From assembly GCA_963708025.1 (NCBI GenBank), contig CAVPSB010000002.1, positions 128,001 to 192,000 of the forward strand: a stretch of 64,000 nt of DNA, in the 5' to 3' direction. Below, in pieces: positions 1 through 64,000 of this stretch; positions within the stretch are counted from its first letter, which is position 1, and each line of letters starts with the position of its first letter. A program made the translations under genes and the position numbers. A model generated the notes under the pieces. That model was not told the origin of the DNA. It worked only from the letters and a program-made list of their open reading frames with translations, and did not search any database. Source of the stretch: an uncultured Candidatus Rokubacteria bacterium (GTDB lineage: Bacteria; Methylomirabilota; Methylomirabilia; Rokubacteriales; DASRDR01).

Positions 1-1
1 C

Positions 2-94
2 ATCGACGGAACCGGATGCATGACCGTCCTCGACCTGAACCTCCTGGGCGACGCGCTGCGGGACGCCCTCGATCCCCGGCTCCGCCAGGTGTAG
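2..94 (+). CDS. 3' end of peptide ABC transporter permease (DppC/OppC family), partial at window edge
   Basis: Frame 2 reads ...TVLDLNLLGDALRDALDPRLRQV*, the typical DppC/OppC C-terminal motif. Confidence 0.75.
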   Translation: MDGTGCMTVLDLNLLGDALRDALDPRLRQV

Positions 95-107
95 GAGAAC
101 GCCATCG

Positions 108-2441
108 ATGACGACGCCCATCAGCCGTGAGTCCCTGTCGCAATCGCTGCCGGACCTGCGCGGACCGGTGCGGGTCCCAGGCCTCGGCGCGGGCGCCGAG
201 GTCTGGCGCGATCCCGAGGGCGTCCCGCACGTCCGGGCCGCCTCGGTCCACGACGCGTTCCTGGCCCAGGGCTTCGTCCACGCCCAGGACCGGCTCTGGC
301 ACATGGAGTACGACCGGCGGCGCGCCGCCGGGCGCTGGGCGGAGTGCGCCGGACCCTCGGCGGTCGCCCAGGACGTCCAGATGCGCCGCTTCCGCCTGGT
401 GGAGAGCGCCCGGGCGGACTACGCGGCCGTCGACGCCGAGACCCGCGCGATGCTCGATGCCTACGCGGCCGGCGTCAATGCCTTCCTCGGCACGACGGCG
501 AGCTGGCCGATCGAGCTGAGTCTCCTGGGCGCCACCCCCGAGCCCTGGCAGCCGTGGGACAGCCTGGCCGTCTTCAAGGTGCGCCACGTGCTGATGGGCG
601 TCTGGCAGACCAAGGCGTGGCGCGCGCGGCTGCTCCGGCACCTTGGGCCGGCCCGCACGGCCGAGCTGTGCCCGGGCACCCAGCCGAACCCGATGCTCAT
701 CGTCCCGCCGGGCGTCGAGTACCGTGGGCCCGCCACCGACGGCCTCCACGAGCTGACGGCCGGCGAGGCGGCGGTCGCGCACCTGCCGGAGTGGGAGAGC
801 GGCAGCAACAACTGGGCGCTGAGCGGCGAGCGGACCGCCTCCGGCAAGCCGCTGGTTGCCGGCGATCCCCACCGCCCCCTCGACGTCCCCAACGTCTACT
901 ATCAGAACCACGTCGCCTGTCCCGAGTTCGACGCCCTCGGGCTCTCGTTCCCCGGCGTCCCCGGTTTCCCGCACTTCGGCCACAATCGGGCCGTGGCCTG
1001 GTGCGTGACCCACACGGCCGCCGACTACCAGGACCTCTTCATCGAGCGCTTCGATCCCGCCGACCCGTCGCGCTACGAGTTCCGTGGCGAGTGGCGGCGG
1101 GCGGAGATCACGCGGGAGACCATCCGCGTGCGCGACGGCGCGCCGGTGGAGATCGACGTCGTCGTCACGGGCCACGGCCCCATCGTGCTCGGCGAGCCCC
1201 GGCAGGGCTACGCGATGGCCTTCCGCTACACCGCCACCGCGGCGCCCAACCGGACCGCCGAGGCCTTCCTGTCGATGCTGCGGGCGGCGACCGCCGACGA
1301 GCTGGAGGCCGCCATGCGGCCGTGGGTGGACCCGGTCAACAACTTCGTCTTCGCCGACATCCGCGGCGCGATCGGCTACAAGACCCGCGGCGAGGTGCCG
1401 ATCCGGTCGATGGCCAACGCCTGGCTGCCGGTCCCCGGCTGGGACGGCGCTCACGAGTGGCAGGGGGCGATCCCGTTCGAGGAGCTGCCCGCCGTGCGGA
1501 ACCCGGCGGTCGGCTTCGTCGCCACCGCCAACAGCCGCGTGGCGGACGCCGACTACCCCCACTACATCGGCCTCGACTTCGCGTCCGACTTCCGGACCCG
1601 GCGGCTCGTCGAGCGCCTCCGGGGCCTCCGCGGCGCCACGGTGGCCGACATGGTCGCCATCCACCGGGACCGCGTCTCGATCCCGGCCCGCGAGCTCGCC
1701 GAGATCCTGCGGGACGTCGCGGTGGCCGAGGCCGAGGTGAAGGAGGCGCGCGAGGTCCTGCTCGCCTGGGACGGCACCATGGAGCGGGAGGCGGTGGCGC
1801 CGACGATCTACGCGGTGTTCCGCGAGCGGCTGCTCCGTGACCTGATGGTGCCGATCCTCGGCCCCCTCGCCGCCGAGGCCTTCGCCGGCGCCCCCCGCGG
1901 CGCGGTCGCCCACATGGCGCGTCTGCGCGCGCGGCTCGGCGAGTGGATCCGGCGGGACGACCGGCGCTTCCTGCCGCCCGGTGCGGAATGGCCGGCGGTC
2001 CTGGCGCGGGCCCTGGCCGGGGCGGTCGCCGAGCTGCGAGAGCGACTCGGCCCCGACATGGCGCGCTGGCAGTGGGGGCGGATCCACGTGACCCGGCCTC
2101 AGCACCCCCTGTCGCTGCTTCGCCCCGAGTGGGCGCCGGCGCTCGATCCCCCGTCGGTCTCGATGGGCGGGGACGGGGAGACCGTCCAGAACACGTCCTT
2201 CATCGCCACGGCCGGCTACGCGATCACCGCGACCTCGGTCGCCCGCTACGCCTTCGACCTCGCCGACTGGGAGCGGAGCGGCTGGGTCGTGCCGCTCGGC
2301 GTCTCGGGGCATCCCGGGAGTACCCACTACGCCGATCAAATCCCAGCCTGGCAGGATGGCCGGCTCCTGCCGATGCGCTACGATTGGGAGCGGATCCGCC
2401 GCGAGGCCGAGACGCATCAGGTCCTGGCCCCGGCGGTGTGA
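108..2441 (+). CDS. Penicillin acylase family protein (Ntn hydrolase, peptidase S45)
   Basis: 777 aa; RDxxGVPH, AQDRLWxM, catalytic GSNNW, DPH, GxSGHPGSxHY motifs; GGAG SD. Confidence 0.95.
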   Translation: MTTPISRESLSQSLPDLRGPVRVPGLGAGAEVWRDPEGVPHVRAASVHDAFLAQGFVHAQDRLWHMEYDRRRAAGRWAECAGPSAVAQDVQMRRFRLVESARADYAAVDAETRAMLDAYAAGVNAFLGTTASWPIELSLLGATPEPWQPWDSLAVFKVRHVLMGVWQTKAWRARLLRHLGPARTAELCPGTQPNPMLIVPPGVEYRGPATDGLHELTAGEAAVAHLPEWESGSNNWALSGERTASGKPLVAGDPHRPLDVPNVYYQNHVACPEFDALGLSFPGVPGFPHFGHNRAVAWCVTHTAADYQDLFIERFDPADPSRYEFRGEWRRAEITRETIRVRDGAPVEIDVVVTGHGPIVLGEPRQGYAMAFRYTATAAPNRTAEAFLSMLRAATADELEAAMRPWVDPVNNFVFADIRGAIGYKTRGEVPIRSMANAWLPVPGWDGAHEWQGAIPFEELPAVRNPAVGFVATANSRVADADYPHYIGLDFASDFRTRRLVERLRGLRGATVADMVAIHRDRVSIPARELAEILRDVAVAEAEVKEAREVLLAWDGTMEREAVAPTIYAVFRERLLRDLMVPILGPLAAEAFAGAPRGAVAHMARLRARLGEWIRRDDRRFLPPGAEWPAVLARALAGAVAELRERLGPDMARWQWGRIHVTRPQHPLSLLRPEWAPALDPPSVSMGGDGETVQNTSFIATAGYAITATSVARYAFDLADWERSGWVVPLGVSGHPGSTHYADQIPAWQDGRLLPMRYDWERIRREAETHQVLAPAV

Positions 2442-2454
2442 AGGAGGGACCGGG

Positions 2455-2814
2455 ATGATCACGAGCGGCGCTGCCACCGTCATGGTCTCGAACATGGACC
2501 GCGCGGTCAACTTCTACACACGGGTGCTGGGCCTGAAGCTCATGACCCGGGCCGGGTCCGACTGGGCCGAGGTCGAGACCCCGGGGCTCACCATCGGGCT
2601 CCACCTGGCGGGCCACGGCCCGACGCCCGGCGCCCAGGGGGCCATCTCGATCGGCTTCGATGTCGCCGGCTCCCTCGAGACGGCGATGGCGACGCTCCGG
2701 GAGCGTGGCGTGCGGTTCGAGGGCCCGGTCGTCGACAACCCGCAGGTGAAGCTCGCCTTCTTCGGCGACCCCGACGGCAACGCGCTCTATCTCTGCGAGG
2801 TCAAGCATCACTAG
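2455..2814 (+). CDS. VOC/glyoxalase family protein
   Basis: AAGGAGG SD, ATG 2455; VSNMDRAVNFY..LGL and FxDPDGN motifs. Confidence 0.9.
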   Translation: MITSGAATVMVSNMDRAVNFYTRVLGLKLMTRAGSDWAEVETPGLTIGLHLAGHGPTPGAQGAISIGFDVAGSLETAMATLRERGVRFEGPVVDNPQVKLAFFGDPDGNALYLCEVKHH

Positions 2815-2815
2815 C

Positions 2816-3130
2816 AACATCGCGCGGACGGACATGGACGTCCACCCCAAGGAGCGCAAGGCCGGCGTCATCGGCCAGCGCCCCGAGGACCGGGCGCTGC
2901 TCGAGCGGATCCTGGGCCGGAAGCTCGTGGACCTCGGCCGCGCCCTCGACCCGGACAACGACCGGCTCTTCACCTGGTGGGCACCCTGGCGCAACCTCCG
3001 CCAGCGGAACATCGGCTGACAGCTCGACTACGTCCTGGCCAGCGAGCCGATCGCCCGCCGCGCCGCCGGCTGTGTGGTCCAGGCGGAGGTGGGGACCAGC
3101 GACTACGCGCCGGTCGTCGCGACGTCGCGC
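2816..3130 (+). pseudogene. xth: Exodeoxyribonuclease III C-terminal remnant, 5'-truncated, with internal stop
   Basis: NIARTDMDVH...FTWW..W...NIG*QLDYVL...TSDYAPV versus the ExoIII pattern NIA..DV / FTWW / N.GWR.DY / SDHAPV; TGA at 3017-3019. Confidence 0.85.
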
Positions 3131-3170
3131 CGGAGCCTCCACGACCTGAGAGGGTGTGAATCAATCAATC

Positions 3171-3258
3171 GGGTCCTCCGGCCCCCCCTCCCCCCAGCCA
3201 AAGGCCGAAGGCCGTCGAACGGTGGGGGAGGGGGGTTGGGGGGAGGGCGGGAGGTCCC
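3171..3258 (+). repeat. Palindromic intergenic repeat, family A copy 1
   Basis: GGGTCCTCCG...CCCCCCTCCCCC..CCAAAGGCCGAAGGCCGTC..GGTGGGGGAGGGGGG...CGGGAGGTCCC; matches reverse complements at 24732-24824 and 47500-47611. Confidence 0.85.
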
Positions 3259-3366
3259 GACCTGAAGTCGCGGCCGGCTCGTCCGGCCCGGGCTGTCCCG
3301 TCTGCTGGTACACCCCGATGGCGCCATCATGCGGCCTCTGGCACTGTTCGTTCCGGAGATCACCGC

Positions 3367-3678
3367 ATGATGCGCGCCGTTCTGCTGGTCAGCCTCGGCC
3401 TCGGCTTCGTGGGCGTGCCCCACACGGTCTGGCTGGTCGTGCTCGCGCTCCTCCTCACCGCGGTCTTCGGTCTGCCGGACTGGCGGGGGCTGAGCAAGCG
3501 TTCACCCGTCCTCGCCGTCCGCATCCGGCCTACGGGCGCCCACCACTTCCACTACTGCGCCGCCTGCGACGCCCAGTGGCTCCATCCCGGGGAGAGCACC
3601 GGCTGCACGCAGCACTGGGCGCTCCGCTGCCCGCGCTGCGCCCCGCTCTCGCCCCGGGACGAGCGACGGGTCGCCTGA
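3367..3678 (+). CDS. Small membrane-anchored Cys/His-rich hypothetical protein
   Basis: Hydrophobic N-terminus, then HxHxCxxC...WxH...C...HW...CPxC; GGAG SD. Confidence 0.65.
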   Translation: MMRAVLLVSLGLGFVGVPHTVWLVVLALLLTAVFGLPDWRGLSKRSPVLAVRIRPTGAHHFHYCAACDAQWLHPGESTGCTQHWALRCPRCAPLSPRDERRVA

Positions 3679-3840
3679 TCACGCCGGCCGCCGAGCGGCC
3701 GCTCCGTCCGCCCCGTCCGGAAATCGACCGCGCTGGCACGGAAGGCTCTCCCGGGCGATAATGTCGGCAGCATCGGCCGCGGTCGGGCGGCCGAATCCCC
3801 CCGTCGGTCCCAGGCGTCCCATCGGGCGAGGAGGTGCGAC

Positions 3841-4320
3841 ATGGCACTGAACATCGGTCTCACCGGCAAGAATCAGGGGGCCGTGGTGGCCATCCTGAAC
3901 ACCGTCCTGTCCGACGAGTACGTGCTCTACACCAAGACCCGCAACTACCACTGGAACGTCGTTGGCCCGCAGTTCAACGACCTCCACAAGTTCTTCGAGG
4001 CCCAGTACGAGGCCCTGGACGAGGTCGTGGACGACGTCGCCGAGCGGGCGCGCTCACTCGGCGGCAACGCCCTGGGGACGCTGGCCGAATTCACGCGGCA
4101 CACCCGGCTCAAGGAAAAAGTCGGCGAGTATCCGAACGCCCGCGCGATGCTCGCCGACCTGCTGGCCGACCACGAGACGCTGATCCGACAGCTTCGCGCG
4201 GATCTCGACGTGGTGATGGACAAGCATCACGACGCCGGCACCAGCGACTTCCTGACCGGCCTGATGGAGAAGCACGAGAAGATGGCGTGGATGCTGCGCG
4301 CGTTCCAGGAGGGGAGCTGA
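3841..4320 (+). CDS. dps: DNA starvation/stationary phase protection protein Dps
   Basis: HWNVVGPQFNDLHKFFEAQY, DDVAER, EKMAWML motifs; GAGGAGG SD. Confidence 0.97.
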   Translation: MALNIGLTGKNQGAVVAILNTVLSDEYVLYTKTRNYHWNVVGPQFNDLHKFFEAQYEALDEVVDDVAERARSLGGNALGTLAEFTRHTRLKEKVGEYPNARAMLADLLADHETLIRQLRADLDVVMDKHHDAGTSDFLTGLMEKHEKMAWMLRAFQEGS

Positions 4321-4350
4321 CGCGACGCCGGTCCATACCGGGCGCGTGAC

Positions 4351-4386
4351 GACCCCCCGGCCCCGCCGGGGGGTCTTTCGTTCTCG
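4351..4386 (+). terminator. Intrinsic terminator downstream of dps
   Basis: GACCCCCCGG-CCCCG-CCGGGGGGTC 10-bp stem followed by TTTCGTTCT. Confidence 0.7.
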
Positions 4387-4419
4387 CCGAGGGCGGGCTT
4401 CGAGAACCGGTCGGGCGGG

Positions 4420-4845
4420 CTACAGGCTCCGCTTCCGGCCGCGCAGGCCCCGGCGGCTGCCCTTGGTCTTGAAGGGCTTGCCGCGCGGCGCCGGCCGCAG
4501 GCCCCCGCCCCCGCCCCCGCCGAACGGATAGCCGCCTCCGCCGCCGTCCCCGGGCGGGCCCTCGAACGACCGGGGCGGCCGGGGACCTTCGGCGCGACGG
4601 CGGTCGTCGGCCATGTTGATCGTGAGCTTCCGGCCGCCCAGCTCGCGCGAGTTGAAGAGCCTGATCGCCTCGCTCGCCTCGGCCTCGCTCGTGAACTCCA
4701 CGAAGGCGAAGCCGCGCGGACGGCCGGTCTCCCGGTCGGTCGGGAGGCTCACCGCGACGATCTGCCCGGCCGGAGCCAGCAGGGCGGAAAGCTCGTCCCG
4801 GGTCGTCTGGTAGCTCAGGTTGCCGACGAAGATGCGGGCTGCGAT
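4420..4845 (-). CDS. RRM (RNP-1) RNA-binding protein with Gly/Arg-rich tail; probable ATC start
   Basis: AAGGAGG-6nt-ATC GCA GCC CGC ATC TTC GTC GGC AAC CTG gives (M)AARIFVGNLSY (RNP-2); RGFAFVEF (RNP-1). Confidence 0.9.
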   Translation of the reverse strand: MAARIFVGNLSYQTTRDELSALLAPAGQIVAVSLPTDRETGRPRGFAFVEFTSEAEASEAIRLFNSRELGGRKLTINMADDRRRAEGPRPPRSFEGPPGDGGGGGYPFGGGGGGGLRPAPRGKPFKTKGSRRGLRGRKRSL

Positions 4846-4964
4846 GGCGCGCCTCCTTCCTGTCTGACCCCCCGTGACCTCACCTCCCGGTCGCCCGGGG
4901 TCGGGTCACGGCCTGTGTTCCCGTACGGACAGCTTCTCACGACGACCGGCCCCCGGGGGTTAAT

Positions 4965-6153
4965 TTATCGGGGACGCCAGGACCGGGCTCGTCCGGTCCC
5001 GGCGCCCGCCGCAACCGCGGCGGCCGCCGGACGGTAGTCGAACCCCGCCAGCGTGACGCGCGTGATCCGCCCCCCCACCGACCGCTCGATCACCCGGAGG
5101 TCGGCCTCTTCCTCGGGGGCGACCAGCGTGAGCGCGTCGCCGGTCGCGCTGGCGCGTGCCGTGCGCCCGACGCGATGCACGTAGTCCTCGGTCGCGGGCG
5201 GCACGTCGAAGTTGACCACGTGGCTCAACGCGGGGATGTCGATCCCGCGGGCCGCGATGTCGGTCGCCACCAGCACGCGGAACCGCCCGTCCTTGAAGCC
5301 GGCCAGGGCCTGCGTCCGCTGGGCCTGGCTGCGGTTGCTGTGGATCCGGGCCACCGAGACGCCGTGCCGGTCCAGGAAGTCCGCGAGCCGGTTCGCCCGG
5401 TGCTTCGTCCGGGTGAAGGCGAGGACGCTCCGCACACCGGGCTGGCCCAGCAGCGCGACGAGGAGCGCCGACTTCAGCGGGGCCGGCACCGGATACGCGG
5501 CGTGGGTGATGCCCACCGCCGGCGCCGGCGGTCGCGCCACGTCGATCGCCACCGGGTCGCGCAGGACCTCGCCGGCGAGCGCCACGATCGGCGCGGGCAG
5601 CGTCGCCGAGTAGAGGAGCGTCTGGCGCCGCGCCGGAAGCCGGGCGAGGATCCGGCGAACGTCGGGCAGGAAGCCCATGTCGAGCATCCGGTCGGCCTCG
5701 TCCAGGACAAGGACCTCCAGGCCGGCCAGCCGGGCATAAGGGTACCGCAGATGGTCCAGCAGCCGGCCGGGCGTCGCGACCAGGATGTCGGCGCCCCGGC
5801 GGAGCGCCTCGACCTGCGGACTCATCGCGACGCCGCCGAAGATGGCGGCGCCACCGATCCGGGTGTGGCGGGCCAACCGGCGCCGCTCCTCGTCGATCTG
5901 CGCCGCCAGCTCCCGGGTGGGCGCCAGGACGAGGGCCCGGGTGACCCCGGGCTGCTTGCCGATCAGGCTTTGCAGGATTGGCAGCACGAAGGCGGCCGTC
6001 TTGCCACTGCCCGTCATGGCGCAGGCGAGGACGTCGCGGCCGGCGAGGGCCGGGGGGATGGCCTCCTTCTGGATCGGCGTCGGGACCGTGAAGCCGATCT
6101 CGTTGAACACCGCGCAGGAGGTCGGGGTGAAGGTCAAACGACGTGAACGACAT
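4965..6153 (-). CDS. DEAD-box RNA helicase (RhlE-like), one frameshift near 6105
   Basis: MSFTSFDL start; PTPIQ, AMTGSGKT, PTRELA, TPGRL, DEAD, SAT, ARGID, YVHRVGRTAR motifs. Confidence 0.95.
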
Positions 6154-6388
6154 GGCGAATGGGAATCCTCACCGGGCCCAACGGGGCCCGCTCAATCTTC
6201 CGTGGTGGTAGTGCTGGCGCGTCCCGACGTCGCGGAAGAGGCGGACAGGATGCGCGGTCTGAGCGGCCGAAGGCTCGGGAATCGAACCGACGCTCGAGTC
6301 AGACGTGAATGGACCGGCCACTGGACGGCAGGCCGCCGAGCCGGCCGGCGGCCGGGAAGAACCCCGGCGCCGGCGAGCGGGCGCCGCG

Positions 6389-6700
6389 TTACCAGCGGGG
6401 GGAGCGCCGCGGGCCGCCGCCGCCGCCGCCCGACCGGGACCCCCCACCGGCACCCGGCGAGTTCGCGACGTTCACCGTGAGCTTCCGGCCCTCGAAGGGC
6501 TGGTCGTTCAGCTTCGCGATCGCCTGCTGGGCTTCCTCGGCCGTCGCCATCTCGACGAAGCCGAAGCCGCGGGACTGCCCCGAGAACCGGTCGGTCACGA
6601 CGGCAGCGGACTCGACAGTGCCGCACTGGCCGAAGTACTCCCGTAGGCTCTCGGAGGTGGTCGAATAGGAAAGACCGCCAACGTACAACTTGGACGCCAT
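6389..6700 (-). CDS. RRM (RNP-1) RNA-binding protein, glycine-rich tail
   Basis: GGGAGG SD, MASKLYVGGLSY, RGFGFVEM. Confidence 0.95.
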   Translation of the reverse strand: MASKLYVGGLSYSTTSESLREYFGQCGTVESAAVVTDRFSGQSRGFGFVEMATAEEAQQAIAKLNDQPFEGRKLTVNVANSPGAGGGSRSGGGGGGPRRSPRW

Positions 6701-6846
6701 GGGGCGCCTCCCTGGAACCCCGGTCTGGCCGGGGGTAGACCTCTTCCGCACCTTGGTTCACGCCCCGGACACGCGGAAGAGCCTATCGGAGGCGAGGCCG
6801 GATTCGATGCGCTCGGTGGGCGCGGCAAATCGGCAGGACGCTCCGG

Positions 6847-6875
6847 AGTATAGCAGAGGCGGCGGCGATTGCCAT
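6847..6875 (-). promoter_or_regulatory. Putative extended -10 promoter for the RRM-helicase-RRM cluster
   Basis: Minus strand TG-C-TATACT at 6855-6847 with ATGGCA 17 nt upstream; implies a ~140-nt leader. Confidence 0.5.
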
Positions 6876-6905
6876 CAGAGATTTCGCCCGCCCCGGCGCC
6901 GTGGC

Positions 6906-6934
6906 TTGACCGTCCGGTGTCCGAGCAGTACGGT
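6906..6934 (+). promoter_or_regulatory. Putative sigma70 promoter upstream of DUF1499 gene
   Basis: TTGACC-N17-TACGGT. Confidence 0.45.
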
Positions 6935-7006
6935 CAGCGAGGAAGGAGGACGCTCCGTGTCCCGTCAGGATCCCGATCGACGGCGCCGTCGCGCGAGGAC
7001 GGCACC

Positions 7007-7813
7007 GTGAGCGAGCGCGATGGCCGGCCGGCCGGCTCGGCCCGCTCGCCACGCGGACGCCCGGCCGTCGCCTGGATCGCCGGGCTCGGTGTCGCCCTCG
7101 CCGTGCTGGCCGCGCTGGCCGTCGGGGTCGCCGGGCTGGGTTATCGCGTCCACTGGTGGTCGCTCGGCACCGGCTTCACGCTGCTCCGCTGGGGCGCCCG
7201 CCTCGGTCCGGCGGCCGCGGCCCTCTGCCTCGTCGGCGTGGTCGCGGCGGCGCTCGGCCGGTCCTGGCGGACCGCCGGCGCGGCGCTCGTGGGCGTGCTC
7301 CTGGGGCTGGTCGCGCTGGGCGTGCCGTGGTCGATGCAGCAGCACGGGCGGCGCGTTCCGCCCATCCACGACATCACGACCGACCTCGAGAGCCCGCCAC
7401 GGTTCGTCGCCATCCTGCCGCTCCGCCAGGGCGCCAGCAACCCGGCCGAGTACGGTGGGCCGGCGGTGGCGGCCCGGCAGCGCGAGGGCTATCCCGACCT
7501 CGGGCCGGCGACCTTCGCGGAGCCACCCGCCCGGGTCTTCCCCGCGGTCGAGGCCGCCGCCCGGCAGCTGGGCTGGCGGATCGTCGCCGCCGTGCCGGCC
7601 GAAGGCCGGCTCGAGGCCAGCGACACCACCGCGTGGTTCGGCTTCACCGACGACGTGGTGGTGCGCGTGAGCCCCCGGGACGGCGGCAGCCGCGTCGACG
7701 TCCGCTCCGTCTCCCGCATCGGCCGGAGCGACCTCGGCGCCAACGCCGCCCGCGTCCGCCGGTTCCTCGCCAAGCTGGCGGTGTCCGGGCTCACCTCGAC
7801 CCGGTCGGGCTAG
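7007..7813 (+). CDS. DUF1499 domain membrane protein
   Basis: N-terminal TM helices; PPIHDITTD, YPDL, EA.DTT.WFGFTDDVVVRV, DVRSVSRIGRSDLGANA.R. Confidence 0.9.
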   Translation: MSERDGRPAGSARSPRGRPAVAWIAGLGVALAVLAALAVGVAGLGYRVHWWSLGTGFTLLRWGARLGPAAAALCLVGVVAAALGRSWRTAGAALVGVLLGLVALGVPWSMQQHGRRVPPIHDITTDLESPPRFVAILPLRQGASNPAEYGGPAVAARQREGYPDLGPATFAEPPARVFPAVEAAARQLGWRIVAAVPAEGRLEASDTTAWFGFTDDVVVRVSPRDGGSRVDVRSVSRIGRSDLGANAARVRRFLAKLAVSGLTSTRSG

Positions 7814-8255
7814 TAGTCACCCGCGACGCCGGCCCGTCGGGCATCCTCCCGGATCCGGCCGAAGGTCCGAGCCCGCAGCGCGAAGTCCACGTCCGGGGCC
7901 TGGCGCGTGCGGATCCGGTACACGGCGACGAAGACGAGCACCCGGTCCGGCGAATCCACTCGATCTCCGACCACGGGATGAAGATGGGCGGGTGACAGAA
8001 GGACAGGACCACGGGCATCGCCGCCAGGTAGAGCCCGCGCGCGTCCACCGCGACGACGAGTCCCCCGTTGTAGCCGATCCACCCCCGGAAGACCCCGAAC
8101 CCCAGGCGGACGCGCGCTGGCGGGCGGCTCCCGCGAAGCGGATAGCGATGCGCGAGCGTCTGCCAGCGGCTCAGCCGGGAGAAGACGACGATCAGCGCCG
8201 GCGCCACCAGCAACGCCGGCAGCAGGAGGAGGAGCGCGACGAGGAGCCCGAACAT
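7810..8255 (-). CDS. Hypothetical membrane protein, frameshift near 7945
   Basis: TM N-terminus, W..LA.RY, GLYL, HPPIFIPWSEI; C-terminus continues in the frame ending at 7810. Confidence 0.65.
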
Positions 8256-8279
8256 CGGGGCGCCGCCCCGCCCGGTCCG

Positions 8280-9776
8280 TCAGCCGAGCGCGATCCGCAG
8301 CACCGTCACCGAGTGGGGCGGGAAGTCGTACTCGAAGCTGGCGCCGGCCGCATCCAGCCGCCGCTCCTGGACGTCGACCAGACGGGGGCGCTCGAAGGAG
8401 TTCCTGGCGCCGACGTCCGGACCGTTGACCTCCGACACCAGCACCCCGCCGGTCAGTGCGCCGTCGGCCAGCTGGATCGTGGCGGCGTGGCCCCGGTCGC
8501 GGTCGCGGTTGACCACCGTCAGGGTGAGCCGGCGGCCGGCCGGATCGCGCGTGGCGGCCGCGTCCAGCAGCGAGAAGGGACCCAGGTCGGCGATGTGGTG
8601 CAGCCGGCCGGCGTTCGCCTCCTCCTGGGCGGGCGGCAGGTCGTACGTCGGGCCCTCCACGTGGATGTCGAGGGCGACCTCGAGGGTGTGCTCGGCGTAC
8701 AGCCGCAGCGGGTGATAGATCGTCTGGAGGAAGAGACCCTGGGGGCCGGTGAAGATCGGCGCGATCGCGTTCACGAGCTGGGCCAGGTTGGCGATGCGCA
8801 CGGTCCGGCAATGGCGGATGAACCCGTTGAGGTAGGTGGCGACGGCCAGGGCATCGGTCAGGTCGTAGCGCTCCTCGATCCCGGCCTTCCGCGCCTCGGC
8901 GGTGCGGGTCCGGTACCACACGTTCCACTCGTCGAAGGCGATGTGGATCGGGTGGGCGATGCGCTGGGCGTGGCGGACCCGCTCGATCAGCGCGGCGCAG
9001 ATGCGCACCGCCCGCTCGGCCTGGTGCGACTGGAAGACGGTCGCGTAGTGGTCGGTGGTGCCGGTGTAGAGGTGGATGCTGTGGTAGTCGACGATGGGTG
9101 CCAGGCCCTCCAGGACGACCGCGTCCCAGTCGCTCCAGCCGTTGTGGCCGCAGCCGATGAGCTCGATCGTCGGGTCCGTGCGCTTCATGACCAGCGCGAA
9201 GGCCCGGGCCTTCTTGACGTAGTCCTCGGCGCTCAGGTGCCCGATCTGCCAGCTCCCGTACATCTCGTTGCCGAGGCCCCAGTAGCGGACGCGGTGCGGC
9301 TCGGGGTAGCCGTGCCGGCGCCGGAGGTCGGCCCAGGAACTGTCCCCGGTGCCGTTGCAGTACTCGACCCAGGCCTGGGCCTCGTCCATCGTCCCCGAGC
9401 CCATGTTCACGCAGATGTACGGCTCGGTGCCGAGGACGCGGCAGTACTCGATGAACTCGTTGGTCCCGAAGCGGTTCGACTCCTCCGCGTCCCAGGCCAG
9501 CTCGGTGCGCCGCGGGCGCTCGCCGGCGGGTCCGACGCCGTCGAGCCAGTGGTAGCCGCTCACGAAGTTGCCGCCGGGCCACCGGAGGACGGGGATCCGC
9601 AGGGGTCGGACGGCGTCGAGGACGTCCCGCCGGAAGCCCCGCCCATCGGCGAGGGGCGATCCTGGCTCGAAGACGCCGCCGTAGATGCAGCGGCCGAGGT
9701 GCTCGATGAAGTTCCCGAAGATCCGGCGGTCGACGGCGCCGATCGTCCGGGCCGGGTCGACGACGATCCTGGCCAT
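8280..9776 (-). CDS. abfA: Alpha-L-arabinofuranosidase, GH51
   Basis: FIEHLGRCIYGG, RWPGGNFVSGYHW, FGTNEF, GNEMYG, FDEWNVW, ANLAQLVN. Confidence 0.95.
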   Translation of the reverse strand: MARIVVDPARTIGAVDRRIFGNFIEHLGRCIYGGVFEPGSPLADGRGFRRDVLDAVRPLRIPVLRWPGGNFVSGYHWLDGVGPAGERPRRTELAWDAEESNRFGTNEFIEYCRVLGTEPYICVNMGSGTMDEAQAWVEYCNGTGDSSWADLRRRHGYPEPHRVRYWGLGNEMYGSWQIGHLSAEDYVKKARAFALVMKRTDPTIELIGCGHNGWSDWDAVVLEGLAPIVDYHSIHLYTGTTDHYATVFQSHQAERAVRICAALIERVRHAQRIAHPIHIAFDEWNVWYRTRTAEARKAGIEERYDLTDALAVATYLNGFIRHCRTVRIANLAQLVNAIAPIFTGPQGLFLQTIYHPLRLYAEHTLEVALDIHVEGPTYDLPPAQEEANAGRLHHIADLGPFSLLDAAATRDPAGRRLTLTVVNRDRDRGHAATIQLADGALTGGVLVSEVNGPDVGARNSFERPRLVDVQERRLDAAGASFEYDFPPHSVTVLRIALG

Positions 9777-9822
9777 GAGCCTCCTCTCGCGGTTCGGGCT
9801 GCCGTGCGGGAGTCTAGATGAT

Positions 9823-9854
9823 TCGGGGGGGTCTCAGGAAGCCCCCCTCCGGAA
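9823..9854. repeat. Palindromic repeat, family C (degenerate copy)
   Basis: TCGGGGGGGTCTCAGGAAGCCCCCC, similar to 38221, 57228, 58469. Confidence 0.5.
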
Positions 9855-9966
9855 CCTCCCCTCCAGCGGAAGGCCGGTTGACTCGGCTGGAGGGACTCTC
9901 TATATTCGCCACACTCGGGTATTCGCGCGTTGTCACACCGCCCCCGAAGCTGACACAGGAGGAGCC

Positions 9967-11245
9967 ATGAGCGAGGAACGGATAGACGTCAGTCGCCGCC
10001 GCTTCCTGACCGGCGCCGCCGCCGTGGGCGCCTCGGCATCCCTGCCGGTGACCGCGCGCCGGGCCTCGGCGCAGGCGAAGCCGACCATCACCTACTGGAA
10101 TGGGCTCACCGGGGCGGACGGGAAGGTCATGGACGAGATGATCGACCAGTTCACCCGCGACACCGGCATCAAGGTCGAGCAGCAGCGCATCCAGTGGCCC
10201 GACCTCTACGCCAAGCTCGCCGTCTCGGTGCCGGCCGGCGAGGGCCCGGACCTGGCGCTGATCCACGCGGTGGAGGTCCCGCACTTCGGCGGCGACGGCG
10301 TCCTCGAGCCCATCGACCCGGCGACGCTGTCCGCCAAGGGCTTCCGGGGCGAGGACTACCTGGCGGCGATCTGGCAGGGCGGGACCTACCAAGGGAAGCG
10401 CTACGCGATCCCCCTCGACGTCCCGCAGCACCTCCTCTATCTGCACGTGGGGTGATGCGGCAGGCCGGGCTCGTCGGCGCGGACGGGAAGCCCAAGGTGC
10501 CCGGCGAGTGGCAGCGAGCTCGTGGCCATGGCTAAGCAGATCACCAAGGGCGACACGTTCGGGTTCGCCCTCGGGACGCTCAATCTCGGCAAGTACACCT
10601 TCGGCTTCCACCACCTCCTGTGGCAGAACGGCGCCAACATCTACGCCCGCGACCTCAAGCGCTCCGGGCTCACCGAGCCGGCGGCGATCGAGGCGGCCGA
10701 ATACTGGGGCTCCTTCCACGCGCAGCACAAGGTCGCGCCACCGGCGAACGCGAACGCTCGCGACGCCTTCATCGCCGGGCGGCTCGGCCTGTGGATCGGC
10801 GGGTCGTGGAACTTCACCGGGCTCCGCGAGGCCAAGGTGGAGTTCACCGTGGCGCCGGTGCCCGCGGCTCCTCAAGGAGCCGGTGGTGTGGACCATCCCC
10901 CACCAGTACACGTTCCCCAAGCCGAAGGCGGCCGACCCGGCCAAGCGCGAGGCGGCGTGGACGCACATCCGGTGGATGACCGAGCACGTGGCCGACTGGA
11001 CGCTCAAGGCCGGCCAGGTCTCGGCGTCCCGCAAGTCCCACACCGACCCGCGGATCACCGGCGACCCGGTGCTGAAGACCCTGCTCGCCCAGGCGCCGAA
11101 CTGGCAGATGGGGCAGCCCACCCCGAAGTGGGTCGCCGCCGAGAACCTCACCCGCCCCGTCATCGAGACGCTCTACATCGGGCAGCGGCCGGCCCGGGCG
11201 GCCATGGAAGACCTGGCGCGCCAGATCAACGCCCTGCCGGCCTGA
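9967..11245 (+). CDS. Carbohydrate ABC transporter substrate-binding protein with Tat signal; several frameshifts
   Basis: SRRRFL Tat motif, ITYWNGLTGADG, PDLA, YAIPLD; continues across ORFs ending 10455, 11292, 11245. Confidence 0.85.
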
Positions 11246-11288
11246 CGCGACGGGAACCCGGGGGCGGCGGGCCGGGAGGCGGTGAGAC

Positions 11289-12192
11289 GTGACCGCATCA
11301 GCCCGGCCCGGCCGCCGCCGGGGGTGGCCGGACTGGCTGACCGCCTACCTCTTCCTGGCGCCCGGCCTGCTCCTGTTCGCCGCCTTCCGCGTCTACCCGC
11401 TCCTCGACGGGCTCTGGCTGAGCTTCACCAGCGCCCGGCTCGGCCGGAGCACCTCGACGTGGGTCGGCCTGGCGAACTACCAGCAGCTCCTCGACGACAC
11501 GCGCTTCCACACGAGCCTCGCCAACACGGCCTTCTACACCGTGGCCAGCACCCTGCCGATCCTCGCCGTGCCCCTGGCGCTGGCGGTCGCCCTGAACCGG
11601 GGCATCGCCGCTCCGCACGTTCCTCCGGAGCGCGTTCTTCTTCCCGTTCACGCTGTCGGTGGTGACGGTCGGCCTGACCTGGCTCTGGCTCCTCGACCCC
11701 GTGGTGGGGCCGTTCAACTACTACCTGCGGGGCGCGGGGGTGCCGGTGCGCCCGTGGCTCGCCGATCCCACCACGGCCATGTGGGCGATCATCGCCACGA
11801 CCGTCTGGTGGGTGACCGGCTACTACCTGGTGATCTACCTGGCCGGGCTCCAGGACATCCCGCGCGACCTCTACGAGGCCGCCGCCATCGACGGCGCGGG
11901 CGGCTGGCGGAGCTTCTGGGCGGTCACCCTGCCCCTGCTCCGTCCCGTGATGCTCTTCGTCTTCGTCACCCACATCATCGGCTCCTTCCAGATCTTCGGC
12001 CAGGTCTACATCCTGACCGAGGGCGGACCCGGCGACGCCACCCGGACCGTGGTTCAGCACCTCTACGAGACGGCCTTCCGCAGCCTCTTCCTCTTCGGCT
12101 CGGCCTCGGCCATGGCCTGGGTGCTCTTCGCCGTCATCCTGGTGTTCTCCGTGCTCCAGTTCCGGCTGCTGCGCGGCCACACGGAGTACTAG
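11289..12192 (+). CDS. Sugar ABC transporter permease (MalF-like), frameshift near 11610
   Basis: AYLFLAP, VGLANY, LAGLQDIPRDLYEAAAIDGAG (EAA loop). Confidence 0.9.
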
Positions 12193-12200
12193 ATCCGTCG

Positions 12201-13064
12201 ATGGACACGCCCAGGCCTCGGGGCCGACTCGACGTGCAGCGGATCGTGCTGACCGCGGCCCTGACCGCCCTGGCCGTGCTGTGGCTCCTCCCGTTCGTGT
12301 GGGTGCTCGTCACCTCCCTCAAGCCGACCGAGGACATCATTCGCCTCCCGCCCGAGTGGATCCCGTGGCCGGCGACGGGCACGCACTACCACGAGGTGCT
12401 GTTCAGCAGCTCGCGCACGGCCCGCATCGGCCGGGCCTTCGTCAACAGCATGGTGATCTCGCTGGGCACGGTGGCGCTCGTCGTCGGGACGAGCGCGATG
12501 GCCGCCTATCCGCTGGCGCGCATGCGGTTCCCCGGGCGCGACCTGGTGTTCGTGCTGCTCGTCGGGAGCCTGATGGTCCCCAACGCCGTCGTGCTCGTGC
12601 CCCAGTACGTCCTGACCCAGCGCCTTGGCTGGCTCAGCACCTACCAGGGGCTCATCGTCCCGGAGGCGGCGATGACCTTCGCCTTCGGCGTGTTCCTGCT
12701 GCGGCAGTTCTTCCTGACCATGCCGCGCGAGCTCGAGGATGCCGCCCGGATCGACGGCGCCAACGCGTGGCGCGTCTTCACGCGGATCGTCCTCCCCCTC
12801 TCCCAGCCCGTGCTCGGCGCCCTGGCCATCTTCGCCTTCCGCTCGGCCTGGAACGACTTCCTCTGGCCCCTCATCGCCGTGAACAAGCCCGAGATGTTCC
12901 CCCTGCCGGTGGCGCTCGCCCTCCTCCGCGGCGCCTACGCCTCGGAGTCCTACGGCCCGATCATGGCGGGGGCGACCCTGAGCGCGCTGCCGCTGCTGAT
13001 CGTCTTCCTGGTGGCGAACCGCCGGATCGTCGAGGGCGTGCGATTGAGCGGGTTGAAGGGGTAG
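12201..13064 (+). CDS. Sugar ABC transporter permease (MalG-like)
   Basis: ATG 12201; FLLRQFF..MPRELEDAARIDGA, WNDFLWP. Confidence 0.92.
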   Translation: MDTPRPRGRLDVQRIVLTAALTALAVLWLLPFVWVLVTSLKPTEDIIRLPPEWIPWPATGTHYHEVLFSSSRTARIGRAFVNSMVISLGTVALVVGTSAMAAYPLARMRFPGRDLVFVLLVGSLMVPNAVVLVPQYVLTQRLGWLSTYQGLIVPEAAMTFAFGVFLLRQFFLTMPRELEDAARIDGANAWRVFTRIVLPLSQPVLGALAIFAFRSAWNDFLWPLIAVNKPEMFPLPVALALLRGAYASESYGPIMAGATLSALPLLIVFLVANRRIVEGVRLSGLKG

Positions 13065-13166
13065 CGGCCATGGCGGCCGACGCAGGGGCGCTCGACGGGC
13101 TCGATGCGATGCCGCGGAACGCCGGAGAGCGGTCCACGCGGCGACTCGAATGGCTCCCGTCTGATC

Positions 13167-14584
13167 TCACCGTCCGAGTAGGGCTCCCGGAGTCGAGTTG
13201 ACGTCGGCAGGCGCCCTCCAGGCGACGGGCTCCTCAGGAGGGCGGCCTTCCCAGGGCGCGACCGGGTTGGCCGCGGGGTGCAGGACGTCGATCGCCCAGC
13301 CGAGGTCGAGCCGCTCGCCGTCCCAGCTCGGACACCCCGTCCGCGCGTCGATCGCGAGGCCGCGCGCTCGATTCGCCGTGACCAGCGCCCACGATCGGGT
13401 CGGCCGGCACCCCCGGCGGCGCCGGCACCTCGGGAATCGGCCGGCCGCCCGGCGTGCGGAAGTGGAGCGTCCCGTCGGCGTCCCGCTCGACCTGGTAGCC
13501 CTCCTCGTGGACGGCGCCGTGATGGCGTCGACAGAGAAGTGCGAGATTGGCCAGCCGAGTCGGGCCGCCGTTCGCCCAGTGGTGGAGATGATGCCCCTGG
13601 GCGTGGCGCACCCCGCAGCCCGGGAAGCGGCATCCCCAGTCCCGTGCCTGGAGCGCCCGCCGCAGCGCCGGCGGGATGGTTCTCGTACGTCTTCCGACAT
13701 CGAGCACCTGGCCGTCTCCCGCGTGGTGCATGACCACTCGGGTCGCATCGCACGCTAGGCGCCTCGACGTTTCCGCGGAAACGCGCACGCCGTCCTCGAG
13801 CGCCGACTGGCCCGGCTGGTCGGGGTCGGCCAGCACGGCGGCGTCCACGTGGACGACCACCTGGTACCGCTCGTTCCCCGCGCCGGGATCGAGCCCCTGC
13901 GCGAGGGCTGTCTCCGCCACCAGGGCGAGGGCATCCGCTCGCTGCTGGCCCTGCGTCGGCAGATCCCCGTCGGCCCCCGCCTCGGGCGTGGCCCGGGCCC
14001 GCGCGTACAGCGCCTCCCGCGCCGCCTCCAGCGCCCGCACCAGCACCGCCCCCACCTCCGGCTCCAGCCGCCCCCGCACCACGATCATGCCATCCTCGTC
14101 CGGGTACACCTGGAGCGACCGGCCCCGGTGCCGCGCGGTCGCCTCCTGCCCCTCCACCTGCCGGTCCACCCGCCGCCACCCCCGCACGATCCGCTCCACG
14201 TGGGCCGCCGTCCCCGCCCGCCCCACCGCCAAGAGGCGCGCCTCCGTCTCCGGCGTGGCGACCCGCGTGAGGGCGCGCACCTTCGAGTAGGACAGCTCCC
14301 CCCGCTCCAGGGCCGCCGCGAGCTGGGGCAGGCCCGCCCAGCGCCCGCGCCACGCGCACCCGCTCCCGGGCCGCCCCCAGATCCAGCCCGACCCGCCAGC
14401 TCAACCATTCGGCGCAGGAGCGGGCCCCGTTCGCCCAGCCGCCCCGGGCGTCGAACTCGCGGAGCAGGGCCAGCAGCCGGGCGGTGGCGGCGTCGAGGTG
14501 GGCCGAGAGCGTGGCGATCTCGTCGCCGAGCTGGTCGAGATCGGCCGCGCTGGTGGCGGGTGCGAGCGTCGTCGCGAGATGCAT
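13167..14584 (-). CDS. DUF222 + HNH endonuclease protein (probably mobile/repetitive), frameshifts near 14340 and 13395
   Basis: LGDEIA.LSAHL..AT.RLL, SCAEWLSWR, SYSKVRALTR, RRLACDA, RDxGCRFPGC...HH..HW..GG.T.L.NL..LCRRHH..VHE. Confidence 0.85.
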
Positions 14585-15023
14585 GGCGAGCCTCCTGGCT
14601 CGCACTCTATCACCCGAATTTCGACCGCCCTGGGAGGCTGCCTGGCCGCGGTCTATTGGACGGAAATGATTTTCGCCTCGACGCCGACGGCGCGCGGCGC
14701 CGCGGGGCCGGCGTGGCCCGCTGGGCCGGACTGAGGGCCGAGGCCGCGACTGCGGCGAACGCACGGTCAGAAACCGTGTCAAGCGGGAAATGCGGCTCCC
14801 TGGCGGGCGCGACGAGCCGGGCCCTGCGATCACCGCCCCGGTCCATGCCTCCCGCCTCGAGGGGGAGCTCTCGCGATCCGGCTTGCGACCGCCGCCGGAG
14901 TCGATCTACGATCCTCGCGGACGGCTCCGGGCTGGAGCCGGCGACCGTAGAACGCTCATCTCCTGCGCCCGATCGGGATAGAGTGTGGCAGGCGGGGCCG
15001 GCCGGGCCGGCCCGGGAGGGGGC

Positions 15024-17335
15024 ATGGCGCGGTCACGCAAGACGACGGACAAGCCGGCCGGCGGCAAGCGCCCCATCGAGCAGTACGACCACAAGGGCCA
15101 GCGGCGGAAGAACAACCCGCCGGTCGGGCTCGTCACCGAGGCCACCGACCGGGACGCCCCGAAGAAGCGCTACGCCTACGACCCGCACCTGATCCCGCGC
15201 TGACCTGGGCCGGCAAGGCCGAGCACACCGTCGTTCGAGGTGCCGACGGTCTCGCTCCACGTCCACGAGCGGATCGACCCCAAGACCATCGTCGAGGCCG
15301 TGCGGCGCCGCAACGGCATGCTGGCTCCGGCCCAGGGCTCGCTCTTCGAGTCGCCGAGGAGAACCCGCCGCTCCGCGAGGCCATCGACTTCTACCAGCAC
15401 GCCCACGCCTGGTCCAACCGCCTGATCGCCGGCGACTCGCTGCTGGTCATGAACTCCCTGCTGGAGAAGGAGGGCATGGCCGGCAAGGTGCAGATGATCT
15501 ACATCGACCCGCCCTACGGCATCCGGTACGGGTCGAACTTCCAGCCCTTCGTCAACAGGCGCGACGTCAAGGACGGAAGCGACGAGGACCTGACCCAGGA
15601 GCCCGAGATGATCCGGGCCTTCCGCGACACCTGGGAGCTGGGCATCCACTCCTATCTCACCTACCTGCGCGACCGCCTCCTGCTCGCCCGCGAGCTGCTG
15701 CCCGAGAGCGGCTCCTGCTTCGTGCAGATCTCGGACGAGAACGTGCATCACGTGCGGAGACTTGATGGACGAGGTATTTGGGGCGGAGCAACGTCATGCG
15801 CCCTCGTCGTCGTCCAAGAACGACTGGCGCTAGCAGTCGAGCTTGTTACTGGCCACGTGCGACTACCTGGTTTGGTATGCGAAGAGCATCAAGTCGGTCA
15901 AGTTCCATCAGCTCTACGTAACGAGGAAGATGGCGGGGGAGTCCGGCACTCGTACGTGTTCGTTGAAGAGATTGGCGGCGTCCGTCGGCGGATGACTCCT
16001 GCCGAGGACTGAGAATCCCAGGTTGGTACGACCTGAATGCCGGATTTACCTCCTCGACAACCTTACGTCGACAGGTTGGTCCGAATCCATGTCGCCCCTG
16101 TTGTCTTCGATGGCGAGGTTCACCCTACCGGCCGAACCTCCACTGGAAGACGACACCCGACGGCATGCAAGAACTTGAGGCGAAGCGTCGGGTGATGCGA
16201 TCGGGCAAGGCCCTAGATACGTCCGGTACTTCGATGACTTCCCAGTGTCACCCGCTAACGACGTCTGGGACGGACACAGGAACGGGGAGCTTCACAGAAC
16301 CGAAAGTCTATGTGGTCCAGACGAGTATCAAGGTCATGAGCGGTGCGTGCTGATGACGACTGATCCCGGCGATTTGGTCTTCGACCCGACGTGCGGCTCG
16401 GGGACGACGGCCTACGTCGCGGAGCAGTGGGGGCGACGGTGGATCAGAGCGATACGTCGCGGGTCGCCGTGACGCTGGCGAAGCAGCGGCTGATGACGGC
16501 GGTGTACGACTACTACGAGCTGGCGCATCCGGCGGAGGGGGTGGGCAGCGGGTTCCACTACAAGAAGGTGCCGCACGTCACGCTCAAGAGCATCGCGAAC
16601 AACGAGCCGCCCGGGCAGGAGATGCTCTACGACCAGCCCAGGGTTGACGGCAACACGGTGCGGGTGACCGGTCCGTTCACGGTCGAGGCGGTTCCGGCGC
16701 CGACCGTGCGGCCGCTCACCGACGGCGGCGAGCCTCAGCCGGCGGACGCCTCGGTGGCGCGCTCGGGCGAGACGCTCCGCCAGGCGGAGTGGCGGGCCGA
16801 GCTGCTGAAGACTGGCATCCGCGGCAAGAACAACCAGATGATCCTCTTCACCCGCGTCGAGCCACTCGCCGGCACACGGTGGCTCCATGCCGACGCGGAG
16901 AGCCTTCCGAATGAGCGCGGCGCCGACCGCGTGAGGGAGCCTCGGCCGGGGCCCGCCCGGACGGCCGACCGGGTCGTGGTCTCGTTCGGACCCGAGCACG
17001 CGCCGCTGGAGCAGCGGCAGGTCGAGCTGGCCTGGGAGGAGGCCCGGACGCTCCACCCGCGGCCGGGTATCCTGGCCTTCGCCGCCTTCCAGTTCGACCC
17101 GGAGGCGGCCAAGGACATCGACGAGCTGACCCGCGAGAAGACAGGGATGACCTTCCTCAAGGTGCAGATGAACACCGACCTGCTCACCGAGGACCTCAAG
17201 AAGAAGCGCGCGAGCAACGAGTCCTTCTGGCTCATGGGCCAGCCCGACGTCGAGGTGCGCGCGATCGGCAAAGGCGAGCACAAGGGCAAGCTCGCGGTCG
17301 AGGTCCACGGCTTCGACTACTACAACACCAAGACC
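15024..17335 (+). pseudogene. mod: Type III R-M Mod subunit (N6-adenine methyltransferase); many frameshifts, C-terminus lost at fusion to Res
   Basis: [23 protein letters not shown] (motif IV), [21 protein letters not shown] (motif I), NTDL...LKK, VEVHGFDYY. Confidence 0.8.
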
Positions 17336-19648
17336 CTCCGGGAGCGGCTGCGTCAAGGGCGTGTCCTCGTTCGCAACTGGCACGTCCTGAACTGGGAGAC
17401 CGAGGAGCAGCTCGCCCGGAAGCGTGGGGTGGACAAGCGCGGCGCCAGGAGCGACGCCGCCTACGTCAAGGAGGTGCTGGGCGACATCGCCACCGCCTCG
17501 AACCTCCTGGTCGTCAACGACGAGGCACACCACGCCTGGCGGGTCCCGGCCGAGTCGAAGCTCCGCGGGGTGGCGAAGGCCGACATCGAGGAGGCCACGC
17601 GCTGGATCGGCGGGCTCGACCGCATCCACCGGAGCCGCGGCATCCTGTGCTGCTACGACTTCTCGGCCACGCCCTTCGTGCCATCCGGCAAGGAAAGCTC
17701 GGAGGAGGCCCTGTTCGGCTGGGTCGTGAGCGACTTCAGCCTGAACGACGCGATCGAGTCGGGGCTGGTGAAGACCCCGAGAGTCGTGGTCCGGGACGAC
17801 GGCGTGCCGGATGCCGCCACCTACCGGTCGAAGCTCTACCACATCTACCAGTGGGTGCGAGACGATCTGAACCGCAAGGCCGAGCCCCACGAGCCGCTGC
17901 CCGACCTCGTCGTCAACGGGTACTACCTGCTCGGCAAGGACTGGCTGGAGGCCGCCCGCCGCTGGGCCGACGCCGGCCTGCCCACGCCGCCGGTGATGAT
18001 CACGGTGGCCAACCGGACGGAGACGGCGGCCCGCGTCCATTACGCCTTCCTCCACGGCAAGGTGCGGATCGACGAGCTGGCCGTGCCGGAGCGGACCCTG
18101 CACATCGACTCCAGGGTGCTCGAGAAGGCCGAGGCCCGGGAGGAGCCCGACATCCCCGACACCGCCGACGGTGACGAAGGCACCGAGCCCGATGACGACG
18201 AGCGCCCCGCCCGCAAGCTGACCAGGGAGGAGCAGGCGGAGCGCCTCCGGGTGCAGGTGGATACCGTGGGCCAGCCGGGCAAGCCGGGGGAGCGGGTCCA
18301 GAACGTCATCTCGGTGGGCATGCTCACCGAAGGCTGGGACGCCCGCACCGTGACCCACATCATGGGACTCCGGGCGTTCTCGAGCCAGCTCCTGTGCGAG
18401 CAGGTGGTGGGGCGCGGCCTTCGCCGAACGTCGTACGACGTGGACCCGACCACCGGCCTCTTCCAGCCCGAGCACGTCAACATCTTCGGCATCCCGTTCA
18501 CCTTCCTGCCTCACGAGGGCGGCGACGAGGTCATCCCGCCGCCGCCCCCGCCGAAGTCGCGGATCGAGGCCGTGCCCGAGAAGCGCCACTTCGAGATCAC
18601 GTGGCCGAACGTCATTCGCGTCGAGCACACCTGGGCGCCGCGCCTGGCCCTCGAGTGGGCGGCGGTGCCCGTGCTGCGCCTCGACGCCTCGGAGACGGCC
18701 ACCCTCGCCCAGCTCGCGCCCGTGGTGGCGGGTAAGCCGGACGTCAGCCGCATCTCCGAGATCGACCTCGACGACCTCGTCCGCCGGTTCCGGATGCAGA
18801 CGATCGTCTTCCGGGCGGCCGCCGACGTCTTCGATCAGATGGCCCCCACGTGGGCCGGAAGTCGGGAGATCCTGGTCGCCCAGCTCGTCCCGCTGGTCGA
18901 GGGCTTCCTGGCTTCCGACCGGCTGGCGATCTCTCCGGCGGTGTTCCAGCAGGAGTCGCGACGGCGCCGCATCCTCCTCACGCTCAACATGAACCGGATC
19001 GTGCGGCACTTCTGGGACGCCATCCGGCACGAGAACGCCCAGACGCTCACGCCGGTGTTCGACAGCGAGCGGCCGATCCGCGGCACGGGCGACATGCTGC
19101 CCTGGTTCACCGGCCGCCCCTGGGCGGACACCGCGCGCTCGCACGTCAACCGCTGTGTCTTCGACAGCACCTGGGAGGCGAGCGAGGCCTTCGCCCTCGA
19201 CCATCACCCCCACGTGGCCGCCTGGGTGAAGAACGATCACCTCGGCTTCGAGGTCGTCTACGTGTTCGACGGGGTCGTGCGCAAGTACCGGCCTGACTTC
19301 CTGGTGCGGCTGACGGCCGGGACCATGCTCGTGCTGGAGGTCAAGGGCCAGGACTCACCCCAGCACCAGGCGAAGCGCGCCGCCCTGGACGAGTGGGCGC
19401 GCGCGGTGACCGAGCACGGCGGCTTCGGCCGCTGGACCTGGGCCGTGTCCCGGGCCCCGTCCGATCTCGCCGACCTCGTGACCGCGCGCGGCGTAGCAGG
19501 CGAGAGACCGCTTCAGACCGCGGCGAATGACGCCGAGCCGGGCTCCGAGCCGCTGGCTCGCGATCGTTTCCGGCGGCCGCTCCTCCTTGGGACGCAGCCG
19601 TCCCTTCTTGGCAGGACGATCGTGCCAGGACGGCACGGCACGGGGTGA
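17336..19648 (+). pseudogene. res: Type III R-M Res subunit (helicase-like ATPase plus PD-(D/E)xK nuclease) lacking its N-terminal Walker A region; in frame with Mod
   Basis: NDEAHHAWR, DFSATP, LNDAIESGLVKTP, VGMLTEGWDA, QVVGRGLRR, YRPDFLV...LEVKG; no TGSGKT. Confidence 0.8.
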
Positions 19649-19818
19649 AGGCCGCTAGCGGCGCCCCGCCGGCCTCCTGGGCTTCCACCGCTAACCCACT
19701 GGTGGAACCGACCGAATGGGCTCCAGGCGGGCCCACCGATCCCGGGCGCCGTCGAGTGGCGGGCTTCTTGCTGGCCAGGAAGCGGGTCAGAGCGCCCAGG
19801 GAGAGCGACCAGCCTTCC

Positions 19819-21699
19819 GTGAACGGCGACCATCCGTGGAACGGCTTCCGGACAGTCCTTTCCGGGGAGAGCGGCTCCTCGTCTCCGGAGGAGTCCGACC
19901 GCCACGTCCTCAAGGTCCTGGTGGTGGACGACGACATCCCGACCCTCGAGTTCCTGGTGGAGGCGTTCGCCGCGAACGGCTGTCTTCCGTCGCGGGCCTC
20001 CAACGCCGAGCAGGCGCTCGGCCTCCTGTCGGGCCAGCCGTTCAACCTCGTCGTGGCCGACATCATGCTGCCGGGCCTGAGCGGGCTCGACCTCTTGCGG
20101 GTCGTCAGGGGAACGCGGCCCCAGACCCCGGTGGTGCTGATCACCGGCCTCCCCTCGGTCAATTCGGCCGTGTTCGGTCTCCGCTACGGCGCCTACGATT
20201 ACCTCTCCAAGCCCTTCTCGATCGCCGAGGTCCAGCGGCTGCTCCAGCACCTCCGCACGGATCTGGATCGGAACGGGTCGGACCGGGCGGCGGCCGGTCT
20301 CGGGGAGGAGCTCGTGCGGCGCGAGCGGGGGATGGAAGGCCTCTTCCGGATCGGCGCCCTGGCCCTCCAGGATGTCGCCCCGGGCGTCTTCGTGGAGACG
20401 GTCCTGGACTACGCGCTGTCTGGCCTGCGGAGTGACGCCGCCCTCCTTGTGCTCGGCGACCAGGATGGGCAGCTCACGCGCACCGGCCGAGGTCGCCCTG
20501 CGCTGGTGAGCCGGCTGTCGAGTCTGTGCGGCGCCTCGGCCGACAGGCTGGCCAGCGGCGGGGCGATGGAGCCCCTGACGGTGACGGGGCCGGAGCATTC
20601 GGTTGCGGCGGTCGCGACCCTGGTGCCCGTCGCGGGGAACGTCATGGGGATCCTGTGCCTGGGGCGGGACCAGCAGCGCGGGACGTTCTTGCCCGACGAG
20701 CACGAGCTCCTCCGCGCCTACGCGCAGGTCATCGCCCTCGGGCTCCAGAAGATCGACCTCCGTGACGAGCCGGAGTCGGACCCTGTCGAGTTCATGTCCG
20801 TCTTCGTGGCGGCCCTCGAATCCCTCGAGTCGAAGACGCCGTACCTGAGGGGTCACTCGGCGCGCGTCTCCCTGTACGCGGGGGAGATCGCGACGAGCCT
20901 GGGGTTGTCCCGGACCCAGGTCGCCGTGATCCGCCGGGCCGGCCTGCTCCACGACCTCGGCAAGCTGGTGCTCCCCGACACCATCCTGCTCAAGCCGGAC
21001 CGGCTGACCCCGGAGGAGTATGCGCTGATCCAGCGCCATCCCGCGATCGGCAGCCGCATTCTCCGGCGGCTCCCGGTCTTCACCGAGGAGGCGGCGGCGA
21101 TCGAGCACCAGCTCGAGCGCTACGACGGCGCCGGCAACCCGGGTGGGCTGAAGGGGGGCGCGATCCCGCTCCCCGCCCGGATCCTCCGGGTGGCGGATGC
21201 CTTCGATGCCATGACCTCGCCCCGTCCGTACCGGCCCGCCCTGTCACCGGAGGCCGCGATGGCCGAGCTCGATGGCGGAGCGGGGATCCAGTTCGATCCG
21301 ATGGTGATCCAGGCGTTTGCCTCGATCCCGCGCGCTCGCCTGGCGGAGATCGGCCGCTACTACGGGAGCCGATCCCGGTCCGAGTCCCCCGGTCCCGATG
21401 GCGGCGAGAGCGCTCCGCCCGCGGGCCCCGGCCGGCACCCGGCCGAGGCGCCGGCGGAGTCGCCGAGCGGGACTGCCGTCGACGGCGCCGAGCCGCGGAA
21501 CGGACGACCTCCGTCCGCGGCCGAGGCGGCGTTCCTGGTCGGGGCCTGGGAGCACCGGGATCTGATCGCGGAGCTGAAGCGCGCGCTCGGTGGGGAGACC
21601 GGATCGGTCCAGGTGACCGAGGATCGACATGCCGACCGGACGATCCCGCCCCGGGACGGGCGTGAAGGCGGCCCGCCCGATCCGGTGACCGGTCCGTAA
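19819..21699 (+). CDS. Response regulator with REC, GAF-like and HD-GYP domains (start uncertain)
   Basis: VLVVDDD, DIMLPG, YLSKPF; GHSARV, LHDLGK, ARILRVADAFDAMTSPRPYR. Confidence 0.85.
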   Translation: MNGDHPWNGFRTVLSGESGSSSPEESDRHVLKVLVVDDDIPTLEFLVEAFAANGCLPSRASNAEQALGLLSGQPFNLVVADIMLPGLSGLDLLRVVRGTRPQTPVVLITGLPSVNSAVFGLRYGAYDYLSKPFSIAEVQRLLQHLRTDLDRNGSDRAAAGLGEELVRRERGMEGLFRIGALALQDVAPGVFVETVLDYALSGLRSDAALLVLGDQDGQLTRTGRGRPALVSRLSSLCGASADRLASGGAMEPLTVTGPEHSVAAVATLVPVAGNVMGILCLGRDQQRGTFLPDEHELLRAYAQVIALGLQKIDLRDEPESDPVEFMSVFVAALESLESKTPYLRGHSARVSLYAGEIATSLGLSRTQVAVIRRAGLLHDLGKLVLPDTILLKPDRLTPEEYALIQRHPAIGSRILRRLPVFTEEAAAIEHQLERYDGAGNPGGLKGGAIPLPARILRVADAFDAMTSPRPYRPALSPEAAMAELDGGAGIQFDPMVIQAFASIPRARLAEIGRYYGSRSRSESPGPDGGESAPPAGPGRHPAEAPAESPSGTAVDGAEPRNGRPPSAAEAAFLVGAWEHRDLIAELKRALGGETGSVQVTEDRHADRTIPPRDGREGGPPDPVTGP

Positions 21700-23608
21700 T
21701 TACCGGCTGCTGTCGCTCTCCCGGATCACGCCCAGCAGCCCCTCGCCGTAGCGCTCGATCTTGTGGGGACCGATGCCGTGGGCGAGCGCCAGGTCGTCGA
21801 GCGTCCGCGGGCGCAGGCGCGCGATGTCGCGCAGCGTGCGGTCGCTGGCGATGACGAAGGGGGCGACCCCCGCCTCGCGGGCCAGCCCCAGGCGGTGGCG
21901 CCGCAGCGCCTCGAAGAGGGTCTGGCCGGCCGCGTCGAGCTCGTCCCCCTCGTCGGCCGCCCGGGCGCGCGGCCCGCCGGGGCGTCCGCTCGGGCCCGGG
22001 CGCCGGGTGAGCCGGCGGCGGCAGCAGGATGCGGGCCGGCCGGGTGCCCTTCATGACGGCCCGGCCCTCCTCGGTCAGGAGGACCACCGGCCGGTCGCCG
22101 CCGCTGAAGCCGATCCACCCGGCCGCCACGCACCGGCGCAGGAGCCGGAGCAGCCACTCCTCGGGATGCTCGCGCAGGTTCCCGAACGTGGGCACCTGCG
22201 TGAGGCCGGCGCGCTCGAGCCGGGGATCGGGCTCGCCGCGGACGAGCCGCACGACCATCCCGAGGCCGAAGCGGTCGTGGAGGCGCGCCACCCCCGAGAG
22301 CGCCTTCCGGACGATGAGCGTGACCGCGTCCGGGTCCTCGGCCGCGTCGCCGCGGGCGAGCGCGCGGCACACGTCACACCGGCCGCAGCCGGCCAGCGTC
22401 TCCGCCTCGTCGCCGAAGTAGCGGAGGATGGCGTCGTGCCGGCAGCTCCCCGTGTCGGCCCAGCGCATCAGCTCCAGGAAGAGGCCCCACTTGTGCTCGA
22501 GCACCGCCGGGTCGGGCGGGGCGCCGTCCTCGCCTCCGTGCTCGATCAGCCGGCGGCGGAGCGGCAGGTCGCTCGCGCTCACGAGCAGGAGCCCGATGGC
22601 GTCCTGCCCGTCGCGTCCCGCGCGGCCGACCTCCTGGTAGTAGGCCTCGATCGACCCGGGCGGGCCCAGGTGCACGACGGCGCGGACGTCGGGCCGGTCG
22701 ATGCCCATCCCGAAGGCGTTGGTGCCGGCGACGATCTCCAGTCGGCCCTCGGCGAAGTCGCGCTGGACGCGGTCGCGGGTGGCGCCGGCGAGCCCGGCGT
22801 GATAGGCGGCGGCGCGCCAGCCCCGGGCCGCCAGGCGCTCCGCCTCCGCCTCGGCGCCCTTGCGCGTCGGCGCGTACACGATGGCCCGGCCGCGCCCGGC
22901 GCCCGGCGCCGCCAGCGCCTCGGCCAGCGTCGCGTCCACCAGGCGGGCGCGCTCGCGGGCGCCGCCGGCCTCGCGGGCGCGCAGGGCGAGGTTCGGCCGG
23001 GCGAAGCCGTGCACGATCTGGGGCGTGTCGGGCGGCAGGCCGAGGCGCGCCACGATCTCGTCACGCACCACCGGCGTCGCGGTCGCCGTGCAGGCCAGCA
23101 CGCGCGGCGGGCGCAGGTGGGCGAGGAGCGCGCCGATCTCGAGGTACTCCGGGCGGAAGTCGTGGCCCCACTCGCTGATGCAGTGCGCCTCGTCGACCGC
23201 GACCAGCGGGCAGGCGAGCGCGGCGAGCGTCTCCCGGAACCAGGGCGCGACCAGCCGCTCGGGCGCCACGTAGACGAGCCGGACCGCGCCGCGCGCGACC
23301 TGCCCGAGCCGGCGGCGCAGCTCGCCCGCCTCGAGCGTGGCGGCCAGGAAGGTGGCGGCCACGCCGCGCGCCGTCAGCGCCTCCACCTGATCGTGCATGA
23401 GCGAGACGAGCGGCGAGATGACGAGCGTCGTGCCGGGGAGGAGGCTGGCGGGGAGCTGGTACGTCAGGCTCTTCCCGCCGCCGGTGGGGGCGACCAGCAG
23501 GAGGCGCCCGCGCTCCAGGAGCGTCTCGATCGCCTCGCGCTGGCCCGGGCGGAACGTCGCGTAGCCCAGCCGGCGGAGGCCCGCGTCGAGCTCGGCTGGC
23601 GAGGGCAT
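21700..23608 (-). CDS. recQ: ATP-dependent DNA helicase RecQ with HRDC domain, frameshift near 21960
   Basis: FRPGQ, PTGGGKS, VDEAHCISEWGHDFRPEY, AFGMGIDRPDVR, YYQEVGRAGRDG, Zn-binding CR...CGRCDVC, HRDC in adjacent frame ending TAA at 21700. Confidence 0.93.
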
Positions 23609-23855
23609 GGACTGGATCAGGCCGGGTGCAGGATTACCCATGGTCACTCGGCGAGGCGCGGCAGCCGGCGTCTCCCCTCCGGTGGCTGCTGATGCACCGC
23701 CCACCCGGGATCGGCAATTCGGCGTCTCCCCGCACCCCGTAGCATGGGGCGTGCCCGGGGTGCCGTGGCCCGCGCCAGGCCCTTGCGACGCGGGGTTGCG
23801 GTCGAGCGCTTCCGTGAGGCGTCCGAGGGAGTGTCACCGGAAGGATACGCCAGGG

Positions 23856-24728
23856 TCACCCGCGGAACCGGGCCTCGGGCAGGCCCCGCACGCCCGGGTC
23901 GAGCGCCAGGATGCCCCCGGCCCACGGCTGCCGGGCGCGGGCCTCGGCCGTCAGGGTGACCGACGCCGAGGTCACGTACAGCACGTCCAGGTCCGGTCCG
24001 CCGAAGGCCGGGCAGGTCGGCTGCTGGACCGGCAGCCTGACGACGCGCTCGACCCGGCCGGCGGGATCGAGCCGGGTCAGTCGCCACCCGCCCCAGTGCG
24101 CGAGCCAGACGAAGCCCTCGGCGTCGACCGTCGCCCCGTCGGGAGCCCCGTCGGCGGCCGGCACCTCGAGGAACGTCCGCCGGTTGGCGATGGCGCCTGC
24201 GTCCGGGTCGAAGTCCCAGGCCCAGACCGTCCGGCGGGCGGTGTCGGCGTGGTACATCGTTCGGCCGTCCGGGCTCCAGCAGAGCGCATTCGGGCAGACG
24301 AGGCCATCGACCAGCCGGTGACACGAGAGGTCGGCGTCGAGCCGGTAGAGGCTCCCGGTCGGCTCGGTTTCCGGGTCGTGCATGCTGCCCGCCCAGAAGC
24401 GGCCCTGGCGGTCGGTCTTCCCGTCGTTGAAACGGTTCTGCGGCCGCTCGGGCTCGGGGTGAACGATCGGGGTCGTCCCGCCGGTCGCCGGATCGAAGAA
24501 GTGGAAGCCCGAGCGCATGGCCACGACCAGCCCGCCCTGCGCGCGCACGGCGAGCGACCCCACGGGCTCGGTCACCGGCCAGCGCGTGTCGGCTCCGGTG
24601 GCCGGATCGAACCGGTGGATCGCTCGCCCCTTGATGTCGGTCCAGTAGAGCCGCCGCTCGAGCAGATCCCAGACCGGTCCCTCGCCGAGCACCGCGTTCG
24701 CTTCGAGCACGCACGTGACGTCGGTTAT
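23856..24728 (-). CDS. SMP-30/gluconolactonase family protein (xylonolactonase-like); probable ATA start, alternative GTG at 24710
   Basis: LGEGPVW, RFNDGKTD..GRFWAGSM, PDGATVDAEG, CPAFGG; GGGAGG-7nt-ATA ACC GAC GTC. Confidence 0.9.
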   Translation of the reverse strand: MTDVTCVLEANAVLGEGPVWDLLERRLYWTDIKGRAIHRFDPATGADTRWPVTEPVGSLAVRAQGGLVVAMRSGFHFFDPATGGTTPIVHPEPERPQNRFNDGKTDRQGRFWAGSMHDPETEPTGSLYRLDADLSCHRLVDGLVCPNALCWSPDGRTMYHADTARRTVWAWDFDPDAGAIANRRTFLEVPAADGAPDGATVDAEGFVWLAHWGGWRLTRLDPAGRVERVVRLPVQQPTCPAFGGPDLDVLYVTSASVTLTAEARARQPWAGGILALDPGVRGLPEARFRG

Positions 24729-24731
24729 TTG

Positions 24732-24824
24732 GGGACCTCCCGCCTACCCCCCCCCTCAACCCCCCTCGCCCACCCATGGACGGTCTTCGGCCTTTGGCTG
24801 GGGGGAGGGGGGAGTCGGAGGCCC
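24732..24824 (-). repeat. Palindromic intergenic repeat, family A copy 2
   Basis: Reverse complement of the 3171-3258 element; its end provides the lactonase SD. Confidence 0.85.
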
Positions 24825-24832
24825 GCACTGCT

Positions 24833-25726
24833 TCACACGGTCTCCGGGGTCAGGGTGATCGTCGCCGCGAGGGTCTCGCCGGGCTCGAGGGTCCGGAGCC
24901 CGGTGTCCGGCCGTCCGGCGGCGGCGAGGTTGACCGCGTCGGTCACGTGGCTGACCGGCTCCGCGCAGAAGAAGGCCTGGCCGGGCGGCGTGTAGAGCAC
25001 GAGGAAGTCGAGCGGCCCCTCTGCGGTCATGGCGAGGCGGGCTCCCCACTCCGGCCACTCGACCACGACATGCCGACTCCAGCCAGTGAAACAGTTGTCG
25101 AGGCCGACCGCGTCGAGGCGGATGCCCCGCGCGGGGTCCGACCCCGGCGGCGGCATCGCCAGCGTCGTCGGCATGACCTCGCGGTCGGTCAGCCACATGC
25201 CGGTCACCCCGGCCTCCAGCGTGGCCCGGGGCGTTCGCACGAAGTAGGGGTGCCAGCCGAGACCCGCCGGCATCGCGGCCTCGCCCTCGTTGGTCAGCGC
25301 CAGCTCCACCGTCAGGCGCTCGGGTGCCAGGGCGACGCGCTGGCGGGCCCGGTAGGCCCACGGCCAGGCGTCCGCCGGGTGCCGGTACTCGATCTCGGCG
25401 TGCGCGGCGTCCACCGCCACCGGGTGCCATGCGGCCTGCCACCCGTGGCCGTGCATGCAATGGGGCAGGGGCGGGCAGTTCAGCGGCAGGGCGACCGCCC
25501 GGCCGCGGAAGCTGAAGCGTCCCTCCCGGATCCGGTTGGAATACGGGACGAGCGGAAAGGCCGCCATGCCGTAAGCGTCGCGCCGGGTGACGGCGTCGGT
25601 CGCGGCGGGGCGTAGCCACTCGATCGGGGTCGCGGCCGTCTCGCGCCAGTACCGGGCGATCGACCCGCCGACGGCCGGGGTCAGCACGAGTCCGGCGTCG
25701 CCCGCGCGCAGCGTGATCGGTTGCAT
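24833..25726 (-). CDS. Aldose 1-epimerase (mutarotase) family protein
   Basis: FPLVPYSNRI, HGHGW, YPWAY-like segment, GLGWHPYF, FCAEPVSH. Confidence 0.9.
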   Translation of the reverse strand: MQPITLRAGDAGLVLTPAVGGSIARYWRETAATPIEWLRPAATDAVTRRDAYGMAAFPLVPYSNRIREGRFSFRGRAVALPLNCPPLPHCMHGHGWQAAWHPVAVDAAHAEIEYRHPADAWPWAYRARQRVALAPERLTVELALTNEGEAAMPAGLGWHPYFVRTPRATLEAGVTGMWLTDREVMPTTLAMPPPGSDPARGIRLDAVGLDNCFTGWSRHVVVEWPEWGARLAMTAEGPLDFLVLYTPPGQAFFCAEPVSHVTDAVNLAAAGRPDTGLRTLEPGETLAATITLTPETV

Positions 25727-25784
25727 CCTCTCTGAGGAGAGTAGCCGGTGGCGCGCCGGTCGGCAAGCGCGCTTCGGCCGCGTC

Positions 25785-27230
25785 TTGATGGTCTATAGAA
25801 ATGTCCTCCCGAACTGTTCAGTAGAAATGTCCTCCCATGGAGACATGGGAGACCGTCAGGATGAGTCGCAAGGAGGCCCCCCGGGCCGGGCTGGTCAAGG
25901 CGGCCCTGGCCGGGCAGTTCAGCAATGCCGAAGGGGCGCACGCCCTCCAGATCAGTGTGCGGCAGTTCCGCCGCCTCAAAGCCCGCTATCGGGAGCGGGG
26001 GGTCCGGGGCCTGGTGCACGGGTTGCGGGGGCAGGCTTCCCCGCGGGCGCTGGAGGTCGAGGTCCGGGACCGGGTGCTCGAGCTCATCCAGACCACCTAC
26101 CGGGAGCTCAATGACACGCACTGCACCGAGAAGCTCGGGGAGGTGGAGGGCCTGGGGCTCAGTCGCAGCACCGTCCGCCGGCTCCGCCTCGGCCTGGGCC
26201 TGCCGGCCAAGCGGCGCCGGCGGCCCCGACAGCACCGCGCGCGCCGCCCCCGGCGCCCCGCGATGGGGGCGCTCGTCCTGGTTCGACGGCAGCCAGTTCG
26301 ACTGGCTCAGCACCGGGACCCCGCTGGTCCTGCTCGGCGCCATCGACGACGCCACCGGGACCGTCCTCGCCCTGCACTTCCGGCCCGCGGAGGACCTGCA
26401 CGGCTATCTCACCCTGCTTCGCCGGCTGGCCGAGGCTTACAACGTCCCCGTGAGCCTCTACGGCGACCGCCTCGGCGTCTTTGTTCGCAACGACGCCCAC
26501 TGGAGCCTGGCGGAAGAGCTCCAGGGGGCCCAGGACCCGACGCACTTCGGGCAGGTGCTCCGGGAGCTCGGGATCGGCTACATTGCCGCCCACTCCCCGC
26601 AGGCCAAGGGCCGCATCGAACGCCTCTGGGCCACCCTCCAGGACCGGCTCGTCGCCGAGCTCCGCCTCCGCGGGATCCAGACCGTCGCGGCGGCCGAAGC
26701 CTTCCTTCCGAGCTTCCTCGCCGTCCATAACCGGCGCTTCGCCCGGCCGCCCGCCCAGGCCGTGCCCGCGTGGCGCCGGCCGCCGCGCGACTTCGCCGAG
26801 CGCCTGTGCTGCCGCTACCTCCGCCGCATCGCCCGCGACAATACCGTCCGGCTCGGCCCGCGCGTGGTGGTGATCCCGCCCGGCCCCCACGGCCGGTCCT
26901 ACGCGGGCTGCCGCGTCGAGCTCCGCGAATGCCTGGATGGGCGGCTCCTCGTCCACTACCAGGGGACCTGTCTCATCACCGATCCCGCTCCCGCGACCGA
27001 GTTCGTCCTGGTGCCCCGCCGCGCGCAACGCCTACGCGCCTCCAGGAGCGCGTCCGAGGAGGGGGGCCGCCATCTCCCCCTTACCCCCAAACGCCCCGCG
27101 TCGCCGCTCACCGCGCTGGCTGAGCTCGCCCAGCACCTGCGGCGGCCCGCCCGCCCCCACCCCTGGCGGCAGACCTTCTCCCGCCGGCAACGGGAGCGCA
27201 ACCGTCAACGCACCCTCCAAGGGGGTGGAC
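25785..27230 (+). mobile_element. ISNCY/IS1202-like insertion sequence; right end apparently missing
   Basis: Tandem TAGAAATGTCCTCCC at 25796-25810 and 25822-25836 before the transposase; no complementary GGACATTT repeats after the gene. Confidence 0.75.
25837..27230 (+). CDS. ISNCY family DDE transposase, frameshift near 26281
   Basis: HTH N-terminus (SVRQFRRL..RY...G..GL.HG), DGS.FDW, IDDATG, YGDR, SPQAKGRIERLW.TLQDRL..EL. Confidence 0.88.
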
Positions 27231-27343
27231 GGCAGCCCTGGTGGCGCGGCGGCCCGGACGTGGCCCGCGACCGGCCGCGCGGCCGCGCGCCGTCCGGCTG
27301 TGGTAGCGTGACGGCGGCCGCGTCGCGCGGCGAGGAGGACGTC

Positions 27344-28111
27344 ATGCAACGATACGCCTCGTATCCCAGCCTGATGGATCGCGTCGTGTTCGTCACCGGG
27401 GGCGGCAGCGGCATCGGGGGATCCATCGTCGAGCACTTCTGCGCGCAGGGCGCCCGCGTCGCCTTCGTGGACATCGACCGGCCGGCGTCGGAGGCGCTGG
27501 TCGCCGCCGTCGGCGCCCGCGGCCATCCCACGCCGTGGTTCATCTCCTGCGACCTGCGGGACATCGCCGCGCTCCGGGCGGCGGTGGCCGAGGCCCGGGC
27601 GCGGCTCGGCCCCATCCGCGTCCTGGTCAACAACGCCGCCAACGACGAGCGCCACCCCATCGACCGCGTGACGCCCGAGTACTGGGACGACCGCTTCGCC
27701 GTGAACCTGCGGCACCAGTTCTTCGCGGCCCAGGCGGTCTACCCGGACATGGCCGCCGCGGGCGGCGGGTCGATCGTCAACCTCGGCTCGACGTCGTGGG
27801 TGATCGGCCAGGGGGGCATGCCGGGGTACACGACCGCGAAGTCGGCGGTCGCCGGCCTGACGCGCGCCCTCGCCCGCGACCTGGGGCCGATGAACATCCG
27901 GGTGAACTGCATCCTGCCCGGCTGGATCATGACCGAGCGGCAGATCCGGATGTGGCTCACGCCGGACGGGGAGGCGGAGCTGCTCCGCCGGCAGTGCCTC
28001 AAGCGGAAGCTCGGGCCGGAGGAGATTGCCCGCGTCGTCCTCTTCTTCGCCGCCGACGACAGCGAGGCCTGCACCAACCAGAGCTACATCGCGGACGGCG
28101 GCTGGGTCTGA
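27344..28111 (+). CDS. SDR oxidoreductase, D-xylose dehydrogenase-like (Caulobacter XylB type)
   Basis: GAGGAGG SD; YPSL, TGGGSGIG, NNAANDERH, VNLRHQFF, YTTAK, PGWIMTERQ. Confidence 0.88.
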   Translation: MQRYASYPSLMDRVVFVTGGGSGIGGSIVEHFCAQGARVAFVDIDRPASEALVAAVGARGHPTPWFISCDLRDIAALRAAVAEARARLGPIRVLVNNAANDERHPIDRVTPEYWDDRFAVNLRHQFFAAQAVYPDMAAAGGGSIVNLGSTSWVIGQGGMPGYTTAKSAVAGLTRALARDLGPMNIRVNCILPGWIMTERQIRMWLTPDGEAELLRRQCLKRKLGPEEIARVVLFFAADDSEACTNQSYIADGGWV

Positions 28112-28290
28112 TCGGGGTCACTCCCCGCCGCTGCCGGTCAGCCGTTCGTGCTATAGTGACCGGGTATTGCCGGCTCACCGCCCGCTCGGAGCGGAGCGGG
28201 TCCGGCCTCGCCTCCGATAGCCCTCCGCTTGTCCGGGGCGTGAGCTGAAGTGCGGGACCGATCAGCCAACCGAAGAACTCGGGGTGTTCG

Positions 28291-28533
28291 ATGAGTCGAG
28301 CTCAGCCGCGCCAGTTCTGGTGCCCGGTGGTGTCCGAATCGGTGCTGATCCGGCTGAAGCGGCCGGGTGGACTGTCGCGATCATCGGGGTACTTCGTCCA
28401 GTGCAACCAGGAAGAGTGCCAGTACGTTGACGAGAACAAGCCGCCGTGTCCGCTGCACGCTGGCATGTTCACCGACGAGATCGCGGCCGTCGAGGAAGCG
28501 CGGGCGGCCCGGCGCGACCTCGGGGACCGCTAA
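28291..28533 (+). CDS. Small Cys-rich hypothetical protein
   Basis: WCP...QCNQEECQY...PCPL; TG-C-TATAGT promoter candidate at 28149-28157. Confidence 0.65.
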   Translation: MSRAQPRQFWCPVVSESVLIRLKRPGGLSRSSGYFVQCNQEECQYVDENKPPCPLHAGMFTDEIAAVEEARAARRDLGDR

Positions 28534-28650
28534 GGACCTTCGGGGGGGCCGCTCCTCCCGGCAGGACGCGCCGTTCGACGGTGACCCTCGCAATCGGCGT
28601 CGGCCACCCCGCATGGAAGGGAACCTTCCGGTGCCGGAAATGGGGGAGCC

Positions 28651-28872
28651 ATGGCCACGCCTCACTTGCTGTGCCCCGCGTGTTCGCGCCCGATCCTGCC
28701 CGGCGGACCCCGTGTTCCTGGACACGGAGCGCCGGCTCACGCGAAATGTCTGGACTCGCCCGGCTCCATCAATACCTGGCCGGAGGGAGTTCGCCATCTC
28801 CTCTGCCTGAACTGCGGTCGGGCCTTCGAGAGCGACTCGAAGGCCCAGCGTCTCTGCCGGCCCTGCCGGTAG
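28651..28872 (+). CDS. Small putative double zinc-finger protein
   Basis: GGGGAG SD; CPAC...HAKC...CLNC...CRPC. Confidence 0.65.
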   Translation: MATPHLLCPACSRPILPGGPRVPGHGAPAHAKCLDSPGSINTWPEGVRHLLCLNCGRAFESDSKAQRLCRPCR

Positions 28873-28931
28873 CGGGTCACGCGAGACCGGTCGGTCGCTG
28901 AGACGGGACGCGGCCGCGCCCCGCGCGCCGC

Positions 28932-29790
28932 TCAGGGGCCGCGCCGCGGACCGCCGGCACCGGCGGTGATGGGCCGCAGCTGCGGCCCCTGGGGCGTGTC
29001 CTCGACCGCGAAGCCCAGCGCCTTGATCTCCGCGCGGAGCGCGTCGGCCTCGGCGAACCGTCGCTCGCGCCGGAGCCGCTCGCGCTCGTCGGCGAGCGCC
29101 GCCGCCCGGTCGCGGTCGCGCCCCCCCGCCGCCACCCGGAGGGTGTCCAGCTCGCGCAGCCGCTGGGCCGCGTGCCCGAGCTGGAGGCCGAAGACGCGGT
29201 CCATCGCCTGCACGGTTGGCGCCACCTGGGCCGGCGGCGCGTCCGACCGCACGGCGTCCCACAGGGCCGCCAGCCCCCGCGCCGTGTTGACGTCGGCGGC
29301 GATCGCCTCCTCGAACGCCGCCAGGGGCGCGGCCAGCGGCGCCGCTTCTGCCGGCGCCGGCAGCTCCCGGCAGCGCTGCCACAGCCGCTCCAGCCCGGCC
29401 TGGGCGGCCGCCAGCGCCTCCCACGTGAAGTTCAGCTCGTTGCGGTACAGGCTGGAGAGGAAGAGGTAGCGCAAGGCGAAGGGGCTGACGCCGCGGGCGA
29501 CGACGTCCTCGATGGTGTAGAGGTTGCCGAGCGACTTCGACATCTTCTGGCCGTCCACGAGCAGGAAGGCGGAGTGGAGCCAGTAGCGGACGAACGGCCG
29601 GCCGGTGGCCGCCTCCGACTGGGCGATCTCGTTGGTGTGGTGCACGGGGACGTGGTCGATCCCGCCGGTGTGGATGTCGAGCGTCTCCCCCAGGTAGCGC
29701 ATGCTCATGGCGGAGCACTCGATGTGCCAGCCGGGGAAGCCCTCGCCCCACGGGCTCGGCCACTTCATGATGTGGGTGGGCTGTTTTCAC
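28932..29790 (-). pseudogene. cysS: Cysteine--tRNA ligase, C-terminal half only
   Basis: W.SPWG.GFPGWHIECSAM, DIHTGGIDH..VHHTNEIAQSE, KMSKS, ADALR; HIGH-containing N-terminus absent. Confidence 0.85.
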
Positions 29791-29922
29791 GTGCCGACGC
29801 CCACGTGCCTCACGGATGCGCTCGGCTGGCCTGGGGGAACCACCGTTGCGCGGTTGCTGCGCGCCAGCGTTCTTCAGTACACTCCACGTCGTTGGATGAT
29901 CCCGGGGTGAGGGAGGCCGGGG

Positions 29923-30630
29923 ATTTTCGACACCAGCGACGAGAGAGTCGTCCCCGAGACCCGCATCGGATTCTGGTTCCTCGGCACGCACACGTGGGTG
30001 ACCCGCGTCCTCCGGGTCGCCCTCGACGATCTCGATCGCTTGTTCCCGAATCGCCGGGCGAGCTACCCCGTCGTGCTCGACGCCGGATGTGGACAGGGCC
30101 GGTCGTTCAAGCTGCTGTGTGAGCGGTTCGCCCCGGAGCGCATCATCGCGATCGACGCTGAGGAGCGATGCCTGGAGCGGGCCCGCGCGGAGGTGGCGCG
30201 AGAGCGGCTGCCGGTTGACGTTCGCTTCGGCACGCTCGGCACGATCGATCTGCCCGACGACAGCGTGGATCTCCTCTTCTGTCACCAGACGTTCCATCAT
30301 CTGGCGCATCAGGAGCGAGCCTTGCGCGAGTTCTATCGGGTGCTGAAGCCGGGCGGGATCTTTTTGTTCGCGGAGTCGACCCGCGCTTACATCCATTCGT
30401 GGATCATTCGCTTGCTGTTCCGCCATCCGATGGACGCGCAGCGCAGCGCCGACGAGTACATGGCGATGATTCGCGCCCAGGGGTTCGTGTTTCAGCCGGA
30501 GAACACGTCGTTCCCGTACCTGTGGTGGAGCCGCTGGGACCTGGGCGCGCTCGAGTGGCTCGGCTTCCCCCCGCCGAAGCACCGCGAGGAAACGCTGATC
30601 AATCTGGTGGCTCGGAAGCCCACCGGCTGA
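29923..30630 (+). CDS. Class I SAM-dependent methyltransferase; probable ATT start
   Basis: VLDAGCGQG, FCHQTFHH, RVLKPGG; GGGAGG-6nt-ATT with in-frame stop at 29908; N-terminal VPETRIGFWFL..HTW lies upstream of the first GTG. Confidence 0.88.
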   Translation: MFDTSDERVVPETRIGFWFLGTHTWVTRVLRVALDDLDRLFPNRRASYPVVLDAGCGQGRSFKLLCERFAPERIIAIDAEERCLERARAEVARERLPVDVRFGTLGTIDLPDDSVDLLFCHQTFHHLAHQERALREFYRVLKPGGIFLFAESTRAYIHSWIIRLLFRHPMDAQRSADEYMAMIRAQGFVFQPENTSFPYLWWSRWDLGALEWLGFPPPKHREETLINLVARKPTG

Positions 30631-30860
30631 GCAGGCGGCGCCCGTCAGGCCTGGGGGATCCACTCACGGACGGGCCGGCCGCCGCCGCGGCCAGGGGTCA
30701 CTCGGCGCCAGGGCGCCGTTGCCCCTCCGGCCCGAGCACGCTACACTCCGGCCACCTGCCGATCCGCCGACCGGGGGGCTCCGGGCGGCCCGGCAGGCTC
30801 GGGGAGGTCAAGCCGTAGAACGTCACCCGGAACCACGCAGAGCAAAGGGGAGTCACCTCA

Positions 30861-31751
<891 letters not shown>

Positions 31752-31798
31752 TCGGGGGTCGCTCACGCCCGGGGACCGGAGGAAAAACCCGAGCGGAC

Positions 31799-31829
31799 GA
31801 CCGGGCGGCCGGCTACCGGCCGCCCGGTC
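31799..31829. terminator. Perfect hairpin between convergent genes, likely terminator
   Basis: GACCGGGCGGCCGG-CTA-CCGGCCGCCCGGTC 14-bp stem. Confidence 0.55.
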
Positions 31830-31843
31830 CATCATGGGCTCCG

Positions 31844-31985
31844 CTACGGAGCGACCTCGATCTTGGAGATGACCTTCTTGCCGTCCTTCTCCTCGTAGCT
31901 GGCCTTCACCATCGACCCTTCCTTGATCTGAGCGCTCTCCTTGACCGTGGCCGGCACGGTCAGTTGCGTGCCGTCCTCTCGCCAT
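31844..31985 (-). pseudogene. Internally deleted DUF1344-like small OB-fold protein
   Basis: GGAGG SD plus ATG GCG joined out of frame to EDGTQLTVPATVKESAQIKEGSMVKASYEEKDGKKVISKIEVAP*. Confidence 0.6.
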
Positions 31986-32067
31986 GCTCTGATCCTCCCT
32001 GATCCCCTGGTTACTCGACGGATGCGCTCGCTCGGCCTCCAGTAGCCGATGTACGCGGTCTACGCGC

Positions 32068-33057
32068 TCAGGCTGCGGGGTCTCCCCGGACCCCAGGGCG
32101 CGGGCGGCGGCGCGGGCGGCGGGGAGCGGGCCGGCGTCCGTCGAGGGCGGCCTGGACGCGGCTCTGCAGCGTCTCGTCGTGGGGAAACATCCGGAGTGCC
32201 TCGACGGCGGCCTTGGAATCGTCCGCCTCTCCGCGGGCGACCAGCTCGAGCAGGCCGGCGAATGCCTCGTCGTGGCGCGACGTGGCCAGCGCGAGGACGA
32301 TGGCGTGCCGGACGTCGGGCCGGCGCTCGACTGGCAGCCGCCCGCAGAGCGCGGCGATGGCCTCGCGCCGGCGGGCCTCCCCCAGCGCCATGGCCGCGGC
32401 CCGGGCGACGTCAACGTCGCCCGCAGCCAGACGCTCGGCGACGAAGGGCGCCGCGTCGTCGGGAGAGAGCGTGAGCAATCCGACGAACGCCTCGCCGAGG
32501 ACGTCGGGATCGGCGTCACCCCGGAGCGCGAACAACCGCAGGAGGAGGGCGACGTCGGGGCGACCGCTGGCGGCCAGCGCGCGAAGGCCCCCCGCCCGGG
32601 CGGCCGGCTCGGGATCGACGAGCAGGCCGACGCAGGTGGTGAGCGCCGCGGGGTGCTCGGTCAACACCAGCGCCATGGCGCTGGTCGCCCGCAGCTCCGC
32701 CGCCGTGTCAACCGGCGGGCCGAAGGCCGGCTCCCGCTGGACATGGGTGCCCCCGCGCAAGTAGACGTCGGGGGCGGGGTGGGTGAACGACAGCAGGGCG
32801 TGGACGATCTCCGTCTTGGCCGCGCAGCCCGGATCGCGCTGGATCGGATCCTCGAGAAAGCGGGGAAACGCCGCGATCAGGGCGGGGGCCAGCGCGGTGA
32901 GCTGGGCCTCCCGGGTGGCCCGGGCCGCCCGGGCGACCACGTGGTTGCTGCGGTGGGCGAGCGAGTCTCGGACCAGCGCGAGGGTCTGCCCGTCCTGAGG
33001 CCGGCGCGCCGCCTCGGCCAGCGCCTGCAGGGCCTCCCGCACCGGATCGCGCTTCAT
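32068..33057 (-). CDS. HEAT repeat protein
   Basis: ATG 33057; DPGCAAK motif and repeated helical units (DP.P.AR....RAL, DVARAAAMALG). Confidence 0.75.
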   Translation of the reverse strand: MKRDPVREALQALAEAARRPQDGQTLALVRDSLAHRSNHVVARAARATREAQLTALAPALIAAFPRFLEDPIQRDPGCAAKTEIVHALLSFTHPAPDVYLRGGTHVQREPAFGPPVDTAAELRATSAMALVLTEHPAALTTCVGLLVDPEPAARAGGLRALAASGRPDVALLLRLFALRGDADPDVLGEAFVGLLTLSPDDAAPFVAERLAAGDVDVARAAAMALGEARRREAIAALCGRLPVERRPDVRHAIVLALATSRHDEAFAGLLELVARGEADDSKAAVEALRMFPHDETLQSRVQAALDGRRPAPRRPRRRPRPGVRGDPAA

Positions 33058-33269
33058 GAACGAGGGAGAACCCGGCGGAGGCCGGCGAGCGCAGCACGGT
33101 CTTCTCGGCAACGAGGCCAGCCCGACGGCCCGGGCCTGAACCGGGCCTCCGCGCCCCTGACGGTGGTGCGCATGCGTGCACCCTAGCATGCGGCGCAACG
33201 CGATCGCGCCGCCAGGTCTTCGGCCCGCCGGGGTATGATAGCGGCACCCCACCTTGAGAGGAGTGACCC

Positions 33270-35354
<2,085 letters not shown>

Positions 35355-35468
35355 CCCCGCCGGGGGCGCCGGCCGGGCCCCCGGGCGCCGCCTGACCGGT
35401 GCGACGACCACCCGGGTAGAACCCCCGTCAGGGTGTTGTAACTCATGGGCGCCGGGTCCGGTCGGACT

Positions 35469-35489
35469 CTGTCAGGGTTTTCCTGACAG
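35469..35489. promoter_or_regulatory. Inverted-repeat operator candidate
   Basis: CTGTCAGG-GTTTT-CCTGACAG, perfect 8-bp arms in an AT-richer intergenic patch. Confidence 0.45.
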
Positions 35490-35517
35490 CGGACGGCGCG
35501 GTAGACTCACGGCCTGA

Positions 35518-35796
35518 AGCGATCCCGGCGGGTTCGTGTTCGATCAGGAGATGATGGTCGCGGCCCGGATCCTCGGCCTGCGCATCGTTGACCTGCCGAT
35601 TCCCACGCGATACGCCGGGGAGGTGTCGCACCTCAGGCCGATTCCGTACGGCATCGCGGTGCTCAGGCTGATGGCCCGGTACCTGCGGGGCGACTATCAC
35701 CGGCTGATCGCCGGCCAGGGTCCGGCCGCGACAGGACCCGCGCCCTCACCCGGCTTCGTGACTGATCAGGCTAGGACAGGCTGTCGCCGTAGGTGA
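35518..35796 (+). pseudogene. Glycosyltransferase family 2 (DPM1-like) C-terminal remnant
   Basis: FVFDQEM...GLRI..LPIPTRY..E.S....YG..VL pattern; in-frame stop at 35515 and no N-terminal domain. Confidence 0.65.
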
Positions 35797-36601
35797 CGAC
35801 GCCCATTCCGGTCACCCAGGGCGCGATGGGCTCGTAGGCCAGGACGCGGGCGGCCTTCCCGGGCACGGCGCCGGCGACGGTGAGCCAGCTCCGGATCTCG
35901 TGGGCGCCGTTGCCGGCGCGCTCCAGCTCGGCGTCGCTGAGGGCCAGCACCTCCTCGACGCGTCCCGCGGCCAGCCGGTCGAGGAACCAGCGGTCGAAGT
36001 CGGCGTCGATCCGGCCCATGCCCGGCATGCCGACCCAGTGGGACAGGCCCCCGGCGCCGATCAGGGCGATGCGGGCGGGGCTCGGCCACGCCTCGATGGC
36101 GCGGCGGAGCGCGCCGCCGAGCCGGTAGCAGCGGCCGAGCGACGGCATGGGCGCCACCCCGCAGTTCTGGACGATGGGCACCACCGGGACCCGCCAGCCG
36201 GGGCTCAGGAAATGGAGCACGGTCATGATGCCGTGGTCGAGGCACAGGTCCTCGGAGAAGGCCGGGTCGAACTCCTCGGCGTACGCCCGCTCGACCAGCC
36301 AGCGGCCCAGCGCCGGGTGGCCGGGGAGCCGGCCGCGGGGGATCCGGATCCAGTCCTCGGCGGGGCCCACGTGCTGCTCGCCGACGCCGATGCAGAAGGG
36401 CGGGAAGTTGTCGAGGAAGAAGTTGGTGAAATGCTCGTTGGAGCAGATGATCAGGGCGTCGGGCCGGGCGCGCTCGAGCTCCTGCCGGAGCGCGGCCATG
36501 CCGGCGTAGACCCGCTCCCGCTGGCCGGGGTCGGCGCTCTCGGGGGCGGCGGTGATCAGGGGCGCGTGGGAGGCCGCGACCGCCGCGACCAGCTCAGCCA
36601 C
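35771..36601 (-). CDS. Class III extradiol dioxygenase beta subunit (LigB/MhpB-like)
   Basis: SHAP, NEHFTNF, LDHG, GGLSH, FDRWFL, EIRSW. Confidence 0.88.
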   Translation of the reverse strand: MAELVAAVAASHAPLITAAPESADPGQRERVYAGMAALRQELERARPDALIICSNEHFTNFFLDNFPPFCIGVGEQHVGPAEDWIRIPRGRLPGHPALGRWLVERAYAEEFDPAFSEDLCLDHGIMTVLHFLSPGWRVPVVPIVQNCGVAPMPSLGRCYRLGGALRRAIEAWPSPARIALIGAGGLSHWVGMPGMGRIDADFDRWFLDRLAAGRVEEVLALSDAELERAGNGAHEIRSWLTVAGAVPGKAARVLAYEPIAPWVTGMGVVTYGDSLS

Positions 36602-36863
36602 GGCCGGCCTCCCGCTCCAGCTCGGCCAGCGCGGCCCGGTAGCGCTCGCGCGGCACGTGGGCCCGGCAGTAGCCGTTGAGGAGCACGGGGTGGACGCCCA
36701 GCCGGTAGAGCGCGGCCACGTCGCCCTCGAGGATCGCCCGCAGCTCCGCCTCGCTCAGCTCGTAGCGGGCCCGGAGCTCGTTGGGGTCGAGCGCCGGGGC
36801 GCCGGGCCGGCCCCGCGGGTTGAGGTAGTCGTAGATGGCGCGCTGGAGAGCGTAGGCGCTCAC
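36594..36863 (-). CDS. LigA-like small alpha subunit
   Basis: YELSEAE..AI..GD...LY.LGVHPVLL; overlaps LigB-like start. Confidence 0.75.
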   Translation of the reverse strand: MSAYALQRAIYDYLNPRGRPGAPALDPNELRARYELSEAELRAILEGDVAALYRLGVHPVLLNGYCRAHVPRERYRAALAELEREAGRG

Positions 36864-36898
36864 GGGGCCGGCCTATCCCCGGCCGGAACCGTACGGCG

Positions 36899-36952
36899 TT
36901 GACAGACCGCTACTCACGCGCTTAATTAGAGCGGTCGGACCGGCAGTGTCAA
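36899..36952. promoter_or_regulatory. Symmetric bidirectional promoter candidate
   Basis: TTGACA (+, 36899) and TTGACA (-, 36952) each 18 nt from the shared palindrome TAATTA at 36923-36928. Confidence 0.5.
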
Positions 36953-37011
36953 GCCTCTTCTGCTGCGGCCATTCACCACGTCCCGGACGGAAGTCCAGGG
37001 AGGAGGACGCG

Positions 37012-38217
37012 ATGCGACGACGGGGGGGTTTCGCGGCTGTCATCGTCCTGCTGCTCGCGGTCGGGCTCGGCGCCTGGCCGGCGGTGGCGGCCGCCCAGAC
37101 CATCAAGGTCGGGGCGGTGGTGCCGCTGACCGGGCGGTACGCGGCGCTGGGGGCCCAGGTGCGGCCCGGCTACGAGATCGCGATCGAGGACATCAACAAG
37201 GACGGCGGGGTGACCGTCGCCGGCAAGAAGATGCCGATCGAGCTGATCTTGCTGGACGACGAGTCCGACGCGACCAAGACCGTCGCCCGCCTCGAGACGC
37301 TGGCTGCGCAAGGCGTCGTGGCCTACCTGGGGGGGGCCGGCTCCGATCTCCACGCGGCGGCCGCCTCGGTGGCCGAGAAGAACAAGGTCCCCTATCTCGG
37401 GATCGCCTTCGCCCTCAACAAGATCCACCAGCAGGGCTTCCGCTATCTCTTCTCGCCGTTCTGGAAGTCCCCCGACATCGGCCAGCAGCTCGCCCCGCTC
37501 CTCTCCTCGATCCCCGCCGCCGAGCGGCCGAAGCGGGCGGCCATCTTCCAGGAGAAGACGGACTGGGGCCGGGAGATGGCCGCCGCCTATGCCGACGCCG
37601 GCAAGGCGGCGGGCTTCGAGGTGGTGGTGCAGGGCGAGTACGCGCCGGGCGCCAAGGACTACTCGGACCTGATCCTCAAGGCCAAGGCGGCTCAGGTCGA
37701 CTCGGTCTATGGCCTCCCGACACCGCCCGACGGGATGGCGATGATCAAGCAGATGAAGGAGCTGGACTTCAACCCGAAGCTGGCGCTCCTGATCCGGGCG
37801 CCGGACGGTCCGGTGTGGGTCCAGAACCTGGGCAAGGACGGCGACTACGTGATGCTGGCGCCGGGCTGGCACAACGGGGTGAAGTACCCCGGGGTCGCCG
37901 AGCTCAACGCCGCGTACACCAAGCGCGTGGGCCGGCCGGCCGACCCCCTGACCGGCCCGAGCTACGCCTGCGTGCAGATCCTGGCGGCGGCCCTCACCAA
38001 GGCCGGCGCCGCCGACCGGGAGAAGGTGCGCGACGCCATCGCCGCCACCGACCTGACCGGCACGGTGATCGGGCCGGTCAAGTTCCGGCCGGACGGGACC
38101 GGGATCGTCCAGTCGGTCTTCATCCAGTGGCAGAACGGCAAGCAGGAGCTGGTCTGGCCCAAGGAGTTCGCGACGAAGCCGCTGGCCTACCCAGCACCAC
38201 CGTTCTCCAAGCGCTAG
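37012..38217 (+). CDS. Liv-type (HAAT) ABC substrate-binding protein
   Basis: GGAGGA SD; signal peptide, IKVGAVVPLTGRYA, DDESD, QWQNGK..LVWP. Confidence 0.92.
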   Translation: MRRRGGFAAVIVLLLAVGLGAWPAVAAAQTIKVGAVVPLTGRYAALGAQVRPGYEIAIEDINKDGGVTVAGKKMPIELILLDDESDATKTVARLETLAAQGVVAYLGGAGSDLHAAAASVAEKNKVPYLGIAFALNKIHQQGFRYLFSPFWKSPDIGQQLAPLLSSIPAAERPKRAAIFQEKTDWGREMAAAYADAGKAAGFEVVVQGEYAPGAKDYSDLILKAKAAQVDSVYGLPTPPDGMAMIKQMKELDFNPKLALLIRAPDGPVWVQNLGKDGDYVMLAPGWHNGVKYPGVAELNAAYTKRVGRPADPLTGPSYACVQILAAALTKAGAADREKVRDAIAATDLTGTVIGPVKFRPDGTGIVQSVFIQWQNGKQELVWPKEFATKPLAYPAPPFSKR

Positions 38218-38220
38218 AGC

Positions 38221-38399
38221 CTCGGGGGCGGTCTCGGAAGGCCTCGGCCTGCGGATGTCGCCGCCGCGTACTCGGAGGCCGCGGCGAAGCCGCGGCTCGG
38301 AGCGGCACGCCAGGGCCGCGAGCCTCGAGCCGCCCGGGAGGTTGCGCGCAGCCGATGGGCGGCGGAGCTAAGCACCAGGGTCTGCCGAGACCCCCCGAG
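38221..38399. repeat. Long palindromic repeat, family C
   Basis: Arms CTCGGGGGCGGTCTCGG / CCGAGACCCCCCGAG; internal GGAGGCCGCGGCGAAGCCGCGGCTCG shared in reverse with 58424-58456. Confidence 0.7.
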
Positions 38400-38437
38400 A
38401 CCAGGAGCCGAGGGATTGCGAGAAGCTACGGGGACCG

Positions 38438-39208
38438 TTGCTGACGGGCGCTGAGCCGCCGCCGCTCCTCAGCCTGGAAGGCGTTTCCAAGGCCTTCGCT
38501 GGGGTCCGGGCGGTCTGGGACGTCAGCCTCGAGGTGCCGGCCGGGGCCGTCCTCGGCGTGATGGGGCCGAACGGCTCCGGCAAGACCACCCTCTTCAACC
38601 TGATCAGCGGCGCCATCCGGCCCGACCGGGGCCGGATCCGCATCCGGGGCGCGGAGATCACCGGCCTCCCGCCGCACCGGGTGTGCGCCCACGGGATCGC
38701 CCGGACGTTCCAGCACGTCCGTCCCTTTCCCGGCCTCTCGGCGCTCGACAACGTTCTCGTCGGGCAGCTGTACGGCCGCCGGCGGGGGCGCGACGCCGCG
38801 GCGGGCGAGGCCGAGCGCCTCCTGGCCCTGGTGGGGCTGGCCGGCAAGGCCGACGTCCCGTGCGCGCGGCTGAGCCTGCTGGAGCGGCGGCGCCTCGAGC
38901 TGGCCCGAGCCCTCGCCACCGGCCCCGAGCTCCTCCTGCTCGACGAGTTCATGGCCGGCCTGACCCCGAGCGAGACCGCGGAGGCGATGGCCGTGATCCG
39001 GCGGGTCCACGACGCGGGCGTGACCCTCGTGATCGTGGAGCACATCGTCTGGGCGCTCCTCGACCTCTCGGACCGCATCCTCGTGCTGAGCGCCGGCGAG
39101 AAGATCGCCGACGGGCCGCCGGCCGCCGTGGCGGCCGACCCGGCGGTCGTGGACGCGTATCTCGGCAGCTGGGGCAGCTCGGAGAGCGGACCGCGTGCTC
39201 GAGGTTGA
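38438..39208 (+). CDS. Liv-type ABC ATP-binding protein (LivG-like)
   Basis: GPNGSGKTT, GIARTFQ, LELARALA, LLLDE, VEH. Confidence 0.92.
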   Translation: MLTGAEPPPLLSLEGVSKAFAGVRAVWDVSLEVPAGAVLGVMGPNGSGKTTLFNLISGAIRPDRGRIRIRGAEITGLPPHRVCAHGIARTFQHVRPFPGLSALDNVLVGQLYGRRRGRDAAAGEAERLLALVGLAGKADVPCARLSLLERRRLELARALATGPELLLLDEFMAGLTPSETAEAMAVIRRVHDAGVTLVIVEHIVWALLDLSDRILVLSAGEKIADGPPAAVAADPAVVDAYLGSWGSSESGPRARG

Positions 39209-39914
39209 AGGGCTCGACGTGACCTATGGCGAGCTACGCGCCCTCTCCGGCGTCTCGGTCCGCGTCGGCCCCGGCGAGATCGTCGCCCTCGTCGGCTCGA
39301 ACGGCGCCGGCAAGACGACCCTCCTCCGCGCGATCGCGGGGCTGGTGCGCCCGCGGGCCGGCCGGACCCGGTGGGAGGGCGACGACGTCACGGGCCGGAT
39401 GGCCCACTGGCTGGTCGAGCGGGGCATCGCGATGGTGCCCGAGGGCCGGCGGCTCTTCGGGCGGATGACCGTGGAGGAGAACCTCGGGCTCGGCGCCTTC
39501 ACGGCCCGCGCCCGGGCGGAGCGCGAGGCGACCCTGGAGGCGGTGTACGGCACGTTCCCGCGCCTCCGGGAGCGGCACCGGCAGCGCGCCGGCTCGCTCT
39601 CGGGCGGCGAGCAGCAGATGGTGGCGATCGGTCGCGCGCTCATGACCCGGCCGCGACTCCTGATGCTGGACGAGCCCTCGCTCGGCCTGGCCCCCCGGAT
39701 GGTCGAGGCGATCTTCGGCGTGTTCGGCGAGATCAACCGCGCCGGCGTCGCGGTCTTCCTGGTGGAGCAGAACGTCCGGGCGGCGCTGGCCCTCGCCCAC
39801 CGCGCCTACCTCCTCGAGCACGGCCGGATCGTGGGCGAAGGGCCGGCGGCGGCGCTCCTCGACGATCCCCAGGTGCGCCGGGCGTACCTGGGGCCCCTCG
39901 CGGTGGCCCGGTGA
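39195..39914 (+). CDS. Liv-type ABC ATP-binding protein (LivF-like)
   Basis: GSNGAGKTT, VPEGRRLF, LSGGEQQM, DEPSLGLAP, VEQN. Confidence 0.93.
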   Translation: MLEVEGLDVTYGELRALSGVSVRVGPGEIVALVGSNGAGKTTLLRAIAGLVRPRAGRTRWEGDDVTGRMAHWLVERGIAMVPEGRRLFGRMTVEENLGLGAFTARARAEREATLEAVYGTFPRLRERHRQRAGSLSGGEQQMVAIGRALMTRPRLLMLDEPSLGLAPRMVEAIFGVFGEINRAGVAVFLVEQNVRAALALAHRAYLLEHGRIVGEGPAAALLDDPQVRRAYLGPLAVAR

Positions 39915-40783
39915 GGATCCTCCTCCAGCAGCTCATCCTCGGGCTCCTGCTGGGCGGCCTCTACGGCCTGGCGGCCGCCGGACTGTCCCTGATCTTCGGC
40001 GTCCTGAAGGTCCTCAACGTCGCCCACGGCGAGCTGATCATGCTCGGCGGCTACGCGGCCTACTGGCTGGCGGCCGGCCTGGGGTTCGACCCGTTCGTCG
40101 CCCTCCTGGGCGTGATCCCGATGATGGCCGCCCTCGGCCTCGCGCTCTATGCGGGTCTCTTCGCGTTCGTGGTCCGCTTCGACGAGGAGACGCGGATCAA
40201 GAACTCGCTGCTGGTCGGCTTCGGGCTGGCGCTGGCGCTGCACGCTCTCGCCGTCCGGCTCTGGACCGCCGACGAGCGCGCGATCCCGACCACCTACGGG
40301 GGCCAGCCGATCGTGGTGGGCGGGCTCGTCATCCCGCTGGCCCGCCTGGCCAGCGTGGCGATTGCCCTCCTGCTGATCGGGCTCACGCACCTGTTCCTCG
40401 TCCGGACGCGCTGGGGTCACGCCATCCGGGCGGCGGCCGAGGACTGGGAGGCGGCGTGTCTGCAGGGGATCGACGTGCGCCGCGCGTACCTGCTGGCGTT
40501 CGCGCTGGGGACGGCCCTGGCCGGCGCCGCCGGCTGTCTGGTCGCGGTGGGCTACTCGATCAGCCCCGCCATCGGGTTCGAGTGGACCTTCAAGGCTCTC
40601 ATCGTGGTCGTGCTGGCCGGGCTCGGCTCCCTGTTCGGGACCTTCGTGGGGGGCCTCGTCCTCGGCGTGGCGGAGGCGGCCAGCGCGATGACGTTCGGCG
40701 GGCCGTACCGCGAGGTCGTGGGGCTCCTGCTCTTCTTCTGCGTGCTGATAGCCCGGCCGCAGGGCCTCTTCAACCGTGGATGA
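39911..40783 (+). CDS. Liv-type ABC permease (LivH-like)
   Basis: GLSLIFGVLKVLNVAHGE, G.AIRA, RPQGLF. Confidence 0.92.
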   Translation: MRILLQQLILGLLLGGLYGLAAAGLSLIFGVLKVLNVAHGELIMLGGYAAYWLAAGLGFDPFVALLGVIPMMAALGLALYAGLFAFVVRFDEETRIKNSLLVGFGLALALHALAVRLWTADERAIPTTYGGQPIVVGGLVIPLARLASVAIALLLIGLTHLFLVRTRWGHAIRAAAEDWEAACLQGIDVRRAYLLAFALGTALAGAAGCLVAVGYSISPAIGFEWTFKALIVVVLAGLGSLFGTFVGGLVLGVAEAASAMTFGGPYREVVGLLLFFCVLIARPQGLFNRG

Positions 40784-40850
40784 ACGGCCCGGGGCGGGGC
40801 CCGGGGCCGTGCCGGGCCGGCGCTGCGGTGTCTGACCGCAGGCGGGGAGA

Positions 40851-41807
40851 GTGAGGGCGAGGCGGAGGGTCGATCTGCGGGCGCCGGCTGCCACCGTGGT
40901 CGGGCTGGCCGCCCTGGGCGTGGTGCCGCTCCTCGTCCGGCGGGAGGACGTGCTGAACGTCGGGGTCGTCTTCCTCCTCTCGGTGGCGCTCGCCCAGAGC
41001 TGGAACATCGTGGCGGGGCTCGCCGGCCAGGTCAACCTCGGTCACGCCGCCTTCTTCGGCCTGGGCGCCCTCGTCGCCCGCACCCTGTGGGTGGCGGGGA
41101 CGCCCATCGCGCTCGCGATGGCGGCCGGGGCGGCGGTGGCGATCGCGGCCGGCGTCGCGGTCGGGCTGGTGGCCTTCCGGCTGCGCGGCGCCTACTTCGC
41201 GATCGGCACCCTGGCCCTGGCCGAGATCCTCCGCGTGAGCGTCGGCAACGTGCTGCCCGAGATCTCGACGCTGCCGGCGGCGACGATCGCCGGCTACCGG
41301 CTGACCGCCCGCTACTACGTGGCGCTGGCCCTCGCGCTCGGCTCGGTCCTGGTGGTGACGGCGCTCGTCGCCTCGCGGCTCGGCCTCGGCATGCAGGCCG
41401 TGCGCGAGGACGAGGCGGCGGCCGAGGCCTCCGGGGTCGGCGCGCTCGCGGTGAAGCTCCGCGCCGTCGCCCTCTCCACCGGGCTGGCCGGGCTGGCCGG
41501 CGGGGTCTTCGCCTACTACCACATCAGCTACTACCCCCAGCACGCCTTCAACCCGGCGTGGACGTTCGACGCGCTGCTGATCACCTTCATCGGCGGCGTG
41601 GGGACGGTCCACGGGCCCGTGCTCGGCGCCCTCTTCTACGTGCTGGTGAAGGAGTACCTGGCGGTGCGCTGGGTCGATTTCCACCTGCTCATCTTCGGCC
41701 TGCTCTTCATCGCCATCGTCCTGCTCCTGCCCGGCGGGATCGTGGAGGCCGCCGCCCGCCTGCGCCGGCTGAGACGGCCGGTCGCCTCCGCCGGGCCTCT
41801 GCCTTGA
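40851..41807 (+). CDS. Liv-type ABC permease (LivM-like)
   Basis: SWNIVAGLAGQVNLGHAAFFGLG, LRGAYFAI, AVREDE.AA, GGVGT..GP. Confidence 0.92.
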   Translation: MRARRRVDLRAPAATVVGLAALGVVPLLVRREDVLNVGVVFLLSVALAQSWNIVAGLAGQVNLGHAAFFGLGALVARTLWVAGTPIALAMAAGAAVAIAAGVAVGLVAFRLRGAYFAIGTLALAEILRVSVGNVLPEISTLPAATIAGYRLTARYYVALALALGSVLVVTALVASRLGLGMQAVREDEAAAEASGVGALAVKLRAVALSTGLAGLAGGVFAYYHISYYPQHAFNPAWTFDALLITFIGGVGTVHGPVLGALFYVLVKEYLAVRWVDFHLLIFGLLFIAIVLLLPGGIVEAAARLRRLRRPVASAGPLP

Positions 41808-41934
41808 CGCACCATCGCGAGGTCCACGTTCGGAACGGATGGTGAGCGGACCACGGGCGAGGCCGCCCGGTCCGTGGGGAGTATGGTAGGGTAAGGTTTC
41901 CATCGAGAAAAGGACCGTGGCCACGGAGGCGCGC

Positions 41935-42933
41935 ATGCGAGGGATGACGGCCGTCCTCGTCGGATTGCTCGCGCTGCTGGCGTCGATCGGCGCCGGCGCC
42001 CAGACCCCGGCGACGCTGCAGGTGATCGTGTTCCCCGGTGGCTTCAACTGGCCCATCTGGGCGGCCCAGGAGAAGGGCCTCTTCGCCCGCGAGGGGCTCG
42101 ACGTCAAGCTCACGCCGACGCCCTCGTCCGTCTTCCAGCTCCAGAACCTGATCGAGGGCAAGTTCGACATCGGGAGCACCGCCTTCGACAACGTGGTGGC
42201 CTACCAGGAAGGCCAGGGCGAGGCCCCGGTGTCGGGGACGCCCGACCTCTTCGCCTTCATGGGCGGGGACAACGGCTTCCTCCGGCTCGTGGTCGTGCCC
42301 GAGGTGAAGAGCTACGCCGACCTCCGGGGCCGGGAGCTCTCGGTCGACGCGCTCACCACCGGGTACTCCTTCGTGCTCCAGAGGATGCTCCAGGCGGGCG
42401 GTCTGCAACAGGGCGACTACGCCCTGGTCCGCGCCGGCGGCGTCCTGCAGCGCTGGGAGGCGCTCCGCGAGAAGAAGCACGCGGGGACGATGCTGATCAC
42501 GCCGTTCGAGGTCATGGCCGAGGCGGCCGGGTTCCACCGGCTCGGCAACGCCGTGGACGTCCTGGGCCGCTACCAGGGCCTGGTGGGCGCGGCGCGCCGG
42601 TCGTGGGCGCGGGACAACCCGGACCGGCTGGTCGGCTACATCCGCGCCTATCGGGCGGCCCTGGCCTGGCTCTACGACCCCGCCAACCGGGCCGAGGCGC
42701 TCCAGATCTTGCAGAAGAACGTGCGCGGGATGACGCCCGAGCTGGCGGGCAAGACCCACGAGGTCCTGCTGGCGCCCGCCGGCGGGTTCGAGCGGAGCGC
42801 CGCGCTCGACCTGGAGGGGGCGCGCACTGTCCTCAAGCTGCGGAGCGAGTACGGGCAGCCCCGGAAGGAGCTGACCGACCCGACCCGCTACGTCGACCTC
42901 TCGTACTACGAGCGAGCATCCAGGCCTCGTTGA
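41935..42933 (+). CDS. SsuA/THI5/NMT1-like ABC substrate-binding protein
   Basis: Signal peptide; AQEKGLFAREGLDV, SYADLRGR.LSVDALTTGY. Confidence 0.85.
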   Translation: MRGMTAVLVGLLALLASIGAGAQTPATLQVIVFPGGFNWPIWAAQEKGLFAREGLDVKLTPTPSSVFQLQNLIEGKFDIGSTAFDNVVAYQEGQGEAPVSGTPDLFAFMGGDNGFLRLVVVPEVKSYADLRGRELSVDALTTGYSFVLQRMLQAGGLQQGDYALVRAGGVLQRWEALREKKHAGTMLITPFEVMAEAAGFHRLGNAVDVLGRYQGLVGAARRSWARDNPDRLVGYIRAYRAALAWLYDPANRAEALQILQKNVRGMTPELAGKTHEVLLAPAGGFERSAALDLEGARTVLKLRSEYGQPRKELTDPTRYVDLSYYERASRPR

Positions 42934-42951
42934 GCCAGTAGGAGGACCATC

Positions 42952-43864
42952 ATGCCAGTCCGAGCCCTGCTCCATTACGCGCTCGAGATTCCCGATCAGA
43001 CCGTCGGCGAGACCTTCTACCGGACGTTCGGGCTCGTCGGCGAGTCCGCGCGGGACGACGCGGTGCACCTCCGCCCCGCCTCGCTCGGAGCGGGAGTGCA
43101 CCCTCCTCTACCCGGGCCCGCGCAAGCGCCTCCATCACCTCGCCTTCGGCGCCCCCGGGGACGAGTTCGCGGCGGTGCGGGAGTCGATCCGCCGGGCCGG
43201 CGTCCGCGAGGTCGATCCGCCCCGGGGCGCGCCGGAGGGGGGCGTGTGGATCCGCGACCCGGACGGCAACCTCGTGAACGTCCGCCCGGAGGGGGGCCAG
43301 GAGCCGCCGGCCGACCCGCCGCTGGCCGTCAACACCCCGGGGCACATCCTGCGCGAGGTGGTGCGCGGCTACCCTGATCGGGGCCTCCAGCCGGCGCCCC
43401 GCAAGCTCGGCCACGTGCTCTTCTTCACCCCGGACGTGGACCGCCAGATCGACTTCTACATGCGCGTCCTCGGCCTCAAGCTCTCCGACCGGGTGAAGAG
43501 CCTCATCGCGTTCCTCCGCTGCACCACCGATCACCACAACCTGGCATTCCTCACATCGAAGGGGCCGGGGTTCCACCACGCCTCGTTCCAGGTCGGCTCG
43601 GTGGACGAGATCGCGCTCGGCGCCGGCCGGATGCGGGACGCCGGCTGGCAGATGGGGTGGGGCCTGGGCCGCCACGTGATCGGGTCGAACTACTTCTACT
43701 ACACGCGCGACCCCTGGGGCAGCTTCGCCGAGTACTACCACGACCTCGACTTCATCCCCGAGCAGTGCGCCTGGACCCCGCGCGACTTCCCGGAGGAGGA
43801 CTCGCTCTACGTCTGGGGCCCGCCGCTGCCCCCGGAGTTCGTCGAGAACACCGAGCTGACCTGA
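42952..43864 (+). CDS. Two-domain VOC family protein (extradiol dioxygenase-like), frameshift near 43085
   Basis: AGGAGG SD; LHYAL, RDPDGN, KLGHV, DHHNLAF, HHASF, WGLGRH.IGSNYF.Y.RDPWG...EY. Confidence 0.85.
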
Positions 43865-43865
43865 G

Positions 43866-44585
43866 ATGGTGCGTCGTCTGCTCCTGACGCTCCTCCTCCT
43901 GGCCGGGGCGGCGGCCGCCTCGGCCGAGCCGATCCTCGACGCCTTCGAGGCGGCCGCGCTCGGACCGCTCTGGACGGCCCGCGCGGTGCCGGGGCGCGTC
44001 ACCATCCAGGGGGACATCGTCCGCTCGGGCGCCTCCGCGGTACGGCTCGAGGTGAACGAGGGCGACATGGCCCAGGTGGGCGGTGACAGCGAGGCGACAG
44101 AGCGGGCGGAGATCCGGGAGGCGCGCGGACTCGAGGCGCGCTTCGGCGAGACTCACGAGTATCAGTTCAGCATGTACGTCCCGGTCGACTTCCCCATCGT
44201 CGACACCCGGCTCGTCACCAGCCAGTGGAAGCAGGACTGCGACGTCTGCTCCAGGAACCGGAGCCCGATCGTGGCCCAGCGCTACCGTCGGGGGGTGCTC
44301 CTCGTGACCATCGAGACGCTGAACGGCCGCTCCACGATCTACCGGCATCCCGAGACGATCCAGGGACGGTGGCTCGATCTTCGCTACCGCATCCGGTTCG
44401 GATGGACCGATGGCGCCGTGACGGTCTGGGTGAACGGGGCGCGCGTGGTCGACTACAAGGGGCCGCTCGGCTACCCGGACGACCCACCGCTGGTGCGCTT
44501 CGGGATGGGCCCCTACCGGAACCGGATGAGCCAGCCGATGGTCCTCTACTTCGACGACTACCGGAGGGAGCGCGTGACCGAGTAG
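43866..44585 (+). CDS. Secreted polysaccharide lyase / heparin lyase I-like protein
   Basis: Signal peptide; G..AVR.EV..GD, ERAE, Y.FSMY.P.DF, QWKQ, GRW, G.YR, YFDDY. Confidence 0.7.
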   Translation: MVRRLLLTLLLLAGAAAASAEPILDAFEAAALGPLWTARAVPGRVTIQGDIVRSGASAVRLEVNEGDMAQVGGDSEATERAEIREARGLEARFGETHEYQFSMYVPVDFPIVDTRLVTSQWKQDCDVCSRNRSPIVAQRYRRGVLLVTIETLNGRSTIYRHPETIQGRWLDLRYRIRFGWTDGAVTVWVNGARVVDYKGPLGYPDDPPLVRFGMGPYRNRMSQPMVLYFDDYRRERVTE

Positions 44586-44679
44586 CGCCGGCCGGCGCCG
44601 ACCTCACGCCGGCCGGCCCCCGTGCCCGCTTCTGGGGCTGCCACCGGGCCTTCGTGGTACCCTTCAGGTCGAGCGCCGC

Positions 44680-45150
44680 ATGGAATTCGAGCGGTTCCTG
44701 GCGGTCTTACGGGCCCTCGAGCGCGAGGGGGTCGAGTACGTGCTCGTCGGCGCGACCGCGCTGGGCCTCCACGGGATCATCCGCGCGACGGAGGACATGG
44801 ACCTGTTCGTCCGCCCGGCCGCCGACAACGTCGAGCGCCTCCGGCGAGCGCTCCGCTCCGTCTGGGACGACCCCGACATCGACCAGATCAGGACGGAGGA
44901 CCTCGCCGGGGAGTTCCCGACGATCCGGTATGGCCCGCCGGGTGAAGACTTCGTCATCGACCTTCTGTCCCGCCTGGGCTCGGCGTTCGGGTTCGACGAT
45001 CTCGAGGCCGAGATCGTGATGGTCGAGGGGATCGGAGTGCGCGTGGCGACCCCCTCGACGCTCTACCGGATGAAGAAGGACACCGTGCGGCCGATCGACC
45101 GGGCGGATGCCGCCGCGCTCAGGGAAAAGTTCGGGCTGCGGGACGGGTAG
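44680..45150 (+). CDS. Nucleotidyltransferase-fold protein
   Basis: V.YVLVG..A..LHG..RATED.DL motif; L..MK....R..D..D. Confidence 0.8.
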   Translation: MEFERFLAVLRALEREGVEYVLVGATALGLHGIIRATEDMDLFVRPAADNVERLRRALRSVWDDPDIDQIRTEDLAGEFPTIRYGPPGEDFVIDLLSRLGSAFGFDDLEAEIVMVEGIGVRVATPSTLYRMKKDTVRPIDRADAAALREKFGLRDG

Positions 45151-45151
45151 G

Positions 45152-45391
45152 ATGCCGGTCGAGCGCTTCCGGGACCTCGATGCGGCGCGACGGGCGCTGT
45201 GGGCGGCCCGTGACGACCCGAACCTGACCGCCCGCATCCGCCGGCTGTGGAGCATCGCGTCGCGCCTGGTGCCGCTCGGGATCCCGCGAGGCGTCAGGAA
45301 GTTCCGGCGGATCGAGGATGCCAACCGCGAGCGTGAGGCCTGGGTCGAGCGGCGCGTCCGCGGGCTCCGCCGGGAACGGGCTTCGGACTGA
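45152..45391 (+). CDS. Small basic hypothetical protein coupled to the nucleotidyltransferase
   Basis: ATG 1 nt after upstream stop; MPVERFRDL...PRGVRKFRRIEDA..ERE.W. Confidence 0.7.
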   Translation: MPVERFRDLDAARRALWAARDDPNLTARIRRLWSIASRLVPLGIPRGVRKFRRIEDANREREAWVERRVRGLRRERASD

Positions 45392-45401
45392 GGGCCCCCA
45401 G

Positions 45402-46334
45402 TCAGCCACGCTTCCCGCGTCGCGGCGGCGGGGAGAGGCGTCCCGAGGGCGAGACGACGACCGTCTCGAAGTGCGCGGGCACGGCCACTTCGCTCCTCGG
45501 TGCCACCGCCTTGACCTCGGCGACGAACGACCGCGTCCCCTCCCGGGCCTCGGCCTGGGACGCCCCGAACGGGAGCCCCTGCTCGTCCCAGTGCGTCGCG
45601 ATCACGACTCGGGGCCGACCGAGGGCGCGCAGGAGCCGTCCGGTGTAGTCGTGGATCTCCAGGCGCGGCCACGCGGCCGCGATCAGGACGATCCCCGGTC
45701 GGAGCCCCTGGACCTCGCGCTCGATGTAGTTCATCGAACCGAAGACGAGGATCTGGTGTCCGCCGAGGCGGATCAGGTACGCCAGGGTGCCTCCCTCCAC
45801 GTAGTCGCGGAGCCTGAGGGGCGGCACGACGTCGCGCGATACGATGCCGGAGCTGGAATAGTGCTTGGCGCTCAGGGCGGAGTGGAGACTCGGGACTACC
45901 GCGATCGAGAGGCGTTCGAACTCGTAGTCCTCGCCGCCGCGCACCGTCAGGATCTGCACGTCGGGAACCCCACCGGCTCGGGCGACGTTCGCCGTGCTCT
46001 CGGTGCCGATCACGGTTGCCCCGGTCTTTCGGGCGATGTACGGCATGTCCATGCAGTGATTGAAGTGGGAGTGGGACAGCAGGATGAAGTCGGCCCGCGG
46101 GACGCGGGCGTCGATCGTCGCCGCGTCGGTCGCCGGCACGTCGTCCATGGTGAGCAGCGGGCGGGTGTCGCCGGGAACCGCGACCGCATCCGGCGCACCG
46201 AACGTTCGCCCACTGAAGCGGATGCGCGATAGGTACGGATCGAGGAGCACGGTGTTCCGCCCGTCGCTGATGATCCAGCCGGCGGCGCCCAGGTGCGTGA
46301 GGTGCAATCGCGCTCGGCCGCGCCCCGTTCCCAT
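45402..46334 (-). CDS. MBL-fold metallo-hydrolase
   Basis: LLDPYLSR, SHSHFNH (variant of HxHxDH), SLHS, THWD. Confidence 0.85.
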   Translation of the reverse strand: MGTGRGRARLHLTHLGAAGWIISDGRNTVLLDPYLSRIRFSGRTFGAPDAVAVPGDTRPLLTMDDVPATDAATIDARVPRADFILLSHSHFNHCMDMPYIARKTGATVIGTESTANVARAGGVPDVQILTVRGGEDYEFERLSIAVVPSLHSALSAKHYSSSGIVSRDVVPPLRLRDYVEGGTLAYLIRLGGHQILVFGSMNYIEREVQGLRPGIVLIAAAWPRLEIHDYTGRLLRALGRPRVVIATHWDEQGLPFGASQAEAREGTRSFVAEVKAVAPRSEVAVPAHFETVVVSPSGRLSPPPRRGKRG

Positions 46335-46354
46335 CACCGACGCCCCGGACGGAC

Positions 46355-47498
46355 CTACCAGAACTCGCGCGAGGCCAGCCGGGCGCCCTCGGCCATGCTC
46401 GCCAGCTTGGCCCAGACCACCCCGGGATCCACGGCGGCCTGACCGACCCAGGTGCCGTAGCCGCAGTCGGTCCCCGCGATGACGTTCTCCCGGCCCACCA
46501 GCTTCGCGTAGCGCCCGATCCGCTGCGCCACCAGCTCGGGGTGCTCGATGAAGTTGCTCTTCGACTCCAGGACCCCGGGGATGAGGACCTTGCCCTCGGG
46601 CAGCCGGACGCGCTCGAACAGCCGCCACTCGTGGGCGTGGCGGGGGTTGGCGGCCTCGAACGAGATGCCGCTCGGCCGGGCGGCGAGCACGATGTCGATG
46701 ATGTCCGCCAGCGGCACGTCGTGGTGGTGCGGACCCTCGTAGTTGCCCCAGCACACGTGCATGCGGACCCGGTCGGGCGGGACGTTGGCCAGGGCGTGGT
46801 CGAGGGCCTCCACGTGCAGTCGCGCCATCTTTCGGAACTGCTCGAGGCTCAGGTCGGCGAACTGGATGTGCCGGCCCATGGCGAGGTCCGGGCAGTCGAC
46901 CTGCAGCACGAAGCCGGCCTCGACCACCGCCTCGTACTCGTGACGCATCGCGTCCGCGATGCCGGCCAGGTAGGCTTCGTGGCTCGGGTAGTGGTCGTTG
47001 CGGAAGAAGAGGGAGATGACGCCCGGCGAGGCCGCCGTCAGGAAGGCCTCCTCGGCGCGGGTGGCGGCCAGCGCCGCCCTCAGGTTCTCCGCGTCGGCGA
47101 CCGCGGCCTGCGGATCGCGCACGCTGATCGGCCCGTCGCAGGCCGGGGTCCGGCGCCGCGACCGTCCGGGATCGCCGAAGACCCGCTTGGCCAGCTCGGG
47201 GAAGTCCACCAGGTCGCGGTACCGGAGCGACTGGCTCGCGCCGCCGAACCCGGCCAGGCGATCCTTGACGTAGGTGGCATAGCTCGGCTTGCTGAGCTCG
47301 CCGTCGCTGACGATGTCCACGCCGGCCTCGGCCTGCTTGCGGACGACCTCGGCGACGGCCGAGCGGATGCGCGCGGCCAGGGCCCCGCGGTCGACGGGCA
47401 CGCCCTCCTCCCGGGCGAACATCATGCGGACCAGGTCGTCGGGCCGCGGCAGGCTGCCCGGCGTGCGTGGTGAGGAACCGATCCGTGCTGCGCTTGAT
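46355..47498 (-). CDS. Cobalamin-independent methionine synthase II / MetE-like protein; probable ATC start; frameshift near 47460
   Basis: (M)KRSTDRFLTTH.GSLPRP, SDGE, LQVDCPDL, HVCWGNYEGPH, FEAANPRH.HE, TDCG. Confidence 0.9.
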
Positions 47499-47499
47499 T

Positions 47500-47611
47500 G
47501 GGACCTCCCGCCTACCCGATCGTCCGACGGCCTTCGGCCTTTGGCCCCCCTCCCCCACCCATGGACGGCCTTCGGCCTTTGGCCGGGGGGGAGGGGGGGG
47601 TCGGAAGGGGC
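47500..47611 (-). repeat. Palindromic intergenic repeat, family A copy 3 (two core modules)
   Basis: GGGACCTCCCGCCTACCC..GACGGCCTTCGGCCTTTGG twice..GGGGGAGGGGGG..TCGGA; provides the SD for the MetE-like gene. Confidence 0.85.
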
Positions 47612-47628
47612 TTCACTTGACTCGGCTC

Positions 47629-48787
47629 TCAGCCGGCGAGGGTGAAGCGGGGGTCGGCGGCGGGGATCGGCACCTCGGGGAGCTTCAACTCACGGCGGAC
47701 GAGGTTGGCGCCGAGGTTGATCGCCACGCACTTGTAGAAGGCGATCCGCCGGGCGAGCCCCTCCCGGCCGAACCCGCAGTCGGTGGAGAGGATGAGCCGC
47801 TCGGGCGGCACGTACTCGAGCGCCTTCCGGATCAGGCCGGCCACCACCTCCGGCGGCTCCACGGCCGCGCTGGTGTGGCTGACCACGCCGATCGCGATCT
47901 TCTTGTCGGTGCGGTACCGGCCGAGGAGCGGGAGGTCGCGCCCGCCCGTCGAGGCGCACTCGAGCGTGAGGACGTCGGCGGTGGTCTGCAGGAGATACGG
48001 GAGCGCGCGCTCGTAGGACGGGCGCTCCCAGTAGAGCGGCTGCTGGTTCGGGTTGCCCCAGCAGGTGTGGAGCCAGACCTCGGTCTCCACGCCCCGGATC
48101 TCGCGGTTGACGGCGTCGGTGAAGAACTGGAGATCGGCGTCGGTGGTGCTCGCGTCGACGGTGGCGCTGTGGTGGCGGGGCTCCTCGACCTGGATGACGC
48201 GGCATCCGGCCGCCGCCACCGCCCGGAGCTCGGCGTTGAAGACGTCGGCGACGTCGAGGATCAGCTCGCGCTCGGAGGCGTAGTGCCGGTTCACCAGCAT
48301 CTTGGCCAGCGTCTGGGCGCTGATGGCCCCGAACTTCACCGGCCGGTCGGTGAGCCGCTGGGCCATGCGCCAGAGCGCCGCGTACTGGAGGGGGCCGGCC
48401 CCGATCTTCTCGCCCACCAGGGCCGGCTGGTAGGCCTCCATCACCTCGTAGAGGATGTGGCCCGGCTGGAGCGTCCACCCCGAGGCCCGGGTCCGGTCCA
48501 CGTGACCGGTGATCCCGGTGAGCCGCTCGATCGGGTAGTAGAACCAGGACTTCCCCCCGACGGTGAGGTCGAAGCGGGAGTCTCCGTCGGTCACGATGTC
48601 AAGGCCGGCCCGGACCTGCTCGCCGATGCAGGCACTGCACGGCGTCGAGGTACTGCTCGCGGAAGACGCTGTCGCCCAGCGCCTCCTTGAACGGCCGGCC
48701 GCGCAGCCCCTCGGTGAACCAGGACGGTCGCGGGTAGGAGCCGGTGATCGTCGTCGGCAGCACGAGGTCGCGGGTCGCGTTCAGCAC
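47629..48787 (-). CDS. Second MetE-like (methionine synthase II family) protein; frameshift near 48625; likely leaderless
   Basis: LPTTITGSYPRP.W, TDGD.RF, IQVEEP, HTCWGN, LEC, STDCGFG; TGG-TAGCGT 7 nt before GTG. Confidence 0.88.
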
Positions 48788-48883
48788 GCGGCTAACGCTA
48801 CCAACAGCCGGACGGGGAGGCAAGGGCCCTTCCCCCGCGGGCCGCGCTGGTATAGAGTCGTGGCCCAGGAGAGGAGGCCCTTC

Positions 48884-50094
48884 ATGACGCCGACCGCGCC
48901 CCGCCCTGACCGCGCTCGCCCTCGTCCTCCTGCTGTCGCTGGCCGTGTCCCAGCCGGTGCTGCCGGCGCCGGCCGGCCCGCCGGTCCGCGTGGGCAGCAC
49001 GCTGGCGCTCACGGGGCCGCTGGCGGCGACCGCCCTCGTGCACAAGATCGTGGGCGAGATCTACGTCGAGGAGCTGAACAAGAAGAACGGCCTGCTGGGC
49101 CGTCCGGTGGAGTGGGTGCTGCTGGACGACCAGTCCAAGCCGGACCTCGCCCGCACGCTGTACGAGAAGCTGATCACGGTCGACAAGGTGGACCTCCTCC
49201 TCGGGCCGTACGCCACCGGGGCGATCCTCTCCGCCATGGGGGTGGCCCAGCGGTACGACAAGCTGCTGGTGCACCACACCTTCGGCATCCCCCACCTGGC
49301 CAAGTACGAGCGACAGTTCCCGACCTGGGCGATCGGGCCCGAGCCGGGCCGGACGTTCCCGAACCTGCTGTTCGACGCGCTGGCGGCCAGCGCCAAGCCC
49401 CCCAAGACGATCGCCGTCGTGACCGACAAGTTCCCGTCGGTGCACTTCATGTCAACCGGGGCCCGCGAGGTCGCCCAGAAGCGCGGCCTTCGCGAGGCGC
49501 TCTATCTCGAGTTCGAGTTCGGCACCCGGGACTTCGGGCCGATCGCGGCCCGGATCAAGGACGCCAATCCCGGACTTCCTGTGGGTGGGCGCCATCGGGC
49601 TCGACGGCAACATGATCCTGGAGGCGCTCCGGAAGATCGACTACACGCCGCGCAGCCACTTCTACCTCTACCCCGCCCCCGGGCCGCTGGCCAAGGCCCC
49701 CGACGGCAAGTTCGCCCTGGCGACGACGGTGTTCGAGGAGCATCCGCCGTTCACCAACAACCCGGTCGCGGCCGAGTTCGTCAAGCTCTTCCGCGAGCGG
49801 GCGGCCAAGGCCGGGCTGCCCTACCAGGCGGTCGACGTCCAGGCCGCCGCCTCGTACACCGCCTGGCAGCTCCTGGAGGCCTCGGTGACCGCCACCAAGA
49901 GCCTGGACGACAAGGTCCTGGCCCAGTGGCTCAAGACGAACCGCGTCGACACGATCCTCGGCAAGCTGCGCTTCGACGGCCCGAACAACTACGGCGACGA
50001 CCTGTCGAAGGTGAAGCAGGTGCAGGACGGGAAGTGGGTGGTGGTGTGGCCGAAGGAGTATGCGGCGCCGGGCGTCCAGCTCGTCGTCCCCTGA
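48884..50094 (+). CDS. Liv-type ABC substrate-binding protein; frameshifts near 48900 and 49570
   Basis: GAGGAGG SD; VRVGSTLALTGPLA, GLLGRPVE..LLDDQSKP, QVQDGKW.VVWP. Confidence 0.88.
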
Positions 50095-50095
50095 G

Positions 50096-50221
50096 CCGAC
50101 CGGGCCGATGGCCGTCGCCCCGGGTCGTCCTCGGCGCGAGCCGCGCCTCGACGTATGCGGCATACGCCTCGGCGCGGCTCGCGCCTGCGTCCTACCGGTG
50201 CTCGGCCCTCGGCCCGGTCGG
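50096..50221. repeat. Long palindromic repeat, family B
   Basis: Arms CCGACCGGGCCGA / TCGGCCCGGTCGG; apex CGTATGCGGCATACG. Confidence 0.75.
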
Positions 50222-50291
50222 ACGCCCCGGGTCGCTGCCCGGCCAGCGCGCCGGTACCGGTTGAACGCAGCCGACGGCTAACCGGCGACGC

Positions 50292-51149
50292 GTGCCCGTG
50301 CCGAGCCTGACGCTCCTCGGGCAGTCGGTCCTGTCCGGGATCTTCATCGGCGGGCTCTACGGGCTCCTCGGGCTCGGGCTCAGCCTGTCCTGGGGCCTGC
50401 TGCGTCTCATCAACCTCGCGTACTTCGCCCTGGCCTTTCTGGGCGCCTACCTCACGTACGCGCTGGCGTCCGGCCTCCACCTCGACCCGCTCCTGACCCT
50501 GCTGCTCATCGTGCCCGCGTTCTTCGTGATCGGCGTGGCCCTCCAGGCGCTCTTCGCCCGCTTCGGCGTCACCCAGTTCACCTCGCTGCTCGTCACCTTC
50601 GGGATCACGGTGGCCATCGAGAGCCTGATCCAGTGGATCTGGACGGCCGACTTCCGACGGCTGGAGACCCCGTACGGCACCACCTCCCTGCGCGTGGGCG
50701 GGCTCTTCCTTCCGGTGGCCGAGCTGCTCGCGCTCCTGACCGCGGTGGCCCTGGCCGGACTCACCTGGGCCTGGCTTCGCTTCACCTGGGTGGGCAAGGC
50801 CATGCGGGCCAGCGCCGAGGATCCCCAGATCGCGGCCGCATTCGGGGTGAATCACCGCCGGCTGGCCTTGCTGCTGTCGGGGATCGGCGCCGCCTACGCC
50901 GGCGTCGCCGGCGCCTTCGTCGCGCTGATCTACACGCTGGCGCCGGCCCAGATCTACACGTGGATCGGCGTCGTGTTCGCGGCCGTGATCATCGGCGGGC
51001 TGGGCAACCCGCTCGGCCCCCTGGTGGCCGGGGTGGTGATCGGCGTCAGCGAGGCGGTGACGATGGCGGTCACCGCCCCCGCCTGGGCCCCCCTCGTCTC
51101 GTTCTCGCTGCTGATCCTGGTGCTGCTACTCCGCCCGGAGCGGCTGTAG
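50292..51149 (+). CDS. Liv-type ABC permease (LivH-like)
   Basis: GLSLSWGLLRLINLA, GKAMRA, IIGGLGN. Confidence 0.92.
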   Translation: MPVPSLTLLGQSVLSGIFIGGLYGLLGLGLSLSWGLLRLINLAYFALAFLGAYLTYALASGLHLDPLLTLLLIVPAFFVIGVALQALFARFGVTQFTSLLVTFGITVAIESLIQWIWTADFRRLETPYGTTSLRVGGLFLPVAELLALLTAVALAGLTWAWLRFTWVGKAMRASAEDPQIAAAFGVNHRRLALLLSGIGAAYAGVAGAFVALIYTLAPAQIYTWIGVVFAAVIIGGLGNPLGPLVAGVVIGVSEAVTMAVTAPAWAPLVSFSLLILVLLLRPERL

Positions 51150-51350
51150 CGGGCGAGGCCGATGAGCTTCGCATCGTCGATCTCGGTCGTGACGCGCTCG
51201 GCCTACGGCCTCGCGTCCGTCCCGACCTATGGTCGTCCTCGGTCGTCGCCGATCCTCGGCGTACTCGGAGTACGCCTGCGGTCGGCGACTCCCTGCGTCG
51301 ATTGGACGGCCTTCGGCCTGTGGGCGCTGCTCGCTCCTCGGCCTCGCCCG
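51150..51350. repeat. Long palindromic repeat, family B
   Basis: Arms CGGGCGAGGCCGA / TCGGCCTCGCCCG; apex GGCGTACTCGGAGTACGCC; closely similar to 57001-57170. Confidence 0.85.
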
Positions 51351-51399
51351 AGTACTTGACCCTTCTGTCATGACTTCGGCGATTCGAGGAACCTAGCGC

Positions 51400-53145
51400 A
51401 TGGGACGTCTTGGTCCGCTGGCGGGGTTCGCGGCCGCTGGCCTCGGACTCGCCCTGCTGCCCGTGCTGAAGCCGCCCGCCTTCTACGAGTCGTTCCTCTA
51501 CCTCGTGTTCCACTGGGTGGCGCTGGCGACGAGCTGGACGATCCTGAGCGGGTACTCCGGCTACTTCAGCTTCGGCCACGGCGCGTTCTTCGGGGCCGGG
51601 ATGTACACGACCGCCACGCTGGCCGCCGCCGGGAGCGTGCCGTTCCTCGCGACCCTCCCGCTGGCCGGGCTCGCGGCCGCCGCCTTCGGCGTGGGCGTGG
51701 GCGCGGTGGTCTTCCGGGTGCGGCGGCTCCGCGGCGAGCTGTTCGCGCTCGTCACCCTCGCCGTGACGTTCGTCCTGGCGACGATCGTCCTCAACACGCG
51801 GATCGACGGCGGCCCCGGCGTGTACCTGAGCGGGGTGCCGCTGCCGCGCGTCGCCGGGTCGGCCACCACGACGCTCTACCTGCTCGCGCTGGGCGTCGCG
51901 CTGGGCACGGTGGCGACCGCCTACGCGGTCTTCCACGCGCGCTGGGGAGTGGGGCTCTTCGCCATCCACGACGACGAGGACGTGGCGGAGGTCATGGGCG
52001 TCCCCGCCTATCGCTACAAGCTCGCCGCCGTCGGGCTGTCCTGCGGCCTGGCCGGCGTGGCGGGCGGCATCCACGCCATGTTCGTCAGCTACGTCACGGT
52101 GGCCGAGACGTTCTCGATCATCGTGCCGCTTTACGTCGTGCTGATGAGCGTCCTGGGTGGGGCGCGGCACTGGCTGGGCCCGGCGGTGGGGGCGACGCTC
52201 ATCACGGTCCTCATGTACGCGTTCACCGGGAGCCAGATGGCGGTGGCCGGGCGAGCGGTGGTGGGGCTCACCCTGACCCTGGTCATCCTGTTCCTGCCCG
52301 GCGGCGTGACCGGTCTCGCCACCCGGTGGCGGCGGCGGGCGGCACCGCGAGTGGAGCCGCCAGCCGAGCCGGCGTCGTCCGCCGGGCGAGCCGCGTCACC
52401 GCCACGGCGAATGCCGGAGGGGCCGCTGCTCGTCTGCGCCGACGTGCAGAAGGCCTTCCGCGGCCTGCAGGCGCTGGACGGCGTGAGCCTCGAGGTCCGC
52501 TCCGGGGAGATCGTCGGGCTCGTCGGCCCGAACGGCTCCGGCAAGTCCACGCTGATCAACGTCGTGAGCGGCCACTACCGGCCCGACGGCGGCCGCATCC
52601 TCCTCGGCGGCGTTGACATCGCCGGGCACGAGGCGCACCGGATCGCCCGGCTCGGCGTCTCGCGCACCTATCAGATCCCGCGGCCCTTCGCCCACCTGAC
52701 GGTCCGGGACAACGTGGCGGTGGCCGCCATGTTCGGACGCACGGCCCACGATCGGCGAACCGCCGAGCGCGAGGCGGCTCGCTGGCTGGAGTTCACGGGC
52801 CTCGCCGGCCGGGCGGACGTGCTGCCGGCCGCGCTCAACCTGCACCAGCGGAAGTTCCTGGAGCTGGCCCGAGCGCTGGCCTCCGAGCCCGGGCTCGTCC
52901 TGCTCGACGAGGTGCTGTCGGGGCTGACGCCGTCGGAGATGAGCGACGCCACCCGGCTGGTCCGTGAGATCCGGGATCGCGGGGCGACCGTCGTGTTCGT
53001 CGAGCACATCATGCGGGTCGTGATGGACCTGGCCGACCAGGTGGTCGTGCTCGACCACGGCCAGGTCATCGGGCGCGGCGCGCCAAGGGAGGTCATGCGG
53101 CACGCCGACGTCGTCCAAGCGTACCTGGGGAAGGCCCATGCTTGA
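51400..53145 (+). CDS. Fused Liv-type permease / ATP-binding protein (LivM-LivG)
   Basis: SW.ILSGYSGYFSFGHG, then GPNGSGKST, RTYQ.PRPF, LELARALA, VEH. Confidence 0.92.
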   Translation: MGRLGPLAGFAAAGLGLALLPVLKPPAFYESFLYLVFHWVALATSWTILSGYSGYFSFGHGAFFGAGMYTTATLAAAGSVPFLATLPLAGLAAAAFGVGVGAVVFRVRRLRGELFALVTLAVTFVLATIVLNTRIDGGPGVYLSGVPLPRVAGSATTTLYLLALGVALGTVATAYAVFHARWGVGLFAIHDDEDVAEVMGVPAYRYKLAAVGLSCGLAGVAGGIHAMFVSYVTVAETFSIIVPLYVVLMSVLGGARHWLGPAVGATLITVLMYAFTGSQMAVAGRAVVGLTLTLVILFLPGGVTGLATRWRRRAAPRVEPPAEPASSAGRAASPPRRMPEGPLLVCADVQKAFRGLQALDGVSLEVRSGEIVGLVGPNGSGKSTLINVVSGHYRPDGGRILLGGVDIAGHEAHRIARLGVSRTYQIPRPFAHLTVRDNVAVAAMFGRTAHDRRTAEREAARWLEFTGLAGRADVLPAALNLHQRKFLELARALASEPGLVLLDEVLSGLTPSEMSDATRLVREIRDRGATVVFVEHIMRVVMDLADQVVVLDHGQVIGRGAPREVMRHADVVQAYLGKAHA

Positions 53146-53156
53146 GACCGAGCGGC
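53052..53156 (+). repeat. Direct repeat copy 1 (livG 3' end plus livF start) flanking hicBA
   Basis: About 90 percent identical to 53757-53860 by manual alignment. Confidence 0.9.
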
Positions 53157-53317
53157 AGCCGCGCTCCCCGTCGAGCTCGCGGGGGCAGGCCGTCGAGCGT
53201 GCGCCGGGCCGCTGCTCGCCGAGCCCCGAGACCAGGAGGACCCGAGGCGCGGATGCTGGACGGCCGGAGCGGCCTCTGGTAGTGTGCCAGACGAGGGTCG
53301 GAGTGGGAGGGGCGACG

Positions 53318-53533
53318 ATGCGGAACGAGTTCACCGCGGTGATCGAGCGCGACGGTGAGTGGTACGTCGCCTACTGTCTGGAGATTCCCGGCGCGAACGG
53401 GCAGGGGCGGACGAAGGACGAGGCCCGGGAGAGTCTGGCCGAGGCCATCGCCCTGATTCTCGAAGACCGCCGCGAGGAAGGGCTGCGCGGCGTCCCGCCC
53501 GATGCCATCCGGGAGACCGTCACGGTCACGTGA
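53318..53533 (+). CDS. hicB: HicB family antitoxin (short form, no DNA-binding domain)
   Basis: GGGAGG SD; FTAVIERDGEWYVAYC.EIPGANGQGRT.DEA.ESL.EAI. Confidence 0.9.
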   Translation: MRNEFTAVIERDGEWYVAYCLEIPGANGQGRTKDEARESLAEAIALILEDRREEGLRGVPPDAIRETVTVT

Positions 53534-53727
53534 AGCGAAGCAGCCTGCTCCGGCACCTCCGGAGGCACGGCTGCTTCCTCAAGCGGGAGGGCCGGGCGCA
53601 CTCCCTCTGGTCCAACCCAGCCACGGGAGCCGTCGAGGCCATCCCCCGCCACACCGAGATCGCCAACCTGCTGACTCGGAAGATCTGCCGGAATCTCGGC
53701 GTGCCCGAGCCCGGGGGCGAGGAGTAG
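53530..53727 (+). CDS. hicA: HicA family toxin
   Basis: GTGA overlap with hicB; L.RHGC...REG..HS.W.NP......IPRHTEI....RKIC. Confidence 0.9.
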   Translation: MKRSSLLRHLRRHGCFLKREGRAHSLWSNPATGAVEAIPRHTEIANLLTRKICRNLGVPEPGGEE

Positions 53728-53756
53728 CGCGGCAGGCTTCGCAACGGCGGATCCGG

Positions 53757-53860
53757 CGACCTGGCCAGGTCATCGCGCACGGCGCGCCGGGGGAGGTCAT
53801 GCGGCCCGCCGACGTCGTCCAGGCGTATCTGGGGAAGGCCCATGCTTGAGACCGAGCGGC
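53757..53860 (+). repeat. Direct repeat copy 2, containing the functional livF start
   Basis: GGCCAGGTCATC...GGGAAGGCCCATGCTTGAGACCGAGCGGC. Confidence 0.9.
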
Positions 53861-54573
53861 TCGAGGTCGCCTACGGCGACGCCCCCGCGCTGTGGGACGT
53901 CTCGCTCACCGTAGGCGAGGGGGAGCTGGTGTGCGTCGTCGGGCCGAATGGCAGCGGCAAGACCACCCTGATCAACGCGATCGCCGGCCTCCTGCCCGCC
54001 CGGAGCGGCCGGGTCCGCTTCCGCGGGGAGGAGCTGACGCGCGTCGCCCCTCACGAGATCTGCCGGCGTGGCATCGCGGTGGTGCCCGAGGGTCGCCGGC
54101 TGTTCACCGGCATGACGGTGGAGGAGAACCTCGAGATCGGCTGCTACGTGCCGTCGGCCCGGGCGGCGCGCCCCGAGCGCCTGGGGCGCGTCTACGGCAT
54201 CTTCCCCCGGCTGTACGAGCGCCGGCGGCAGCTGGCCGGGACCCTGTCGGGCGGCGAGCAGCAGATGGCGGCCATCGGGCGCGCCCTCATGGCCGGCCCG
54301 CGCCTGTTGCTGCTCGACGAGCCCTCGCTGGGCCTGGCCCCCGCCATCGTGGACGCGCTGTTCGGGGTGATCGACGCCGTCCACCGGGACGGCGTGGCCG
54401 TGCTGCTCGTCGAGCAGAACGTGGGCAAGGCGCTGGGCCTGGCGACCCGCGCCTACGTGCTCGAGGAGGGCCGCATCGTCTCGGCCGGCACGCCGGCGGA
54501 GCTGCGCGCCCAGCCGCACATCCGGAGCGCCTACCTCGGCTACGCGGACGGCCCGGAGACCGGCGCCGACTGA
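53842..54573 (+). CDS. Liv-type ABC ATP-binding protein (LivF-like)
   Basis: GPNGSGKTT, VPEGRRLF, LSGGEQQM, DEPSLGLAP. Confidence 0.93.
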   Translation: MLETERLEVAYGDAPALWDVSLTVGEGELVCVVGPNGSGKTTLINAIAGLLPARSGRVRFRGEELTRVAPHEICRRGIAVVPEGRRLFTGMTVEENLEIGCYVPSARAARPERLGRVYGIFPRLYERRRQLAGTLSGGEQQMAAIGRALMAGPRLLLLDEPSLGLAPAIVDALFGVIDAVHRDGVAVLLVEQNVGKALGLATRAYVLEEGRIVSAGTPAELRAQPHIRSAYLGYADGPETGAD

Positions 54574-54804
54574 GGGTCCGTGAGGCCCCATCCCCCGCTG
54601 GCCGCGAGGCCGGGCGGAAAGCCACGGGGCGGGAAGCCGCTTGACAGGCAGTCGGGCGATCGGCCACGCTGCCCCGGGACCGCGTGGATGCGCGGCGCCG
54701 CCGTGGGACCCCACGGCGAGCCGGCCGGGGAGGATGGCGCGATGAGGCAGCGGCTCGGATTCCGCGGGTATGCGTCGGAGTCCGGATCCACGATCTGAGA
54801 GCCG

Positions 54805-55722
54805 ATGCCCACGCTCGGGTTCGTCGGGCTCGGGGCCATGGGCGGCCGGATGGCCAGGCGGCTGCTGGATGCCGGCCACCCGGTGGTCGGCTACAACCGG
54901 ACGCGGAGCCGGGCCGAGTGGCTGGTCGGGGCCGGGATGCGGGCGGCGGCCTCCCCGCGCGCCGTCGCCGAGGCGGCCGAGGTGGTCTTCAGCATGGTGA
55001 GCGACACCGAGGCGCTCGGGGCCGTGACCGCCGGCCCCGACGGGATCCTGGCCGGCCTGCGCCCCGGCGCCGTCTACGTGGAGATGAGCACGGTCAGCCC
55101 GGCCGCGGCCCGCGCCCTCGGGGCGGAGGTGGCGGCGCGGGGTGCGGATATGATCGACGCCCCGGTGTCGGGCAGCGTCGCCACGCTGGAGGCCGGCCAG
55201 CTCGCATTCATGGTCGGCGGCGACCCGGCGGTGCTGGAGCGCGTGCGGCCGTACCTCCTCGCCATCGGCCCCACGATCACGCACGTCGGCGCCCTGGGGC
55301 TGGCGGTGACGATGAAGATCGCCATCAACCTCGGCCTGGCCACCCAGATGCTCGCCTTCAGCGAGGCGGTGCTGCTCGCCGAGAAGGCCGGCATCACCCG
55401 CGAGCGTGCGGTCGAGGCGCTGCTCCGGAGCGTGACCGCCTCCCCGATGGTGAAGTACCGGGGGCCCTTCGTCCTCGGCATGCCGGCGGAGCCGTGGTTC
55501 GACGTGGGCATGATGCAGAAGGACCTGAGGCTGGCCCTCGACCTCGGGCGGGCGGTGGGGGTGGTCTTGCCCAGCACCGCGCTCACGAACCAGCTCCTGA
55601 CCGCCGCCCGGGGGCTCGGCCTCGCCCACGAGGACTTCGCGGTCGTGTTCGACGTCCTGGCGGAGATGAGCGGGCTGCCCCCGAGCTTGAAGCCCGGGGG
55701 GCCCCGCGCGGGAGACGCGTGA
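54805..55722 (+). CDS. Beta-hydroxyacid dehydrogenase (3-hydroxyisobutyrate dehydrogenase family)
   Basis: GFVGLGAMG, EMSTVSP, DAPVSGS, MVGGD, MKIAIN, KDL.LAL. Confidence 0.92.
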   Translation: MPTLGFVGLGAMGGRMARRLLDAGHPVVGYNRTRSRAEWLVGAGMRAAASPRAVAEAAEVVFSMVSDTEALGAVTAGPDGILAGLRPGAVYVEMSTVSPAAARALGAEVAARGADMIDAPVSGSVATLEAGQLAFMVGGDPAVLERVRPYLLAIGPTITHVGALGLAVTMKIAINLGLATQMLAFSEAVLLAEKAGITRERAVEALLRSVTASPMVKYRGPFVLGMPAEPWFDVGMMQKDLRLALDLGRAVGVVLPSTALTNQLLTAARGLGLAHEDFAVVFDVLAEMSGLPPSLKPGGPRAGDA

Positions 55723-57017
55723 TGGCGCTACCGACGTACGGCACCATGGGGGTCGACTGGGAGGAGCGGGTCAACTTCGATCGGCTCCGGCGGGACCGCC
55801 TGGCGCGGGTGACGGCCGAGCTGGGTCGCTCGGAGCTGGGGGCGCTCCTCTGCTTCGACATGTACAACATCCGCTACATCACGAACACGACGATCGGGGA
55901 GTGGGCCCGCGACAAGCTCTCCCGCTTCGCCCTCCTGCCGCGCGGCGCCGAGCCGATCATGTGGGACTTCGGCTCCGCCGCCCGCCACCACCAGCTCTAC
56001 TGTCCCTGGCTCGGCGAGCGGTCGCGGGCCGGCATCTCCCTCCTGCGGGGGGCGATGACGCCGGAGATGGGGCGGGCCGAGGACCTCGCCCGCAAGATCA
56101 AGCGGGAGCTGGAGGCCCGGGGCCTCCACCGGGCGCCGCTCGGCGTGGACGTGATCGAGCTGCCGATCCTGGCCGCGCTCCAGAAGGAGGGGCTCCAGGT
56201 CGTGGACGGCCAGCAGCTCATGCAGACCGTCCGCCGCATCAAGACCTGGGACGAGATCGTCCTCCTCAACAGCGCCGCCATGATGGTGGACGCGGCCTAC
56301 GAGGAGCTCTACCGGGCCCTCCGCCCGGGGATCCGGGAGAACGAGCTGGTCGGCATCGCCGCCAAGACGCTCTACGACCTGGGCTCCGAGGACGTGGAGG
56401 CGGTCAACGCGATCGCCGGCGAGCGCTGCAATCCGCACCCCCACGTCTTCTCCGACCGGGTGCTGCGGCCGGGCGATCCGGCCTACTTCGACATCCTCCA
56501 CTCCTACATGGGCTACCGCACCTGCTACTACCGCTCCTTCGCGGTGGGCAGCGCCTCCCACGCCATGGTGGACGCCTACAAGCGCTGCCGGGAGCTGCTG
56601 GACGTCGCGATCTCGATGGTCAAGCCCGGGATCACGACGGCGGACATCGTGGCCACGTGGCCGCGGGCCCAGGAGTTCGGCTTCCCGGACGAGGAGGCGT
56701 GCTTCGGCCTCCAGTACGGCCACGGCGTCGGGCTCTCGATCTGGGAGCAGCCGGTCATGAGCCGGCTGGTGTCGCTCGAGCACCCGGTGGCGCTCGAGCC
56801 CGGCATGGTCTTCGCCCTCGAGAACTTCTGGCCGGCCTCGGACGGCTGGTCGGCGGCGCGCATCGAGGAGGAGGTGCTGGTCACCGAGACGGGGCACGAG
56901 ATCCTGACCCGCTTCCCGGCCGAGACCCTGATCGTGGCCGGCACCCGGTACTGGACGGCGACCGGCCCCCTCCCGGGCACCCGCGAGCTGGACCCGACGG
57001 CCGGGCAGGGCCGATGA
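55722..57017 (+). CDS. M24 (Xaa-Pro peptidase/creatinase) family hydrolase
   Basis: VDWEERV, NIRY, R.IKT.DEI, GYRTCYYR, GHGVGL, FALE, RIEEEV. Confidence 0.88.
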   Translation: MALPTYGTMGVDWEERVNFDRLRRDRLARVTAELGRSELGALLCFDMYNIRYITNTTIGEWARDKLSRFALLPRGAEPIMWDFGSAARHHQLYCPWLGERSRAGISLLRGAMTPEMGRAEDLARKIKRELEARGLHRAPLGVDVIELPILAALQKEGLQVVDGQQLMQTVRRIKTWDEIVLLNSAAMMVDAAYEELYRALRPGIRENELVGIAAKTLYDLGSEDVEAVNAIAGERCNPHPHVFSDRVLRPGDPAYFDILHSYMGYRTCYYRSFAVGSASHAMVDAYKRCRELLDVAISMVKPGITTADIVATWPRAQEFGFPDEEACFGLQYGHGVGLSIWEQPVMSRLVSLEHPVALEPGMVFALENFWPASDGWSAARIEEEVLVTETGHEILTRFPAETLIVAGTRYWTATGPLPGTRELDPTAGQGR

Positions 57018-57170
57018 GCGTCGCATCGCGTCGTCGATCGGACGGCCTTCGGCCTTTGGGGTCGTCGCCCATCCTCGGCGTATGCGGCATACGCCTGCGG
57101 TGGGCGACTCCCTGCGTCGTTCGGACGGCCTTCGGCCTGGGGGCGCTGCTCGCTCCTCGGCCCTGCCCGG
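57001..57170. repeat. Long palindromic repeat, family B; overlaps the M24 stop codon
   Basis: Arms CCGGGCAGGGCCGA / TCGGCCCTGCCCGG; apex GGCGTATGCGGCATACGCC. Confidence 0.85.
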
Positions 57171-57277
57171 GCACCATGGCTCGCCCGAGAGTTGTTCAGG
57201 GAGACGAGCCGAGGCATCGGGAGGGTCTTCAGAGACCTCACCGAATGATCCGGTAGCCCGAGCCTGCGGCGCCGCCC

Positions 57278-57820
57278 GTGTCCGCCTCGCCGCGTCCGTC
57301 CCTCCCGGAGCTCGTCCGGGCGTTCGCGTGGATCGGGGCCATCAGCTTCGGCGGGGGACGGGCGGCTTACTTCCAGGACGAGCTGGTGGCCCGTCGCCGC
57401 TGGCTCACCAACGAGGAGTTCCTCGAGTCGATCGCGCTGAGCCAGATGCTGCCGGGACCGGGGATCGGGAACCTGGCCGCCTGTCTCGGCCAGCGCCTCG
57501 GCGGCTGGCGCGGGGCGTTGCTGGCCGTGGCGTGCCTGACGCTGCCCGGCGGGGCCATGACCCTCGGCGTGGCGTGGCTCTACTTCCGTGGGCTGCCGGC
57601 CACGCTGACGGGCGCGGTGGGGATGGGCGTGAGCGCCGCCTCGGTGGGGCTGGCCCTCGGCTCCGTGGTCCGCCTCCGGACCGGCATTCGCGATCTCGGC
57701 GGGTTCGCCATCGTGGCGATCACGTTCGTGCTCTTCGGCCCGCTCCACTGGCCGATCCACTGGGTGCTGCTGGCGTGCCTGCCGCCCGCCCTGGTCCTGG
57801 CCTGGCGGCGACGACCGTGA
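57278..57820 (+). CDS. chrA: Short-chain chromate transporter, N-type subunit
   Basis: IG.ISFGGG, WLT.EEF...IALSQ.LPGP. Confidence 0.88.
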   Translation: MSASPRPSLPELVRAFAWIGAISFGGGRAAYFQDELVARRRWLTNEEFLESIALSQMLPGPGIGNLAACLGQRLGGWRGALLAVACLTLPGGAMTLGVAWLYFRGLPATLTGAVGMGVSAASVGLALGSVVRLRTGIRDLGGFAIVAITFVLFGPLHWPIHWVLLACLPPALVLAWRRRP

Positions 57821-58339
57821 CGGAGCTCGGCGCCCTCGCGCGGGTCTTCGGGCGGCTCGGCCTCCTCGCGTTCGGCGGGGGCCTGGGGATCCTCCCCGAG
57901 ATGGAGCGGCAAACGGTTGAACATCCACGGCTGGGTCACGCATCGCGAGTTCGTTGACGCCTTCGCGTTCTCGCAGGTGACGCCGGGCCCCGGCATGCTC
58001 ATGGTCGTCGTCATCGGCTTCCGGGCGGCGGGGCTCGCCGGCGCCCTCGTGGCCGGGCTCGCCATGTTCGGCCCGACCTCGCTGCTCACGGCGTTCGTGG
58101 CGGACCGGTGGGCGCGCCTGGGCGACTGGGGGCTCATGGAGCTCCTGCGAGGCACGCTGGCGCCGGTCGCGCTCGGGCTCCTGGCGGCCGGGTGCTACAC
58201 GCTGGCCCGGCTGGGGGTGCACGGCCCCCTCACCGCCGGGATCGCCCTCGTCGCGCTCGTCGCCGTCGGCTGGCGGGGGTGGAGCCCGGCCCTCGTCGTC
58301 GTGGCCGGCGGGCTGATCGGCCTCGCGTCGCTCCGCTGA
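57817..58339 (+). CDS. chrA: Short-chain chromate transporter, C-type subunit; frameshift near 57920
   Basis: LGLLAFGGG, W.T..EF.D.FA.SQ.TPGP. Confidence 0.85.
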
Positions 58340-58423
58340 GAACCCGCGGCCACCATCGTTCCACTCCTGCCGTCCATTGGCTTCTCGCAACCCGCGGGAA
58401 CCGGCCTGGCGGCCATGGCGTTC

Positions 58424-58495
58424 CGCTTCGAGCCGCGGCTCCGCCGCGGCCTCCGAAGGGGAGGCAGTCGGGGGGTCTTCCGAGACCCCCCGAAG
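58424..58495. repeat. Palindromic repeat, family C, between convergent genes
   Basis: TCGGGGGGTCTTCCGAGACCCCCCGA plus GAGCCGCGGCTCCGCCGCGGCCTCCG. Confidence 0.7.
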
Positions 58496-58496
58496 C

Positions 58497-59564
58497 TTAG
58501 GCCGTGGTGACCTGGCCGATCCCGCCCCGGAGGGTGCCCGGCTCGATGCTGCCCCACAGCACCTCGTGGCCGGCCGGCAGCGCCCGGCTGTTCGGCATCG
58601 AGAGCCAGAGCCGGTAGAGCAGGCGCACCGCGCCCGTTCCCGCGTCGTCCTCGAAGGCCGTGCGGGCGTGGTAGACGACGTGGTTGTTGAGGAGCTGCAT
58701 GTCGCCCGCCTCGAACCGCATCTCGAAGGACAGCTCGTCGGCCAGCGCCATGAGCAGCTCGATGCCCTCCCGCTGGGCGGCGCTGAGCGGCGGCACCCCC
58801 GGCACCATCTGGGCGATCTCGATGAAGGTGAGCGAGTAGTGGCTCGTGAACTTGCCGTCGCGCACCCCGAAGATGGGAAGCGGGTACACGCCGTCGGGGC
58901 GCTCCGCCTCCTCGCCGAAGCGGCTGCGATGGACGTCCCGGTAGAGCGCCTCGGCCAGGTCCGGCCGGCGCCGGATCATCTCGTTGTGGACGGCGACGGA
59001 GCTGGCCAGCTTGCTGACCCCGCCCGCCCGCGCCTGGCCGACGCAGAGGAGGCCGACCACGTCGCAGCGGTCGGTGTGGAAGCGGAGCGGTCCGTTCGAG
59101 AGCGTGCGCGCGTAGGAGGAGAGCACCGCGCCGCTGCCGCCGCCCGGGGCCGGGATCTGTCCATAGCGCTCGCCGACGCCGCGCCCCTCGTCGCGGATCT
59201 CGCGCATCAGCTCGCCCCGCCGGTTCTGGAACACGGGCCGGCCGAGGTGGCTGCCGAGGCCGAACCAGATCCGGCGCAGGTCCTCGGGGGTGTAGCGCTC
59301 GACCGGGAGGCCGCGCAGGGTGACGACCCCGCCGCCGTCCTCCAGCTCGCCGGCGACCTCGGCCAGCGTCGCCGGGAGCGTGCGGAGCGGGAAGCGCTCG
59401 CGCGTGGTCTCGTGCCACGCCACCCCCTGCGACCGGGCCGCGCGAAGGGCGGCGTCGATCTCGTCGCAGGCGTCGCGATCGAGCGTGCGGACCCAGCGCG
59501 TCGAGCGGGCCATCTCCTCGCCGCGCCAGGCACAGGGGCCGGAGATCGGCTGGAGGGTGGTCAT
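58497..59564 (-). CDS. TauD/TfdA family Fe(II)/2-oxoglutarate dioxygenase
   Basis: FHTD facial-triad motif, GG.S, GDMQLLNNH...HAR, RLL.RLWL. Confidence 0.9.
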   Translation of the reverse strand: MTTLQPISGPCAWRGEEMARSTRWVRTLDRDACDEIDAALRAARSQGVAWHETTRERFPLRTLPATLAEVAGELEDGGGVVTLRGLPVERYTPEDLRRIWFGLGSHLGRPVFQNRRGELMREIRDEGRGVGERYGQIPAPGGGSGAVLSSYARTLSNGPLRFHTDRCDVVGLLCVGQARAGGVSKLASSVAVHNEMIRRRPDLAEALYRDVHRSRFGEEAERPDGVYPLPIFGVRDGKFTSHYSLTFIEIAQMVPGVPPLSAAQREGIELLMALADELSFEMRFEAGDMQLLNNHVVYHARTAFEDDAGTGAVRLLYRLWLSMPNSRALPAGHEVLWGSIEPGTLRGGIGQVTTA

Positions 59565-59675
59565 GCCGGCGGCTTCCTTCCTCGCCACGCGATCGGCCGT
59601 GGCGGCGCCGTCGAGCATAGCAGAGCAGAGCCGGCGTGATAAGCGGCGGACCGAGGCAGGGGCCTGCGCCTGGCG

Positions 59676-60674
59676 TCAGCGCGCCTGAAGCACCGAGACG
59701 TTGGCGCCGAACCGGGTGGCGCCTCCCTTCGGAATCCGGATGAGATAGCGGCCCTTCGGGAGGTAGTCCTGGATGATCCCGGGGTTCAGCTCCCGGATCT
59801 CTCGATAGAACGAGCCGCCGGCTCTGGCGAGATCGGCCACGAGGATCCGGTTTTGCACCGAGACCTCGACGGTGTCCGCCTCGTGGGGCCGGTAGAGCTG
59901 CTCCGTCTGGACCTGGAGCCCGTAGCGCTCCGGGTGGGAGAGGATCAGCTTGGCGGCGAGCGCCCGGAAGACGTATCGCTCGGTCTCCGACGGCAGGGCG
60001 AGCTGGTAGTAGCTCGAGACCCCCTGGCGTCGGAGCGCATCCTCGACCCGGCCCTCCCCGGCGTTGTACCCGGCCAGGGCCAGCGGCCAGCTCCGGAACC
60101 GGGCGTGGAGGTCTTTGAGATACGCGAGCGCCGCAGCCGTGGACGACTCGGGGTTTCGCCGCTCGTCCCACCACGGGGTCACGGTGAGGCCATAGCGGCG
60201 GCCGGTCGAGGCGATGAACTGCCAGATCCCCAGGGCACTGGCCGAAGAAGTGGCCGTGGGCAGGAGGGCGCTCTCGATCACGGACACGTACTTCAAGTCG
60301 CCGGGCATCCCGGCCTTCTCCAGCTCGTACTCGATGTACGGAAAGTACCGTGCGCTCCGCTTCAGCCACAGGACCACCTGGGCGGGATTTCCCAGGGAGA
60401 GAAGGAATTCTCGTTCCAGGCGCTCGCGCACGTCCCAGCGGTCGAGCGGCACGGGCTCGCTCGCGAACGCCATCGTCTCGGGCAACACGTAGACGTGGAG
60501 CGCCTGGAGCGCGGCGGCCAGGCTCGCCTCGAGGCGTTCGACCCGCTCCCTCAGAACGCGCACCTCCTTCCTCAGATCGGCGGGCTCGCCGGCGGCGTCG
60601 GTCTGGGCCAGGCTGTTGGACTCGCTGGACACCACCGCCGCGCACGTCAGAGCGATCAGCAAGGGTCGCCGCAT
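59676..60674 (-). CDS. Lytic transglycosylase (SLT domain, MltD-like)
   Basis: Signal peptide; IES catalytic motif, GIWQF, DERR, AGYNAGE, ET.RYV. Confidence 0.9.
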   Translation of the reverse strand: MRRPLLIALTCAAVVSSESNSLAQTDAAGEPADLRKEVRVLRERVERLEASLAAALQALHVYVLPETMAFASEPVPLDRWDVRERLEREFLLSLGNPAQVVLWLKRSARYFPYIEYELEKAGMPGDLKYVSVIESALLPTATSSASALGIWQFIASTGRRYGLTVTPWWDERRNPESSTAAALAYLKDLHARFRSWPLALAGYNAGEGRVEDALRRQGVSSYYQLALPSETERYVFRALAAKLILSHPERYGLQVQTEQLYRPHEADTVEVSVQNRILVADLARAGGSFYREIRELNPGIIQDYLPKGRYLIRIPKGGATRFGANVSVLQAR

Positions 60675-60998
60675 CGGTCCCTCCTGACCGGCAATTCAAG
60701 CAACGCTGGTGCCAGACGGAGGGTCTTCCAAGCGCACGTCGAAGGCGGCCGAGAACGCCCGGAAATCCAGAACGTTAGAATCCCGCCGCTGACGGTGGTG
60801 ACGACGGGTGCCTCGACGGATCGGAACCAGACGGTGAGGAAAACGCTAGCGGCTTGCGGGGGGGGGGGATCATCCGATCTTCCTCATCCACCCGGGGAGG
60901 CTCCCCACCCGACCCCGGATGTCCGCTCGGATCCGGCGCGATCGTCTGCGGCGGACTGGCCGTACGGTCGCACGCGCCGGCCGCAGCGGCCCGGCGTG

Positions 60999-61550
60999 CT
61001 ACTCGGTGGCCTTCGCCTGGGAGCTCCACTCCCAGGCGAGCTTCTGACGGAAGGCGGCGAGCTCCTCGACCGGCGCCGGGTGGTCGCCGCGGCGGGCCAG
61101 CTCGATCATCTTGCCGTCCATCAGCACCAGCCGGCGGGCGAGAACCTCCGCGAGCGTGGCGACGAGCTTGTAGACGGCGACATTCTCGCTCTCGAGCATC
61201 TGGACGAAGTCGGTCTTCGGGAGGATCCACAGCTCGCAGTCGGTCCCGGCGCGGACGGTCGCGGTGTATTTCCCCCGGAGCAGGAGGAGGCTCACTTCCC
61301 CGAGCACCGTCGGCGCCTCGACCTTCGCCAGCGGCTGGGCGCTGGCGGGATCACGGCCGCCTTTCGACACTTCCGCCGTGCCACGGAGCAGGATCATGAG
61401 CCCGGCCGTCTCGTTGCCCTCCCGGCAGATGAGCCCCCCCGCCGGCACCTTCCGGGGCACCATCGCCGAGACCAGCGTCGCCGCCTCTGTCGCGTTGAGC
61501 CGCCGGCAGAGAACCGAGCGGATCACCCTGACCAGCTCTTGATCGACCAT
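60999..61550 (-). CDS. Stand-alone cyclic nucleotide-binding domain protein
   Basis: I.REG, G.AEVSK, LGEVSL, TATVRA; no HTH. Confidence 0.8.
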   Translation of the reverse strand: MVDQELVRVIRSVLCRRLNATEAATLVSAMVPRKVPAGGLICREGNETAGLMILLRGTAEVSKGGRDPASAQPLAKVEAPTVLGEVSLLLLRGKYTATVRAGTDCELWILPKTDFVQMLESENVAVYKLVATLAEVLARRLVLMDGKMIELARRGDHPAPVEELAAFRQKLAWEWSSQAKATE

Positions 61551-61753
61551 CCTGGACCTCCCGCACCAAGGGGCCCGACGTGGGCGATCCCGACCGACCG
61601 CAGGTGATTATAGCGGGAAGGGGTCACTGTGGCCGCGAAATCATCACCGTCCGATCGAAGACCCCGCTGGCGAGCTGTCGGGCCGAGCCCAGTCCCCGGG
61701 CCTTCAGGATGTCCGGTTGCCCGCCCGCGAGCGGTCGTCTATCATCGGCGATC

Positions 61754-63586
61754 ATGTCGCACCAGGACCGGCTGATCCGCCTCTCGCCCAACCTCTTCTG
61801 GTACCGGGACACCTGCAACGTCTACCTGCTGAAGCACGGCTCGCGCGGCCTCCTCGTCGACTTCGGCTCGGGGGCCGTGCTCGAGCACCTGGCCGAGGCC
61901 GGCGTGGACGAGGTGGAGTGGGTGCTCCACACCCATCACCACCGCGACCAGTGCCAGGGGGATCCGCTCCTGAACGAGCGCGGCATCCCCATCGCGGTGC
62001 CCGAGCGCGAGGCCGCGCTCTTTGCCGAGGCCGACGCCTTCTGGCGGCTCAAGCGCATCTACGACAACTACGACGTCTCCAGCATCGGCAACACGCTGGC
62101 CCGGCCGGTCCGGATCGACGGAGTCCTCCGCGACTACGCGACCTTCGCCTGGCGCGGTCACGACATCCGCGTCCTGCCGACCCCTGGCCACACCAAGGGC
62201 TCCGTCACGCTCCTGGCCGAGGTGGACGGCGTGCCCTCCGCGTTCTGCGGCGACCTGATCGCCGAGCCGGGTCACGTCACCTCGATCCACGACCTCCAGT
62301 GGCAGTACGGGCTGCCCGACGCCGTCGGCGCCGCGCTCCACTCGGTCACGCTGCTCGCCTCGCTCCCGCTCCAGCGCCTGCTCCCCTCCCACGGCCACCC
62401 CATGGACGACGCGCCGGCCGCGCTTCGTCTCCTGGAGCCGAAGCTGCGGGAGCTGTATGGCCTCCAGGCGGAGATGCGGAAGAACCGGGTGTGGCCCATC
62501 TGGCCGCACGCGGTGGACCAGCCCAAGGCCCACGTGCTCCCCCACCTCTGGGCCAACCCGCACTCGGTCGCCAACTGCTACGCGCTCCTGACCGACGACG
62601 GGCGCGCCCTCCTCCTGGACTACGGGTTCCCCAGCTGGGACCACATGGCGGCGGACCTGCGCTTCGTGGAGCACTCGCTCGACGAGCTGAAGGCGCTGGC
62701 CGGGCTCCGGTCGGTCGAGGCCGTCATCCCGAGCCACTACCACGACGACCACCTGGCGGGCCTGCCCTGGCTCCAGCAGACGCAGGGGACGCAGGCCTGG
62801 ATCTTCGAGAACTTCGCCGAGATGGTGGCGGACCCCGCCGGGTACAACGTCCCCTGCCTCCTGCCCCATCCGATCCGCGTCGACCGGACGCTGGCGGACC
62901 GGGGCAGCGTGTCGTGGGACCGCTGGCGCTTCGACGTGTTCCACATGCCGGGCCACACCTGGTGGGCGCTGGGGCTGTTCGGCGAGGTCGACGGGACCCG
63001 GGTGGCGTTCACCGGCGACAACCTGCTCGCCGGCGCCGTCAGCCCGCTCCGGGCGGCGGCGCCCGTCTACCGGAACAAGATGCTGGTCGACTCGATCGCG
63101 GTGGGAGTCCGCCGCCTGATGGAGTTCGAGCCGGAGCTCCTGCTGACCGGCCACACCGGGGCGCTCCGCGTCGATCGGCGGATGCTGGAGGACTTCCACG
63201 CCTGGGCCCGGCAGCTCGAGGGGGTGTTCACCCGGCTGGTCGCCGTCCCCGCCGAGGTCAACTTCGCCCTCGACCCCAACTTCGCCACGCTCTATCCCTA
63301 CCGGAGCGCGCGGAAGCCCGGCGAGCGCCTCGACCTGGAGCTCCGCGTCACCAACCACGGCGCGCGCGCCGCCGAGGCGCGGGCGGCGCTGGCCCTGCCG
63401 CCGGGCTGGGCGGCGCTCCCCGCCGAAGCGACGGCGGAGATCGGCCCCGCCGAGACCGGACGGCTCCGCTTCGTCGTCACGGTTCCTTCCGGCGCGGCTG
63501 GCCGGGCCGTGCTCTGCGCCGACCTGACGCTCGGCGACCGCCGCCTCGGCCAGGTGTGCGAGGCGCTGGTCGACGTCGCGCCCTGA
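61754..63586 (+). CDS. Tandem MBL-fold metallo-hydrolase with C-terminal Ig-like (NEW3-like) domain
   Basis: THHHRDQ and SHYHDDH motifs, two PGHT motifs, C-terminal L.LRVTN...LP.GW. Confidence 0.85.
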   Translation: MSHQDRLIRLSPNLFWYRDTCNVYLLKHGSRGLLVDFGSGAVLEHLAEAGVDEVEWVLHTHHHRDQCQGDPLLNERGIPIAVPEREAALFAEADAFWRLKRIYDNYDVSSIGNTLARPVRIDGVLRDYATFAWRGHDIRVLPTPGHTKGSVTLLAEVDGVPSAFCGDLIAEPGHVTSIHDLQWQYGLPDAVGAALHSVTLLASLPLQRLLPSHGHPMDDAPAALRLLEPKLRELYGLQAEMRKNRVWPIWPHAVDQPKAHVLPHLWANPHSVANCYALLTDDGRALLLDYGFPSWDHMAADLRFVEHSLDELKALAGLRSVEAVIPSHYHDDHLAGLPWLQQTQGTQAWIFENFAEMVADPAGYNVPCLLPHPIRVDRTLADRGSVSWDRWRFDVFHMPGHTWWALGLFGEVDGTRVAFTGDNLLAGAVSPLRAAAPVYRNKMLVDSIAVGVRRLMEFEPELLLTGHTGALRVDRRMLEDFHAWARQLEGVFTRLVAVPAEVNFALDPNFATLYPYRSARKPGERLDLELRVTNHGARAAEARAALALPPGWAALPAEATAEIGPAETGRLRFVVTVPSGAAGRAVLCADLTLGDRRLGQVCEALVDVAP

Positions 63587-63601
63587 CGCGGCCCGGCACT
63601 A

Positions 63602-63657
63602 GACCAGCCGGGCCAGTCTGCGCTCGAGGACGGCGTCGGCGTTTCCGCGGGAACGTC
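63602..63657 (+). repeat. Solo 56-bp fragment of the DUF222-HNH gene
   Basis: 52/56 identical to the reverse complement of 13766-13821. Confidence 0.85.
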
Positions 63658-63794
63658 CCCGGCGCCAGCCGGCTGCGCCCCGGCCCGGGTGTTGGTGCAA
63701 TAGGCGGCTCGGGGCTTCTGCAACCCGGAGCACTTCAGACACGGGATGCTCCGCGCCGGGAACGGGCCCCGGCGCCACCCGCGGCTCGCAGGAA

Positions 63795-64000
63795 TCAGTC
63801 GGCCGGGGCCGGGCGGAGGCGGGCCGCCGGGAAGCGGTCGAGGCGGTAGCCCTCGATCGTGGGCACCAGCGTCGTCCGGCCGCTCGTGATCAGGTCCGCG
63901 ACGATGGCGCCGATGGCCGGCGAGGTCTGCACGCCGACCCCGCCGGCGCCGATCGCCTGGTAGAAGCCCGGCAGTCCGGGCGTCTCCCCGATGATGGGCT
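63795..64000 (-). CDS. FAD-dependent oxidoreductase (DAO/sarcosine oxidase beta family), 3' end, partial
   Basis: PIIGETPGLPGFY.A.G.GG.G...SPAIG..VADLI...YRLDRF. Confidence 0.8.
   Translation of the reverse strand, partial: PIIGETPGLPGFYQAIGAGGVGVQTSPAIGAIVADLITSGRTTLVPTIEGYRLDRFPAARLRPAPAD

Follow-up and report, generated by a model that had tools for sequence, protein, structure and literature searches.

Candidate AUU, AUC and AUA start codons in an uncultured Rokubacteria genome: a conserved weak start in an RRM gene and probable recent changes, in part linked to a hairpin repeat

Four ATH codons behind strong Shine-Dalgarno sequences

Four unrelated genes in the 64,000-nucleotide window (the whole stretch of DNA analysed here) carry a GGAGG-type Shine-Dalgarno (SD) motif followed by an in-frame ATH codon where the protein of each family should begin, raising the question of whether these codons act as starts and, if so, for one shared reason. 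Direct reading together with stop-to-stop open reading frames recovered all four sites as the first-pass annotation had described them, on the minus strand for the RRM (RNA recognition motif), lactonase and MetE-like genes and on the plus strand for the methyltransferase gene. The SD lies 5–8 nt upstream at 4/4 sites, as it does in the RRM orthologs, and the placement of the ATH at the first-codon position of the family holds, with the orthologs' start codon exactly there at three of the four. E. coli infC, which encodes IF3, has an AUH start and is autoregulated by IF3; the same positional feature, an AUH where the proteins of the family begin and no canonical codon close by to stand in for it, is present in the RRM gene and, positionally, also in the lactonase, methyltransferase and MetE-like genes. 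ATT and ATA are very rare codons in this genome (1.0 and 0.16 per 1000, respectively) which, taken with the orthologs' starts at 3/4 positions, indicates that the sites exceed chance.

The four sites of the genome under study (G000), which we compared with 40 relatives, probably fall into three kinds: a conserved weak start (RRM), a repeat-linked replacement (lactonase and MetE-like) and a lost canonical start (methyltransferase). Judged from these alignments, the RRM start is old and conserved, and the other three are recent changes in this genome. We infer initiation at these ATH codons, and at the CTG codons described below, from sequence.

The main idea of the first-pass annotation was that discrimination is relaxed lineage-wide, such that IF3 or the initiator tRNA tolerates AUH and ATH starts are freely used. 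That a single genome has ATH or CTG at the N-terminus of several families would fit, but the proposal is largely refuted here and we consider it very improbable. In relatives from the same family and the same order the corresponding codons are ATG or GTG, and inspection of the initiation machinery speaks against it: the initiator tRNA is canonical, its anticodon stem containing three G-C pairs and its C1xA72 being mismatched, the 16S 3′ end has the usual CCTCC anti-SD, and infC retains an ATC start (in frame with IF3_N and preceded by GGAGGG and an 8-nt spacer), an arrangement that is sensible only if AUH is discriminated against. Nor is general use of ATH behind GGAGG borne out; in genome-wide counts at spacings of 5–8 versus 12–15 nt, ATC is not enriched (24 versus 40), whilst ATG (302 versus 47) and GTG (86 versus 38) are counted more often at the shorter spacing, and ATT and ATA each give 4 versus 2. 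Beyond RRM, infC and the methyltransferase, nearly all of the non-canonical cases are tied to one repeat.

A conserved AUU/AUC codon in the RRM gene

The RRM gene (4423..4845, minus strand; 141 codons from ATC in the ORF listing, stop codon 4420–4422) has a start region (4843..4858) composed of the SD AAGGAGG (4852–4858), a 6-nt spacer and ATC (4843–4845). Pfam RRM_1 (PF00076) matches residues 5–74 counted from the ATC (E 3.6e-22), at 78.4 bits against a curated cut-off of 20.7 and over profile positions 1–69 of 70, covering both RNP-2 and RNP-1. The next canonical codon is a GTG at codon 32, so that RNP-2 would be lost from a protein begun there, as had been claimed from the first reading.

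Of 23 orthologous loci (19 genomes, from three families of the order), 14 begin with ATT, eight with ATC and one with ATG, although related genomes are non-independent samples and 22/23 therefore overstates the number of independent events. An SD precedes the codon by 6–8 nt in the ATH loci; reading back in frame from the ATH, a stop is reached before any ATG, GTG or TTG in 20 of the 22, and in 17 of the 22 a downstream canonical codon lies within 79 codons, at a distance of 4–75 codons. ATT predominates at this position though ATC outnumbers it ~36-fold among the codons of this genome. The same aligned position is ATG in 16 and GTG in two of 18 paralogous loci (38–49% identity). Conservation of the non-canonical codon among orthologs was found for the RRM gene only: of the four ATH starts first proposed, that of the RRM gene is kept in its orthologs, whereas those of the lactonase and MetE-like genes have ATG or GTG in theirs.

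On this comparison, the RRM gene has, as infC does, a weak start that is conserved. It would be translated from AUU or AUC behind a strong SD, the same design as in infC, with the weak codon keeping synthesis low. Synthesis of the protein is probably sensitive to IF3 through the weak codon, and we infer regulation of the gene by IF3, the signs of which are indirect, namely the ATC start of infC itself and the canonical initiator tRNA. The 'IF3-sensitive regulon' offered as a second possibility in the first-pass annotation is plausible for this gene only, given ATT or ATC in 22/23 loci.

A further E. coli gene, pcnB, starts with AUU (cited in PMC13009471). The RRM gene resembles infC and pcnB in its conserved AUH first codon behind a good SD, and the infC of this genome itself starts with ATC, but it encodes an RRM-type RNA-binding protein rather than a translation factor or a poly(A) polymerase. 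That source also describes Staphylococcus aureus genes whose non-canonical starts are conserved and lie behind extended SDs (cvfC1 AUU, ccpN AUA, citZ AUA and infC AUA), with AUU and AUA giving ~10% of the AUG output in reporters. As far as that account goes, the RRM case fits AUU/AUA starts kept among relatives behind a strong or extended SD; it differs in phylum and gene, and the repeat-linked cases in G000 are not conserved among relatives.

Probable recent changes at the lactonase, MetE-like and methyltransferase genes

The lactonase gene (SMP-30/gluconolactonase family; 23859..24728, minus strand) comprises 290 codons from ATA, with GGGAGG at 24736–24741, a 7-nt spacer and ATA at 24728–24726. 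The next canonical codon is a GTG at codon 7. The Pfam SGL match (residues 14–255, E 1.2e-93) opens at residue 14, so the domain does not require the ATA, and GTG codon 7 could be the start. All eight orthologs (71–81% identity) are canonical at the ATA position (ATG in one, GTG in seven; ATH 0/8), a 94%-identical relative opens with 'L' there, and in a 98%-identical strain the gene is annotated from GTG at codon 7. The six codons from ATA to GTG retain the conserved T-D-V-T-C. Low-level synthesis of the lactonase probably continues, beginning at ATA or at GTG codon 7.

The gap from the TGA of the upstream frame (24833–24835) to the lactonase gene is spanned by a copy of a hairpin repeat (24729..24840, minus strand), the 3′ end of which gives the GGGAGG. 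Used as a query, this copy returned 21 scored copies in G000 at 81–100% identity. Its predicted fold (-59 kcal/mol) pairs the SD with an upstream CCUCC, at an energy no better than that of shuffled sequences (z = -0.58).

A second copy (47499..47631, minus strand) extends from the TGA of an upstream frame (47629–47631) to the MetE-like gene (46358..47498, minus strand; Pfam Meth_synt_2) and supplies its GGGAGG (47504–47509), which is followed by a 5-nt spacer and ATC (47498–47496). This copy contains a duplicated GCCAAAGGCCGAAGGCCGTC module, a 38-nt direct repeat and a 12-nt inverted repeat. That two of the four SDs are part of a repeat element, and that this genome alone shows three of the four cases, had gone unnoticed in the first-pass annotation.

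The frame opened by the MetE-like ATC has only 14 codons (IKRSTDRFLTTHAG), a point omitted from the first reading, and the remainder (SLPRPDDLV...) follows after a +1 frameshift in another frame (46358–47455, stop 46355–46357, by ORF reading) because the run at 47457–47459 has one extra base relative to all 15 orthologs, one of which is from an unpublished genome (G038). These orthologs have ATG at the ATC position (15/15; ATH 0/15) and one base fewer in the run (15/15); some related metagenome contigs also lack the extra base. Given the frameshift, either the gene is defective or its assembly is wrong. A paralog at G000:C2:214808-215896, 60% identical, has kept its ATG intact. At both the lactonase and the MetE-like genes, the codon that follows the SD of the repeat after a short spacer (hereafter the slot) would have taken the place of an ancestral ATG or GTG.

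The class I SAM-dependent methyltransferase gene (29923..30630, plus strand; 235 codons plus stop; Pfam Methyltransf_11/25 and related families) has a start region (29908..29925) that lies outside the hairpin repeat and consists of an in-frame TGA (29908–29910), GGGAGG (29911–29916), a 6-nt spacer and ATT (29923–29925); the in-frame stop reported at 29908 was read there, five codons upstream of the ATT. No ATG, GTG, TTG or CTG occurs between this TGA and the conserved V10, and an alignment of 22 homologs places an invariant E12–W25 upstream of the next canonical codon, a GTG at codon 26. An in-frame ATG, GTG or TTG is present within 25 codons upstream of the conserved V-P-E in 77/77 readable metagenome homologs, and a 96% relative opens with 'L' at codon 2, which is TTC here; an ortholog was not found in the 40 relatives. 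The gene would have lost its canonical start, leaving the ATT behind GGGAGG as the sole near-cognate codon upstream of the conserved N-terminus.

Assembly or consensus errors would make the ATA, ATC and TTC/ATT of these three genes, and the corresponding codons of other repeat-adjacent genes, miscalled ATG or TTG. The G/C homopolymer-rich hairpins that adjoin the codons sequence badly, the assembly carries frame-breaking single-base differences such as the extra base in the MetE-like gene, which some related metagenome contigs lack, a RecQ-like ORF also seems to be frameshifted, copies of the repeat differ in length by single bases and the contamination estimate is 8.18%. The public runs located gave only short metagenome contigs from related strains, which do not bear on the start codons. 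We nonetheless regard such errors as a quite unlikely cause. An intact ATG follows 64 repeat copies in the same context, including AAATGA beside AAATAA variants, which argues against a deterministic context error; the annotated lactonase of the independent 98% strain begins at the downstream GTG, as though a canonical codon were missing from its start as well; and three hits on start-codon third bases in 64 kb would need a substitution error rate well above the level that the few visible indels imply. The RRM case is not an error, because ATH is present in 22/23 loci of independent assemblies.

The hairpin repeat and the genes behind it

The repeat, an element of ~80–140 nt, has ~430 copies in the genome (433 anchored), and a 17-mer from the lactonase and MetE-like SD regions occurs 376 times genome-wide with at most two mismatches. 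Full-length matches are confined to G000; three of the 40 relatives gave short partial matches and 37 gave no match. At the 5′ end are TGA stops and a run of CCTCC; the 3′ end carries GGGAGG, usually TCCCGAA, and then the slot, with consensus CTG (as CTGA) and variants ATG, TTG, ATA, ATC and ATT. A coding frame lies directly downstream of 267 of the 433 copies, with ATG (64), TTG (12) or GTG (7) in the slot of 83 genes and CTG (36), ATC (17), ATA (12) or ATT (4) in that of 69, ruvC among them; the slot holds another codon in 102, and in 13 the frame opens later. An A follows the slot in 32/36 CTG, 8/12 TTG and 8/12 ATA copies, giving NTGA or ATAA.

Copies are also arranged in tandem arrays, their lengths differ by single bases, and the distance from the 5′ motif to the SD is evenly spread modulo three (90/84/84 in 258 copies). 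In most of 18 cases assessed by eye, the TGA of a putative upstream gene lies in or just before the 5′ motif. A frame ending at the tail TGA or TAA has an upstream canonical start in 133/167 copies versus a mean of 97/167 for two control frames, a weak excess in stop-poor, G-rich sequence. Minimum-energy folds of 229 copies pair at least five of the six SD bases in 86 and at least three in 188; on this modelling, masking of the SD by the hairpin would be partial. The repeat may act through such masking or through translational coupling.

Five further genes fronted by the repeat have orthologs with a canonical start where G000 has ATA, ATT or ATC, namely in 2/5 (Gfo/Idh), 4/5 (ThrC-like) and 4/5 (CaiB-like) of the closest orthologs, and, for ruvB and hydantoinase (codon 2), as an ATG or GTG at or beside the G000 codon. 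In a sixth gene, PGDH, the counterpart of the ATT in the closest ortholog is codon 2 (GCC), with the ATG one codon upstream. The single-copy ruvC gene has CTG in the slot, with no in-frame ATG, GTG or TTG from the stop 41 codons upstream to the CTG, and the next canonical codon would cut off the start of the RuvC domain. Only six of the 40 repeat-linked candidates examined both lack an upstream canonical codon and have a Pfam domain that a start at the next canonical codon would truncate; many others have an in-frame GTG or TTG inside the repeat as a possible start.

These genes bear on a further explanation, gene decay, according to which insertion of the repeat destroyed the starts and the lactonase, MetE-like, methyltransferase and many repeat-fronted genes are young pseudogenes. 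Decay is unlikely in our view, as the genes aligned are full length and stop-free (290/290 residues for the lactonase, 386/388 for Gfo/Idh, 408/410 for ThrC-like, 393/397 for CaiB-like and 525/526 for PGDH), single-copy ruvC and ruvB are amongst those fronted by the repeat, and the lactonase codons ahead of its GTG still encode conserved residues. It does accord with the two lesions within 45 nt in the MetE-like gene (ATC and frameshift), with the paralog of that gene that has an intact ATG, and with the recency of the repeat, unmatched in 37/40 relatives.

A tentative and rather doubtful possibility is that the repeat is a portable translation-initiation cassette, with initiation at the slot even when this is CUG, AUA, AUC or AUU. 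Its 5′ end would bring TGA stops in two frames and the anti-SD-like CCTCC, its 3′ end GGGAGG and the start slot, and a ribosome that terminates at the end of the upstream gene would open the stem at its base, making the SD accessible. If this were true, the start regions of ~150 genes would have been rewired in this one genome, and up to ~70 genes, including single-copy ruvC, would rely on near-cognate initiation.

The review PMC12548453 describes mycobacterial interspersed repetitive units (MIRUs) as short mobile repeats whose insertions fall at start codons between co-directional genes, with stop and start overlapping by 4 nt. Relative to that description, the hairpin repeat likewise abuts the downstream start (267/433 copies) with a 4-nt overlap (slot plus A in 32/36 CTG and 8/12 TTG copies), but lacks an in-frame internal ORF coupling the genes, its lengths not being multiples of three (90/84/84). 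It also carries an SD of its own and a long C-rich/G-rich hairpin, and the start it overlaps is often near-cognate; the likeness noted here is one of arrangement.

TAACTGA heptamer repeats, for which a role in translation is proposed, are intergenic and lie just upstream of starts in Beggiatoaceae and cyanobacteria (PMC4679880). The hairpin repeat is also abundant, intergenic and within a few nucleotides of starts, and its usual tail, GAACTGA, is one base off. In that account the heptamers are tandem, with neither hairpin nor SD, whereas here a single tail ends an element of ~80–140 nt, and the resemblance may be coincidental.

The four ATH codons and start-codon use in the genome

Four genes in the window carry an ATH codon (ATA, ATC or ATT) behind a Shine–Dalgarno (SD) sequence, three of them on the minus strand; direct reading of the sequence finds each as the first-pass annotation had it. 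On the minus strand, the RRM gene has AAGGAGG, a 6 nt spacer and ATC at 4845–4843; the lactonase gene (SMP-30/gluconolactonase family) has GGGAGG, a 7 nt spacer and ATA at 24728–24726; and the MetE-like gene (Meth_synt_2) has GGGAGG, a 5 nt spacer and ATC at 47498–47496. On the plus strand, the methyltransferase gene has an in-frame TGA at 29908, followed by GGGAGG, a 6 nt spacer and ATT at 29923. Pfam upheld the family assignment of all four genes, whilst Rfam, run across the whole window, returned no family at its gathering score. The window spans positions 128001–192000 of contig C2 in the source assembly (G000; 8.17 Mb in 49 contigs, GC 71.2%), which comes from an uncultured soil lineage, the public close homologs of which are labelled Methylomirabilota or Rokuibacteriota.

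The proposal that these sites reflect a lineage-wide relaxation of start-codon discrimination does not hold. The infC gene of G000 begins with GGAGGG, 8 nt and an ATC in frame with the IF3_N domain, ahead of which no other plausible start is present. One of the four tRNAs with anticodon CAT has the hallmarks of a canonical initiator (mismatched C1xA72 and an anticodon stem with GGG/CCC), and the standard CCTCC anti-SD is found at the 3′ end of both 16S copies. A codon model covering all six frames, with 1060 long ORFs as its training set, was used to count the codons behind GGAGG at which a coding frame begins soon after an in-frame stop, at spacings of 5–8 nt versus 12–15 nt; the model replaced a first, crude SD scan, which was noisy because of alternative open frames in DNA of 71% GC. 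ATG was found 302 times at 5–8 nt versus 47 at 12–15 nt, GTG 86 versus 38, and TTG 8 versus 2; the corresponding counts are 36 versus 45 for CTG, 24 versus 40 for ATC, and 4 versus 2 for each of ATT and ATA. ATH codons are thus not in general use behind SD sequences. The only non-canonical peak is for CTG at a spacing of exactly 7, with 24 sites; the other seventeen spacings scanned have 2–20 sites each (median 7.5).

A conserved ATT/ATC codon in the RRM gene

For one gene, that encoding the RRM protein, the earlier interpretation stands in part, as its ATT/ATC codon is conserved. Protein searches located the gene in all 40 relatives. At 23 loci (56–100% identity; 19 genomes; three families of the order) the first codon is ATT in 14, ATC in 8 and ATG in one, with an SD 6–8 nt 5′ of it. 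An upstream in-frame stop, with no ATG, GTG or TTG between it and the ATH, is present at 20 of the 22 ATH loci. The remaining two, L325 (genome G004) and L047 (G030), are assigned to different families, but have the same codon pattern, the same 65% identity and an identical upstream 22-mer, and may be one and the same sequence, binned twice. The first canonical codon (ATG, GTG or TTG) 3′ of the ATH, found at 17 of the 22 loci, is 4–75 codons away. In the window it is codon 32; initiation there would remove RNP-2, since the RRM_1 domain begins at residue 5. At 18 paralogous loci (38–49% identity), the exactly aligned position is occupied by ATG (16) or GTG (2). In ordinary codon use in G000, ATT (1.0 per 1000) is ∼36 times rarer than ATC (36.1 per 1000), yet ATT is the commonest RRM start, which suggests that the codon has been retained as a start signal rather than as isoleucine.

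An alternative start at the Ile codon of R-I-F-V-G-N-L, as used in some NCBI records (MFVGNL), was considered and rejected; in the window, 18 nt separate this codon from the SD, and the codon varies among orthologs (ATC, ATA, GTG or GTC). The public record of the G000 protein (P0123; window 4423–4845) is a 111-residue fragment which begins at a GTG and lacks RNP-2, and the annotations of relatives are truncated, stretched to distant GTGs, or begun at a later Ile codon. In a contig scan of distant RRM genes from other phyla, most rows, on an untallied reading, have a canonical codon 1–4 codons before F-V-G-N-L. The closest homolog found outside the order (L242; 61% identity), from an Acidobacteria-labelled MAG (JAJDNV010000023.1), has ATC at the aligned first codon with a purine-rich stretch before it; either the ortholog group extends further or the bin label is wrong. 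The RRM gene is immediately preceded, on its own strand, by a DEAD-box RNA helicase gene (4965–6191, minus strand), an arrangement not found within 1.5 kb at the loci of 15 relatives.

The RRM result is free of the doubt over assembly errors that is weighed below for the other genes. Very few AUH starts are known to be conserved, and this one, on a regulator-type gene, joins them; it also provides a clean test case for IF3-linked control outside model bacteria. A study of Staphylococcus aureus describes AUU and AUA starts that are conserved, have extended SDs and give ∼10% of the AUG output (PMC13009471); on that description, the RRM gene is a further example of the same kind, and a new one. 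Narrow word searches of the open-access literature, which are not proof of absence, found no AUH start in a bacterial RRM gene.

A hairpin repeat that supplies SD sequences and candidate start codons

More unusual than the ATH starts is the element that carries the SDs of two of them. The SDs of the lactonase and MetE-like genes are part of a longer common string, a 17-mer of which occurs 376 times in the genome with up to 2 mismatches; this string is the 3′ end of an abundant repeat oriented as is the downstream gene. The repeat starts with a 5′ motif (consensus near CTGAGAGCGTGTGAAGGAATGGG), in which two reading frames each contain a TGA, and continues with CCTCCG and a C-rich arm. Either a short loop or one to two copies of a GCCAAAGGCCGAAGGCCGTC module separates this arm from a G-rich one, after which come GGT[A/G]GGCGGGAGGTCCCGAA and a tail, most often CTGA, with CGAACTG after 81 of 463 anchors. 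The distance from 5′ motif to SD peaks at 79–82 nt, with additional longer classes. The A/G polymorphism, six codons before the start-codon position (the ‘slot’; GGT[A/G]GG), yields TAG or TGG in the slot frame, the TAG form ending the frame of the gene five codons ahead of the start. A search with the window copy gave 545 first-look candidates in G000, and all 21 scored copies match at 81–100% identity. The same query gave no match in 37 of the 40 relatives and short partial matches in three; since many of these are fragmented MAGs, absence here means ‘not found in those searched’. No such repeat in this lineage was found by narrow word searches of the open-access literature, again no proof of absence. 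A third copy in the window (3160–3270, plus strand; anchor ∼3242) is followed by GACCTGAAGTCG, and a tandem array at C2:216020–216720, on the same contig as the window, consists of seven units of ∼100 nt, each ending in GGGAGGTCCCGAATGACGGGCAAGG, such that SD and ATG are reiterated.

We cleanly anchored 433 copies, of which 166 have no coding frame directly downstream and 267 do. When the latter were sorted by the best in-frame codon 4–10 nt 3′ of GGGAGG, the slot was canonical in some (ATG 64, TTG 12, GTG 7) and near-cognate in others (CTG 36, ATC 17, ATA 12, ATT 4); none of these codons was present at 102, and the frame opened later at 13. CTG is at a spacing of 7 in 35 of its 36 slots and is directly followed by A in 32, as are TTG and ATA in 8 of 12 cases each; the fixed spacing and following A indicate that the slot is part of the repeat's tail. 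TTG, and ATG at the CTG spacing, are each one substitution away from CTG, whilst the commonest ATG spacing is 6 (22/64), one base closer.

Many of the 69 non-canonical slots have a canonical codon a few codons downstream. We looked more closely at the 40 for which the nearest such codon is 8 or more codons further on. In 15 of them, the stretch reaching back to the upstream stop is free of in-frame canonical codons; in 16, starting at that nearest downstream codon would truncate a Pfam domain whose match begins at profile position ≤5. Six show both features: TctB-like, RuvC and hydantoinase genes with CTG slots (ATC being codon 2 of the hydantoinase), and enoyl-CoA hydratase, Gfo/Idh/MocA and PALP enzyme genes with ATA slots.

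Orthologs of repeat-fronted genes were compared in five related genomes. ATG or GTG aligns with the G000 ATA in the two closest of five orthologs for Gfo/Idh and in four of five for ThrC-like; ATG aligns with the ATT of the CaiB-like gene in four of five; for ruvB, ATG or GTG is at, or adjoins, the G000 ATC; and for the hydantoinase, ATG or GTG aligns with codon 2. For ruvC, one relative has TTG at the CTG position and the starts of the others are further upstream. For PGDH, the counterpart of the G000 ATT in the closest ortholog is codon 2 (GCC), indicating that at this gene the repeat took the place of the initial codons and did not mutate an ATG. Both ruvB and ruvC are single-copy in G000, and the 41 codons from the upstream stop to the ruvC CTG contain no in-frame ATG, GTG or TTG; either genes such as ruvC are dead, or near-cognate initiation is functional behind the repeat SD. 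If CTG and ATA slots really initiate, G000 shows how far an SD can offset a near-cognate start, and how start regions across a genome can be exchanged for a mobile repeat while the genes survive. At C25:159700–165500, on another G000 contig, ruvC (CTG), ruvB (ATC), a CsaA-like tRNA-binding gene (CTG) and queA (CTG) are each directly preceded by a repeat copy.

The window copy folds at −59 kcal/mol, an energy no better than that of shuffles of the same G/C-rich sequence (z = −0.58), with GGGAGG paired to the 5′ CCUCC. Among folds of 229 copies, 188 pair three or more of the six SD bases and 86 pair five or more; in 84, the SD pairs with a CCTCC-like stretch on the 5′ side. In most of 18 copies inspected by eye, the 5′ motif contains, or is closely preceded by, the TGA of the upstream frame, from a putative gene. 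This layout would suit coupling by unmasking, in which a ribosome terminating at the upstream TGA opens the base of the stem and frees the SD. According to a review (PMC12548453), MIRUs insert at start codons with a 4 nt overlap, a habit the repeat shares; what the repeat brings in addition is an SD of its own, a hairpin and, frequently, a near-cognate slot. That account also gives MIRUs a translated internal ORF, which is unsupported for the repeat: its lengths are spread 90/84/84 over the three residues modulo 3, and the frame of the tail stop has an upstream canonical start in 133 of 167 copies versus a mean of 97 of 167 in two control frames, a modest excess.

Possible sequence errors and probable start-codon loss at the remaining sites

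At the lactonase ATA, eight orthologs of 71–81% identity have ATG (the closest one) or GTG (seven); three more distant orthologs (58–59%) have different N-termini. Among closer public relatives, the 98% strain (P0241; window 23859–24728; 284 aa) is annotated from a downstream GTG at codon 7, a 94% relative has ‘L’ first at the ATA position, meaning TTG or CTG, and a 91% relative has ‘V’ first two codons upstream. The lactonase start is thus evolutionarily unstable within the genus, and its missing canonical codon is probably not peculiar to the G000 assembly. The public RRM and lactonase records, both begun at downstream GTGs, indicate that ATH starts cause systematic mis-annotation; pipelines mis-call such genes.

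That the lactonase, MetE-like and methyltransferase codons are assembly or sequence errors is a reading we consider improbable. Intact ATGs occur in the same repeat context, the annotation of the 98% lactonase strain begins at the downstream GTG, and random substitution would rarely strike three start codons in 64 kb. A search of public runs yielded only Logan contigs, from metagenomes of soil, bog and sediment (≤0.34 of words). Comparison of four runs with 29800–47700 gave thousands of short contigs, from relatives; the methyltransferase and MetE-like start codons have no row among the differences listed, which bears on neither side.

The MetE-like frame opened by ATC runs for only 14 codons, the remainder of the gene being in another frame owing to one extra base in the run 47457–47459 relative to every ortholog. 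All 15 orthologs (one from the unpublished genome G038) lack this base and have ATG at the ATC position. Some related metagenome contigs also have one base fewer at 47457, as do the orthologs; the extra base in G000 may be genuine or an assembly error. A 60% identical paralog elsewhere on the same contig is also fronted by the repeat and reads GAATGAAG. A 917-codon open frame at 21080–23833 (minus strand) begins as a RecQ-type helicase, its later ∼300 residues being Arg/Pro/Gly-rich with the appearance of an out-of-frame C-terminus; it may be another single-base assembly indel, or a broken gene.

The methyltransferase has thousands of homologs elsewhere, with no ortholog in the 40 relatives at E ≤ 1e-20. 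Residues E12 to W25 are invariant in an alignment of 22 homologs, and the next canonical codon in the window is a GTG at codon 26; from the TGA, five codons upstream, to V10 there is no ATG, GTG, TTG or CTG. In all 77 readable metagenome homologs, the 25 codons preceding the conserved V-P-E include a canonical codon in frame. A metagenome scan gave homologs of 55–73% identity among the matches listed. In a 96% relative (P0001), ‘L’ is first and aligns with window codon 2, which is TTC; as judged from this alignment, a TTG start has likely been lost, with ATT remaining at ideal spacing.

Follow-up and report, generated by a model that had tools for sequence, protein, structure and literature searches.

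A dispersed inverted-repeat family at gene junctions of a Rokubacteria-type genome and its probable use as a Shine-Dalgarno sequence

The REP and BIME elements of enterobacteria and pseudomonads are GC-rich palindromes that occur in hundreds of copies after gene ends, between tandem or convergent genes, in mosaic form and occasionally in arrays. REP units are shorter than the repeat described here and are tied to the RAYT/Y1 transposase; in enterobacteria, REP hairpins protect mRNA from exonucleases or mark processing sites. We know of no REP that provides the following gene with its Shine-Dalgarno (SD) sequence or start codon. Miniature inverted-repeat elements (MITEs) such as ERIC and Correia are non-autonomous, have inverted ends, are co-transcribed with flanking genes and can alter their expression. 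The roles described for ERIC and Correia involve promoters, RNase sites or mRNA stability, and these elements are not known to supply an SD. MIRUs were reportedly described in 1997 as short operon repeats co-oriented with genes. Their insertion is believed to do little damage, the translation of the downstream gene being preserved (PMC12548453, available in part). In 36 CDSs the stop codon lies within a pneumococcal BOX element, and BOX can also give start codons to new open reading frames (ORFs) (PMC3049150, available in part). Coupling through hairpins that sequester a ribosome-binding site (RBS) until upstream translation opens them is well established (PMC12548453, same part).

A literature search on intergenic repeats in Rokubacteria gave no description of a repeat family for this phylum, and a second one, on miniature inverted repeats between genes in relation to SD sequences and start codons, found only work on pneumococcus. 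The window analysed here, a stretch of 64,000 nucleotides, holds three copies of a repeat that, judged from its sequence and distribution, is probably a lineage-specific, non-autonomous, modular hairpin element of the MITE/REP type, placed at gene junctions in one orientation, with its own GGAGG serving as SD and with near-cognate start codons behind it.

The repeat family and its junctions

Two of these copies had been picked out by a sequence-only reading of the window, which took them for a dispersed repeat between co-oriented genes. The observation is confirmed: both sites lie on the minus strand and read as described. The first junction has the following features.

24833..24835, minus strand: TGA that ends the upstream gene (ORF 24833-25726), from the sequence
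24729..24832, minus strand: repeat copy 1, from the upstream stop to the ATA (sequence; nhmmer match 24725-24844)
24816..24824, minus strand: 5' arm of copy 1, GGGCCTCCG, complementary to the 3' arm and containing a CCTCC that resembles an anti-SD
24744..24746, minus strand: in-frame TAG, six codons before the ATA (sequence; open_from = -8)
24736..24740, minus strand: GGAGG at the 3' end of copy 1, perfect complement of the 16S tail CCUCC
24726..24728, minus strand: ATA, candidate near-cognate start of an SMP-30/gluconolactonase-like gene (23856-24728), 7 nt after GGAGG
24708..24710, minus strand: GTG, alternative canonical start, in frame, six codons (18 nt) past the ATA and 25 nt after GGAGG, without an SD of its own

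Copy 1 contains a single GCCAAAGGCCGAAG-type loop module. Its upstream TGA aligns with the second TGA of the family 5' motif and, judged from relatives in which the same gene ends ...CCGGAGACC(A/G)CGTGA, is native to the gene. Because of the in-frame TAG at 24746-24744, there is no start from inside this copy as assembled. The ATA is replaced by ATG (G002) or GTG (G013, G009, G017, G016, G011) in 6 of 10 relatives' loci.

The second junction lies between two MetE-like genes.

47629..47631, minus strand: TGA that ends the upstream MetE-like gene (47629-48627) and is the first TGA of the family 5' motif
47499..47628, minus strand: repeat copy 2, a long form with two GCCAAAGGCCGAAGGCCG modules (sequence; nhmmer match 47495-47631)
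47602..47610, minus strand: imperfect 5' arm of copy 2, CCCCTTCCG, from the sequence
47504..47508, minus strand: GGAGG of copy 2, from the sequence
47496..47498, minus strand: ATC, 5 nt past GGAGG, in the slot where the downstream MetE-like gene would start
47496..47643, minus strand: 148 nt in place of the 5 nt (GCATG) of the empty site in one related soil-metagenome contig, run X1
47457..47459, minus strand: GGG run where relatives have GG (DNA comparison; related contigs omit one letter at 47457)

The ATC slot is ATG in 13/13 relatives' loci; in six of these the upstream gene is also the same, and its stop overlaps the start as ATGA. The paralogue at G000:C2:~214.79 kb has an ATG behind another repeat copy. 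In the empty-site contig (run X1), 47495 is joined to 47644 with CATGC between. The extra G at 47459-47457 changes the frame 14 codons past the ATC, separating these N-terminal codons from the remainder of the gene (46355-47452), and the alignment with orthologues begins only at residue 17 of the main frame. As the downstream gene is frameshifted, this junction is a poor example of a non-AUG start. The third copy lies on the plus strand.

3166..3262, plus strand: repeat copy 3, found with nhmmer; no co-oriented gene detected behind it

Using an iterated nhmmer profile, 494 matches were obtained in the 8.17-Mb genome, and the abundance of the repeat comes to about 480 copies of 85-150 nt each, or 0.6% of this Rokubacteria-type genome. 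The 3' anchor could be located in 459 matches, with GGAGG intact in 439, and the 13-nt 3' core has 212 exact occurrences genome-wide, numbers well beyond chance; a loose scan of the window only, allowing two mismatches, was uninformative (11 found, 15.9 expected). The repeat has terminal inverted repeats, a 5' arm of the GGGTCCTCC type and a 3' arm GGAGGTCCC. Complementarity of the 5' end to the SD end, as had been claimed, holds for the family, a mean of 6.9 of 9 positions being pairable in 393 copies. The commonest 3' end is ...GAACTGA (86 copies). Tandem copies lie 93 nt (31 codons) apart at C13:69850/69943 and C12:180568/180661; in the 93-nt unit both TGAs share one frame, and a GTG lies near the start, 6 nt after TGA.

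Rfam covariance models gave no match at the gathering score in the whole 64-kb window, and only miRNA matches of chance level at 24600-24950. An exact 22-mer of the 3' end was present in only three JGI metagenome contigs, which is a weak measure of distribution because it depends on exact matching. The Y1 (IS200-like/RAYT) transposase family PF01797 had no match in the genome, which is 99.67% complete; of 14 control genomes, six scored. No autonomous element of greater length sharing these ends was found: matches to only the 5' or only the 3' end pair across modules of 46-106 nt that enclose no gene.

The 5' end of the repeat begins at the upstream TGA, and its 3' GGAGG lies 4-13 nt before the first codon of the downstream gene. 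For the tallies given here, genes were called with a purpose-built codon-usage caller and not with a standard gene-calling tool. The placement between co-oriented genes first seen in two operons extends to the genome: in tandem gene pairs the repeat runs with the genes in 231 cases and against them in 29, and among the 459 anchored copies the upstream gene is co-oriented in 332 and opposed in 41. Convergent spacers hold 43 copies and divergent spacers seven, and 163 of the 459 have no co-oriented gene behind them. Co-oriented upstream coding is found for 114 of the 164 copies with a good 5' motif; the stop of that gene is the first TGA of the motif in 87 of the 114 and the second in six. A C precedes the 5' TGA in 118 of 171 copies, and a TGA, often CTGAG, is present at both ends of many. 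In only one of three cases inspected, a TAA-flanked 5' end is followed by a TAA at the 3' end. In convergent pairs, the stop of the neighbour starts exactly 11 nt past GGAGG in 25/93. The directional bias may reflect target asymmetry (C-TGA in the sense strand) together with purging of harmful insertions. A simple duplication of TGA at ATGA overlaps was considered and not adopted: start-slot ATG is followed by A in 37/97 copies against a background of 34%, so that there is no ATGA excess, and the sole empty/filled pair, that of copy 2, is not a clean insertion, 148 nt replacing 5 nt.

At the five junctions compared, the repeat was absent from 135/135 relatives' loci. Relatives have tight or overlapping stops and starts there (ATGA, GTGA), with ATG, GTG or TTG as start. 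Comparison with such repeat-free loci, proposed at the outset as a check, puts an ATG or GTG at the very codon that is ATA or ATC in this genome. The same holds beyond the window: the ATC slot of ruvB is ATG or GTG in orthologues, the CTG slot of ruvC is GTG or TTG, and that of queA is TTG. Within the assembly, an allelic or duplicate junction on C13 and C40, with 98% identical flanks, carries differing repeat variants, with ATG instead of CTG.

Ribosome-binding sequence and start codons behind the repeat

The 3' tail of the 16S rRNA of this genome is canonical, and its CCUCC is perfectly complementary to the GGAGG of the repeat. The proposal that this GGAGG is the SD of the next gene is borne out by spacing far above chance. 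Of 277 copies, 112 have their first in-frame canonical start 5-14 nt past GGAGG and 47 have it 15-24 nt past; in 127 of the 296 copies with co-oriented downstream coding, an ATG (97), GTG (17) or TTG (13) lies 4-13 nt past GGAGG, in a genome of 71% GC. Only a near-cognate codon occupies the slot in 73 of the 296 (CTG 37, ATC 18, ATA 15, ATT 3), of which 25 have a canonical start 14-33 nt past GGAGG that may be the real one. Near-cognate-only sites number 89 against 881 canonical ones at GGAGG outside the repeat and, with the same filter, 27 against 70 at the repeat, a rough ratio only, since the control is noisy with many sites internal to genes. Among ...CTGA ends without a canonical start within 33 nt, the CTG frame is coding in 24 and the other open frame in three (binomial p = 2.5e-5).

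Pfam was applied to 48 near-cognate candidates with no canonical start nearer than 34 nt. In 22 of them an N-terminal domain match begins before the first canonical start is reached; an ATG lying 2 nt past GGAGG accounts for one (L034), so that 21 remain. The cases include RuvC (5-151), RuvB_N (24-182), QueA (6-346), CobT (10-341), Hydant_A_N (4-182), GFO (5-114) and CoA_transf_3 (11-378), and the strongest are six of the 22 with an upstream in-frame stop and no canonical codon in between. Pfam was uninformative for 26 of the 48, six having no family and 20 having matches that start at or after the canonical start; at least three of these 20 (L009, L015, L017) look like ordinary ATG starts. 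Weak start codons behind the repeat, first noted in two operons, are a pattern of the whole genome and not a local one, which supports the suggested tolerance of them, and dozens of downstream genes seem, from these sequence comparisons, to begin at a weak non-standard start codon. Among the tRNAs found by ARAGORN, the CAU initiator-type one is normal, and none resembles an initiator for CUG or AUC. Initiation at AUA, AUC, AUU and CUG in E. coli reaches about 1-2% of its level at AUG (bioRxiv 10.1101/063800, available in part).

An internal ATG or GTG of the repeat in use as the start would have told against the non-AUG reading. As assembled, no canonical start is possible upstream in 18 of the 48 candidates, nor in copy 1; the other 30 keep an in-frame GTG, TTG or ATG inside the repeat, which could give a Gly/Pro-rich N-terminal extension instead. 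These 30 lend some weight to the view that the repeat is selfish junk targeting C-TGA, that its GGAGG is simply half of an inverted end, and that real starts lie elsewhere, the near-cognate slots being coincidental. The 163 copies without a co-oriented gene behind them, arms kept as a family consensus without covariation, and the docking on stops at both sides in convergent pairs, which points to targeting rather than function, fit the same view. It leaves the 18 candidates unexplained, would have the first downstream canonical start truncate a conserved domain in 21, and does not account for the preference for the CTG frame or for the prevalence of ATG among canonical slot codons despite the GC content. 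Moreover, ruvC and queA, each single-copy in the genome, would be without any start. We regard this view as unlikely.

Equally unlikely as the main explanation is a REP-like RNA element serving the upstream transcript, whose 3' hairpin would protect the mRNA or mark a processing site, with the SD position secondary. The strong bias to positions just after co-oriented gene ends and the excess of convergent over divergent spacers are what such an element would show; very stable GC hairpins are predicted, and a role of this kind is known for enterobacterial REP. The spacing to the start and the changes of start codon are left unexplained by it, and it is compatible with the preferred reading, that of a junction repeat providing its own SD, rather than exclusive of it.

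Hairpin fold, reading frames and assembly quality

The sequence-only reading had further proposed that the mRNA folds with the SD paired and that ribosomes terminating upstream open this fold, making the repeat a portable coupling or attenuation module in which the CCTCC arm locks the SD. Pairing of the SD is indeed predicted in the minimum free energy (MFE) structure of all four copies folded and in the centroid of three, copy 1 having its arms paired in both, and the repeat replaces junctions that overlap, and are probably coupled, in relatives. Also in its favour, RBS-sequestering hairpins are an established mechanism (PMC12548453, available in part), and the stop of copy 1 lies only 8 nt from the 5' arm. 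The energies count against it: z is 0.07 and -0.49 for the two copies named, which match shuffled sequence without extra stability, and -1.65 and -2.57 for the other two, all ordinary for the composition. Copy 2 has an imperfect 5' arm, and its centroid leaves the SD free. Compensatory change between the arms was looked for and not found (6.89 pairable positions, against 6.85 +/- 0.02 for shuffled partners). A terminating ribosome covers roughly 10 nt past the stop. This reach is exceeded in most of the family: of 99 scorable copies, 65 have their stop 16-17 nt from the 5' arm and only four have it within 9 nt, so that copy 1 is exceptional. The predicted pairing therefore stands as a fold, albeit one of ordinary energy and without covariation, while the switch opened by terminating ribosomes does not gain support and is an improbable account of the family, more so than the two alternatives above. 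Pairing of the SD by CCTCC looks like a by-product of the inverted-repeat ends and not like a regulated switch. The earlier interpretation as a whole is partly supported.

A relay of the MIRU type, in which an ORF within the repeat would run from the GTG after the upstream stop to the 3' TGA, overlap the CTG by 4 nt and hand the ribosome on, was rejected on its random frames and appears very unlikely. MIRUs are described as working in this way (PMC12548453, available in part), and the 93-nt unit, with its GTG near the start, both TGAs in one frame and the tandem spacing of 93 nt, would suit it; yet the distance from 5' to 3' TGA modulo 3 is distributed 23:19:23 in 65 scorable copies, and both TGAs are in frame in only 1 of 11 CTG-start candidates, a test which homopolymer errors in the assembly would scramble.

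The assembly has an estimated contamination of 8.18% and may contain homopolymer errors. Coding signal before any canonical start was seen in 369 of 6320 confident ORFs, and most of the 369 look like frameshifts, so that this screen was of no use as a control; only 13 of the 369 are linked to the repeat, because GTG and TTG inside it count as canonical. Among public sequencing runs none holds the strain, the best share of sampled words being 0.45, and in six RNA runs it was 0.10 or less. That copies were homogenised or mis-polished into false CTG, ATC or ATA codons and false junctions, as these indel signs (including the frameshift at 47457-47459), the contamination and the lack of a run with the strain might suggest, is the least probable explanation of all, as the slot codons vary among copies (ATG, GTG, TTG, CTG, ATC, ATA) beside unique flanks, substitutions and not indels would be needed, and C13 and C40 differ exactly at the slot within 98% identical flanks.

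Proposed mechanism and comparison with known systems

In the preferred reading, insertion of the repeat would have pushed the native ribosome-binding site about 100 nt away, and the GGAGG of the repeat would now be the SD of the downstream gene. At several dozen genes this would leave a near-cognate codon in the start slot, the CTG coming from the last bases of the repeat (...GAACTGA) and ATC or ATA from variant ends. Initiation there would lean on a strong, well-spaced SD and is probably weak; pairing of the 5' arm CCTCC with the SD would damp it further. A bolder version, which we put forward tentatively and with less confidence than the reading just named, is that of a self-spreading junction cassette: it would break overlapping, coupled junctions and put in its own stop, SD and near-cognate start (CTG, ATC, ATA), so that dozens of genes, including ruvC, ruvB, queA and cobT, would initiate at codons other than AUG, GUG or UUG and depend on the SD of the element, with the anti-SD arm keeping output low and melt-sensitive.

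If true, these near-cognate starts would form the largest set in bacteria that occurs naturally and can be traced to one mobile element. A selfish repeat would, if the reading holds, colonise the stop/start junctions of operons by bringing its own translation signals, such colonisation could rewrite start codons genome-wide, and natural, testable CTG, ATC and ATA starts paired with a perfect SD would be at hand. For annotators of Rokubacteria and similar metagenome-assembled genomes it would mean that standard gene callers will truncate or miss such genes. A well-defined repeat family is added to a phylum for which the literature search found none described.

Like REP/BIME, the repeat is an extragenic GC-rich palindrome present in hundreds of copies at gene ends; it differs in that no RAYT/Y1 transposase was found for it in the genome. 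In contrast to the ERIC and Correia MITEs, no consistent target-site duplication was apparent for it in the copies compared, and no parent IS was found. With BOX it shares modular repeats that overlap gene ends; a systematic supply of RBSs to established genes is not described for BOX in the available part of its source (PMC3049150). MIRUs, in the available part of PMC12548453, are likewise short, lie inside operons, are co-oriented with the genes and sit at start codons. They are described as acting through an internal ORF coupled at -4 nt, whereas the repeat described here has random frame and a consensus SD instead; set beside MIRUs by description, it also differs in being a hairpin of GC homopolymers whose ends are inverted, in docking on stop codons and in the phylum that carries it. 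The RNA unfolding model of RBS-sequestering hairpins (PMC12548453, same part) resembles the repeat in having a downstream RBS that is base-paired and needs opening. In contrast to such hairpins, the typical repeat copy has its upstream stop too far from the stem, and its structure would travel with a mobile repeat instead of having evolved at the site.

The repeat family and its anatomy

The Rokubacteria-type source genome, G000 (8.17 Mb, 71.2 % GC, 49 contigs; rated at 99.67 % completeness and 8.18 % contamination), contains 212 exact occurrences of the 13-nt 3' core of the repeat, GGCGGGAGGTCCC. A two-round nhmmer profile search yielded 494 matches to the family, or 0.6 % of the genome; the 3' anchor could be located in 459 of these, and GGAGG is intact in 439. 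Both sites named in the sequence-only reading are on the minus strand and match their description there, and the window (C2:128001-192000 of G000) holds one additional copy.

24729..24832 (-): copy 1, preceding an SMP-30-like gene
47499..47628 (-): copy 2, preceding a MetE-like gene
3166-3262 (+): copy 3, the additional copy

The short unit opens with a motif of the TGAGAGCGTGTGAAGG type and a 5' arm ending in CCTCCG, continues with two C-runs, a small loop, two G-runs and a further G-rich stretch, and closes with the arm GGCGGGAGGTCCC, followed in the most frequent form (86 copies) by GAACTGA. Longer forms carry one to three modules of the GCCAAAGGCCGAAGGCCG type or a different internal insert (46-106 nt). 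Tandem arrays also occur, for example with 93-nt spacing at C13:69850/69943 and C12:180568/180661 (contigs of G000). Neither a Y1/RAYT transposase nor a longer autonomous version of the repeat was found in G000, and a search for a matching Rfam family found none.

Docking on gene ends and the GGAGG sequence

Genes were predicted by a codon-usage caller trained on long G000 ORFs (7819 genes, 83 % of the genome), and all gene-context counts depend on this caller or on frames scored locally with its codon table. The repeat is co-oriented with both neighbours in 231 of the 459 anchored copies and opposed to both in 29; relative to the upstream neighbour alone, these numbers are 332 and 41. Convergent spacers hold 43 anchored copies and divergent spacers 7. 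Among 164 copies whose 5' motif is well preserved, 114 have co-oriented upstream coding, the upstream stop being the first TGA of the motif in 87/114 and the second in 6/114, and a C precedes the 5' TGA in 118/171 copies. In convergent pairs, the neighbour's stop on the other strand starts exactly 11 nt past GGAGG in 25/93 copies. The repeat thus docks on stop codons. A sub-family found genome-wide (e.g., on C7 and C13) ends in ...GAA(A/G)ATCTCAG, of which TCA is the convergent gene's stop on the other strand; in such pairs the repeat is thus bracketed by stops on both sides. Seven copies occupy nearly every junction of the ruvC-ruvA-ruvB ... tRNA-binding-gene-queA region (C25:159600-165700), where the start slot, the codon 4-13 nt after GGAGG, holds CTG or ATC in four genes.

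As the 16S rRNA of G000 ends in ...GGATCACCTCCTTTCT, GGAGG constitutes a perfect Shine-Dalgarno (SD) sequence. Local frame scoring revealed co-oriented coding at +30 to +210 in 296/459 copies, and the canonical starts behind the repeat show spacing modes of 6-7 and 9-10 nt from GGAGG.

Start slot in the 296 copies with co-oriented downstream coding
Canonical start 4-13 nt past GGAGG: 127/296 (ATG 97, GTG 17, TTG 13)
Near-cognate codon only: 73/296 (CTG 37, ATC 18, ATA 15, ATT 3)
Open frame, no start-like codon in the slot: 88/296 (most with a second SD and start slightly further downstream)
In-frame stop past the slot: 8/296

Distance from GGAGG to the first in-frame ATG, GTG or TTG, for the 277 copies followed by a co-oriented called gene (still fewer beyond 24 nt)
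5-9 nt: 72 copies
10-14 nt: 40 copies
15-19 nt: 20 copies
20-24 nt: 27 copies

Near-cognate codons as candidate starts

After 25 of the 73 near-cognate copies had been set aside for a first canonical start 14-33 nt after GGAGG, 48 loci (L007-L054; CTG 26, ATA 11, ATC 10, ATT 1) were translated from the slot codon and searched against Pfam. An N-terminal match starting upstream of the first canonical start was obtained for 22/48. One of these, L034, is explained by an in-frame ATG 2 nt after GGAGG, leaving 21. In 20/48 loci the match begins at or past the canonical start, so that the start codon is not discriminated, and of these L009, L015 and L017, at least, resemble ordinary ATG starts; for 6/48 there was no Pfam family.

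Examples from the set whose match starts upstream of the first canonical start (residues, counted from the slot codon)
RuvC: 5-151; canonical start is residue 17
RuvB_N: 24-182; first ~37 residues lack a canonical codon
QueA: 6-346
CobT: 10-341
Hydantoinase A N-terminal region: 4-182; canonical start is residue 29
GFO/IDH/MocA: 5-114; canonical start is residue 33
CoA-transferase III: 11-378; canonical start is residue 22
LNT_N: 14-172

An ATG or GTG inside the repeat, which the sequence-only reading had named as the start that would count against it, could serve, like TTG, in 30/48 loci. In the other 18, including 6 of the 22 Pfam-supported ones, the frame is closed upstream by a stop before any canonical codon is reached, so that only a non-canonical start is possible as assembled; the blocking stop is often the TAG of the ...GTAGGCGGGAGG variant of the repeat. 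At ...CTGA-type ends whose coding frame stays open as far as the CTG, and which lack a canonical start within 33 nt, coding follows the CTG frame in 24 cases and the sole alternative open frame in three (p = 2.5e-5). CTG, ATC, ATA and ATT are exactly the four near-cognates that reportedly initiate, in E. coli, at roughly 1-2 % of the AUG level (bioRxiv 10.1101/063800).

ARAGORN called an ordinary initiator-type tRNA (CAU) in G000. tRNA-Leu(CAG) is absent from the calls, which do include two tRNA-like genes whose anticodons have four letters (gcag, ggcg) and a 'tRNA-Ile(aat)' of 95 nt; these odd calls are probably quirks of calling. At 4843-4860 (-), in repeat-free surroundings, an RRM-type RNA-binding gene (RNP2 'IFVGNL', RNP1 'RGFAFVEF') has an apparent ATC start 6 nt past GGAAGGAGG, the first in-frame canonical codon lying past RNP2; near-cognate starts in G000 may thus not be limited to the repeat. 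Another possible repeat-free case is at 29912-29925 (+), where an in-frame ATT stands 6 nt after GGGAGG and a canonical start is lacking over 81 nt. For 369/6320 confident ORFs genome-wide, coding signal is seen 10 or more codons ahead of every canonical start; many of these cases resemble frame changes, which suggests assembly indel errors or many decaying genes.

In relatives, the ATA behind copy 1 corresponds to ATG (G002) or GTG (G013, G009, G017, G016, G011) in 6/10 loci, the four more distant ones not being alignable codon for codon; the GTG of G011 shares bases with the upstream stop (GTGA). A GTG without SD lies six codons after the ATA in G000, which makes the ATA a likely but not certain start. 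The ATC behind copy 2 is ATG in 13/13 relatives' loci; in six of them the upstream gene is the same as in G000, and its stop overlaps the start as ATGA. The empty site is reproduced by a soil-metagenome contig (run X1) in which just five letters separate positions 47495 and 47644, so that 148 nt in G000 take the place of 5. At 47457-47459 (-), the MetE-like gene has GGG where these 13 loci have GG, a shift that splits the first 14 codons after the ATC from the rest. Whether the gene is decaying (a pseudogene) or the extra G is a homopolymer error, copy 2 is a weak example; its G000 paralogue has ATG behind another repeat copy.

Elsewhere, relatives have ATG or GTG, then AGC, at the position of the ruvB ATC; the ruvC CTG is GTG (G001) or TTG (G005), with a start 11 codons earlier in genus g5; and the queA CTG-GCG is TTG-GCT overlapping the upstream stop. 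No repeat was found in the 135 relatives' loci covering these five junctions (nhmmer, E up to 10). Weaker, related copies occur in 14 of the 30 relatives searched, one in G016 lying between stop and ATG without a clean GGAGG. Within G000, contig C40 (20.6 kb) holds a second version of a junction of C13 (386-388 kb) with flanks 97.6-98.5 % identical; C40 has the long form and ATG, C13 the short form and CTG, so such junctions turn over fast. The pair may reflect another strain within the bin, whose contamination is rated at 8.18 %, or a recent duplication.

Hairpin, proposed origin and known systems

GGAGG is predicted to pair with the CCTCC arm, as had been proposed, in the minimum-energy fold of all four copies folded and also in the centroid of three. 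Fold energy z-scores (0.07 for copy 1, -0.49 for copy 2, -2.57 for copy 3, -1.65 for the ruvC copy) mark the modelled energies as ordinary for such C-run/G-run sequences. Across 393 copies no covariation of the arms was detected: 6.89 of 9 positions pair, vs 6.85 ± 0.02 with shuffled partners. Beyond the stop codon, a ribosome at termination shields roughly 10 nt. The upstream stop ends 16-17 nt from the 5' arm in 65/99 scorable copies and at most 9 nt from it in 4. Opening by ribosomes terminating upstream would thus suit copy 1 (8 nt) without holding for the family as a whole. Nor is there support for a relay ORF of the MIRU type running through the repeat, the two TGAs being in frame in 23/65 copies, which is chance level, in a test where homopolymer errors could mask a real signal.

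The best-supported account is that of a non-autonomous repeat that would settle, always facing the same way, on gene ends of the C-TGA type and bring a consensus SD, which would keep the next gene translatable, wholly or partly, once the native junction is broken. Position, frame, domain coverage and orthology lead us to infer both this SD supply and the weak starts. Most simply, the near-cognate codons would be remnants: the last bases of the repeat (…CTG, …ATC, …ATA) would have taken the place of the original start or come to lie next to it, and the strong, well-spaced SD would make such codons tolerable.

In the open full texts searched, no description was found of this family or of any SD-carrying junction repeat. 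REP/BIME elements resemble it in genomic habit, but the transposase that defines them was not found in G000. Nearest in concept are the MIRUs, which insert at start codons in operons with downstream translation preserved and reportedly act through a coupled internal ORF (PMC12548453), the feature that fails in the G000 repeat. Pneumococcal BOX elements supply stop codons for 36 genes and occasional start codons, with no good SD (PMC3049150).
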